A stretch of DNA of 64,000 bases from Amoebophrya sp. A120 (Eukaryota > Protista > Dinoflagellata), in NCBI GenBank assembly GCA_905178155.1, contig CAJINV010000016.1, forward strand, positions 835,386 to 899,385. The letters run 5' to 3'. The position numbers were made by a program, and so were the translations under genes. Each line of letters opens with the position of its first letter. The first letter of the stretch is position 1. Shown here piece by piece: positions 1 to 64,000 of the stretch. Below the pieces are notes generated by a model that saw only the letters and a list, made by a program, of their open reading frames with translations, had not been told where the DNA came from and did no database searches.

Positions 1-1691
1 TTCTTCTAGTTTTTTTTTTCTAAATGTCAATGACAACTCAATAAAGCAGTTTTCAAATAATACCAAGCCCTCTGCCGTCAATAGGAAATGAGAGGTTTTT
101 CATACAGAAAGTATAAAAAAGGAGGGGTTCTGTAGCAAAGCGCTTCTGGTTTCGGGAAGTTAAGCAAATCTCTGTGGCAAGAATCGGCCTTATGTACTAC
201 AAAGTCTTGTTGTGTGTAGCTAGCGAGACAAATACAGTCAAAGCAGGGTTTGCTTTGTCTCACACAAAAGTCGCTTTTCGAGAACTTCTTCGTACTCACA
301 GATTGCTTGTATTTTTCAATATATAGAAGTCAGAATTCTTCTACTTCTGAAGAAAACGACAAAAGTTCCAGTACTAGTCCGCCCGTATTTATTATTTACT
401 ACGACCACCTACTTATATTTTGATTTTTCGCTTGCGCGTTAGCTAAGCAGTGCGACCTCCACCGCTGCAGTACCGCTGCTACTGAAAATAAGTAACGCGG
501 AGCAAGGGACATTCATACACTTACACCCGAATCAGGATGATGGTACCGCTCACCGAAATAATCAATTTCGAAATGTTTTGTTGAAAAAAATCGATCGACT
601 GGACTCACTAGGGGCGTGATTTACCTACTGTTGTTTCATGACCTGCTGGTTCACTGCATTTATTTTCTTTTGTGTAGGAAAAGAATTTAGAATAAGAAAC
701 CTTAACTTTATTGACTGGTTGCAATTGCATCAATCTTCACTCTCATCATGCCACCGCTGGCAATGACAGTCTCGCATCCACCGTCGTCGAGACCAAAGCC
801 TGGGCAGCTACCGCAGTATTTCCTGCATCCGGTTTCTTGAAAGATAGCCACTCTCGTTCTGTTCTTCCTCTTCCGAAGTAGATCGGAGGGTCTCACTTTC
901 TGACGATCGCCTGCAACGATTGAATAGCAGTTTCGATCACAGGAACTACGCTCTTTAGAAGTTTGTTGAGTATTGAAAGATCCGATTGCAGGAGGCGCGC
1001 TAAGGATCTCTGACGCACCACTCAGATTTTAGCGCCCTGGTTTGCCACTGCGCTTGCTTTTCATGCACGCTCACATTCATCATACTGTTGCTCTTGCTGC
1101 CGATGACTTTGGCATGGAGAAGCTTATAATTCAGGGCTGATCATGATCAACGTGAGGATAATGATAGACAAAATGCATGATGGTGGTTCTGTCACAGGCC
1201 GCCGAACACGCAGCAGCGTGTTGTGATGTGTTTCAAGGAAGAACGATCAAAGCAGGATCAGACTCCAACTGTATTTTTACAGCTTTGTTTCGATCCAGAT
1301 TTCCATTTACTCTTTTGTAAAGCCTACATCTTCGAGTTCGAGTTCCACTTTAAGCTGCTGTTTTGGTTGTCTACTTTGTCAGTCCAGAAACCATCATCGC
1401 ATGAAAATTTTGGAAGAAATTGTATGATAGAAACGAGGAAACTATAAGAAGGTTACAGTACTCGCTGTCGCTACAGATTTTTGTAAAATCGCGAAACCGA
1501 TGAATCAAGTACGAGTATCGGTACATCTAGTGTATTACAAGAAGAAATCCTAAAGCCATATACAAAATTTCTCAGAAGAACTTTATCCCGAGGTAAAAGA
1601 AACTTACCCGCGGCATCAAGAGCCTTCTAGCTATCGATAGAGCCGGTCAACATCAACTTTTCCAACAACAGAAGACAGAAACAAACAAGCT

Positions 1692-3847
1692 ATGCCCTCC
1701 ATTAACAGTCTGCTTCTGATCGCGCCGCCAGGTGGTGGCAAGGGAACGGTGACGAAACTTTTGCTGAACCGGTGTAAATATGCATAATGCAAAAGTAACG
1801 TACTAGTATAAATTGCATTACAAATTTTGGCAAGAAAAAAAATGGAATTTGTAATGCTGTTTTACCTTAGGAGGAAGATTTGTCATGCGTATTTGCAAGT
1901 AGTACGAGTACGATACTTTTGCACAGCATAGTAAAGCGCTTTTCTCCCAGTACCCGCAGCAGCATTTTTCCATGGGGGATGTGTTGCGGAAAAATTTGGA
2001 CCAGCTGCCACAGGACCAACAGGCAAAGATGCGGAACGGAGAATTACTCCCGGCGCAGGACCTGAAGGAAATCCTGTTTCGGGAGGTGCGGAATTGCCTT
2101 GGTGGTAGTTCTAGCGCTGGAGGTGGCCACGCGGTCGTGGACGGCGTGAATCTTCAGGGTGGTAGAAATTGTAGTGCCGTCAGGGTGGAACATCAAGATG
2201 CCTCTCTCGACGACAATTACAACGGCACTAGCAGTCGTCCACCTTGGATCATCTTGGATGGGTTTCCGCGCACGGTGGAGCAGGCGAAACTACTGGAGCA
2301 GGAGGACGAGAGAAGTGATGAACATCAAATAAGCGATAGCACTCCTACTTCTTCTCGTGTTGACGCCGAGGACCCTGCAGATAGGACGACTATCACGCCA
2401 AGTATCCACAAAAAAACGAGAGCCATCCCCGTTCATTTTTTGTATAGCAAGGAGTGGATTTTATGCATGTTTTGTGTGACAAATTCGATAAGGATGGTTC
2501 TTTTTTTGTGGATCATACCAAAAATCGCCGTCTTCCTCGATGTGCCAACGGAGGAAATCTTGGACCGCATCGAGCACCGCTTGATCCACCCCGGTTCTGG
2601 TCGGACGTACAATGAAAAATGGAACCCGCCGAAAGTCCCCAACGTCGATGACGTGACTGGAGTATGAAATGTAAAAATGTCTGGGTCTGGAAGAGTGCAG
2701 ATTTGTCGTGCACATTTTCCATGCCCCATGAGGGCTGGAATGCAGGACCTAGCATCACAGATTTTCGGAATGCCTCCTAATGCCTATTCCGTTTGTAAGA
2801 ATAACCCAACAAGGCAACACTGGAGCTCCACCTTGCTCGCGGGCTTGGATGGTAAATCAGGTCAGCCACATCTAGCGCCCACTGGCCGTACTCACGCGTA
2901 AGCAATCGCAAACGGTTCGGCGGATGCGGTCGGGTGGTACCTGTAGGACGTGGAACGGGTGTCCACCTAGGGGTATTGGCAGAGGCTAAATCTGTTCTAA
3001 CGCCACGGCATTGGCAGAGGCTAAATCTGTTCTAACGCCACCCTGACAGGAGTCAAATGTCAAAGCGATGCGATACGATACGCGTAGCACAATCTGGGCT
3101 CCTCTTGCTGGTCATGCAATACGGATTTTTTTAGAATCCAAAGACAGCATGACAAGTTTGGATCCTTCCAGACCCAGACATTTTTGCAATGCATATGGAG
3201 AACCGCTGGAACGGCGCGCGGACGACGATTTCGCCACAGTGAAGAGGCGATTGGAAGTTTTTCGCGAATTCACTTGGAAACCGCTTTTGGATCACTACGT
3301 CGGGCAGAGACCACCACGGCGGGGAACAAGTACACAAGATGAACTACACGAGGACGGCTGCACGTCAAAAACAACAACCTTCATCGTCTCCGGAGACGGG
3401 AAAGGCGCGGGGCTAGTGCAGCAGTTGACTTCAGCAGCAGCTGGTGATCCAAATCGTTCTGCTTCGGGACGAACAAGAACAGGCCCCCGTGATGTCTTCG
3501 ACGTGGCGAAGAATCTGAATTTGATTAACCAGGGCCGCCGGAGCGAGGCGATCGTCGAAGAGCTGTTGGCGTGTCCGGAATTCCGCAGCTTGCTGGGGCT
3601 GGACGCTCTTGAACGTGAGCACAGCGCAGGCGCAGATTACACTGCAGAAGGCCACCAGAGCGGAAGATTTCTCTCGAGCGACGAACAAGCCCCAGCCGTG
3701 TTGAACAGTTGTGCGGTTGTAGCCGAGGGCAAGGGTATTACTATTAGACAAGAGCCAATGGGGCGAGAAGAGGTGGCGGGAAACAGTGAACGCTCGCGCC
3801 AACAAGGAGCCGCTTCTACACGAGCTCCTGTGTACTCACGACTGTAA
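1692..3847 (+). CDS. adk: Adenylate kinase, 4 exons split by three introners (1779-1930, 2403-2517, 2663-3195)
   Basis: P-loop APPGGGKGT after ATG 1692, then [12 protein letters not shown] and the LID region HPGSGRTYN...DDVTG|EPLERRADD. The LID motif is rejoined only after removing the introner; stop TAA at 3847. Confidence 0.93.
1779..1930. mobile_element. Introner, family B (non-canonical intron in adk)
   Basis: Ends TATGCATAATGCAAAAGTAACGTACTAGTA / TACGAGTACGATACTTTTGCACAGCATA. TSD GTAAA (1774-78, 1931-35). Removal restores RC-K-ALFSQY. Confidence 0.9.
2403..2517. mobile_element. Introner, family D (120 nt with TSD, in-frame and stop-free)
   Basis: TATCCACAAAAAAA...TTTTTTTGTGGATCATA flanked by CCAAG/CCAAA. 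Removal gives [13 protein letters not shown], typical of the AK beta strand. Confidence 0.8.
2663..3195 (-). mobile_element. Introner, family A, inverted relative to the 58354 and 59472 copies, with about 290 bp of internal extra sequence
   Basis: TIR TGTAAAAATGTCTGGGTCTGGAAG / CTTCCAGACCCAGACATTTTTGCA. Perfect TSD TGGAG. Removal restores [12 protein letters not shown]. Confidence 0.92.
2975..3041. repeat. 32-bp direct repeat x2 inside the introner cargo
   Basis: ATTGGCAGAGGCTAAATCTGTTCTAACGCCAC at 2975-3006 and 3010-3041. Confidence 0.9.
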
Positions 3848-6263
3848 GCAAGAACTCCTTGTTGCGAAGTGTGACTAAAGTAAAGACTTGTTGGAAAGTG
3901 TTGTGTCGAGTAAAGACTTGATGAGATCATGTTGTCCGCCATGTGTGATGAAAGGTAAAAATCGAAGTTGCCAATGCGGAAAGCGAAAGAAACACTAGGT
4001 CTACCCTGTAACAAACCGAAGTGAAGCAAATGCGGAGAAAATTCACCTACGGGCACGGCTCTCTCCGATGCTGTGCAAAAACTTTAATCCTTTCCAAAAA
4101 CCTTCAGGGACTTTTTGTGGCACATCCGTAAGGTGAAGCAGTGGCCAGAGCTCTCGTTAGAACTGAAAAAAGGAAAACTGAAGTGGAAAAAAGAAACTGA
4201 TGCCTCGTTGTTCAACTTCTTCCACTTTTTCTTCGTCGCGGCTAGAGGAATAGCGGAGAAATCAACACAAACTGAGAGAACTCAAGACCAAAACTCTTCT
4301 CCGTGTGCTGCGACTGGTGTTGTATGCGCGTACTTTCGAAATGGAAATAGTCGAGAGCAACGCGAAGAAATATGAGCTTCTAGCTCTAGCCAAAGAGCCT
4401 AGCGCTTTCTGATTGGTGTGTTCTTTTGCGACCTCGCAAATGAAAGCGGCAAGGCCAATAAGCTCCGCGGATCTACTTCTGAAACCGAAAAAAGCAAAAG
4501 ATCTTGAATAGAGCAGTCCTGTATTCCACTGGGCAAGAAAAAAACCAGTCAGACGACGGGCGCCGGCACTTTGAACATTGTGGAAGCGCGTGGGGGTTTG
4601 GGTGGCTTTTCACAGCATAGCGGTGGAGCCGGTGCCGGGTCTCTCGGCCCTGTCCGCCCCGATGCGCCTGCACAAACTAGCTGGGGAGAAAGACTGGCCG
4701 GAGCGGGTCGCGCACCTGTTTCGGACGCCTTCGGAGCGGCTTCGCTGCCAATGAAAGAGCCGCCCCGAGTGCGCCAAGAAGTGCGCCCACGAGAGGGAGG
4801 GGAGGAAGCGCGGAAGGCAATGCAGCACCAGGCGGGCGCCTTTCCCTCCGGCCGTAGGCGCGCGCGCCGCCGGGCCCCGTTCATTACCGGCCGCGGGCCC
4901 TTCGTGATCATGGTCAGCCCGGGCCCCTTCTTGACCGCCTGGGGCAGCCGCGCGCGACTTGGCGCGCGCCCCCGCTGGCGCGATTCCTGCCTGCCGCGCG
5001 AGTCGCGATGTCGGGCCGGGGTAAATGCCCGCGCGCAACTGGGCGAAAAGCGTCGCGGGTGCTCGCTGTGACGAAGGCACCGCCAGCGCCTTGGTCGCAG
5101 AGCACATGGCTGCGGATTTTCGCCGCCACAAAATTAAGGCGGCCCCCACTCTCGAGTTCCGGAACCCATGGAAGCCCGAGCTTGGCCACATCTTGAAGGG
5201 CTCCGCCCCGATGAAGATGCCCAAGGCCGCGACTTCCCCCCGCCCCGCCCCCTCCGGCAGCCAGCGGCCCAGGCCCGGGAGGGCCCGCCGGCCGCACTGG
5301 CGCGGGCGCCCTGTGCGCCCGCCTGCCTCAGGGGCGCGGCCGTTGCCCCCCGAGCGCTCTCCGCCCCTTCTCGGGCGGCCGGCGTCGCGCGCCCTCCCCC
5401 CTGCCCCCCTCCTGGCTGTCTGATTCATTAGTTACGCGCATTCTGGGTCGTGGCACTCTGGCCCTGGCCCCGCTCGATCGTTTGTTGAGACTCGGCCTCG
5501 CGCGGATCGGGCCGTCCGATCGTCCGTCCCGGTGGTTGCCTTCGTGTGCCGCGCCAGCTGCGGGCCTCAGTGAGTTCGTTGCATGCCCCGCCCGGCGGCG
5601 TGGACTTCGTTTTTGTCTGTGGTCGGTCCCGGCGTTGACTTGGCATCCGGGCCGTGGTGTTTTCTATTAATTTTGTGACATTGCCTTCGAACCGATGATC
5701 ATGCCAAGGAAGTGGGTGTCTGCCCACCTCGCTGGCTCTTGCGTTCTTGGCTGGCGTTGTTCTCTCATTGCTTGAGCGCTTTCATTGCGGCTATCGCGTT
5801 GCGGCACTGCGATTTCCTTCGCGCAGCAGCCGGCGCTCCTTTGGCGACCTTTCCTGTCATTTGTCGACGCTCACTTCCTTTACTTTGCAAAGAACACAGT
5901 CCGGTGCATAAGTATTTCCCAATTTTATTGAGTAGTGTCGTTTTCCCTATCTTATATCAGCACCTCTGCACAGAGACAGAGAGGTCTGCATTTTTGGCAA
6001 CAAGATAGATACAGCCGCGTACTAAGACACCTGAATTACTAGGAAACAGAATTCCAGAGGAAAGTTCTTCGGCCTAGTTGTTTTAGAAGTGTACACACGT
6101 GGTCGACGACTGCGACATAAGTATTCAGATGTTCTCGTCATGTCCGTAATGCAGAGCTTCCGTGCGGCCGTCCGACTCCGATGGAAGAGGAAGAGGTAAG
6201 GCGCAAGTAGATCATCAAGCACTTTGTACAGCAGTATCGGGACGAAACTCTACTTGATCCAAA

Positions 6264-9200
6264 ATGAAGAGGCGTTCACCAGAAAACTTTTCCAGCTTCC
6301 GGGGCCAGCACCTCTGCGTCTTCTTCCTCCTTTTCCATCAAGCGAGCCCAGTCACCGTCTCGGCTGCAGCGTTCTTGCCTTCCGGGGGTTCCTCCGTGGC
6401 GACAATATCAGCCGGGCCTGTAGTCGCCTCGTACAGCTCTGGAGCCCACACACCCCGGGCGCCGTATCATCTTGCTTCTAGTGCGGTACCAGTGCCAACC
6501 GCCTCGCATGGCGGTTTATTCACATCATCGTCGGCGTCACCGGGTGGTACTACGTCTACAGGTCATGCGCCGCTGATAATACCTGGGACGGTTTTTGGAG
6601 CAGCTGCACCTCCTGTGTTCGCTTCTGCGTCGCAACAACAGTTTCAGCCAGGAGCCCCGTCCGCCTTTCTCCGATCAAACAGCTCCGTGGGGAACACGAG
6701 AAGTTCTTCTAGCAATAGCACCGCTTCCGCAGTCCAGCGCGCACGGAGTCAGCCGCAGCCGGGACAGCTGTTGGGGCGAGCAGGGGCGATGCCGGTAGTA
6801 CAAACTACAGGGTCTTTATCGCAACACCAGCAGCAAGCACAAAGAGCCCCTGCTTCGTGGGCATACCCTGCAAGAGGACCGCAGCATCAACAAACAGTGC
6901 CTGCTGGAGTTTCCGGAGGTCCACAAACAGCAACACCGCTCCCTGGGGGACCACCTGTTGGAGCTGCTGCGCCACAACTACACTCCCACGGCGCCGCTTC
7001 CAGTACCCGCACAGCCACCCCCGCGACCACGCGAACTCACACGCCCGGCGGGTCCATGCACGTGCCGTTGCGTGGAACTTCATCCTCCCTGGCAGCCCCG
7101 GCTGGGTTATCGGTACCGTTTTTCGGTGGTTTTTTTGGTGGTGCTCCTCCGCAAGCATCCGGCCACCAAACTCCCAGCCCGAGTGGAGGAGGTGCTCCTG
7201 TATTATCAAGGAACTTATTGCACAACAACGTTCGTGCCATGACGCCAAACACCAGCCCAGCAGGGTTTGCGCCCATGGGCCTGCAGTCCAGCCAGCCGCT
7301 ACTGACAGCAGGAGCTTCAACTGCAGCTACTACTTCGCCGCTATCGAGTATGCTCTACGGCGCCATACCTGGAACTACAGCAACTGCAAGTGGTTTATCA
7401 CCAGCAAATAAATCTAAAGAGCCTTGCCCCCTCTGCTTCGAGGACCACAACCACCCAAGCGAAGGAAATTTCGTCTGCCGGCACTGCGGCGCCTTCGCGC
7501 ACCGGACGTGCTTAATCCCCTGGATTGTTCCGGGAATTCAGGCGAAGGGCAATTCGGAGCTGCCCCCGGACCGGGGAGACACACCGGCCGGCGAGACGTT
7601 CGTGGGCATGAGTCTCGGCGACGTCCCGGGGAACAACTTCGTCACTTCCAGACATTGCCCGACGTGCGGGGGCGAAATTGGCTTCAACGAGTTTTTGCAC
7701 AGCGTGCGGCCGGGACGGGCGTATCAAATTGGAAAATCCGAAATTTGGTATAGGGAAGAAGAGGAGAAGCTGCAAACCGTGCTGGACCTCGGCGTGGATC
7801 TGCTACATAACACCGAGAAGGCCGCTATCATGGAAGTCTCGCGGATCTCCGCCGCGTTCGCCGCCTGGCGGTCTGCGGTCGATTTTTTCGTGCGCGACTT
7901 GGAGCCGCTACTCGCGGCGGCCGAGGTGATCAGTATGAATGTGGACGAGCTAGCGAAGCAGATGCAGCAGTTTTCACTCCTAGGAACCAGTACATCAAAC
8001 AATAACGCAGCATTTGTTTCATCATCTCCCCGTCGTGCCACCACATCAACCACCCAATCGCTGCTCGACCAGAGCCTCTTGACTTCCGAAAGGGACGCTG
8101 CGCTCTACAAGACAGTAGGCAGAGAGGAGCTGGGCATGGAAACGGACGTCTATGCCAGGTTTGTTACGAAGTGCCGGATATGCATTGCAAAGATGTCTGG
8201 GTCTGGAAGAATGCAACTTGTAAAGGTAATTCTGGCTCATGCAAAAATTCGTGTTGCACGAATGTCAAAAGTTGTCCACTTTTGACGAAGTTGAAAGGAA
8301 GTTTCTCATGCAGGATAGGCATGATAACAATCCCACATAATCTGTCATGCTAGGTCCTGCATTCCACATGACATGGATCATTCAAAATATGCATGACAAG
8401 TCTAGCAAAGCCCCAGACATTTTTGCATTTGATACCGGAAGACGACTCCGTTTTCCGCTTCCGAGAGGATTCAGGACCGGCCGACGGTGAAAGCGTTACT
8501 AGACTGCGGCTTGGTGAAGTTTATGCGGAAGTATTTGCGGCTCGGCGCCGGGGGAGATGAAAGTACAGCGTTTGTAAAAGCGGCACAGGACATGAGCTAC
8601 GGCTCGATGCCAACGACTATCAGCGGCGGATTTTCCAAATCGGAATTGCTCGAGATACACGTGAAACTGGACGAATTGCTTCACGAAGAGTGGTCAAAGC
8701 CTGTGAACACGAGTAGTGGGTCTAGTGGAGGTGCTGGTGCTGGGGCGGGCAATGCGAACGTATACTAATGCTGTTCTAGTAGCTGCTTACTTTCGAAAAT
8801 TTCGATGAACTTGATGTTTTTCCATTTGCACTGCTCGTTTCTTCATGACGAAAAAGTTCGTACGAGTACGAAGTGCTCGAATTCCGCACAAACAAAAAAA
8901 CAGCTTGTCGTCTCGTCCCAGCCTTCCGGCAGCATTAAGCCAACACCTCCGACGGAGCGGGCGAAAGAGCAGCTCGAATCGGGCCTCCAGTACGAACACT
9001 ACATCATGAACAGTTTCAATAAAGCGCTGGAGGAAATTTATGGGTTCTCCGTTCTCGAAGCCCTCGACCCCGACTGCAAGCAGGAGCTGGTGAAGTACCT
9101 GACACAGCGCGCCTTGCCGTTTTTTCCGAAATTCAGGAACAGCGAGCAGTTCGAGCTTCTTGTCTACGAGCACTACTGGCGGGTCGACTGGGCGGCGAAA

Positions 9201-9689
9201 ATTTTGACGCACGACACGCAGTACAAGAACCTTCTGGCAAACGGCCACGTGCCGGTGGGCAGCAGCAGGAACTTTGACCAGAATCAAAAGTTGGACGAAG
9301 TCATGCGGGAAAAGAAAAGCGGGAAAGAGAAAATGGATAGTAGTAGTACTTCTGGCAGAAATACGGATCATGGAACGTCATCAAATACTAGCACAACAGG
9401 AGGCAAGAGCAGCAGTAAAAAGAGTCAGAAACACAGTATAAAGCCGAAGAAACTGCCCGCCCTTTCCGTAACCACCGTCATCAACGCAGGTTCCTTTCTG
9501 GCGCAGGGCGTTTCCGCGCGGCAACTGGTCCAGCCTTTGTTCCCTTCGGCCTACAGTTTTTTCAGTGACAGGTCGGGTCAACACCTGTCAGCTGGGATGA
9601 ATCAACCGAAGATGAGCACCGAGGCGAGCATCAAAAAGACGGTAAAGAAAAAGAAAAAGAAGGGGTTTGTTAGTTACGTGTGCTGCTAG
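6264..9689 (+). CDS. RINGv/C4HC3 zinc-finger protein with low-complexity N-terminus; 3 exons
   Basis: CPLC..CRHC..AHRTCL.PW..CPTC. Introner 8179-8434 joins ORF 6264 to ORF 8487 in frame. GT-AG intron 8760-8903 joins to the ORF ending KKKKKKGFVSYVCC. Confidence 0.75.
8179..8434. mobile_element. Introner, family A
   Basis: TATGCATTGCAAAGATGTCTGGG...CCCAGACATTTTTGCATTTGATA; TSD CCGGA; frame restored on removal. Confidence 0.9.
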
Positions 9690-11285
9690 GACGAGAAATT
9701 GGAGCGCGGTTGTTCTTTCATACAGATGAGACCACTACTTCTTGCTGTCGTGTCGGCGCTGCATTTTACTTCTCGATAGGAGAAAGACGGCCTCCTGTCG
9801 AAGATCGTTTTTGCACATTGATCATGTTGAGTGGATTCGTACTTTTGATGACTTTGCTAAATTGATACAAACAAAATTTGGTTCTTCGACTTGTTCGAAA
9901 CTGCATATGCAAGTGTCACAAGAATGAATCTTCCGGCTCTTGCAAACTGTTTCGCCACATCAAGAAATGCGATCGATCGCTTCGGCTTTTTCTTCGGCCA
10001 ACTTTGATGGACAGCTCAGTACTACTGTAAAGAATATAGAAATTATACCTGCAAAACGCACAGTTGCCTGTTTCTAAGCTACTGAAGCTGGGAATACTAG
10101 ATCACACTACAAAACGAGTTCTCGCCACAACCACCAACCTTTCATCAACAGGAAATTTCGAATACAGAGAAAATACCTTTCGCACCATGATGCCGAAGAA
10201 AATTTCGTATACCATGACAATAGAAAAATACAAATGCATATGCAATAAACAAGCATGCTCGGGAAGTTGGGCAATGAATGCGGATAAATCGCGCGACTAC
10301 AACAACTTACTTGCGCGATTGCAATGACCAATGACAACTCCATGTCCTACGACTTATGTCCAATTTTGACAAAATGCTCCGGAAGAAAGATGATAAAAGA
10401 ACAAGCAAGTACTTTGTTACAATCAAGTACAACATCCACAGCGGTTTAGTAGTATCGTGACTAGGAAGGATTTGTCAACTTGATGCGTGTTGAGCATCGC
10501 CGTAGTAGACATTTCTGCTTCTGCGGTCGCTGCTCTACCACTTGGATGCGTTGTTCCGCATTAATAACGAGTGCTGATTGAAGAGGAGTTACAATAGGTT
10601 CTTTGCGCAGCGTAGAGATTGATATTGAAAGCGATCATTTTCCCGACCGCGTTCTGAATGCACGCACAGCAGCACAGGAAGATCCTGCTTATTGCTTTTG
10701 TCGTGATAAATCGAAAGTTTTTGACCGAAGTACTAGCCAGCAAAAAAAAAAAAAGGAATGGTAGATTAGTACTTGGCGCAACAATCCGTAAAATGAATAG
10801 AACTCTAAGATCAAGATTGCAGTCAGTTATATTAAAGCACCTTAGCGCTACTCTACAATTTCGCAGACCTAGGAGGCTCCGTTTAAAAAATACTCACACG
10901 CTCTTAATGGCTGCCCATCAAAGCTAGATCGATTTCAGATTTTCTATGGCAAAAAACGCCTGAAAATCATTGTCAACAAATTGCAACCAAAAAATCATCA
11001 GGGGAAGAGCGGTTAGTTATAGTTCTGCCGTGGGCTGAAAATCACTTTTCTCATCGAGAAAAGGTGGTTTTCGACCTGTATAGCACTTAGCTAACGTAAT
11101 CACTAGTTCGACGTGGTGGAGTGTTTTTCTTCACTGTTGTATCACACACAAAAAAACTTAATGACTTTACTAGCACGACCAAATCACCTAACATTCGTTG
11201 TCACCTCATAGTTTCACCCGAAAATAAAGAATTCTACCTCTTCGATATCATCAGTCTTTAGAAACCTTTCACATAAAAACACAAA

Positions 11286-12512
11286 ATGGCAAGACTAAAG
11301 AAAGACGACGGCGCAAAGAAGAAGGGGAAGGTGAGATAGAGATGTGGATTTTCTTGGGAAGAGTTCTGCGATATTGTTTATTTGTCATGCAAAAACCAGC
11401 ACAGCTGCACCAAGTGTCTGTGATGTAGGAAATGCAATTTGCAACAATAATGTATCAAAAATTCTAGTACAACTACATCCACTAAAACGAACAGGAGCAA
11501 GTGGGAAAGAAGCATTTTGCTGCGGATAAGGAGACCCCAGCCGCTTCCATCGTCGGTGGGAAAACCCCGGGCCTTAATAACGAAACCCCAGCTATCCTGT
11601 GTAGAAACGTCCCCACCCCAGAGTTGTCATGCAAATGCGCAATGGTAGGAACATCTCTAATGCGCATCTCCATGGAAGGCATTTCCAATCGTGTTTTGAC
11701 ATTTGTAATGCTGTAAACAGGATGAGAGAGTGGCTTTCTCATGCGGCTTTCCTTGCTAGCCAGCACTACGCTGCAGATGAAAACTTGTCATGCAGAACTC
11801 CCAAAACTTAGGAATTTGTGTTGCAGACTTCCCATCTTGACTATGGTGTGGGAACGTTTTTACATGGGATACCAGCGGGCTGCGCTCCGGTGGTTGTTGT
11901 GAAGAAGCGCACGACCAAGCCAGGCCAGGCGGCGATCCGGGAAATCAAGAAGTACTTATAGATACGTTTTGTGGATCTGGATCGATTGTTTTTGCATGTT
12001 TCCTTGCATGAGAAATCAATGTTGAATTCACTCACTGCGCATGACAAATTTTTAACAACATTTGTGGTGCGAGGGCATTGCAAAGTATGCAACACAAGAA
12101 CTTTTTACCAGGTACCAGAAATCTACTGAGCTGCTGCTCCGAAAGCTGCCGTTCCAGCGATTAGTTCGTGAGGTGCTCCAGGGCGATACTCGCGCGCAAG
12201 AGTTCCGCTTCCAGTCGCAGGCACTGTTGGCCTTGCAAGAAGCTGCGGAAGCCCACTTAGTTGGCTTGTTCGAGGACACGAACTTGTATAATTGCATAGA
12301 GCTGATTTATTTTGATGCCTTTGTTTCTGAACAGATCCATTTATTGCCTGACAAATTCAAATTTTCCGTTTGAAGTAATTTCTCATGCACAAATCACGCA
12401 CAAAAATCACAGGTGCGCCCTGCATGCCCGTCGCGTGACGATTATGAAGAAGGATTTGCAATTGGCTGTCCGCATTCGCGGCGAGCGCCGGGACCCGGGG
12501 AACGGTTACTAA
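11286..12512 (+). CDS. H3: Histone H3 variant (CENH3 candidate), 5 exons
   Basis: MARLKK... tail, then [31 protein letters not shown]...[55 protein letters not shown] introns 11331-11494, 11952-12111, 12286-12412; introner 11593-11871. Confidence 0.9.
11593..11871. mobile_element. Introner, family C
   Basis: TATCCTGTGTAGAAACGTCCCCAC...GTGGGAACGTTTTTACATGGGATA; TSD CCAGC; homologous to 24528 and 61658. Confidence 0.9.
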
Positions 12513-12527
12513 GCAAACAGTAACTGT

Positions 12528-13516
12528 TATCGAAGAAAAAAAGTGTTACTGTTACACATTGCAAGAAAAAAACCGAATATTTTCATCCGTTCAGTAAGAA
12601 TTTTTTTGGCACGCAGGTCGGCGAAAACTTCGTTTCTGATGAATGACGCAGACATGACGAAGGCAGCCAGCCATCGGCCCCCTCAGTTACGTCCTACACT
12701 AGCTAGCTGAGGGCGCGCCTATTTTGGCGCTTCGCTCCCAATGGCTCGCCCGGAATGCGGTTCGCTGGCCTTGTGTTTCCTGGCCCCATCCCGTGACAAC
12801 ATGAAGCAGAGAATACAGATGGAAGGGGACTCGGTCACAAGAGTGGCAAACCGCCTCCGGGTGAACATTGGCAGGGTTTTGGTAACCCTGTAGCACGAGT
12901 GTTTCGCTATCAAGCATGCGCGGCTTGACTTGTAGGGGAGATATTTTCTCAGACACCCACGGAAGAGCCTGCGCCCGCAGGATCCCTGAAATTCAATCAC
13001 GGACGTGGGGGCAGCTTCTTTTACGTGGTGTGCAAACTTGACGCAAAGCCTCTAGCTGAAGGCTCGCGCTTTCGCGTGTTTGCTTTCAGTCGAGGTGTTA
13101 CACACTTGGAAAAAAAAACGGCAATCTCTTGCGCAAAATCGCCCACATTTTGACCCTCCCTTGAGGGCTGGCCAATGTTACACATTTTGGTGTGTAACAC
13201 AGCAGTTTTTTTGCGAACCCCCATGGCACTCTGCGATTTACTGTGTTACACATTTCAAACAGTATCAAGATTCCGCTCGGGGAGAAAAGTCTAGAAGTTG
13301 GATGTCGCCCGGTGAAAAAAGTGTTACATATCGAAAAAAAAGTGATACAGTTGCTATTTTTTCTGGCCTTGCTTTGACCCCTCAAAAAAATGCAGTGTGT
13401 ATCACTTTTTTTTGCAATCCGGGTGGAAAGTTGGCTTTCGGGACAGGGCGCCGATTTCGCCAGGAAAGGGCAAATTACGTAGAGCCATCATGGCCACGAT
13501 GGGAAGGAAAAGGCTG
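12528..13516. mobile_element. About 1-kb insertion flanked by a 56-bp direct repeat of the H3 3' end
   Basis: 12472-12527 is identical to 13517-13572. The insert begins TATCGAAGAAAAAAAGTGTTAC and carries several TGTTACA(C) motifs. Confidence 0.5.
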
Positions 13517-13524
13517 GCATTCGC

Positions 13525-16500
13525 GGCGAGCGCCGGGACCCGGGGAACGGTTACTAAGCAAACAGTAACTGTGAATATGTCAACATCTTCGAAAGTGTTG
13601 ACTTCCACTGCATCGCAGAAGTGGGACGAGCAATAGACGGTCTATAACGAGAGGGTAAGACTAAGAATAGACTTCTAGAAAATGATTTTGCAAATTGCAT
13701 CGATTGCAAGATAACTTGATCAACATAGGACCTCCTTTTATCGTTGTAGACAGGGCGTAGCTAGCACATGTGCCGGAGATCGGATCAATGGCATGTGCGT
13801 TGGCATGAACCTAGAGAAGCGAATAGAAGACACTTCTGCTGCAGTTTCCTATGAAAGATCTTTGAATTAACACCGGATCATGTATCCATCAGGCAAAAAA
13901 CCATCTTCATACACAGCAGCTGCACAACATCAAACTAAATTGTAAAGAATACTATTGGCGCGACGTCAGGAGTAGAATTCGAAATTGAGATCAACATCAA
14001 CGAGCTGATTTTTGCGAACACTAGCTAGATTTTGATAAGATGATCTTGATCACAGAAAACAACAAGCCGCGGCTCCTTTCATCTTTATTTTGCGAGAAAA
14101 GATGAGGAACCACTACTGCTCTCGAAGATACTAAGACTGGTCAAAGTATTTCTGCTCAACACCGCTGTACATGAGGATGGCTTTTGTCAAAAAAAGATTG
14201 ATCATAATTTTCCCTTTCATTTCTATGAACTACTGTCAATTATCTGGTAGCTCCGTATAGAAGGCCTATGTATGTATTTCTATTTCGAGAAGGTGTGCTC
14301 GCTCCGGGAAGTAGTTCTTGACATCTTCCTCTGGCCGTTTCGGATTGTACTCCGATGTACTTCTGTCGTGACCCCTGCGCTGTAAATTCTTTGGATATTA
14401 TGACTGCTCTCACGTGAGCCGATCGGGACCGACCAATTACTTCTCTTGAGCAGTATACTATACGTTCTAGCTGCTGAGGCTGATAGATTTACAAGATGGA
14501 AACAGGACTACTTCCGGTATTTTTATACTGACGGCATGGAATCGATGGAAGGAAAAAATAAGAATGAAGAAGGATTTCTAGAGTGACGTCCATGCTAATG
14601 CGCAGGAAGCAGTGTCTTTTTTGTTCTCTTAGAACTACCTACTTGCTGAGGAGGTAGAAATTGTTTCACGAGAAGAAAATGCGTACTAGTCACTGGTCTA
14701 AAAAAAAAAACAAATCTGAGACGATCTTCGAAGTAACAGGGTCTTGGCAAATGCAGGTAACATATCGCACATAATTCCAGATGAATTTGGCTTTTGGATA
14801 ATAACTTGTTTGCTCGGAATTCCAATTCCAATTCGTTTCACTCATCAAGAAGGATCAGCGTTCTGGAAAATGTAGCGAACTTTTTTTGCAGAAATTAAGA
14901 TGAATCGGAGGATCGTGCCGAAAATGTGACTTTGGTATCTCTAGGGGACGGTGGGTGCGTCGACTGGTACAAATCTCTAGCAAGGCCGCGGATGCAAGGA
15001 AACAACGGAAAACTCCGAGAGCAATTTATTCGTTTTCACACCCACGAATTTTCCTGCAGCGACCCCTCTTTTTCCAACAACATGAGAAATACCATGATAG
15101 AGTTTCATCCTTCATGTTGTTGTTTCCAACTTGATTTCGCGAATTATACCGAATTAGTCGGCAATATTGTATCGTAGTGCACGTGAGTGGCGAGCGCCGG
15201 GACCCGGGGAACGGTTACTAAGCAAGTAGTAACTGTGAAATTGTCAACATCGAAAGTGTTGACTTCTACTGCACCGCAGAAGTGGGACGAGCAATAGACG
15301 GTTTATAACGACTAATAGAGATGACCCCCTCGTCGAGGGGGTAAGAACAATGGACTTCTAGAAAATGATTTTGCATATTGCATCGATTGCAAGATTATAA
15401 CTTGATCAACATAGCACCTTCTTTTATCGTTGTAGACAGGCCGCAGCTAGTACATGTGCCGAAGATCCGATCAATGGCATGTGTGTTGGCACGAACCTAG
15501 AGAAAGAGAAGACACTTCTGCTGCAGTTTTTTATGAAAGATCTTTGAATTAACACCGGATCATGTATCCATCAGGCAAAAAACCATCTTCATACACAGCA
15601 GCTGCACAACATCAAACTAAATTGTAAAGAATACTATTGGCGCGACGTCAGGAGTAGAATTCGAAATTGAGATCAACATCAACGAGCTGATTTTTGCGAA
15701 CACTAGCTAGATTTTGATAGGATGATCTTGTTCACACAAAACAAAAACCCGTGGCTCCTTTCATCTTTATTTTGCGAGAAAAGATGAGGAACCACTACTG
15801 CTCTCGAAGATATTAAGACCGGTCAAGGTATTTATGCTCAACATCGCTGTACATGAGGATGGCTTTTGCCCAAAAAAAGATTGATCATAATTTTCCCTTT
15901 CATTTCTATGTGAAGTTCTGTCAATTATCTGGTAGCTCCGTATAGAAGGCCTATGTATGTACTTATTTCTATTTCGAGAAGGTGTGCTCGCTCCGGGAAG
16001 TAGTTCTTGACATCTTCCTCTGGCCGTTTCGGATTGTACTCCGATGTACTCCTGTCGTGACCCCTGCGCTGTAAATTCTTTGGAAATTATTATAACTGCT
16101 TTCACATGAGGATGAGCCGATCGGGACCGACCAATTACTTCTTCTCTTGAGCAGTATACTATACGTTCTAGCTGAGGCTGATAGATTTACAAGATGGAAA
16201 GAGGACTATTTCCGGTATTTTTATACTGACGGCATGGAATCGATGGAAGGAAAAAATGAAAAAGAATTTCTAGGGTGACGCGCATTGTAATGCGCAGGAA
16301 GCACTGCCTTTTTTGTTCTCTTAACACTACCTACTTGTTCAGGAGGTGGAAATTGTTTCACGAAGAGAAAATGCGTACTAGTCACTGGTCTAAAAAAAAC
16401 AAATCAGAGACGATCTTCGAAGTAGCAGGGTCTTGGCAAGAGCAGGCAACAAATCGCACATAATTCCGGATGAATTTACCAATTTGGCTTTTGGATTTAT

Positions 16501-16872
16501 AACTTTCCTCGGAATTCCAATTTCAATTCGTTTCATTCATCAAGGATCAGCGCTCTGGAAAATGTAGCGAGCTTTTTCTGCAGAAATTAAGATGAACCAG
16601 AGGATGAAATTATGAATGACTTTGGTATTTTTAGGGGGTGGTGGGTACGTCGACTGGTATTAATCTTTAGCAAGGCCGCGGATGCAAGGAAAAGGAAAAC
16701 TCCGAGAGGAATTTATTCGTTTTCACACCCACAAATTTTCCTGCAGCGACCCCTCTTTTTCCAACAACATGAAAAATATCCTGATAGAGTTTCATCCTTC
16801 ATGTTGTTGTTTCCAACTTGATTTCGCGCCGAATTATACCGAATCATTGGCAATATTGTGTCGTAGTGTCAC
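13525..16872. repeat. About 1.66-kb tandem duplication (13525-15182 and 15189-16872) of the H3 3' end plus the H3-CDC5 intergenic region
   Basis: Colinear, highly similar copies with scattered substitutions and indels; both start GGCGAGCGCCGGGACCCGGGGAACGGTTACTAAG. Confidence 0.92.
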
Positions 16873-16974
16873 ACTTGTTCCATAGCGACAGTGAAGTTCG
16901 ACAGTGAAGTTTGAAAGCTATCCTTTCCGACAGTTTTCATCAGCTTTTACTCCTTTTGTGCGAGTATTTTGTAA

Positions 16975-20318
<3,344 letters not shown>

Positions 20319-21802
20319 ATGGAGGTGACAGATTGCTGCGTTGCTAGTACATCTATGTGAAGCAGTACTAGGCAGCACTCTCTCGAGGACCGCGACCGAA
20401 TTCAGCGACTCTGACTCAAAGTTTGTTATATCCGTCATATCGACACTTTAGTATCATGTCGACAAGTTTTGCCAAGCAAGTCGATGAATGGAAGTGAATC
20501 GAGCAAAGGAACACTCAGCTACGCCAACGATCTTCTTGTCACGAAGTAGCGGTGGCATTATATGTTTGCGTGTTCGCGAGGAGAGGTTTGAATGTTCCTC
20601 ATGGTTAATTGCACCACGCAGCTGTTGTGTAACTGTATGTAGTACGTATCGAGAGAGACTGAAAAGAACGCTAAGGACACCGAAGACGTAGTTCAGTGTC
20701 GGCAGAATTTTCAGAAAGTTCAGGCGTTCTTCCAGGCTGCTCTGGCCGGCGCGTCAGTGACCCAGGTTGCAAGTTCGTGGACGTGTTTCTTACATTTGAA
20801 TTGGGAAAATGTATTTGTGGCACAGGACCTCAAGCTTTGATATCTACCAATGGCGTTCATTGGGTCGAATTCTGTTACGATATCATTATCATTATCAAGA
20901 AGAGTAAGCGTTTCCTATCTTGACTGTGAATGCCTACTGTCCCAGAGATAGAATAAAGACCGACCCGCTGTGACTTTGTGCTGCCGCGCATACCAATTTG
21001 TGGAGCACAAGACGATCAATCAAGAACAGCAGCAGCTCTTTCGCTGCAGCAACACACCCTTCCTCGTCTCCTCGGGACTACGGATCTCAGTACCGGCACG
21101 CGACGACAGGTGCAGTGCGTATTACGACCCCACGGAACGATCCCACTGCAAACTTGGTGAGTAATAACAGTCGACCTACTATCACTATCCGCGTGTGCCT
21201 GCTACCTTGTAGTACGCCGGTTCGCCACCTCTCGTCGCAGTGACGTCTTCATCAGATACACAGGTAAAAATCTGCAGGTTTGCGCACTTCATCTACAACT
21301 ACAGCGGTAGCAGTTGCCCGATCACTCGCACCATATTTTCCTTAGGACGCGACGGCGACACAGACGTCGCCCGGGCGCTCTTGGCACGCCGCGCTTGTGC
21401 AGAGACCGGACGAAGAAGCCTCTCTCCCCTTTCGCCGCCACTCGAACACAGACCTGACACCGGGAGCAAGATACAACAGCTGACGGTCGCACCGTATTAA
21501 CGAGGGGACAAGACGACCCTAACCTGGCAGCAAGGCTAGATCTTCCTTCCCTGATACAACTCAAGCAACAGCGGCGCACTGTGAGAGTACACCGGAGCAG
21601 TAGTGCCGACAGAACAACAAGAGGAGGCACTTAGAAGAAACCGGCGATATTTAGCAAAACGTAAAGACAGTCGGGAGCAGTACGTTCTTCGGCCCCAGTT
21701 CAAAAGCGGCTTTCTTACTGGCCGAAGGCTCGCGTTCGATCTGTGTTTTCCGCGCTTTGGCCGTCCCTTTTCCAAATCGCAGGCGGAAATACCGGTCACA
21801 AA

Positions 21803-22767
21803 ATGGGCGCGAAACCCTCAAAAACCTTGATGGACACCATCATCGAGGTAAAATTGACGAAAAAACGACTCGAAGCAGCGCAGAGGAAGGCAGAAAAACA
21901 GCACGGCATGGAGAAGCAAAAGGTACTTTTAGTAGTGATGAATGAGTTTGAGTGATCAGAATTCCAGGTACTCGCAGAGAAAGATTCAGAAAGCGGAATT
22001 GCTTTCGCATTGGCATGTTAGTTTCTGATGTCGCAGAGCTGGAGTTTGTCTACCTCCGAGGTTCAGGGAATGGTTCCAGAACTTGTTCATCTTTCTAATT
22101 CCCCAGGTCCTGAAAGCCATCGAGCAGGGAAACCTCGAGGGCGCACGTGTTTACGCAGAAAACGCAATACGGAAGAAATCCGAAGCGCTGCAGATGCTCC
22201 GACTCGCGGCTAGAATGGACGCTGTAGCGTCGAAACTAGACACAGCAGAGAAAACACAGGCGATGTCGCAGAACATATCGGACACAATACCCCAGTTAGA
22301 CGACGCGCTGACAAAGATGACACCGGAAGCAATCGCGACGAACATGGACCAATTTGAGAAGATTTTCGACGACCGTACTTGTTTGATGTCTGGATCATGT
22401 TTTGGTTCGATTTTCGGGTTGTGCGTTCGTGATGTGAAAATTTAGAGAAAGAGGTAAGGGAATGAAAAAAGGGCTACGACATGTCTCACATAAACAAATC
22501 ACAGTGGACGTGCGCATGAACTACATCACGACGGCGGTTGACAGCACCACCGCTTCGGCAACACCAACAAACGAAGTCGACCTACTCATCCAGCAGGTCG
22601 GTGAGGAGCACGCCATGGATGTTTCCAACCTCCTAAATCAGGACGGACTGAAAGACCCCCTGACGGCGGCGATCTTGAATCCGGCCGCCGGGCTTCCGGG
22701 CAAGGACGCGTCGAAAGATTCGGTTGGGGAGGATTTGGAAAGCCGGCTCGCGGCGTTGCGGTCGTGA
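21803..22767 (+). CDS. CHMP1: ESCRT-III subunit CHMP1/Did2 (Snf7 family), 3 exons
   Basis: KAIEQGNLEGARVYAENAIRKKSEALQMLRLAARMDAVASKL and C-terminal MIM1 DLESRLAALRS. GT-AG introns 21923-22106 and 22375-22504. Confidence 0.92.
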
Positions 22768-23295
22768 TGAGGATAGTATCGCCTTCGCGGTACGGTGACC
22801 CGCGATTTTGGATGCGTCCCGCGTGCAAGTAGGTAAAGCACGCCATACAGGAGTCGCAGCTCTGCTTCGTTTTCGTTCTGGAAAAAAGAGACTCAGAAAA
22901 ATGAAAGACTTTTTCGAACAACCGCAATGACAACCTACATCTAAAGATCCGGCAGGTGTCCATCAGAAGATGGAAAGTTGAAATGTACGATCGTTTGTAA
23001 GTTCGGAGGAGTATTGCGTTTTGACATCCCTCTTCCGGTTTCGAAATTTAGTTTGAGGTTTTTCTTTTGTTCCAGAGCCGGTGCCGGTTCTCAGATCTAA
23101 AGATTCTAAAAGATCTCGCTCCACTTTCTACGGGCGCCTGCTCGCTTTTCGTGTCTTTTCGATTACAGATGATCCGAAAGACAAAGATCCATGCCTACGT
23201 ATCGTGACCCTGAAAGCATTTTTAACATCGAACGCCAATCTATAAATTTTAGCAAGCTCGGTGTTCTAGTTCTACAGGTGTTTTGTTTCAAAAAA

Positions 23296-24822
23296 ATGCG
23301 TCGCTTCCACCTCTTGTCCCTTGCCCTGCTCGTGCCGGTCACCGCTAAACTGAAGCTGAAGAAGAATGTTGTTCCCATTACCACGGGTAAGGTCTACCCG
23401 GACGCCATGGCAGCGTGCTGTGCCTGCTTTAAGGTGAAGTACTCGTTTCCAGAAAACGGCGGGTTCGCGCCGACCTTCGCCTTGAAGCACACCTGCAACA
23501 CGTGCTATGTCGCCGACCGGTATGGGACCGATGCGAAGGAGGAAGAGACCTTTGACGTCCCAGCGGGGCACGCGAAAACCGAGGAGGGTTACGAACAGAC
23601 CAAGGCGTATGGAAGTGTCAGGATCGAAATCGTCAAAGTTGAAAAAAATTGTAATGCATAAAATGCGACCGAAAAAGTGGCTGGATTGCAGAGGACGCAA
23701 GGGGGCCAGATTATAGTCCTGCTAAGGGTCAGGAGTTGGGCTGCTGACTAGCATGACAGAGAGGAGCTTCTTTGCCCTAAAACGCATGACAGGTTCAGTT
23801 CCAGGACAGGGCAAATTTGTCATGCGCCGACTACAGACTGTGGGTCTAACTGGCATCGATTTTACGCATCACAAATTTTTCGACTTTTTCGATTTCGATC
23901 CTGACACTCCTATAAGGCGGAAGTGAAGGCCATCCACGAGTGGAACTGGAACTGCGCCGAGGGCAAGGCTCCGGAGGATGAGGCGCAGTTCGCCGCTGGT
24001 ATAGTTTGTTCTTTCGGGATTGTTTGCCTGCACAGGCTGTCATATGGAGTTAAAAATTCGCCTGAAGGAATGGAGTGTGCGCGTGATGGGTGCCTAAAGT
24101 GGATGCGTACTTGGGTATAATCTTAATTTCTAAATTCTTGCCTTTCTTGTATCAGGTCCGGTCCCCGGGGAGCCGTCTGCCCGGTCGAGCTTCTTGATGT
24201 GCAAGGAGGATTATGCATTGCAAATATGTCTCGGTCTGCAAATATGGAACTTGTAATGCTAGTCCTACACTCCTGTAAAATCTGTATTGCATGACGATTA
24301 GCAAGAGGATGCCCCTTTTTGTAAAATACAAAAGGCCTGTCTCTCATGCGGACTGCGCATGAGGAAGTGCTCTGCAAACTTGTCATGCTTGGCTGCATTG
24401 GGAAGTATTTCAGTCTCGCCAATTCAGCATGACATGCTTTCAGACCCAGACGTATTTGCATTTGATAAGGACCCGGGCTGGTACTGCGCCATGGAGGGTG
24501 GACCGGACATGAAGAAGCCGGCGGGTGTATCCTGAGTAAAAACGTCCCCACAACAGAGTTGTCATGCAATTCTGCATGCCAAAAAAGTTTCTCATGCGGA
24601 GCCCTATGAGAAGCATTTTCTATTCGTGTTTTAGAATTTGTGATGCTAGAATCAGTATGGTAGGCTAGATCTGTAATGCTTCTGAACTAGCTAAACAGGA
24701 TTACACTACGAGGACAAAGTTGTCATGCGAAACAACCAAAGTTGGCCGATTTGTCTAGCAGATTTCCCATGTTGACTCTGGTATGGGGAAGCTTTTACTC
24801 AGGATAGGGTGTAGGATCTTGA
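23296..24822 (+). CDS. Small cysteine-rich secreted protein of unknown function, 5 exons
   Basis: Signal peptide MRRFHLLSLALLVPVTA. Frame is continuous after removing introners 23608-23914, 24212-24467, 24528-24806 and GT-AG intron 23999-24155; ends KKPAGVGS*. Confidence 0.8.
23608..23914. mobile_element. Introner, singleton family
   Basis: TATGGAAGTGTCAGGATCGAAATCG / CGATTTCGATCCTGACACTCCTATA; TSD AGGCG. Confidence 0.9.
24212..24467. mobile_element. Introner, family A
   Basis: TATGCATTGCAAATATGTCTCGGTCTG / CAGACCCAGACGTATTTGCATTTGATA; TSD AGGAT/AGGAC. Confidence 0.88.
24528..24806. mobile_element. Introner, family C
   Basis: TATCCTGAGTAAAAACGTCCCCA / TGGGGAAGCTTTTACTCAGGATA; TSD GGGTG. 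Confidence 0.9.
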
Positions 24823-25403
24823 AGAAATCCCTTGATCCTGCTTCATCATTTGCAGGCCATCCGCTGCAAAACGAAAAGGTTCACAGGTGCAGCCTCTGCA
24901 ACACAAATACTTTCATTCATAGTACTCATTTGAACCCCTGTATTTCTGATAATTGTGCAGCTCCATTCGGAGCTTGTCATGCGAAAGCTTCGATAAAAGA
25001 ATGCTGATTTTCCTTAGCATTTTGCACCAGAGATGAGCGGGTGGGATTTGTTCCCTTTCATATTCGGATGGTGAGGTGGAGAAGCTGGATGAGGACACCG
25101 GGTCGGACACCTTGGTCGAGACCATGAGCATGCCGGAGATTGGCGCCGAGTAGAGTAGTTCAGACAACATCAACTTTTCGAATTCTCTTTCTGCAAGTCT
25201 TACTGTAAAAAATGCACCTGTACTCAAGGAAAACTAAAAAGGTAAAGGCAGAAGAACAAAGTATACTTCTGCGGTCCATCTGCCTAGACGCGCTGTCAAT
25301 AAAACTCAACTCTCCTACTTTTTTTTTGTCGCACTATCAATTGCGCTTGTCTACTTTAGGTGATCTCCTGTTTCCCGTGCAAAGATGTTTTTTATTGTAC
25401 CAG

Positions 25404-25540
25404 TTACCAGCGAATTTGAAAGTAAAGTTCATCTCATAATACGTTTCAAACTTTTACCAGCGATTTTTCTTTATGTAAATTTACCAGCGATTTTTCTTTT
25501 TACGTTTACCAGCGATAGCATTTCAAACTTTTACCAGCGA
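25404..25540. repeat. Five copies of TTACCAGCGA in an intergenic region
   Basis: Copies start at 25404, 25454, 25481, 25506 and 25531. Confidence 0.8.
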
Positions 25541-26000
25541 TTTCAAAAATGTCAGAGAACCAGCACGGCACGGGAAAAACTAACGTTTCAATGAAGCGCG
25601 CAAAGAGAGAAGATTGAGTAAAACGCAGCGTGCCTGGCTACACAGGAGAGTTCTGATGGTAGGATACGAGTGCGTTTGAAAATTTTGTCTGTAAGATCTG
25701 ATCTTGATAATTACGCTTTCGAACGGCAGATTCCATCGAGAAAAGCGTTGGTTTCTGTTCCGCTTCTGCCCGTGTCCGGTTCGGCAGCTGTTGCGCGACC
25801 ACTGCAAGTTTTGCAGCTCTAGAGCGGAACGAGAAAGGTCGTGTGTCGCCAGCACCCTTTTAACATCATTTCGTTTGTCGCTCGGTACTCGTGGAATCTA
25901 TTATCGGAGTCTCGCCCTCGACGATCGTATCGCAGCCCCTGTTCGTTCGTGTAGTTGTCATCCCCTTCATATGTGAAGAGGTGCGACTTTACTCACAGTT

Positions 26001-26060
26001 ATGAGGTCGAGCCTGCGCTTTTTTTTCCCTAACCACACCGATGCGCAGGCTCGACCTCAT
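26001..26060. repeat. Perfect 18-bp inverted repeat (hairpin)
   Basis: ATGAGGTCGAGCCTGCGC - 24-nt loop - GCGCAGGCTCGACCTCAT. Confidence 0.85.
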
Positions 26061-26313
26061 TTAGGTCTGTCACATAATACTTGGGTCTGAGCGCAGGTCG
26101 GTGCCACTTTCGGGAACGGATTGTGTACCCAAAATGTTTCCGCACTTTGCGCTTCAGCGCAAGTATGTACTCGCACGTTTGCAACAAGTACGGAATGAAG
26201 ATAAAGTGTCCAGAACTACAGTGTCATCGAGGGTAAAGTTCTGCGCAAAGAAAGCAAAGACAAATCTCCTCGCTGCGTCCGCACAACGACATTTCTGAAA
26301 AAGAAAGATCAAC

Positions 26314-26928
26314 ATGGGCGTCTTTTCTATGGCAGCGCAAACTGCAGCTGACGAGCTGTACACCGAGCAGCCTGGTTTCCCCAGAATGGTGCATCACAAC
26401 ACGAATTTCCAAGCCAAGGGAATTCCTTCGTCTTTCTACCTCCCCGACGGCACCCAAAATTGTTCCCTTCCGACGCTCCAAATCGACGGTCTTCGGCCCA
26501 TCGCCTGCCGCAGACACAAACCCGACCGGAGCGAGAGGACCGTTACTTTCGAGGTTTCGAAAAACGACAGCAACACGGCGCCGTCCAAGGAGGCGGAAGA
26601 GTTGGAAAAAATTCTCGAGCAGCAACGAGAGAAAACCCGACACCGGGTAGCGGACCGCGCCGCTGAGGTGGAGAAGGACTATTGGAAGATGCGGGACGAC
26701 GAGGCCAGCATCGAGAAGGCGAACCGCCGACTGTCCTTTTCCCGAGGCCTGCGGGAGGCGAAAAAGTACCGGTCCGAGCAAACGCCTGGCGGGTTTCGGG
26801 TCGTGCCGCACTACACGGCGTATTTGCTGAGTTTGGTGGAGACAAGCATGCGGAAGATGGCGTCGCTGTTCCGGTCCGACGGGAAAATGCGGCAAATGAA
26901 GCTGAGGCTGGCCGGGACGTTTAACTGA
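26314..26928 (+). CDS. Hypothetical protein (204 aa, charged helical C-terminal half)
   Basis: ATG-initiated ORF with GC3-rich codons like the other genes; no recognised domain. Confidence 0.6.
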   Translation: MGVFSMAAQTAADELYTEQPGFPRMVHHNTNFQAKGIPSSFYLPDGTQNCSLPTLQIDGLRPIACRRHKPDRSERTVTFEVSKNDSNTAPSKEAEELEKILEQQREKTRHRVADRAAEVEKDYWKMRDDEASIEKANRRLSFSRGLREAKKYRSEQTPGGFRVVPHYTAYLLSLVETSMRKMASLFRSDGKMRQMKLRLAGTFN

Positions 26929-27637
26929 AGGAGCAGAGGGCGCCGGTTTAGTCCTTGTAAGACACGGTTGTGCCACTGCTAGAACTTGAAGTAGAGGGGC
27001 TAAAAAAAAACCCAGACAACGCTGAGCGATCATCGAAATTTCCGAAAAAGAGTTTCAGTTCCGCTTACTGCAAAACGAAGATGATCATGTACTGTCTTAT
27101 TGAGCTTGTCTGATCATAGATGCCGCTCATTACCATACGGATCGTGGTGTTCATATTCGTGCAGTTTTGGCGATGTGCGTCTGCGTGATTGCTCGGTTCG
27201 GCAGGACGAGAAAGATGATTTTAGCAACGTCGGACGAAGTAGATCCGTGTGGTACTCCATTCTTTCGCCGAAATCAGGATCTCTTCCGTATCTTCTGCGG
27301 TTGCGCCTATTTTGTGACATCGCAAATAGAAAGACCAGACGAGACCTGATGGATCACGCCCATTGCCTGCGGATCATCCTGCCACTGATGATTGTGGTAT
27401 TTCTCTTGAGATCATTGCTGACTCGTACTTATCCCCTAGCCCTACTCTGAAGGTCAAAAATCGAAAACACACTCGTTGTTGGGGGTGCCACTTCGAAGGT
27501 TCTGTCGCATTTATTGAGGATGCAGAAGAAGAAATTGTTCCTCCAAGATTCTATCGTGCAAAAGGTAGATCTCGACTAGATATTGTAGAGGCCACACTTG
27601 TGCTGGTTGCGGAAGCGAGTGCAAGACGATTTTGGCG

Positions 27638-30600
27638 ATGCCGGTGCGACTAAAAGCACCTCCAACTCCGGGTAGCAGTGGTGTACGAAGTTCGCCGATC
27701 ACGACGGGGCTTGCTGTAACGGCCAGCTCTTCCAGTCGAAGCACAACATGTGTTTTACCCGCACCCTGTTGGAAGTGCGAGCCACAGCTGCAGCTGGGGA
27801 AAGCGCGACGGCTCTTCAATTCAGCCTGCAGCCGCGTCGCTGTTATTTCCGACAGGGCTTCGACCGTGACTCCGCAACCAGAAGAGACATCGGGTCCAGT
27901 TGTACAGTTCTCCAAACCAGGCTACGACCACCAACTCTCTCGTGTCAACCAAATGCTTCGCGAAGCGGAGAACGGCTCGCAAACGGGCGTTGCGCTTCTC
28001 GCCTTGGCGACCGTTGTGGACGCGATCCGCATTTCGCCATCCACGATTTCGCCCGGTGCAGAAACAGGAGTGGACAGTAGAAATAGCGGGAGCAAAAAGG
28101 ACTGCTCCACAACCAGTACTTCTACTCGTCTGCTCGCCCGGAAACTGGAGCGAAAGTTTTTCGCATGTCTCTTGTCCTCCAAAGTGCAAAAAAGACTCCT
28201 AGAATCCGCCCACGTGGACGTGTTGTTTCGTCTCACAGCGAAGGTGAATTCGTGGTTGTACGCGCGAGGGAAAGGCGACGTGCTGGAGGTGCGAGCGAAG
28301 AACGCATCGGTTGGCAAAAATGCAAGACGAGGTGGACCACCAGCATCGATTATTCCCAATGCAGCGGCGCCAATGGTTGTTGAAGCAGATCGTTTTCTTA
28401 CTCCCAGACAGATTTCGACGCCGCCCTCTACGCTACCAGGCGCAAAGTGGCTGGACGGGCTTTTCGCCGGAGGGGAGGCGCGAAAAGAACACAGTGCGCT
28501 TGTAAAGACCGCGCCCGAGGAGGGGACGAGTATGGGTGTCGTCAAAAGTAGTGCAGCCCCTGCTCTTGCATCTTCTATGTTATCGCCCCAGACCTACTTC
28601 CAGGCCGTGGAAAGCCGCAAAAGTCCATCAACTAAAAAGGCCAACATACACGAAATTTTCGCAAAAACGGGATGGACGATCGGGAAAAAGGCACCTGCTT
28701 CTGCGGTGGGCGAGCACGAAGTAGAGCACGACAAGCAAGCGCTTTTTACTCTGCCGCCCTCATTTTTTGCGGATCTGGAAGCGGATGAGGAGAATGTGAA
28801 CGCTCATCCTCCTACACATAGTCGTGCAGGTGCAGGACCAGCACCGCAAGACAGCACCACAGAAGCGGTATCACCAGTGAAAGTTCGCCGGCTGAACGCA
28901 GCGAGAGATACGATTGTGGTGGAGGAAAGCAGGGAGAGGTTTTCCTCCTTCAAGAAAAGACGGCATCTGAGGAAGGAAGCAATCAGACAGGCGAGGAAAG
29001 CGGCAGAACTGGCGCACGGTGCTGGCGGGGATGAGCTCGTCGCACTGTCGGCAGGTGCAGGAGCCTCTGGTGGCAGAGATGCAGCTGTACAACTGGCGAT
29101 CGGAAATAACAAGCACGCTGTCGCCGCTACTGCCCCGCATAGTGCTTTCGATCCCGTGAAGCTGCTGCTAGAGGAGCAAGAAAAGGAGCGGCAAATGATG
29201 CGTAGTTCTGGCGCAACACAGGGTGGAAACAATGGCTTTATCCCTCCTCGGAAAAAACTTTCGTTCTGGGAACGGCGACGCAGCAAATTGCGGGACGCCA
29301 GCGAGAATGCGCCAGTATGGGGGTTGTCAGAAGACCCTATCGCAGATCACGCTGGTGGTGCACTTGACATAGGTCTGCAGAGTAAAAATGCTTTGCCGAT
29401 ATTAAGCCCCGAATCTATTGAGCCAAGAGCCATGAGCAGGAGCAGGAATACTGCTCTCAGGGGACATGCCAGCACGAGAACTGCGCAGAGCACTTCTAAA
29501 AGCAGCGACTCACCGTTTCCTGTGGCCGCGTCGCCGACTACTAGTGCATCAGCGACTTCTACCAGTGCCCCACTCTCACGCACCGCAACGGATTGCAGTG
29601 GTGCAGGTGCTACTGATCCCGAAGGAGGTAGTACAAAGACCACCGTTGTCCCGTTCTCGGAGGTACAACCGAGAGGTGGATCCAGTCACGCCTGTAGTGC
29701 ACCAAACTCCACTAGCGCGATGCAGAATTATGCAAGAAATGACACGGTGGAACAAGTTGAAGCACCTGCGCCCCCTTCATCGACGTTGGCAACCAACTTC
29801 ATCGCCCCGCCAGCTTCCCCGTCCACGGCTGTGCAGACGTTCCTGCAGAAAGCGACGAGAAAGCTGGTTGTCAACAAGTCCAAGGCTGTTTCGGAAGACG
29901 ACTGGCGGGGACAAGTGCGATTTCTCGCCCTGCTCGCATCCAGTAACGTTGCTCACACGCAGCTCCGGCCGGCGGTCTGCGCGTTAGTGCGGAACTTGCT
30001 TTTGGGCGGGGGAAGCATAACAAGCAAGACGGCCATGGTGACTACAGAAACAGGATTTGATAGTAGAGTTTCTGCACCTGCAGATAGAGATACCCGTGCC
30101 AGCACTGTTGGTGGAAAACACTTACTGTTATGCGACTTGCCGACTGTTTCAGAGAAGCAGGAGAAGGAACTGCAGGAAAAATCGGCCGCAGCATTACGGA
30201 TGGACAAGCCGTCAGAACCAGCACCTTCTCGTCAGCACGACGAATGTTTTCAAATGATGTCCTCTACGACGGCACTCGCGGAGACGCAGCAGTGGGGGGA
30301 GGTAGAACGAGACCAAGTAGAAGTATCCGTAGCAACAATAAAGCCTCCAAGCGTCGATCCATTCTACCAGATCCCGCTGCTCTACTCCGTTCAGATTCTC
30401 ACTCTTCTGTACAAAACGCTGCAGTTCGGGGACGCGAAGTGGACGGTTGTGGCTGATTTGCAAGAGTTGTTCGAACGCAGGAAAGCGAAAAACACGAATT
30501 TTGTTGAAGGAAAAACTACACCCGAAACTGCAAATGACCTAGACATCAGCTGCAAGGAGAATAAGACGAGAAAATTCGACCTGCGGAAAACGAGAAACGA

Positions 30601-32849
30601 GAGACTCAGCGAGGGCCCGGAGGTCAATCTTCTGGGGTCGAACACGGCGAGAAAAGCGGAAAGGGTGTTTTCGTCCTGCGCGTATTTTGCGGAGTTTCGG
30701 GACCTAGCGGGGAGGCTGGTGCGGGAGACTAGACTTTTGGAGGCGGTTGGGTCATGGTCATCAGGACTACTAGGGTATGAAGACGTGTTTGGACAGGAAA
30801 ATAAACACGCCCTTTCGACGACGAGGACCCCTACGGACCATCGCAACTGCACTCGGCTGAACGACAATGCTGCGGCTGGAGTGGCGGAGGCTGTAGGTTT
30901 TTTCAACCTGGCCATAGTGCCAGCGAAGGGAAGTTTAAGCTTTTCCTTCCTGTCACGCGTCAGTTCTAGTTGTGGGAAAAATGAAGCAGCTTTATCATGT
31001 TCTAAAATCAGCGAAGCAGGAGCGGAAGATGAAACAGTTTCTGTTGTAGAACCTGACGATTTTAAGCTCGGTGCAGCTGTGGACAATAAACACAAGCGGC
31101 CCCTCTCGGTCGAGAAGCGAAACCTGGTATTCCTCTGGGCCGAGCTGGCGATTCATCACCGGTATGAAATGGAAAAGTATCGTACTAGTAAAACTAAAAG
31201 TATAAATTGCATTACAAATTTCCCTAGCATGACAAATTGAACTTGCATCCTGTTTTAGCGTAGGAAGGCGATTTTTGTCATGCATGACTGCAATTACTTC
31301 TACGAGTGCGATACTTTTGCACAGGATAACCGGAAGGCCGCCGAGTGCGAGACGTGGCGGAAACTGGTGGAGGAGAATGGGTTGCACGAAACGGAAACGG
31401 GCAGTGCTTTTGCGTCCTGGTCTTCGTGTCGCAGGAAATCGGAATCGGTCACCAGGAACCTGATGCGGCGGCAGGTCGAGTTCTGCTATTGGAAGTGGAT
31501 GAAGAGGGCTGATTTCGGCGAAGAAGAAGAGACAAGTGCAAGCAAAGTACCGAAGGCGCAGAATATTAACCCCTTCTCCAATTTCCTGCACCACCAGCAC
31601 TTCGCCATCCCCGATGTCCTGCTCAACGCGAGGCCGCGAAATTTACCAAGTGAATCCCCGGCGGAAAGCAGGAAAGCCGGGACGGTGAACGTTCTATCAA
31701 ATGCAAAAGTGTCTGGGTCTGGAACAAAGCAACTTGTCGTGGTAAATCTGAATCATGTGGAAATCTGTATTGCATGATCGCCAGAAGCTGTCTACTTTTG
31801 ACCTGATCGAGAGGCAGTTTCTCATGCAGGATAGGCATGATAGAACTCTCACAGAATCTTTCATGCTATGTCCTACATACCAGACCGCGTGGGTCATGGA
31901 AAACCTGCATGACAGGTCTTGGCATTCTTCCAGACTCAGACATTTTCGCGGTTGATACGTTCCCGATTACTACGACGAATTTGTGCAGTTGCGCAAGCGG
32001 CTGCAGCCCTTCTGCAGTGTCTGGGAGAAGGAAAAGCCACTGTGGACGAGTTGTGACAGCGACGGCCGGGTGGGAAGTAGTAGTACTTTTGCAAAAGGAC
32101 GACGAGGCAATAAAGAAGAATTCTCTCACCCAATTACCGATATTGGAACTTCGTCGCAACAAGTGGAACCGGATGGAAGTGCACTTCCGGACTCGACCAG
32201 AGGTAAGCCACCAGTCGAGGGGCAGGATCGCGACCAGGCAGTAGAGCACCCTGTAAGAAAAAAGCAAGACCGCGTGGTTCCTTCAGCGTCAAGAACATCT
32301 GGAGGAGTACTTTTTCCCGATTTGTCGGGAATTCTAAGAGACGAGAATGCAGCTCCTTCTAGACGCAAACCACTTGGCGCGAACGGAAGTTTTGACTCGG
32401 ACGACAAAGAAGATCTGGCACCACCCCCACGAGGAAGTGAAAATTGTGTGGGCGCACGAAGAACGGAAGAGCAGACTGGAGTGTCTAATGTGTGTCTCCG
32501 CAACCAAGAAAACGCCACACTGCACCAATTGGGCGAAGAACGTCAGCAAGATGTTGAAAACGGAGAGGATCGCACGTCAGAAATTTCGAACCGCACAGCG
32601 TCCACCACAGCCTGTCTGGAAGAAAGCTGGAAGTTGCTGCCGTCTTTCGATGCGGACTTCTACTCTAAGAGGAAAAATTGCAAGAGTAGAAGTCCATCTT
32701 CTTCCTCCGCGGCACAATCGACCGGCAACGACCCCGGTGTGCTGTTAAACGGAATTGAGAATCTCATGTGGCATATCGTTTGGAAAGTTTCTCTCTATTG
32801 TGACTTTTTGTCACCACGATTCTACTGCTCGTTCGCCGGCACTGTGTAG
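27638..32849 (+). CDS. Large hypothetical low-complexity protein, at least 3 exons; 3' end uncertain
   Basis: ORFs 27632, 31280 and 31983 join in frame after removing introners 31163-31328 and 31695-31957. Confidence 0.7.
31163..31328. mobile_element. Introner, family B
   Basis: TATGAAATGGAAAAGTATCGTACTAGTA / TACGAGTGCGATACTTTTGCACAGGATA; TSD ACCGG. Confidence 0.9.
31695..31957. mobile_element. Introner, family A
   Basis: TATCAAATGCAAAAGTGTCTGGGTCTGGAA / TTCCAGACTCAGACATTTTCGCGGTTGATA; TSD CGTTC. Confidence 0.9.
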
Positions 32850-34643
32850 GTACTTGCTTCTGAAAAGAGTTTTGTATGCAGTGGAGCCACGTGGACGTGA
32901 TGCATGGAGGTGTTTGTCTTTTCGTGTCATGTTTTATTATTCTGACTCTTCTTGCATGATGACGATGAGTTGCAGGAGAACCACAAAAAAAACGACCAGT
33001 GGCACTGGAGATGGAAAACCTGATCAGAGAAATTTCTCAATTTCATATCCGAAACTGCGTCGCGGCCTATCGTGGTGGTTGACACGGCAAAACGGTACAG
33101 TGTCAGTTCTTTGCGGAAAATGGAAAAACAAATCAAACGCAGAATCATGGCAGAGAAGTAGAGACACTCAAAGTTGTAAACCTGCATATGGTCGTGAAAG
33201 AACAGCAAGCCGCGGAGGATAAATCTTGCAACGCAGAAAAGACATATTACTCAAAGTCGTTCAACATGGAAAGCATGAGTGTTTCTACTCCGCGCACCGG
33301 CCAACTACATGTGGTCAGCGATAGCTCGACGATTTTGCTGTTTCGGCACATCAGATGATTGTGATTCTGACAACGTTTTGCTCGCGAACAGAATCACAAC
33401 CAAAAAAATAAGGAGAAGCGGTTGCTTTTCCCTTCACCGTTTTTTTGTCACGGGTTTGCTCGGTTTGAGGAGGGGTTTTCGGTTTCGTATGTAGTTGGTT
33501 GCTACTTCTATCTCTTAGAGTATCGGTAAAAAAAACCTACTGTGCTGTTTTGTGCGATCTTCATCGCCTGTCGTCGTTTTGGTTGCAACAGTACATACTA
33601 AGCAGCTTTTATTGATGTCACAGACTCCCTGTGACTCGGTTTCTGTCGTGCTCGTTCCGGAATTTGTCTCGGTTTCATTCGCATCATGTGAATCCTCGTC
33701 CTTCTCGTACTACGGTTGCAAGAACCAATAATATTGTAAAGCCGAAAGACTCCTCGGTCTCGTTGGCGATAAATTCACACCCGACGGTGAAAGCAAGAAC
33801 TTCGGTTCGTCCGTACTCCAAGTGCCTGTCGTGCCGTCTTCCTAGTGGTCGCTCCTGCGTTCGTAGTCCTCGTGCTTTTCGTACAAGCGAACGTGTGGCT
33901 TTTTTTCATTTTATTTGTTCTTACATACTTGCATACTTCACCATCACCATGCATCAGTACTTTACCATTTTGATTCTCTTCATTTTTGATACCTCACGAC
34001 CGACCAGAATCGCTAGTACAGTCACTTGCTGACCACGTACCAGTAAAATCCTCTCCAACAAGTAAACGCAAAACCCCACTTTCCACTTTCATCCTTTCGG
34101 AAGAAGCAACTAGTACAACCCACGGCAAGTAGCTTTCATCCTTCAGCAAGCTTTTTCTTTGCAAGAAGCTGTAGAAAAGTTGTAGCATACTCAATTTATC
34201 AAACGCGTCGCCAGGAAAAAACCCACGTTGTCCCAACTTGTAGAAGCCCACGGACGAAGTTCCAAGCATGAACAGCGAATCAGGGACCAGGCCTGTAATG
34301 TGCGACACAAACACGGGCTGCATGATGTGGTCGCCGGATGGGGAAGAGAAATGGTATTTTTACTATCTATTGGATATTGCATGAGTCAAGGCGCGTGTAT
34401 GTTGTGCTGCGCGTCGAACAAAGCGAAAAAAATACACAAGTTGCGCTACGCCTACTCTAAGTTGTGCTACGCCTACTTTTTCCTGGGTGACTGGGATTGC
34501 GTTTGCGTTTGCAAATTCATTTCTATCCTTCTTTCTGTATCTGTTTTGCAAAACTTTCCAGGTGTCCCAAAACCTCGGCTGTTCTGGGCGAGCAGGGCCA
34601 CGTCTTCCTCCCCACTGACGGACGAGCGCAGCATCAGGGGAAG

Positions 34644-37600
34644 ATGATGCAGCAGGCCATGACCGCGTTTAACAACCGGGAACAAGCTACTCGCACTGCT
34701 GCAACACGCGGTACTTCCGGCATGTCCTTCTCCAACACCTCCGACGACCAGAAAACCGAGGCTCCCCAATCCGGGCACGAAACCGTCAACACGCGCTTTT
34801 CTGGGACGAGCAGCAAGCCGTGTCGAAGCGAAAAGGCAAAGCTGGCGAATAAAGAAGGCATTTTGTTTCGCCCCCGCCCCCCCGCGGACCCGCAGGTGAG
34901 TGATGTCTTGGAGCGGGAGAAGGGGCAAAACTGGGGCTTTTTCGTCACCAACGGGGGAAATTCATCATCCGGGAGTGAGAAGGACAGTGAGTTGCGCAGC
35001 TTCTACAACAACCGGAACAGTGTCGGAGGTAGCCGCGGGAGTACCAGAAAAGGGACCACTGGAAAGAATTCGAAGCAGCAGGGTAACAAAAACGGCAAGC
35101 CGGGTTACAACAAAATGATGGACAAGACGAGCACCAGATCTAGCAGCAGCACTGGGACCCTCTTCTTACACCGGGTGTTGAAGATGCGTGTTTCCACCTT
35201 CCGCGGAGGTGGTCTGTTACGCCTTGTCTCTCTGCTGCTTGCAGTTCCCCCCGCGCCCACGACCCTTGGGGTGAAAATTCTCAACCGGAACCTCGGAGCG
35301 AGTACCAGAAGTTCATCCGAGAACAAGTACAATTCCCATGGACCTTACGAGCCAGGACAACAAAGCTGGGAGTCGTCCGACGGTGATGCAATTAATTCCG
35401 TCCCGAAAGTAGAATCGGCCATTTGGCATGATGACGAGGGGCACCAGGTCGAAGCGACGTTGACCACTTCTGCTGCACGAAAGGAATCAGAATCGGAAGA
35501 TCTCGAACCGGGATGGTTCACCTCGATTCCGAGCCAAATTGCCGGATTTGGTTCTGGTTTGGCGGAGCAGCTGGGAAGCTTTCTGCAAGCGGGCAGTGAC
35601 GCTGTTGTTAACGGTTTGTTTCCAAGCAGTGATTCTCATCCTACCGACGGAGGTGGAAGTGGTGGGGGCGCTTCTTTTCTCGCGGAAGAAAACAGTGCAA
35701 GGAATCATGCGCAATCTGACCCTCCTCGGATGTCTACCGTGACTTCTACCACTGTCACAACGCTCTCTCCGTCTACGGATGAACTAGAATTGCCTGCCCC
35801 GCAAGATTTGGAAACCTCCGACGGGGATTGCGAAGGCGAAGGCCGCTGCGCGAAGAAGTCCGAGACGTCACAAGAAGATGCTAGCTCTTTTGCCGACTAA
35901 TTTACAAGCTTCATGCAAGCGGCTAGCGACGCGGTCGGACTCGGAAATTTGCTTTCGGGACCGGACGAACAAGGAAGCAGTGTTGATATGCTGCAGAGGG
36001 CAAAGGGCATCAAAGAGCAGCACAGCCCGGTGGATCCGTCTCTACTGCCCACGACCGACCACGCGCATTCTCCGCTGCCGCAAAGGGCTTCGCCTCTGGT
36101 GGGTCCCGGAACAGCTTCGCCGACGAGTGCCACCGCTCGCGCCGGCGCGCAGCAAGAGGAGAAGGAAGCGCCCTCGGTTGTACTAACGGAAACGACTACA
36201 ACCACGACCCTGACGTCGCCGCACCCGCCGGCACCGCTTAAGCCTTCTGTCGACGGGAGTGTGTCGACTCCCGGCTCCTCGAGTGCGCGGACCACAACGT
36301 CAACGCCGCCCCACCCGCCGCCCCCGATTCTTCATCCGGGACCGCAAGGCGAGGAACTGCAGCCTGCTGTCAGTGGGCCCTCGCTTCCAGATTCTTCCCT
36401 TGAGAAATTGAGCCAGGCAGCGGAGGACCAAGGGGGAGCACCACTAGCTGGACCTGGTCTGGAAAACATTGTCGCGGGCAATCTGACAAATTCAAATACG
36501 ACGGTTGAAAGAGCTTTTTTCGCAGCTGTGGCGGGAAGGTCCAGGGGGCACAATTTCTCGGCGTCCACCTCTGCGCCATGGACCTCCCACGGGGCTCTGC
36601 CGCAGGCAGCAGGGGCAGGAAACGTGACCACTACCACTAGTTCGGCGGCCCCAGATATCTTGAGGAATCTGCAGCGCGGGGCGGGCACGATGCATTCCTG
36701 GCATCTTCACTCTAGAGCGCATTCCATTTCATTCCAGTCTTGTAACTGTATCTGAGGACCAGCATCACCACGACGGCACACAGCACAGGAATCGTTCGCT
36801 TTTTATGCAACGCAAAAAAATTATTTATACAGTACTAGAAGGAGAAGCAGAAGGACAAACAAAGATGTAAAGTCGTGCAACAATTCTGTATGGTTCAATT
36901 ATGGTACAACTTACATGGCGTCCGGTATCGTGTTGATTGTGCGTCGGTGCAGACGAAACAGCAGGAAGTCAGCGAACCGAGTCTACTGCCAATATTGTGT
37001 CGAGGTTGGACGTTGCTATATGTACTTGAGGAATGATTATCTAGGAACATTACTCGTTCTTGCTATTCATGGGTTGCAAGAAGTCGAACTCGAAGTCCTC
37101 CCGAGCCTTTGCAGTAGCGCTGGTTGTAAATTATGGCGCGCACCAAGTCATTGTGACAGTGACCATATTTGTGCGTGCACTGTGATGGCGCTCTCAAGTC
37201 AGGAATGCTCCTTGCATCGCGGCGCCCCGGCTTTTTCGACTTCGATAAAGAAGAGATTTGCAGAGCAGCAGGGGGGAGAAGAAGGTGCGAGTGCATTTCT
37301 TGATGCAACTCAGCCTTTCCGTGGCCCCCCAAGGCCAACCCAAGCCCTGCGGCGTACTAATTCAGCTCCACCAGGATTCTCGGGCATTGCGGTGCAGCGC
37401 GACGCACAGATAGATAAGCAGACGAAAAAGTTTTTTTCCAGCAAGGCGTGGACGCGAGTGTTGGCCGCCGACAAAGCGCGCCGCAAAGCTCAGAGTACCA
37501 TTGAGTATGGCCAGCTGCGAAGCTATGTCGACGACAAGGACGTCGCTGCCTGGCATGCCTTTCAGGAGGACAAGAAAAGCCCCGGGATGACGAAGCAGTG

Positions 37601-39350
37601 GACATGGATAGACCTGTTTTTCTGCCCGAATCCCAGGATGCGCCAGACGAGTCGGGAATCCAGACACACCTTTGTGAGATTCTCCATTGTTGATGAAAAA
37701 GATGTTACAGATGGGATGGAGCCACCCTTTTTGACAGTCAGCGCAGAGTACGAGCCGGGATTCGGAATGGACCTTACAAGCTTCGACGAGTTGCAGGTTG
37801 AAAACGGCTACTTTTTTGGATATGGATATGATGGTGGCTATCGGCATTACAATCACGAGAAGATCGGAAATGAGAAGTTCGGAGAGCATGCAGATTCATT
37901 CACACCGCAGTGGTGGACGACCGGGGTGGATATGAAACTTTCTGTTGTCAATGATCGCTCAAGGTCGAGACTGGGAGCGTACGGCGGCCACGGTCGGAGC
38001 CAGGATTTATTGTTTGAACCTGGACTACGGACACGCGCAAAAAACTCCATGGTGAAGCTGATAAACAAGACTGTGCTGAAGCGTCGTCCCCTCGTTTTTT
38101 GGTCGGAATATGATCCTGTTCTCTCGTGGCGCTTTGTTGATGCAGAAGATATAATGAATGTCGTTGCGCTTGCCGCGCAGGCCACGGGGTTTGGGTGGGT
38201 CCATGAGCAAGCGGGCTTTGTTGACGAATGGAAACACTTTGCAAACGTGGTGATGAACGTGTGGACGCGACCGGGCAGCCCTGCTTGGTGGAACTTGTCC
38301 AACTTGAAGGGCAGCGGCGTCGAACCGATGAGCCGTTTCGCCACCCCAGCACAAAGGCCGAACGGAATGGAAGTTGACGGAACTACACCAAAACCTTTTT
38401 GGCCCCAGCAAGCGGAGCACGCGTTGATAACTGAAATTGGGGAAGTGATACGCAATATGTGGGCGATCTACAACGACTGGTACGTCAAAGCGGATTTTGC
38501 TTTCCTGAATGCGGGCTTGTCGGCGGAACGACACAAAAAGAAGCAGCGTCTGCAAGAACTGTCTCGCATTAGATCAAAGAGTCCCAAGAACGTCAAAGAG
38601 TCCCAAGAATTGCGATATGACATTTTTCAGATTGACGTTTTTGGGTACCCCGACCTGTATGCGCTTTACGAGATGCTATTTGTGGAGCTTAATACTAAAC
38701 AAGACGGCGGCGGCGATTTGAACCTCGTCAAGCTCAATCAAGCAGCAGAGGCAATGGATGCAATCTGCAGAGCGAGCCACCCAAAAGTGCGAGAGGTAAC
38801 AGCTTGTTGGGATCGAGAGGTGAGTCAGGCAAGGCGCACCCATGCTTGCGAGATCAGTCGCGGAATTCGCACCTGGTTGTGTAAATCACAGGATGGCAAA
38901 GGGAACAAAAACAACTGCGTGGAGGAGCGAATGGAAAGATTGAAACAAGACGATTTTGCGCGGACCATCATGGAGAGAACCCCACTTCCCGATTGGAATT
39001 CAAACCAACCTCAAGAGTGGTGGGCTTGGCCTAGCTTCATGAGACAACTATATTACTGCAGGGGGCGGGTTGCTCCTCCTCATGCTCCTGCAGTAAAGGA
39101 AACACCGGCGACGTCGCAACCTGGAAATGGAATAACAAAAGCGGAATCAATATCGGGGGAGAACCTTGACCTCACCTCTTGGTCAGGGCAGGAGTACAAA
39201 AAATACAATTTTGGGAACCCTCCACAAAAGAATTTGTTCCAAGACCTCCAATCAAAGGCGAATGTGCCACCGGACCATGTATATGCTTGGGTGAAAGTCT
39301 ACGTCGATGAGTCTTCGCGGGAAAAGCATATGTCCCGCGACCCAAGATAG
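34644..39350 (+). pseudogene. Large putatively secreted protein interrupted by one in-frame TAA (35898-35900); probable non-canonical intron about 36687-37223
   Basis: ORFs 34497, 35913 and 36915 share one frame. Signal-like MRVSTFRGGGLLRLVSLLLAV at 35184. An internal repeat aligns the TAA with a Gln codon. The start is uncertain. Confidence 0.55.
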
Positions 39351-40076
39351 CAAAATCCGGAAAAACAGGACAAGTTTTCATCTGGTACGTTTGGAAGCCG
39401 AGCATTGCTGGTGATCCCGGAGGACACGGGCCGGCTGCTCGAGTTTCGGCGATTTGAATTGGCCCGCGTGACGCGGCTCTTCGCGCTTGCTTGTAGCAAA
39501 GCAGTAGGGGCCTCTCATCGTTCCACAGCAGATGAACAGATCTCCGACTCGCACTCGGGACAGGTCGAAAACTTCGCCTGGGAGAGCAAGTAATCGCAAG
39601 CAGTGCCAGGCAACAGAATGCGCTGAGGTGTGTGACATTTTCGAAAACTGCAAACGCGACCCCCATGGCCCATGTGAAAGAGCGAGCAAGGCCGGCAACG
39701 GTGTCGCGTGAGCAACATGCGGCGCCGCCGGCCGTCGCTTCAAAATTTCCGCACGCCGCACGCGGCAATTCCGCCGCCCGATGCCCGGCCAAAATTGACG
39801 TCCCCCGCCTTTTCGGGCACAATTTTGCGTTGCTGGGTGGCATCAATTTTTCCGGCACAGGCCCCGGGCAATTGTTTTACCGCGGAAAAGTCAAAGTGCA
39901 ATTTTGGTGAACAAAATCGCGAAAACTTCCGAAACGCGAAAAGCATACGCGAAATCGCAGCAAAAATCGGCGCGCGGCATTTTTTTCGGCCCTGGTGTCG
40001 CCTGTTTTTCAGGTTTTCGCAATTTTCTTGCAGTGGTTCAGATTTTTTTTCATCTAAAAATTTCCTTTCGGATTTG

Positions 40077-40119
40077 GATTTTGTTCCAGATTTTGTTCCG
40101 GATTTTGTTCCAGATTTTG
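40077..40119. repeat. 12-bp tandem repeat GATTTTGTTCC(A/G) x3.5
   Basis: Directly visible in the sequence. Confidence 0.85.
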
Positions 40120-41604
40120 ATGAACAAAATTTTGTTCGGGAGTTACATGAAATCTTTGTTGCCCGTTTTTCTATTCTAAAGTCTGTAGCAGTGGCGTGGC
40201 CGCGCTTGCGAAGTCTTTTGCTTTTTGCGCCCGCGCCCCAAGTGTGTTTTTGCCTCCAGTTCCGCATAATTAAATCTCGCACCGCAAGGACTGTCGCGGA
40301 AGGCGCCCTCTGAAACACCGCATGAGCGCCACCAGTAGCGGCGGGGCGAGGACTGGGGGATTAGTTCCGCCACAGTGTCACGGTTATCCGGTGTGGGATA
40401 ATGTTGCGCAGGGTGGGCAGTTGCTAGCATTTGCCCGGCACAGTCCAGTGACCCGGAATCATGAGGGTCATGTCAGGACATTTGTGCGATTTCTTTTTTC
40501 GTTTTCCGGGTTCTATCGTCAAATCAAACTCAAACAAGTAAGTCATGTCGTCTTTTCCCCTTCCCTTCCAAAATAGATAAACTAGTTCGCATGTGTGTTA
40601 TATTTGTATTCCCCCTCCTCCAAATTTCTCAAAAATTTGATTTTCCTTTTCCGGGTTTTATCGATTTTGCTCTCTTGGTTCTCCGGGACATATGAGAAAA
40701 CGATGGACGGATACGGCGTTCGCGACTGGGTGAGGTCGGCAAACAATGGACCTGCTTTTGAGCCTGACGTGCAGTATTTCCGATATGTCGGGGAGCTTCA
40801 AAAGGGAAAGGCAATGTCAAACCCATTTGGCTATCACTTCAGCTACGTCATGTAGCGGCGTCAGTGCGGGGCCACGTGGTGGCCGCGACGGGCGGAAGTC
40901 TGTCGGCGCTTGCTAGGGGGTTTACAGCCACTCTGGGTGTCGGGAAAACAGTCTCCTGGTTGTCGACAAATCAAATTTTACGACCTCCACCAATTGTAGT
41001 TGCAACGCCACCAGGGAAAGTATAGTCGTAGCACAAAATGGCAACCGCCTAAGTCTTCATGTGTCCTTTTCATCCTCGTTTTTTAATTAAATAGTTTTTG
41101 TATGGTTTGCAAGAAAATCCATGTACGACATGCAAAACCCTAGTTTTATCACTGTTTTCCAACTGCTAGTATTAACTCAGCCGCACCAAGCACAACATAT
41201 TTGAATATTAATTTCCGGAAGTTCCAAGTTTTTGGGGTTCAGATGAGTGCACATGAATCACGTGTTTTTAAAGAGCGCGAATTTTCTTTCAATGCCGACA
41301 TTTCAAAGACACGTAAACGTGCACGATATTGTCCTTGCGCCATCTGTTTTATTTGTATGCGAATTTAAGTTTAACTAGAGTACGTCCCTCGAAGATATCC
41401 ATGTTAGTGTTACCACAAGATAGATTTTGTACATTATTGGTCTTCTTTATCGTCTGTCATGTAAGCCTACAAATCCGTACTGTGCCGAACAAGAGAGATG
41501 AAGGCCGAGTCTGTTCTTTTGTCTTTTTAGAGTCAGTGATGTTCAGCCGGACTTTTTCACTTCGTGGTTGATTGGGATGCTCGTTCTTCTTTCGCAGTTG
41601 CGGG

Positions 41605-41673
41605 GGCTTATCTATTGTCGGTCATCAGGCTTATCTATTGTCGGTCCTGATCCTAGTACTACCAGGATCAGGA
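41605..41673. repeat. 19-bp direct repeat x2 overlapping a 10-bp-stem hairpin
   Basis: GGCTTATCTATTGTCGGTC at 41605 and 41628; TCCTGATCCT...AGGATCAGGA at 41645-41673. Confidence 0.7.
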
Positions 41674-43054
41674 GCAGATAACGCCGGCCGAGTAAGTGGT
41701 TCTCTGTAGAACGTCGCCCCAGGAGGTTCACGTTTCTCGGAGAACAGTTTTCCTCTTCGTTTCTCCCTAATATCTTCATGTTCCAATTGACTTATCAGGA
41801 CATACTAGTGCAGCGGGTTACCTCCTGTATACATATTCTTGTGTAAGGCCGAACTTCCAAGGAGAAATACGTGACTTAGAGGCACCAGACTTTCAACAAG
41901 GCTCTACTTGACCTCCGCCTTGGATTTCGAGAAGGCGAGGTAGGCCTTAGGCGATAGGGAAGTATGCATGGGCTACTTCTTACCGGGGGCGGCAGAGCAT
42001 GTACTGAGCATTCGTTTTTCGGATTTTCATCATCGACCGTTATTGTTGAGAAAAAAAAATGCATATGACATCCTCGTGATCGACAATTTATTTGAATCGG
42101 AAAAAAACACATGGCTTCGTCGCTGTCGTTGGGGTTGGATGCTGCTTTTTTGAGAAACTGTCCCCTCTCGGTCCCTGTCCTGAAAGTATCGGAGCGCATA
42201 GCATTCTAAAGCGATGCTGTAAGAGCAGTGCCTTGACGGGATGACGAATCTGATAGAAGATTATTGTCAGTCGGGCGCAAGAACCAGGCCGTTGTCTTCA
42301 AGGTGATCAAGACGAAGGCCCGTCGTGCGTGAATCCAAATTGCCGACATTAACAGAACAAAAAACAGGATAACCAGCTGTCTTAGCGATGTGTGGCAGTG
42401 CAAGTCGGTGCGGGTCTATGAGCATGTCAGTTCGCGATAAAATGGCGCCAAAGTGAAACTGATTTTTCATAAATGTTTATCGGATGCTGGTTTGATTGCG
42501 TTTCTCTATTTATTTGGTTTGTAGGTCAACAGTACTCACGTAGACGAGTAAGTAGGTGAAGGTGTGAGACAGGCTTTGATGGCTGAGCCGAGCGTACGTG
42601 CTTGCTGGTACTCACTGGGGTTGCTGCATATTTTCAGTACAACCAAAACATCGTAAACATGTAGCGAGTACGCAAACGAGTACGTATTTTGGCCACATGC
42701 TGCAGCGTCACAAAAACAGAAGTAGAAGCAACGATAAGTGACGCTGACTCATGCGAAACAAGTATACACCATTGCTTCGAAACTCGGAATCAAATTGATT
42801 TGAATGTCGTTGCCCTTGCCCCTCGTAGTAAGTCGGCGAGTTGTTCTCCGTTCGAGTAGCAGCATCGTATTTATGAAGCGTAACGCGACGGTGATGTGGA
42901 TGTCGCTACCTGCTTCGTTACAGCCAGGCACCATTTCTAGGCTGTGTTTGTTATAATTGATTGATAATGAAAGAATTTGTCTTGATGAATATGTCGTCCT
43001 CGTCTTGAATTTGATCTAGTTCTAAGCCAGGACCCTCTAGTACCCAACGACCCC

Positions 43055-45332
43055 ATGACCGACATCCTCGTCAATTTCTGGCAGTATGAGCCGGTGCGCG
43101 TTTGGCGCCGTGGGTTGGTGGATTCCATTTCGATCCACCGGTCCATCCCGTTCGTCGTCCGCTCACAGTTGATCCGGCAGCGCATGCTGCAGTGCTTCTT
43201 GCTGAACGGGATCATTTTTGTGGGCAGCATCCTGCTCTACAGCAACGTGATCAGCCCTCTGTTGTCCTTCTTGCTTAAAACCGACGTATTGCAGCAGCTG
43301 CTCTACGCTCCGGAGACAACCTCGAGTGCAATTTACACCCCAGACGCAGGGGGAATTGCGCCTTTCCAGGCGGGTAGTACAACTACCGGCGAAAGTAGAT
43401 TCTTGGAAAACACTGAAAGTAGTGGCGCCATCAACAACATAATTGGGGAGCAGGCAACGCTGCGAAACGGACTTCTAGCGCAAGAATCCGAACTTCCTCC
43501 TGGCTCCGCTTCTGCCCAACACGATAATCTCCTGTCAGGAGCTTCCACCGACCAGGAGTCCGCTGCTCGCCGAGCAGCCCTTGATGCAAGTTCCTCCGCG
43601 TCTGGGGCCACAACTGGGATCCTGGTTCAGCACGACACGCTGATTTTGACCTTGTTTTCTGTGCTGTACAAGTTGCTGTGGCTGTACCCGATTTACTGTA
43701 TTTCGTTCATTTTGAACACTGTAGCGTACCAAGATATCGCAGATTGCTGCCAGCTCGAAACAGCGGATGAGAAGAAGAATCCCAGCCTGCAGCAGCGGAT
43801 CGTCGACGAGGCTTTTTTATGGATTGCAAATATGTACTACGGGTCTGGAAGTATGTACTGTTGATATTTGCATCACAGACTCGCCGCTTGCACGGCATCG
43901 CAGCATCAGAAGTTTTTTGATGCTTCTTGGAGATTCATTCTTGGTACAACGCATGACCAAGAACTGGGTTCTAGCACGACGAAAAAGCGGGCGACTCCTG
44001 TTTATGCATCAAAGATTTTGATGCTGTCCTTCTTGCATCACAGATCCAGACCCAGACGTATTTGCAAAATGCATAACTCCGGGTGCTGCTGAACCTGATC
44101 TACATCCTGTGCTCAACTTTGATGTACTACTGCATCCCCTTCGGAGTCGGGAAGTTCTTCTACTTTGTCGCCAGTTGCTGGCTTGCCTCCTTGTACTGCT
44201 TCGAATACCGCTGGGTCTTCCTCGGGTGGAACTCGCACCAGCGGCTCAGCTACTCTAAGGAAAAATCCCCCCTCCCCATATTGAAACCGCACCCGGCTGA
44301 AAATTTGTGATGGAGATTTGTTGCCACAAATCGAGTCTGTCTTGCAAGAAGGCACATTCAGGATGTCCGCTACGTTGTGCAGGCCATTTGTAATGCTGGA
44401 AGGCCTACAGGGTAGCCGTCTACCATGCTAGACGCCTACACCAAATGGCCCCTAAGTGCCTGGGCTTTGCTTAGGATCTGCGTGCCGTCCTCTACTGCGA
44501 CACAGATTGGATTTGTGTATCCAAATCCAGCATGAGAAGTTTCGTTTTGTTACGGGGAGGGGGGATTTTTCCTTTCGATATCAGCTACTTCGAATCGCAC
44601 TGGCTCTACTTCTGTGGATTCGGCTTCCCTATCGCTTTCCTCTCCTACACCTCCCCCACCTTTATCGACAACGGCATCTTCGCGCTGATCTTTCCCTTCT
44701 TCATCCTGACCAGCTCGGTCGCCAGTCCGCAGGGCTTGCCGGTGCGGACTTACAGGGCGAATGAAGGAGTTCTTGCGGCGGCGGGGGGGAGAAGTTCCGG
44801 TGGCACGACTAGAAGTACAGAGATCATGACAAATAAACACACAACGACGACCAACAACGGTGATGCGACTAATTATGCGTCAACAAGATCACGGGGCTCC
44901 AGGACCACGACCTCCGCAGGGTTCAGTACAGCCGCTGGAGGTTCAATTTCATCAACACCGACCTCATCTGCAGGTTCTTCTGGCGCGGCGCAAACAGTCG
45001 GAGGTGCAACAGCTGCGTCTCAACAGCAGCAGCAGATGAATACTAGCGTGAACCACAACAACTACAAAGTGCACCGGATCCCGATCTTCTGGTTGGTGGC
45101 CAAGCTGACCACGTTTCTGCTCAGTTACTGCGAACGACGTCGAGCAGACCCGGCGGGGGGAGGTGGTGGGGGCAGTAATCACAGCCAGTCGAACGGTTCT
45201 TCCGGTGTTTCATCTTCTCGTGGCGACCACAGGAAATCACGTATGTCAGGGGGTAATGCTGAACAAAGTACGACGAGGAGTAAGCATCATGGGTCCTCTT
45301 CGAAAACCAACTTGATGAATAGGACACGGTGA
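43055..45332 (+). CDS. EI24: Etoposide-induced protein 2.4 (EI24) family membrane protein, 3 exons
   Basis: LQCFLLNGIIF, LWLYPIYCISFILN..YQDIA, WLASLYCFEYRW, RLSYFESHWLYFCGFG, IFALIFPFFIL. Introners 43818-44075 and 44251-44580. Confidence 0.9.
43818..44075. mobile_element. Introner, family A, with fully decayed TSD
   Basis: TATGGATTGCAAATATGT..GGGTCTGGA / TCCAGACCCAGACGTATTTGCAAAATGCATA; flanks TTTTT/ACTCC; removing 263 nt restores the frame. Confidence 0.85.
44251..44580. mobile_element. Introner, singleton family
   Basis: TACTCTAAGGAAAAATCCCCCCTCCCC / GGGGAGGGGGGATTTTTCCTTTCGATA; TSD TCAGC. Confidence 0.88.
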
Positions 45333-46078
45333 TGAAAGAGTTTTTATGAAGTAGCACGATAAGTAGGAGAAAAAAAATCACAGGTGTTCATCTTGATGTG
45401 CACCACCGTCCGAGAATAAAGAGCGAAGTTTTGATATTGCATACTACACACAGATCCATAAAGATCTTGGGAGCAACGTAAGTAAGTACTTCATCTTCAT
45501 CGCGGCCATGATCTTTACTGTGTCAAACCTGTTTTCAGGGCGCTTACGGCTCTCACTTGCAGCCTACGCGTTGTTCCGAGAGTGCAATGTCTTTTGTGAA
45601 TGTAGAAAGTGATAGTGAATGAAGTGTAGTTCCGGCAAAAGAAAAGATTCGGTTTTGGTTTCGCAATTTTCACCTTGATCATTTTCTAAGAATGAACGAC
45701 GAGCGTGGGCTCTTCACTGGCTCGAGAAGAGAGAAACAGCAGCACAAATAAAAAAGCTAATCTAGTACTAGCAAGTACTTCATGATGATGATACTCACTT
45801 CTTGGAAACATCATCTTCAATATCTAGAGCAGCAGTGTGGTAACTATAAGTTTCAGTCGTAAAAAATAACGACCCCGTGATATTGAAGAGAAAAGTAGAA
45901 CCTCTGCACACACATCCACTCGCCCTCCCCAGGCGCTTCTTGCCCGTTTTTCTCTACCGTTATTTTTTGAGTCTCAAGGAGAAGAAGAGTAATAAACCCA
46001 AGTGTAATTATCTGACAGTAAGTTTTCTTTCGAGGAACAAGCAGCCCTGCACGACTGCTACAACTTTATAAACATTTT

Positions 46079-47479
46079 ATGGGTGCCCAAGCCTCCTCCG
46101 TGCGAGCAATGGGCCGACAAACAGGATCTTTGCTCCCCGAGGGCATCTGCATCCCGGGGCGGGACACGGCGATTCCCCAGGCGCCGCCCAAGACCGCGAA
46201 GCACTTCATCAAGGGCACGCCACTGTACGGCCCCTTCGAGAGCAAATACGAGCAGGCGCTGATCGGCATGGGCTGTTTCTGGTGCGTGGAGAACCTCTTC
46301 ATGAAGCGGGACGGCGTCTTTTCCACGCAAGTCGGTTACGCCTGCGGGACGACGAGGAATCCAACTTACGAAGAGGTTTGCTCAGGTATGACCAACCACA
46401 GCGAGGTGTGCCGGATTGTCTACGACCCGAATGTGCTCACGTTTCAGGACATTTTAAAGACGTTTTGGACCATATCATGGGGAAAATCTTCTTTTATTCA
46501 CCTGGCTGCTGTTTGCGCGATTGTCAAAATTTGAATTTGGACGGTATCATGCTTCTATTGCAGTACGCACTTTTGTAGCTGTAGCATGATTGTCTTTTCG
46601 CAGGATTTTTGTATACTCACGCACCACTGAGTAATGCGCTTGTTGCTCGTAATTGTAATTGCAAGTTGAGTTTGAGCTTGACTTGAGCCATAGCCCGGTG
46701 ACGTAGATTTTCCACAGGATATACCAAGCATGATCCAACGACGCTAAATCAGCAGGGAGGAGATCGGGGGACGCAATACAGGTACAATTGGACATCATTC
46801 GTTATGCTTATGCGGGGAAAGCAGGAAGTGCAAGTGCCTGAGTCACTACCAACTTCAAATGAACTTTTCTATGTGACGAGAATCATGCGCCAGTGCTTTT
46901 CATCAATTGTTAAGACACAGAAAGATTTCTGTGCGTTTTTAATGGTCCTAGAAGTAGAAATAGAATCAAAAAAAAAAAACGACGTTGAAAATAACCAATT
47001 CACTCCCCGAAGAACACTCAGGTCCGGGATCTACTACTACAATGAGCAGCAGAAAAAGATCGCGGAGGAAACGAAGGACAAGATGCAAAAGGCCATCGAC
47101 GAGGCCTACGGTGCCGGCGCGAAGAAGATCTCCACGGAAATCCTTCCCGCACCGACCGACTTCTTATCCAGGAAAAAAACTATGTAAGTGTAACTTTGTA
47201 GGAAAAGCAGCATCACAAATTCGTTTTGCATAAAAGAAAAACCTGTCATGCGCAGCTAGTACGTGAAAACACGTATGAAAGTGGCCTATGACGCACATCC
47301 AGCATGACAATCCTATATAGTTTTGCATTTTCTGCATCACAGATTTACACTCACATAGTTTTTTTCTTGGATACTTCTGGATGGCAGAAGATTACCACCA
47401 GCAGTACGACGCGAAGCCGGGCTCGCGCGAGTACTGCGGTTTACGACCCCTGTTCAAGGTCAGTAACGCAGCACTTTGA
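46079..47479 (+). CDS. msrA: Peptide methionine sulfoxide reductase A, 4 exons
   Basis: [62 protein letters not shown]. Introners 46473-46721 and 47165-47373; GT-AG intron 46782-47021. Confidence 0.95.
46473..46721. mobile_element. Introner, singleton family
   Basis: TATCATGGGGAAAATCT / AGATTTTCCACAGGATA; TSD GACCA/TACCA. Confidence 0.85.
47165..47373. mobile_element. Introner, family D
   Basis: TATCCAGGAAAAAAACTATGT / ACATAGTTTTTTTCTTGGATA; TSD CTTCT. Confidence 0.9.
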
Positions 47480-48739
47480 AGAGCAACGGGGGGAGATGAT
47501 GAGAAACGGTCAGAATAAGTAGAAAAACAGGGTAGGTGCTGAGAGTTCCGAGCACGAACGAGACGCAGGTGTTGTACAACTTCGTGGAACTAAGACAGCG
47601 ACTTTTTCAAAAGATGATCAAGCTGTTGTTGATCTGTAGAATTTAGATTTTTTCTTTTGCTTTCACATTTCTCTGCAGTATACTGAAGTGTGAATGATGT
47701 CGTGGTGGAAGAAGAATCTCTTGATTGCTTTCACTTATACATCGATAGCAAACACCTGCCTGACGGCTTCCTTTCTGTGTTCTTTGTATAAATTTGTTTG
47801 CCTTCTATGAGGTGAACTTAGCTGCTTTTTTGGTGTAGGCTTGAATTTCACGAAGATTACACGAGGAACGCGATATTCTATCTAATCCTCAAGCCTCTAC
47901 ACACTTTGCCTGAAGAAGGTTTCTCATTTTTTTGTCAAGTATTCAAGTTGAGCTGCAAGATGTTTAGTCACGACGGCTTTCGTGAAGAGAAATTTTAGTA
48001 TAAAGAAAGAATTGGAATCAATGTGAATGTGCAGTACGAAATCTTAATCTTCCAAATGCAAATGATACGGGTCAGAAGTCAGATTCTGTCTGCATGGACA
48101 GGAAGACCGCAGCTCCTGCAAGATTTACGGGCGACAGAAAATAGTTTTTGCGACTGGAGTACTACAAACGACCGAATGTCGAATTGGCTCGCAGCACGAT
48201 ATCGTCTATCAAACGAACCTTCTGGTGTTCTTCGCAACATTACTTTTTGAAGCTCCTTTTTTACCTGTCTTCTCACTCACCATGAAATGAAACACAGCTG
48301 AAAAGGTGAAGTTCATCACAGTATCGCAGCTGAAACATGAAAAGTAAGAGACGGAACCCATGGAGACCGAGTGGAGAATTAGGAGGAGAAGAGCGCTAGT
48401 TTTCCAAGTCCCGAGGACAAAATTTACAGCAGTTGTGCGCATGAGGCAGATACCGATCGAGAGCAGAACAAGTGAAATAAGAGAGCGCACCAGCAGCAGG
48501 CGTTAAGTGCCCTGGGTTTTTCTGAATAAACATGTAGTTCCACCTGCTCGTTCATTATGTCTTCCGTTCTCTTGGGCCAGGTCCCGCTGCCCTTCTGTGA
48601 ATTTGGTCTCCTTTTCCAGCACTTGCGCTTTATCAGTCATGTCAGCGAACGCTTCGCTGACGCTGCCCTCTTTATCTAACCCATTGGTACTCTGATATCT
48701 CTATCAGTGAAAATTTAAATATACATCCGAAGTAATATC

Positions 48740-51450
48740 ATGTTGGCCACAACTACAACTCCACCACCAACTCTTACCGCTTGTTCTTCCCCCCCGCCAA
48801 AACGAAGCGGGTCCAAAGCGAGCTCACTTTCCACCCCGAGCAGGACACCTCGCGATCGTCGTACAACTACCGATCCGCCCACGACGAGAAAAACTACCGG
48901 GACGATGATAGAACAAAGACTGGGCTCCGCGTCGAAAACAAAACTATCCTCTTCCCACCTCTCGTCCACCCCGAGGTATTTTTTCCACCTGTTATTCCAG
49001 AGCACGTTCCTGTCTCCCAAGAAGTTTTTCCAGGGCGCCTGGCCGTTCATTCTGATCCTTTTGGTAGAGCTGTACGACGACTGGTACACGAAGTTCACGG
49101 CCGGCTATACCTGCCCGCCGTGGTACGTTCCTAACGCGAGTAAGATCTCAACGGAGGAGGCGGATCAGCTGTTGCAAAAAGCCACCAAGGCCTTCTTCAG
49201 CGATTTGCAGAACCTGCTGAAGTGGATTTTGCTCGGCGGGTTTTCGGACCTGGGCGTAGCGGACGATGGAATGATTTTTCGGCCCTACCACGATGAAATC
49301 CACTTATGAGAGTGTGCACAACTACGTCGTCCCATTTTTCCACTCATTTTTTGAAGGACATGATCAGGAGCGTCAGCAGCGCTAGTAAAGAAGATCATGC
49401 AGTTTCAGTTATTTCTACATGGCAAATTAAAATTAAAATTATTCTGCCGGGATGGTAACCGCTGTTTCTGCTTGGGCTTCCGGAACATATCATGCAAACA
49501 CCGCCAAAAGGCTTAAGCTAACAAGGCAACAACAGGCGTTCTTGTCTTTTTGGATAAGTATTATTCTATCTAGCAAATGACGCAGGAACAGGCGGGTTGT
49601 GCACCAGTGTCATAGCAAGACGCGGTCTGCCCAATTGGTTACGAGTACGACTTCCCCGTGTCCGGCACTACCTGGCGCTGGGAGTTTTCGCCGCAGTACG
49701 CGGCGGAGGTGGAAATGAACCACCTGACCTCGGCGCTCTCGTACGACCCCTTGAACCGCTTCTACTTCTGGGTCAGCATGTGGCCGGGGTGCGACGTGTT
49801 GCTGCTCCTCCTCCTCATCCTGTTTCGGCGCGGCGCCGCGGAGCTGATGTTGTTAGTCGGGGTGGTGGTGCAGGGAATTCTGCCGACCACGATAAAACGG
49901 TCCGTGAACTGCTACGGCTTCGGAAACGACAAAAATTTCGCGGACACCCACGTGCTCGAGCAGATGCTGTGCCCACTGTGGCTGCGACCGCACACGAGCT
50001 GCCTTGACGACTGCGGGATGCCGTCGGGCCATGCGAACGTCGCGTATTTCTACCTGGCGTGGGGACTGCCCTACTTCTGGAGAAGCGGGCTGTTGGGGGG
50101 CGAGGGAAGTAGTAGAACAAGAGCAAATACAAAAACAAAATCCGCACCATCGTCTTCTCCTGAATCTTATTCTACCACCAGAGCTGTTGAAACAGCAAGA
50201 ACAACAGCAAAAAACGTCGTGGCTTCCTTGCCCACCGCAGTGGAGCCGCGGCCGGAGGTGGACACTGCAAGTGGAATTCTCCTCCTGGCGGGGGCGGGCT
50301 CTTTGTCTCAACCTCTGCTAGAGGAGAGCTCCTGCGGCGAGAACGCGATAATAGATGCTGGTGCTGAATATAGGAGTAGAGATTCGAACACAAATAACCG
50401 CCGTGCGGCTGAGGACGGTGGTTCAAGGACGACTAGCGACAAAACCATTGCAAGAATCACGGTGGAAGACAACGACAGAACCACAACAGCATTCCTCGCT
50501 GCATCACCAGAGCAGCTGATGAACACATGGAGTCGTGGAAACGATCGCAATCAGTCCGCCAAACCAGTATCAGCAGCGTTTTTTCCAGAGGAAGGGGCGA
50601 AAAATGAAGCAGGATACGGAAGCGGAGTGGAGATATCTTCGAGTGCTACGATAGTACTACCTGCTTCTGCAGCAAGAGCAACCTCCTACAGACGCGGTCT
50701 CATCCTCTTTGTGCTGTTCTTTCTCGCCGTCCAGCCCTACGTGATTGTCGCGTTGGGAGACCACACACCCCTGCAAGGCCTCGCCGGCGCGGTCACGGGG
50801 TTTCTCACCGGGTTTTCCTTCTACAAGTTCGTTTTAATCGATGACGTGGTGCTGAGCTTCGTGGAGAGTCCCATCGTACCAATTGTAAAAATGTCTGGGT
50901 CTGGAAGGTTGGAGCTTGTGATGCTAATTCTGGATCATGCAAAAATCTGTGTTGCATGAATGCCAAAAGTTGCCCACTTTTGACGAAGTTGAGAGGAAGT
51001 TTCTCATGCAGGATAGGCATGACAGGGATCCCGCAGAATCTGTCATGCTAGGTTCTGCGTTCCAGTGATGACATGGATCATGGAAAATCTGCATGACAAG
51101 TCTCGGAATCTTCCAGACCCAGACATTTTTGCACTTGATAGATCGGAAGGTTTTTGGGGTTTCACGACAACTACACGTTTGGAGCTCGTTCTGGTTGTAC
51201 TGATATTGATAGTGGTAAACCTCCACACTTTATTTCTACTAGTGCCAGCTGCCAGAAAAACGTAGCTGCCTTGTCACCTGCTGCTTCGACCAGCGTGCGA
51301 GGAGGACAGCATGTAGGCATAGACGTATCGGCACAGGAATCGAAGCCTTTGTCGTCGCCGCTGTTGCCCGCGAATAATGGTACTGGACGTGAAGCTGAAC
51401 AAAAACATATCGGAATACAAAGCCAAAACCTACCACATAGTACAACTTGA
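48740..51450 (+). CDS. PAP2-family phosphatase (dolichyl-diphosphatase-like); first intron boundaries (about 49260-49645) unresolved
   Basis: C1 K...LRP, C2 GMPSGHA and C3 GDHTPLQGLAG motifs. Introner 50877-51140 removal gives SPIGRFLGFHDNY. Linkage of ORF 48740 is inferred from the shared frame. Confidence 0.75.
50877..51140. mobile_element. Introner, family A
   Basis: TACCAATTGTAAAAATGTCTGGGTCTGGAAG / CTTCCAGACCCAGACATTTTTGCACTTGATA; TSD CATCG/GATCG; interior similar to 8179 and 31695. Confidence 0.9.
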
Positions 51451-52110
51451 TTTTATCAGCATGTCTGGCCCTACCAGCAAGTTTGAGTTTCTCGTCTTTC
51501 TACGACTTTAATTTTTGTTTCTCACCTCGCACAGCACACTGTAAGATGAAGACGATTTATTTATGTCGGGTAAGAACCCTGCTAATGTCATCGTTTCGCC
51601 ACGGACAGAGTTTTTATCGTTATGGAATCACTTGCAGGGCGAACTGGCACAAAATAAACGAAGCCGATTGATGCGGTAATGAATAAGTAGCTGCTCGTTC
51701 TTCTGGTAGACGGCCGCATGTTTGTCATGGTCCTGGACTCTGTACTCAGCAAACTTGTTGTAATATAAATCAGAACACCGACGCGACACTAATATGCGCG
51801 AGTTTTTTACTTCGTTAATCGCTGTTCCGTGCGTATTTGTTCACGACTAGCTTCCGTGCAGGGACACGCTGTTCAGCTAATTGTGAAAACTGGATCATGT
51901 TTTCTTTCTTGTATAAAGCAGAAGATTTTCAGAGATCAGACTTTCGTTTTCCTTTTGCCGTATGAGATGATCATGTATGGGTTTTTTTTACAACAACTCC
52001 TTCTAGTTCGAGCCATCGGCCCTGCTACATGTTGATGCTTTTGTTTTTACATCACATCGACATGAACGAAATGCGCTGAGGAAATGAAAGTATCTGCCAA
52101 AGAATAACCC

Positions 52111-54613
52111 ATGCAGCAGCTCCAAATGCTGCCCAAGCCCGAACCCTCCCTCCGTAGAAGAAAGAGGATGTGTAGTTGGGCGGATTCTACTCCTGCAATC
52201 AGAGCTGATCGTCCTGCTGAAATAAATCGTTCATGTGAGGATTTGGATTGTCGCAATAAACGAAAAATTAACTCGAAGCAAGGAAGCGACCGTAAACAGC
52301 AGCACCCCTCTTTTGCACGAGACCATAATTCTTGCAGCGCGGCTGAAATATTGATTCCTGCCGAGGAAATAACGACTAGCAGTGGCATGACAAGCGACGG
52401 GGCCAGTGGCTGCCCGCCATACGACCCTTCAGGGTCGTCTACTTCGGCCTCAAGCCGTGTAGTTCCAGCAACGGCGAGCCGGCCCAAGAGGGGAACTTCT
52501 AGTAAGCGAAGTGGTGATTTTTATGCCAGGAACAAGAGACAGCGGCGAGCAGCACGCGATGCGCAACTGCAGGCAGAAAACGATCTTGATGCATTAGGGC
52601 AAAAAGTTTCGCAGCTGCTGGCGCAACTATGCGCAACATGTCGGGACCTCAGCCGAAAGACCACCCGCACGCTCGGGCGATGGCATCAACATCATTTTGC
52701 CGACCGCACGACAGAAAGAAACACGTCGATAGCTTGTTGCGCCAGAAGGAACAGGAGCTGTATAATTTTGAAAAACCAGCAGGCGCAGGCCCGCCCCGCC
52801 AAGAATTTCTACGCCGGAAAAAGCAAGAGCTTTCCCAGACACAAAGTTTTCGGGAGTATCTGTGTCACCCTGGCATCCACATCTTTGCTGCTGAAAGCCG
52901 CTTGGGTGCTTCATTCCCTTCTTCTACACGGCACGTTTCCAAGGGTGGTCCTGGCGCAACAAGAATCGCAGATGCAACAAGGGAACTCCGCCGGCGCGAG
53001 CAATGCTCCCTTGGGCAACATGAATCTGCTCCAAAATTCCCCCTGCCAGCAGGTCGCGCGTTGCAAATTCGAGCAGGAACTGTTGCCGCAACTGCAAACG
53101 GTGGATAAGCAGCTGTTCGAGGAGCAAAACGTGCAGCCCGCTCTGGAAACGCTCCTCCTCCTGGCCGAGAAATTTTTCAAGGAACCGGGCGACGCCCTGG
53201 ACTGCCGTTCCGGCGGGGCGCTGGTGTTTTACCGGCTCGCCGAGATCTACCGACACAGCGTGAACGCCCCGCAACGGGCCCACAACCTGTACCAACTCGC
53301 GATGAGCATGTTCTGGGACATGAGCCGCGAGCCCAACGGCCTGGAGTGTCTGGAAACGGGGCAGGTGTGGAGTTTGGATTTTAACGCCTTCATGGAGGCG
53401 TACTTGACTTTGGCCAAACAAGTGCACCGACACGAACCGGAGGGCTTACCCCCTGCGTTTGCGTACGACAAGAATAAGAGCAAAAAGCGGAGGATCGCGA
53501 TAACGTCGGTTTGTGCGTACGCAGAATCGCACATGCTGTACGAATTGTATCCGCTGGTGAAGCAAAACAGGGACCGATACGCAAAACTGAACGGGTATGA
53601 TTATGTTGTAGCTTTACGCTAGTACTTCAAACTTGAGTTGTCGCAGCAACGGGAATAGACACGGATGCAGCTCCGACGTTGGTAGCTTGATTTTGACAGC
53701 GTAGTCTATTTCTAGGCCTCAATAATCACAAGGACAAGTGTTTAGCATTACTTGTTCCTAAGTACTTAGAACCCATATGTTCCATCTCTACTATCCCAGG
53801 TACGACTCCCACCTCTGGAACACAACCTTTGACGCAAGCCGCGCCCCCGTTTGGTCCGCAGTCGGCCTGCCCCTCTCGCTTGTCCAGAAAAAAACCGACT
53901 ACGATTGGATTTTGGCCGCCGACTGCGACATGATGTTCATCAACATGGACGTGAAAATCGAGCAGATCCTCGACGAGTATGTGAACGAGGAGCAAGACCC
54001 GGACGCAAAAAACGTTCACGTGTTAATTACCGAGGACGGGCGGGGACTTGCAGGTGGGATCTTCCTCATCCGGAATTCGCCCGAGGGGAGGGCGATCATC
54101 GAGTCGGTGTACGGGAGTCATCTGCCCGTGCCGAATGTCTACGACCGGCATGATTTACGGGACCAGTGGTCGTTTCTGTGGCATTTTATCCGGCCGAAGG
54201 CGACGGAGGCGATGAAACCCATGGAGCTGGTTGTCGGTATATTGATATGTTGCTGCGTTTTCATTTAGATGTTCAGCATGACAGGAAGCACAGTAAATTG
54301 ACAGTTGTGCAACACAAATTGTCGGTCGTCATCAACGTGTAAACCTACACGTAACTCAGGCTCCGGCACGCGGGATTGGCGCATGCTGGAATATCGGGAC
54401 CAGGTTCGCCTCATCCCCCAGAAGTATCTCAATGCCTACCCTTGGGCCAGCTGTCGGCCCAGCCACCATTGTTTTGACGATGATAAGGACCTGGTGGTCA
54501 GCTTCATCACGCTGGGTTCGTTTTCGAAGGAAATGGCGTACGCCATGTTGAACAAATTCTTGGAGCAGAGTTTGCAAAGTTACGAGAAAATTACGGGGAG
54601 CCGGGAGTTGTGA
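52111..54613 (+). CDS. Glycosyltransferase family 34 (GMA12/MNN10-like), 3 exons; start uncertain
   Basis: NRDRYAKLNGYD..RAPVWS, YDWILAADCDMMFIN (DxD), GLAGGIFLIRNS, DQW, LNAYP. GT-AG introns 53595-53799 and 54237-54359. Confidence 0.85.
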
Positions 54614-56757
54614 AGAAGCGAATTGATCATGCGGCGCGGATGCTGCGAGTGCGACGCACACGCGGGATTGTTTTTTTTTGAAGTAGATGGCAACAGTAAG
54701 AAAGTCTTAGGGAGAAATACTTAATAAATCAATCATCAGACAACAGAAATCAAGTGGAATTGAGTGCAACTATCTCAGAGATGAAAAGAAGTGCGCCTGT
54801 GAAACACACTGGTAGCACACGAATATCATTTTTGTTTTAACGCTTGCTATGGCGTTGGCTAATTTTTTTTCATTGAAGTTGACCTAGTACAGAAGTAGGG
54901 ATGTGCTCTGGTGTAGTGTCCGCTACTAGTAGTCCGACTGCACTGGTTTGTTCGAAACAAGACCACGATTTGATGAAGCAGCGTTAAGATGAAATGTAAC
55001 ATGGGCAGATCGACATACAGCAAGAGATCAGCATCGCGATTAAGAAGGTTCTTTTTTGCAACTCTTGATCTGCAGATCTGCGTGCGAGATACAACTGCGA
55101 CCAGCTTTCTAGGATCTGCAGCTGCAGCAGCGTTTTAGTTTTTTGTCATCATCATGATACTGCACAATAGATCCGCGCATTGATTTTTGTCTCCTGCCGC
55201 GAGGCCGTGAAAGGCAAAGATCAAGATCTGCAGCGTTTTGTTTTTGTCGAGCAACAAGCTTGACCTCCGCGGCGTTTTCAGATGCGATTTGCGTTCTACA
55301 ACTTGTCCCGACTCCTTGCATACTGGCGGGAGTTCATTTTTTTTACGCTTTTAAGTACATGCGCCTCGTTCTATCGATCCACAGCGCGCGTTAGGAAAAA
55401 GGGCAAGAAACCCACGAGGAGGTGGATCGTCCATGATGCATGCCTGTGGATGCAGTTCGCGAACAAGAAGTTAGAATTTGTCAAAAAGTTTTTCATACTC
55501 CATTCATGGTAGATGTAGCATACAACGTCGTTTTTTTTCCCGAATTCATCAACAATAAAAAAAAAAAACGTAGCAAACTGTAGCTAACTGCTTCGTCCAC
55601 GAAGACGAACGCGAAAAATCTTCTAGACAAACATAAACAACTTCTACACCACTTGAGAAAAACGTGTCAACCGTTAACATTTTCGACTTCACTTCACTTC
55701 AAGAAAAACCAAAATCAAATAATCGACTGTGCTTCGCTTGCAATTTTCGGCATTTTTGTTTGCTATCACTTAATTCTCTCCGATTTCGTTTTCGAGAGTC
55801 CAACATTGATTGTTGCAATCGGCGACTGCATCTATCGCGTTTTGCAGTGTTTCTTTTTTGCTTTGTTTATTTCTACTTTCTATATACCTATGCTTTTTTC
55901 AAAAATGATGATGCCCGTAGATCAGGAGAGTCAACTACTATCTTTGGAACTTACGATGGATATGGACACTTTGCTGACCCTGGTGCTTGATAATTCTACG
56001 ACAGCTGAACCTTCTTCCTCCACGACAACTATTACCGCCATGCCAACCATTACCGCTTCCGACTTGATTCTCCGGCATCACAAACTTGGACGGACGCATT
56101 TTAAGTCTCGCGACAGCCGGCGGCATTACGGATGTAAGCATAGTGGAGAGGTAAAACAGCATCAGTATTGAGGTTAGGACGAATCACGTGTGCCTGGCAG
56201 CGACGGACCCCAGAAGTAGGGAACCGCGAGGAGAGCAACTGGAAGCGTCTTCGTAAACGTGAATTCACCGACTCAACAGAGGGCAACGTTAATACGGACA
56301 CAAGGACGGCACTGTAGCATGTTGCAGCTACTTAAGTGAATGCTCGCTTCTCACTTGAATGATCACCACAGCCTCACTGCTAGTCGTGGTTGATTTTTTT
56401 TTAAGTACTTATTTGTCGTGTGAATTTACATTCGCATTTGCACTTAGAAAAAAAAGTTGATATCATGCCACGACCCACCGTCACACACAGGCTAATCGCA
56501 GGAACGGCGCGAACAAGCGGCCTTTATACGTCACCGACACATCGGACTACACCATAGGACGAACATCAAAAGCACCACCTACTGCGGAACGGTAGAAGCG
56601 GAGTCACCCTACCACACGCAACAAGGACAAGCAACTGAAATTTCATCCAAGACAATTGCCACCACGCCCCTGGCGCAACCAACACCAACTCGAATTCGGA
56701 GTCCGATTTGGGAACCGCGTAGTCCTCGCCGACCCATCTGCGTCGAGCAAAGACAAG

Positions 56758-59700
56758 ATGACAGCGTCGTCAACTAGTACGAGCACGAAGGCTGCGGCCT
56801 CGTCCTCGGCCCGGCGGAGCGATTTTTCTGGAGGAAGCGGGAAGAAGATGAAATCCCCACTACACTACAGCACAAGAACCGCGGCTGCTGCTGCGGTAGC
56901 TCTATTCCAGGGGCTGCTCGTATCGCAACACATAATCACGGAAGTTAGCGCCGACTGCCTCCCCGGCAGGTACCGGCACATTCTCAAGCACAAATGGGAG
57001 ACGGAAGTGAAAGTGGTTTCAAATAACGCAGCTGCAGCAGCAGGAACCAACGACGAGGAAGCAGTGCCACCAGCGAGTCCAGCTGCTGGCGTGGATTTAA
57101 TATTAACCGACGAAAATAACACGACTCCTACCCCTCCACCTGTCGAAGAAACCACTTTCCTCAACACCGAGGACTCGAACCAGGGCCCGAAGTGGGAGCT
57201 CCCGCTCTGGCTCCAGCACAATCTTCTGCGGGGCAAGTGGCACTTCAAGCAGGTCAGGTACGATAATGAAGTCGGGAACCAGCACAAATGTCATCTCCCG
57301 ACCATCGAGAACATCCCCCGAACCAAGGCCGAGTGGCTGAAGCACAGCGAGAACCCGCAGATGTTGTTTGAGAAGTACGGGATTTGCCCGGCGTATAAGT
57401 TTTTCAAAACGGTGGAAAATCTCCGCGAATTCTACGACCCAAGGTTTTATGAGGAAGTGACGAAGCAACTCGAACTGGCTGATAATAAAGACCCAAATGA
57501 CCGGAAGTACAAGGATAAAGACCCGTTGGAACGGTCCGCCGACCAGCGGGCTTTTAATCTGCAGTTTGTTTTCCCGGAGTTGAAGAAGCAATTGTCACCT
57601 GGGGATTCTGTGCAAATTTCCCGACGCTCCCATGGGTTGCAGGACCGGCTCATGCAGCGGTTTTCTGCGACGAACGGGAAGGAAACTATCAGCCAAACCG
57701 CGACCTTTGAAATCGAGGTGTGGAGTCCAAAGAGCCCGCGGCCGCAGTTGTTTATGCTGGATCCGGTGAAAATGAAAGAGGAAAAGATCGCGATGAGCTA
57801 TTTCTGCAACGAGAAGTCGGAACTGTCTTTGGTGTTTAAGACCAACGAAGATCAGGAGAAATTGGCCAGTTACAGCGATCCGGTTTTGTTGTACAAGGGA
57901 AGTAGTGCTGGTGGTGGGACTACTGGGGCGTTGCCGAGCGGAGCTAGCCCTCGAAACGGCAATTTATCTGGAGACCACGCGGTGATGACTCCGGTTGTGG
58001 GGCCCGCAGCCACGCCGGTTCTCGGGCCAATGAGCGGCAGTCCTAGAACGGGTGCAGCAGGGACTGGTGCACTCGCAGCAAATCCTTTCTCTCTTTCCCC
58101 CGTCGTTGGACCGGCGGGTGTACAACATCAAAGCACGACGAAAGTTCATCCCGAAGTCGACCAGGATCTGGAGAAAATCATGATGGTTGTCGATCACGAC
58201 GACGCTGCTCCAGGTGTAGTTCCGTCTCCGACTTCTGTGTATGAAGATGAATCCGGTATGATTTCTGATGAACATCAGATCCCGACCGAGTTTTCCCTCG
58301 ATTTAATCAAACTCGAGCCCGAAGCTTCCGATGCGGAAGCCGCCTGTGAAGCCTATGGATTGCAAAAGTGTCTGGGTCTGGAAGATTCTAAACTTGTAAT
58401 GCTGTCACTGGATTCTAAAAAAATTTGTAGTGCATGACCAGCAAGAGGACTCCAGTTCGTGCCACGCAGAGAGGGCATTTCTCATGCGGTAGAGGCATCG
58501 CAACGCCCTTTAAAAATATGTGATGCTAGGGCATGCATCACAGACATCATGGGTCATTCAAAATATGCATGATAAACCTGGCAATTTTCCAGAGCCAGAC
58601 ATTTTTCCATTTGATAAAGCCGGGGAATATACCAGTTGGACCGGCGCACACACGGTGATGCTGCCGAAAAATCTGCGGCAAAACGTATCAAATGTAAAAA
58701 TGTCTGGGTCTGGAAGAATGCATGTTTGTCATGCTTGTCTGGCATGACTCTCAAATCTGTCATGCACGTTACGCAAGAGCTCCATTTTTCTATGAGACAG
58801 CAACGCAGTTTGTCATGCAGAATAGGCAACACCTAGAAGCTCAGAAACTTGTGATGCTGAGCCAGCATTTGTGGCCTCATCATGAGACGCCACCCAGCAT
58901 TACAAGTTTCCAGACCCAGATATTTTTGCATTTGATAAAACGAGAAGGAATCCAATTCACTCGCTCTGGCGGACATCACACGCAGGTTTGACAAAAGAAC
59001 CACTATGCTCGAGTGGTCCGGAAACCCGCTCGCGGTGCTGGAACTGGAGAACGTGGAAGTCAAGTGCGAGGCGTTCAAATTTGCTGCGGACGGGGTGACG
59101 AAGGTTTTCCTAGGTAAAACGCATGAAGATCGCAAAAATAAAGCCGAGGACGTTGACATGCTAGCAGCCAGTTCAACCGCCAGTGCAAATAAAACCACCT
59201 CCATCGACGAGGATGCGGCGCGGAGCCGGAAGGTGTTCGCGCAGCACCACAGCCAGAAAACGAATTTTCCCGGATCTTTTGCCTTCGCACCGATGGAAAT
59301 TGACGAAAAAGGCAACGAGGTGCAGGAAAAGGGTTTTGTGTCGACCGCGACGGAAGAGCTGCATGTCGATAATGACGGCACGACCTTTCCGTTACCTACT
59401 TCTCCGAAGATCTACGATGAGCTTGTTGCGACATTCAAACGCACGCCGCGGTTTCAGCTCCCGCCGAACCGTATCAACTGCAAATATGTCTGGGTCTGGA
59501 AGGATGCAACTTGTGATGCTATTTTTGGATTCTGAAAAAATTTGTATTGCATGACCAGCAAGAGGAGCCCAGTTCGTGGTACGCGGAGAGGGCATTTCTC
59601 ATGCGGAATAGGCATCAGGAAGGTTTCTAAAAATCTGTGATGGTAGGACATGCATTACAGGCGTCATAGGTCATGCAAAATATGCATGACGTCTTCCAGA

Positions 59701-62700
59701 CCCAGACATTTTTACATTTGATAAACCGGGAGTCGGCGCAGATTTCCGACAACGTGTATTTCCCCTACGAGAACACGGAGAACGTCATGGCTTTACCCGA
59801 TGGAACCACCGTCATCCATAACGAGAACGCCGTCGTGACCCAGACCACCGCAAATGTGGATGCCGGAGTCATCCAAATGCGGTTTTCCCGGTATTTGGAA
59901 GATCCAGATTTTTTGGAAAGGGAACTGGATCGATTCGAAAAGCAATTTCCGGCGTGGATGAGTGCGGAGCAGTTAGTTGCGGAAGGGTATGTGCAGAAGA
60001 AGGACAAGTACAAAATTCTGGTCGCGCGGAGACAGCGAAATTTGCTGTTTGACAAAGCCTATGAACTGCAAAAGTATCGCACTCGTATAAATGCATTACA
60101 AATCTCCTCAGCATGAGAAATAAAATTTGTAATGCGTTTTGACCTTAACAACAGGATTTGTAGTGCATGATTGCAATACGAGTGCGATACTTTTGCACAG
60201 GATAAAGCCGAACACGCCTACGCGTTAGCGGATATTCTGCCATTGGGAATCGAGGAACGGACGGACAAGATTCCGTATTGGATTTTTTTCTGCTTTTTTA
60301 GCCCTCCTTGCTGGGCTTTTATTTTCGCATGGGACTTGCTTTGTGTTAGTGTTTGTCGCCTGTGCATAACAGAATGACAGGTTGTGTGGTCTGTGTCTGT
60401 CTAATCCAGCATAAAGAAAGTTTTGTGGTTTAAGTACTTACTCACGTTATCCAGAGTCTTCAACTTAAAAAGAAACCGAACCTATCAGCCTTCTCTCTTG
60501 GTCCGGCCTCGGCGAGTGGTTTTTCGACAAATTTGTGCCTACCGACGGCGACCGAAACCAGCGGATGGGTGGCTCCTTAGACCACATCGCGCTTCGCAAA
60601 CCGAACGAATTACGCCAGTGGTTCAACAAGCGACGGGATGAGGGCACGGCTTTGCACAAACTCGCCGAGGTTTACTACAATTTGCTAAATGACCAGAAGT
60701 GGCAGAACCACATTGAATTTCTCTCCAACAAGAATCCGGAGTGGTCTTTGGGGTTTTTGATTTTTGCGAAGGAATTTGTGAAGAACATCTGGCAAGCCGA
60801 GCCTTTCGCGACGGAGTTGCGCATGTACTACCGGCCATTGCTGATTTCCGGCACGACAGACATGCTGTTTCAAAGGACCAACCCTCGCACCGGCGAACTG
60901 GAATTCATCATGTGCGACTGGAAGCGGATGGCGGTCTATGGATTGCAAATGTGTCTGGGTCTGGAAAGTTCTTGGAACTTGTATTGCTGCTCTTACATTC
61001 CTGTGAAATCTCTATTGCATGACCAACAAAAGTCGCAGCCTCTCTCGTCATACAAAAACGCAGCTTTTCATGCGGACTGCGTATGAGAAAGCGTTCTCCA
61101 TCAAACTTGTCATGCTTTCCCGCATAAGGAAGGGTTCTCTTGATGCGCATTTTAGCATCAGAAATTTCTAGACCCAGACATTTTTGCATTTGATACGGTC
61201 CTGGACAACCGACAGTATTCCCCGACGGAACAAGATTTGTCGCAGGAGCAGCTAGAGCTCGCGGAGGATCACGAGTTCGACCGGATTTCTGCGAAATTTC
61301 TCGAATCCGCCCCTGACTACGTGAAGAACAAGCGCAACAGCCGGCTGTTTTACCGGTTGGAATTGGTGAAGAAGGCCTTTCAACAGCCCTGGATGATGAA
61401 TCGCACGTTTAAATACTCTCTGCAGCTACGGAATGCAGAAGTACTGTACTTGTAGTAATCTTCGCGATCCCTCATCACAAATGTGCTTTTTTAATGCCTG
61501 ACCGTGCATGGCAAATCCAAATGTTACCTTTGCTTCTGAAAAAATTTGTGATGCAATTACTACAAGCGCGGTACTTTTGCCATGCATAACCGCTATTGTT
61601 CTACAAGTGGATGGCGGAATTGGTGTACGATATCGAGATCAAGTACACGTGGATCGTTATCCTGCATAAAAACGTCCCCACCTCCCCGGAGTTGTCATGC
61701 AACTGTGCAATGACAGGAACATCTGTAATGCGCAGCTCCATGAGAGGTATCGTATTTCCAGATCCAGTCGTGTTTTGGAATTTGTAATGCTGTAAACAGG
61801 ATGACAAGATGGCTTTTTCGTGTAGCTTCCGTTGCCAACTAGCACTACACTGCATGAGGCAAGCTTGTCATGCGCAACTCCCAAAACTTGGAGATTTGTC
61901 TAGCAGATTTCCCGACATCGTGAGTATTGGGATGTGGGGACGTTTTTACAAATGATAATCGTTCTGATCAATCCGGTGGAAAAACTCTCCGAGAAAATTA
62001 TGACTTGCTCAAACGTTACAATCTCAAACGTTACAATAGAATCTGGAATTTGTGTTGCATGATTAGCATGACAGACTCGCACAGCGTCCCACCTTTTGCA
62101 ACACAAATTTCGCCACATTCTAGTGAAGATTGAGACTCCGGATCTTATCATGCGCAGTCCTATGAGAGTTGGCTAGATCATGCACTTCTTGCATCACAGA
62201 CTTCCGGATTCTATTGCAACGCTTGAGATTGTAGCACCTGAGCAGGTTATAAAAATGATCTTCCTCGACCGGAGAATCGGGGTCGAAGTGTACCCGGTGG
62301 ACGGGTGGACCGACCATTTACATGCGTATGCAGTGCAAAAGTATCGTACTCGTACTAATTGCAGTTTATGCATTACAAATCTAGTTCTTAAACGTAAATC
62401 CGCATTACAAATTCAAGTCTGTAAGTAATGCTGAGCCAATTTGTATTGCGATTTATACTAGTACGATACAACTTTTGTACAGGATAATGCGCGACTGCAA
62501 GCGATCATCCAAACCCGGCACGAGAGTCTGCTCGCAGCAGGTTACAACTGGGGGAACGTGGTGAAGGATGTTGAGCCACTGTACCCAACCGTGAGTTCCC
62601 TGGACGAGTTGCAGACGGAGAAGTTACCCGCTTTGCCGGTCAGGAAGTCGAAGCCGGTGTATTGGCAACATCTTCAGGCAATGATGTTAGGTGGGACCAC

Positions 62701-64000
62701 ATCTTCGCAAAGTACTATGGACAACGACTTGGTGAAATTCCACGACTTCAGTCTCCAATTGCAGACCATCAATGCGAGGTTTGGGATCAAGGACATCGCG
62801 TTATCCGACGTGTTTCTTCTCGACAGCTCCGATGGGACGATCGTGAAAATTCTCGATCCCGTCAAGTGCCGGGAAATCTTCGCGCAGGGCTGTCTCAGTT
62901 TGAAGGTCGGGGATCGCATTGAAGCATTTTGGAGGAGGCCACTGGATAGCAGCAGTGGTTCTAGTTTGAATCGAAGCGGATCCGCCTCTTTTTCCCGGAA
63001 TCATGGTCGCAGTACTACATCAGGAGCTGCAGGAGCCTCCGCGGCGAGAAGTACAACATCCTCTCCCTCTCACCAGCAAAACCAGTTCCACAAGCACCAA
63101 GCCGACGACTTGCAGCAGATCCAGCAGAGAGGCAGGGAACTTGCCTCGGACAACAACAGCAAAACCACTTGGATCGAGACCCATCCGGTGGAGCGGCGGG
63201 AATTCGTCCGAAGACCGGTTTTCAACTTGCAAAAAGTCCTGATCGTCCGCGACCGGTTCAAAGTTGCAAGGGACCTGACTTCCGTTTTCGACAAAATCAA
63301 AACCGAAAACTTCGACCAGCCGACGGTTGAGAAGATCAAGATGTTCATGCCCGGGTATGATGAGGTCTATCAGAAGGTCCACGGCTTTCCGGTGGGCACG
63401 CGCATCTGGAACAAGATCACCGGCTCCGTGGGCGAAATCGTCGCGGTGGAAAGTAGTTCCATCGGGAACGAACTCTTCGCAACAGTCCGGTTCTGCACTG
63501 ATGTCTGCCGGGAGGTGGAAGTGGCCCAGGCGGTCTTGCAGTTCCCATTGTGGTTTGCGAAACGGGGCTACGCAGTGAACTTTGAGGTCACGTTTGACGA
63601 GTTTGTGTATGTCCGGAATGCGTTTGAATTGGCCATCAGTGACATGGACGAAGAAGCGATTTCGGTGTTACAGGAACCGGTGCAAGAGTACAAGCAGCAG
63701 GAACAAATTGTACAAGCAGCGAATGGACGCGCGAACAATGGCAACCCGAATAATGGTGGTGTACCAGCTAAGAAATCTAAGCCCGCGACCCCGAAATCCA
63801 CTACCTCTGCTTCCAACATCCCTCAAACGGACAAGATCCAGGGCCGGATCCCCGTCGGCGCGGTGGGAATCGTGCGGAACGTCGAGCGGAAATTGGTCAT
63901 GGATAGTGACCACGACGATGGTACTCTGACGGTTGTGTCCGGGAGTACTAACAGTTACCAAATTCTCGACGTGGAATTTCGGTCCCCTCTGCTCGATTTC
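56758..64000 (+). CDS. Large protein with signal-peptide-like N-terminus and a PD-(D/E)XK exonuclease-like domain; truncated by window end
   Basis: One frame after removing 9 introners and GT-AG intron 60275-60488. Motifs RDEGTALH..E, FATELRMY..ISGTTDMLF..IMCDWKR, KYSLQLLFYK. Confidence 0.8.
58354..58616. mobile_element. Introner, family A
   Basis: Family A TIRs; TSD AAGCC. Confidence 0.9.
58686..58937. mobile_element. Introner, family A TIRs with a different interior
   Basis: TATCAAATGTAAAAATGTCTGGGTCTGGAA / TTCCAGACCCAGATATTTTTGCATTTGATA; TSD AAACG. Confidence 0.9.
59472..59723. mobile_element. Introner, family A
   Basis: Family A TIRs; TSD AACCG; interior close to 58354. Confidence 0.9.
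60060..60204. mobile_element. Introner, family B
   Basis: TGCAAAAGTATCGCACTCGTAT / ATACGAGTGCGATACTTTTGCA; TSD AAGCC. Confidence 0.9.
60937..61195. mobile_element. Introner, family A
   Basis: Family A TIRs; TSD CGGTC. Confidence 0.9.
61427..61588. mobile_element. Introner, degenerate family B
   Basis: TACGGAATGCAGAAGTAC / GTACTTTTGCCATGCATA; TSD GCAGC/ACCGC; removal restores YSLQLLFYK. Confidence 0.82.
61658..61957. mobile_element. Introner, family C
   Basis: TATCCTGCATAAAAACGTCCCCAC / GTGGGGACGTTTTTACAAATGATA; TSD ATCGT. Confidence 0.9.
61999..62251. mobile_element. Introner, singleton family with long TIR
   Basis: TATGACTTGCTCA..TACAATCTCAAACGTTACAATAGAATC / GATTCTATTGCAACGCTTGAGATTGTA..TGAGCAGGTTATA; TSD AAAAT. 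Confidence 0.9.
62327..62486. mobile_element. Introner, family B
   Basis: TATGCAGTGCAAAAGTATCGTACTCGTA / TACTAGTACGATACAACTTTTGTACAGGATA; TSD ATGCG. Confidence 0.9.

Follow-up and report, generated by a model that had tools for sequence, protein, structure and literature searches.

In the portions drawn on here, the genome paper on Amoebophrya A25 and A120 (Farhat et al. 2021, PMC7789003) describes 1954 introner families in A120, where more than 60% of introns are non-canonical and the nine commonest non-canonical ends (Table S4) all carry T at +2. The same portions report no detectable U1 and leave the removal of these non-GT-AG introns unexplained. About half of the A120 canonical intron positions are common to A25, whose introners start with TTA, and positions shared by the two strains are 98.6% canonical. 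snRNP27 was detected in neither strain (Table S6), which may reflect divergence. In yeasts, loss of snRNP27 accompanies +4U (PMC10581693). IS3EU is a transposon superfamily with TAY termini and no link to splicing (PMC12730594).

The window analysed here is a 64,000-nucleotide stretch of A120 contig CAJINV010000016.1 (forward strand, 835,386 to 899,385), and all positions below are window positions. A sequence-only reading of it had reported that 13 of 14 GT-AG introns begin with GTAT or GTAC; all 14 donor coordinates were confirmed, the remaining one (11331) being GTGAG, and GTAY was found in 8 of the 9 GT-AG joints in transcript-like contigs (6000 to 25500, among the joints listed). Given a window background P(AY given GT) of 0.119, these counts have p = 1e-11 (13/14) and 3e-7 (8/9). 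The contigs came from run X4, whose RNA nature is the tool's guess, yet they skip introns exactly (15 joints listed of 18); raw-read runs X7 to X9 mapped 1, 10 and 377 reads, of which almost every one was partial, and gave zero joints. An added intron, 34354-34561 (GTAT), gives a canonical set of 15 from one window, with GTAY in 14; five of these 15 are without transcript support and have open reading frames as their sole basis (34354, 46782, 53595, 54237 and 60275). The introns are as follows, "motif" being the internal element GCAWBACARAT treated below.

8760 to 8903, + strand: GT-AG intron, GTAT, motif-less; acceptor from a contig piece at 8904, donor from the open frame
11331 to 11494, + strand: GT-AG intron in a histone H3 variant, GTGAG, one motif copy; contig joint
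11952 to 12111, + strand: GT-AG intron in the H3 variant, GTAC, three motif sites; contig joint
12286 to 12412, + strand: GT-AG intron in the H3 variant, GTAT, two motif sites on opposite strands; contig joint
17175 to 17341, + strand: GT-AG intron in CDC5, GTAT, three motif sites; contig joint (spliced CDC5 is P0004)
18940 to 19105, + strand: GT-AG intron in CDC5, GTAC, one motif site; contig joint
19660 to 19852, + strand: GT-AG intron in CDC5, GTAC, minus-strand motif pair; contig joint
21923 to 22106, + strand: GT-AG intron in CHMP1, GTAC, motif-less; contig joint
22375 to 22504, + strand: GT-AG intron in CHMP1, GTAC, motif-less, position likely common to P0145; contig joint
23999 to 24155, + strand: GT-AG intron, GTAT, motif-less; contig joint
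34354 to 34561, + strand: added GT-AG intron, GTAT, motif-less; open frame only
46782 to 47021, + strand: inferred GT-AG intron in MsrA, GTAC, no PWM site; open frame GTQYR/SGIYY, Pfam PMSR
53595 to 53799, + strand: inferred GT-AG intron in a GT34 glycosyltransferase, GTAT, motif-less; open frame
54237 to 54359, + strand: inferred GT-AG intron, GTAT, motif pair; open frame
60275 to 60488, + strand: inferred GT-AG intron, GTAT, no PWM site, local likeness to introner 50877; open frame

At the nine joints a GT donor, a YAG acceptor and removal from transcripts coincide, as in U2-type introns, and the contig piece at 8904 starts directly past the putative terminal CAG of intron 8760. All 15 acceptors are CAG. 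The +4 base is T in eight introns, C in six and A in one, whereas +5G occurs in 2/15 and +6U in 7/15, so that the +4 pyrimidine of a +4U-type spliceosome is present and the strong +5G/+6U pairing with the U6 ACAGA is not. No fixed branch motif was seen by eye in the canonical introns.

For comparison, 26 introners with TAY...ATA ends and a 5-bp target-site duplication (TSD) were collected between 1779 and 62486. Ten of 33 candidate rows were removed (2 nested duplicates and 8 with a weak TSD-3) and three more (17726, 43818 and 49305) were picked out by eye.

1779, 2403, 2663, 8179, 11593, 17726, 23608, 24212, 24528, 31163, 31695, 43818, 44251 (span 1779 to 62486, + strand): introner starts
46473, 47165, 49305, 50877, 58354, 58686, 59472, 60060, 60937, 61427, 61658, 61999, 62327 (same span, + strand): introner starts, continued
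17726 to 17925, + strand: introner in CDC5, imperfect TSD, register -2..0; contig joint
24212 to 24467, + strand: introner, TSD 4/5, register -5..-1; contig joint
24527 to 25066, + strand: 540-nt skip that takes in a young introner (24528-24806) together with an older, decayed element whose end is ATA+4, register -1..0; one contig, short side 29 letters

The TSD, 5 bp long, is perfect in 18 of the 26, and ATA followed by four nucleotides closes all 26. Contig joints cover introners 11593, 17726, 23608, 24212 and 24528. The limits set by joints 17723/17929 (-2..0), 24206/24468 (-5..-1) and 24526/25067 (-1..0) have only -1 in common, which fixes the register claimed from the sequence at -1, assuming one register for all introners. 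Introners are thus spliced one base outside the element, with donor N+TAY and acceptor ATA+4.

The shared donor could be a fossil, with most GT-AG introns being old introners and GTAY the remnant of their TAT end, which we consider improbable. Donors of the two classes do match at +2..+4, -6T is present in 9/15 canonical introns (nominal p 0.009), the internal motif occurs in 7/15, and large introner families hold many GT- and AG-annotated copies, for example 92 and 79 of 331. In the portions of the genome paper drawn on here, 15% of A120 canonical introns carry inverted repeats (IR) along with direct ones (DR; PMC7789003), and introners in fungi end up looking no different from ordinary introns (PMC4457414). 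The relics that such descent might leave are absent from the 15 canonical introns of the window. Residual terminal inverted repeat (TIR) complementarity, the measure proposed with the sequence-only reading, was at background (in-register match 8.1/25 versus 7.8 for cross pairs, permutation p 0.28; 18.5/25 for introners on the same measure). There was no TSD relic (mean 2.3/5, p 0.87) and no hairpin (MFE z -0.3 versus -7.1 for 19 introners below 270 nt). The proposed match between terminal TA-NCAG and ATA+4 also failed: TA stands at -6,-5 in 4/14 canonical introns (nominal p 0.012, post hoc), yet ATA at -7..-5 was found in 0/15, versus 26/26 introners. Likeness of the donors stops at +4, with +5 to +7 differing between the classes; +5 is G or C in 2/14 canonical introns versus 25/26 introners (p 2e-7), and +4 is C in 6/14 versus 3/26 (p 0.04). 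Lengths do overlap as had been claimed, although the distributions differ (median 166 versus 261 nt, p 3e-4). Further against the fossil are the 98.6% canonical share of A25/A120-shared positions and a mixture model with GTAY only in the strain-specific half, in which P(>=14/15) is 0.0007-0.016.

Full-length comparison of canonical introns with introners (25/26 tested) gave nothing significant, the best being p 0.04 of 15 tests, with a test that also missed 2/5 true introners and a comparison set of window elements. K-mer likeness after motif masking was marginal (p 0.04-0.06). Two single cases are hints only: 11952 against family A (15/400; in-register window 12/15, reached by 2/222 controls) and 60275, locally like introner 50877 (0/25) and globally at 51/60. 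Intron 8760 had resembled a decayed family-B introner, at 0/300 for the hand-picked pair and at 1/60, a reading rejected at 89/400 under a max-statistic null.

The best reading is that GTAY is a host spliceosome preference which TAY-ended transposons fit, the shared first letters likely coming from the splicing machine rather than from common descent. In full, we give roughly an even chance to the account in which a host spliceosome that reads nUAY is the likely reason why GT-AG introns and introners share TAY at +2 to +4, TAY-ended transposons happening to fit it, and in which a paired internal motif (7/15) likely marks an introner-derived subset. An alternative offered with the sequence-only reading, a single spliceosome that recognises nTAY for either class of intron, agrees with these data. 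In such a spliceosome, without snRNP27 and perhaps without U1, an adenosine of the U6 ACAGA would pair directly with +4 and favour a pyrimidine there, with the caveat that 6 of the 14 GTAY introns have +4C, a base that does not pair with A. The non-detection of snRNP27 points towards a host preference, given the association of its loss with +4U in yeasts. An Rfam scan of the window gave 0 matches and no snRNA, and a literature search found no paper on Amoebophrya METTL16.

The direction could also be reversed, with introner invasion pushing the spliceosome to nUAY and old donors then remodelled to GTAY. The non-canonical majority of A120 introns (>60%) is in keeping with such a course, as is the parallel of Fritillaria, where, in the portions of the source drawn on here, a spliceosome change with reduced U6 m6A stands alongside such an invasion (PMC13326754). 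At the motif-less intron 22375, the relative P0145 (Snf7 alone in an ESM Atlas search) breaks at the identical codon and phase, and its implied donor there is GTAGR or GTCGN, not GTAY. Against reversal, snRNP27 is undetected also in A25, whose introners are TTA-R, a read-through in P0170 implies a GTAT donor (one case), and +4C is far commoner in canonical donors than in introners. We regard this course as rather unlikely.

Beyond the splice ends, a motif trained on introners only, GCAWBACARAT, has 14 sites in 7/15 canonical introns, compared with 0.43 in intergenic controls (max 4 in 2000) and 0.86 in shuffles (max 5 in 500). In 18/26 introners, which belong to unrelated families, and in 4/15 canonical introns it forms pairs on the same strand at a spacing of 30-33 bp, and some 54 kb of exons and intergenic sequence contained zero pairs. 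The canonical pairs are as follows.

12006 to 12047, + strand: paired motif, 33-bp spacing, in intron 11952; PWM and strict pattern
17216 to 17257, + strand: paired motif, 33 bp, in intron 17175; PWM and strict pattern
19761 to 19803, - strand: paired motif, 32 bp, in intron 19660; PWM only, strict pattern unmatched
54276 to 54317, + strand: paired motif, 33 bp, in intron 54237; PWM and strict pattern

Four of five adjacent same-strand spacings in canonical introns are 32-33 bp (p 5.5e-5), and a PWM built from any single introner family still recovers the motif. Because its strand does not matter and its copies recur at intervals of three helical turns, the motif is a predicted double-stranded DNA binding site. 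GTAY does not go with it (8/8 motif-less and 6/7 motif-bearing introns; the sole non-GTAY intron, 11331, has the motif), which counts further against the fossil and suggests that a possible domesticated subset is marked by the motif, not the donor. Some canonical introns may thus be domesticated introners; in those with the motif, about half of the set, it may be a sign of transposon origin or of a recognition protein that both classes share. The introns that carry it are concentrated in two adjacent genes (p 0.0014, post hoc), and a cause acting on the gene as a whole could account for this. Insertions landing as GT-AG would later shed their TIRs and keep the motif, a retention that needs selection because identity between the arms does not exceed background and motif copies are near perfect.

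The motif might instead be a host intron mark, bound by a DNA-binding protein in introns of any age, on which introner families converged as it aids removal. Use of either strand, the 30-33 bp spacing, spacers unrelated across families, a left/right orientation that varies by family and near-perfect copies inside introns that otherwise bear no sign of an introner all accord with a host mark. So do distant ORFs that break at motif-bearing positions, P0132/P0133 (17175, ambiguous), P0236/P0291 (11952) and P0232 (12286), which would make those introns old, unless gained in parallel. The motif is missing, however, from 8/15 canonical introns, at least three of them spliced, and of three motif-bearing positions checked two are missing in closer relatives, 17175 in P0007 and P0123 and 11952 in P0170 (read-through ORFs). 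On balance a host mark is possible but doubtful. A more elaborate scheme, which we offer as a long shot, is that A120 tags its introns in the DNA itself, through a putative host or domesticated-transposase protein on paired GCAWBACARAT three helical turns apart; this protein would bring the U1-less spliceosome to the nearest nUAY, and TAY-ended transposons with the site would become introns at once, the site outlasting their inverted repeats.

P0184, a truncated isopod H3, was dropped as position evidence. A metagenome scan of CDC5 found 79/80 loci contiguous at the 17175 site and is not used as evidence, because its patterns and its ranking are biased towards records that lack introns or are cDNA, and 0/19 tree-placed loci grouped with Amoebophrya. 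Viral contigs gave no CDC5 and 0 matches to the TIR pattern, which had 1 chance match in a bacterial MAG.

Taken together, the observation behind the sequence-only reading holds for the donors and the -1 register and fails for the acceptor match. Its interpretation loses GTAY as a sign of decay (no TIR, TSD, ATA or hairpin relics, and +5 to +7 different) and gains, from the internal paired motif that it had not noted, support for the domestication of a subset. A single register, N+TAY...ATA+4, a shared donor rule and a candidate cause in snRNP27 loss can be tested with public data, and the paired motif offers a marker for transposon-derived ordinary introns and a bait for an introner-binding protein.

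Among transposons, IS3EU ends in TAYGG and hAT5 makes 5-bp TSDs, each resembling A120 introners, although the IS3EU TSD is 6 bp versus 5 bp here and TAYGG starts 5/26 elements (PMC12730594); no transposase or autonomous element for the introners was identified in the window. Fungal introner-like elements that decay to regular introns share the concept of domestication, but have canonical splice sites from the start, whereas in A120 the only trace would be an internal motif that was kept (PMC4457414). Saccharomycotina that lost METTL16/SNRNP27K (Parker et al. 2023, PMC10581693) likewise have a +4 pyrimidine, with snRNP27 not detected in Amoebophrya; those +4U yeasts are intron-poor with a strong +5G, whereas A120 has dense introns, +5 mostly A/T and common +4C. 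In the portions of its sources drawn on here (PMC13326754; PMC11282704), Fritillaria borealis similarly removes transposon introns with TIRs and TSDs despite non-GT-AG ends, has canonical introns at conserved positions, and is proposed to read donors differently through reduced U6 m6A. It differs in its AG-AC/AG-AT and YAY ends, a U1 that is present and a duplicated U2AF, and no shared internal DNA motif is described there. Closest are the published A120 introners themselves (Farhat et al. 2021, PMC7789003), which likewise have TAT-starting inverted repeats, direct repeats of short length and non-canonical ends. The portions of that paper drawn on here state no single register, worded GTAY consensus or internal motif, although the Fig. 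3 logos may show GTAY; some canonical introns with IR and DR are already described there, and the paired motif GCAWBACARAT is new here.

All 14 GT-AG donors listed by the sequence-only reading were found in the window as it gave them, and once the inferred intron 34354 is added (introns are named by donor coordinate), 14/15 canonical introns begin with GTAY and 15/15 end with CAG. Transcript support is limited to 6000-25500, the only stretch to which contigs of run X4, guessed by the tool to be RNA, were aligned; there, GTAY was present in 8 of the 9 listed GT-AG joints (at least nine joints exist). The probability of AY given GT is only 0.119 in the window background, so the GTAY bias is well past chance (p = 3e-7 for the nine transcript-supported donors). 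After splicing, the window's CDC5 has the same sequence as the Amoebophrya sp. A120 protein, exon 2 being 100% identical to that protein and 95% identical to the ortholog of the related strain A25. The acceptor region is rich in A and poor in G, with T at -6 in 9/15 (nominal p = 0.009) and A or C at -5 in 14/15 (nominal p = 0.006), both post hoc.

The 26 introners, intron-forming transposons, comprise 23 of the 33 rows of a scan demanding TA at both ends plus three found by eye; their TA ends are partly by construction, and an inverted-repeat scan lacking that constraint recovered most of the same elements. They begin with TAT (23) or TAC (3) and without exception end with ATA; the 5-bp duplication is perfect in 18 of them. 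All 26 lie inside reading frames and none in the ~24 kb of intergenic window DNA (p = 3e-7). Three joints with limited sliding place the donor at N+TAY and the acceptor at ATA+4, which upholds the proposed -1 register as the sole one compatible with them. No introner reads GT-AG in this register, G occurring at +1 in 10 and AG in 2. In the accessible part of PMC7789003, Table S4 has T second in all nine commonest A120 non-canonical end pairs. The donor bias of canonical introns, and the nTAY register common to both classes, are real.

Several elements carry further details. One contig skips 540 nt (24527-25066), from a young introner's donor to the ATA+4 end of an adjoining older element whose own 5' end is TAGG, so either a donor can be used without its partner end or the stretch is taken out in steps. 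Introners 62327-62486 and 2663-3195 are oriented opposite to their family members, yet on the coding strand they too run from TAT to ATA, and the three TAC introners all end in ATA, none in GTA. A common introner end, TTTGATA (e.g. 59717-59723), contains TTGAT, whose A lies 7 nt upstream of the -1 acceptor. We take TTGAT to be branch-point-like, and a fixed distance from its A could set the non-AG acceptors.

GTAY had been read either as the mark of domesticated introners or as the product of one spliceosome reading nTAY in both classes. The suggested search for residual TIR complementarity gave no excess in canonical introns (8.1/25 in-register matches versus 7.8 in mismatched pairs and 18.5 in introners; local alignment, p = 0.28), and no relics of target-site duplication were detected there (p = 0.87). 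The TA-NCAG ends equated with ATA+4 are in fact TTA, CTA, GTA and CTA, ATA occurring at -7 to -5 in 0/15. Stable folding is absent from canonical introns (z = -0.3 versus -7.1 for the 19 introners under 270 nt), and the likeness between donors ends at +4, since +5 is G or C in 2/14 GTAY introns versus 25/26 introners. Full-length homology to window introners was not found after correction, a comparison of limited power. With TIR, duplication, ATA and fold relics all lacking, GTAY does not show introner ancestry; the shared nTAY reading fits the data, and we consider host spliceosome preference the likelier cause, with a probability, taken by itself, of about 0.7. According to published numbers, 49-55% of the canonical introns in A120 occupy positions that also hold an intron in A25, a strain with introners that begin with TTA (PMC7789003, as far as accessible). 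If GTAY were confined to non-shared introns, 14/15 would have a probability of 0.0007-0.016 (assumed ordinary rates 0.12-0.3); a wave of TAY transposons older than the A120/A25 split may nonetheless be its source.

The paired internal motif, GCAWBACARAT, is a more surprising result than the donor bias. GCATGAC is the top 7-mer in introners and in canonical introns, each against intergenic DNA, and GCATGACA was counted 7 times in canonical introns (2.6 kb) and 29 times in introners (6.6 kb), compared with a single copy in exons (30.5 kb) and none in intergenic DNA (24 kb). Because the motif was first spotted by eye in both classes, it was retested with a matrix built solely from introner sequences, which placed 14 sites in 7/15 canonical introns, compared to 0.43 in length-matched intergenic sets (maximum 4 in 2000) and 0.86 in shuffles (maximum 5 in 500); matrices from introner family A, B or C singly gave 12-15. 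Same-strand pairs at 30-33 bp, with unrelated spacers, are present in 18/26 introners and 4/15 canonical introns. With that spacing range set from introners, adjacent spacings in canonical introns were 32-33 in 4/5 and 67 in the fifth (p = 5.5e-5). No pair scoring at least 5 was found in exon or intergenic DNA of the window, and loci from other organisms, 394 kb in all, yielded one; a strict pattern gave 15 window pairs (12 introner, 3 canonical intron) against 0.01 expected. Sites occur on both strands and the canonical-intron pairs have no inverted partner that could form a stem, which points to recognition as double-stranded DNA. Canonical introns are enriched in another word as well, CTGGAT in either orientation (2.3/kb versus 0.09/kb intergenic and 1.4/kb in introners), with 11952, 18940, 19660, 22375 and 60275 associated.

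Motif-bearing introns are clustered (3/3 in H3, 3/3 in CDC5), the former gene being:

11287-12512: divergent histone H3 variant, long N-terminus, four introns

Close relatives, at 79-88% across the core exon, are P0166, P0168, P0170 and P0172. The window has three copies of the variant's 3' end (12481, 13526, 15190), the latter two each heading a ~1.7-kb duplicated block, and one contig connects 12592 to 13650. Elsewhere, a lone in-frame TAA (35898-35900) separates long open frames 34491-35900 and 35901-36755, the 864-codon frame that follows (36756-39350) has no Pfam match, and 4500-5700 is a very GC-rich intergenic block with open frames overlapping on both strands.

GTAY occurs with or without the motif (8/8 motif-less, 6/7 motif-bearing introns), and the motif-bearing share (47%) is near the published strain-specific share. 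Intron positions in relatives, few in number, are all inferred from read-through ORFs. The position of motif-less 22375 is common to P0145 (63% identity), where the implied donor is not GTAY. Motif-bearing 17175 is absent from P0007 and P0123 among 22 ORFs examined, while P0132/P0133 break at its codon; P0170 lacks motif-bearing 11952, and the break that it does have would imply GTAT as the donor. By contrast, 150 H3 matches included breaks at the 11952 site (P0236, P0291) and at the 12286 site (P0232); the three genes are canonical H3s and distant, the search design was biased toward breaks at query edges, and neighbouring positions are occupied as well, so parallel gain is plausible. Near-perfect motifs in introns bearing no other trace imply, whichever the origin, that the motif is under selection or the introns arrived recently, and the paired motif keeps domestication of a subset of canonical introns open.

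Our search, which left most subscription papers outside its reach, found neither the internal motif nor the -1 register described before, nor the snRNP27 link discussed below; Fig. 3 logos of PMC7789003 may already display GTAY. IS3EU transposons have TAY ends as a trait of their own (PMC12730594, in part), so that a transposon end fitting the host donor by chance would suffice to begin an introner invasion. According to PMC7789003, snRNP27 and U1 snRNA both went undetected in the two strains. Among yeasts, +4U accompanies the loss of SNRNP27K or METTL16, which is explained by its pairing with the unmethylated adenosine of U6 (PMC10581693, accessible sections), and Fritillaria, also rich in transposon introns, has reduced U6 m6A (PMC13326754, likewise). 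By analogy, absence of snRNP27 may lie behind the A120 preference at +4, the fit to the yeast +4U lineages being partial, with +5G rare and +4C common in A120.
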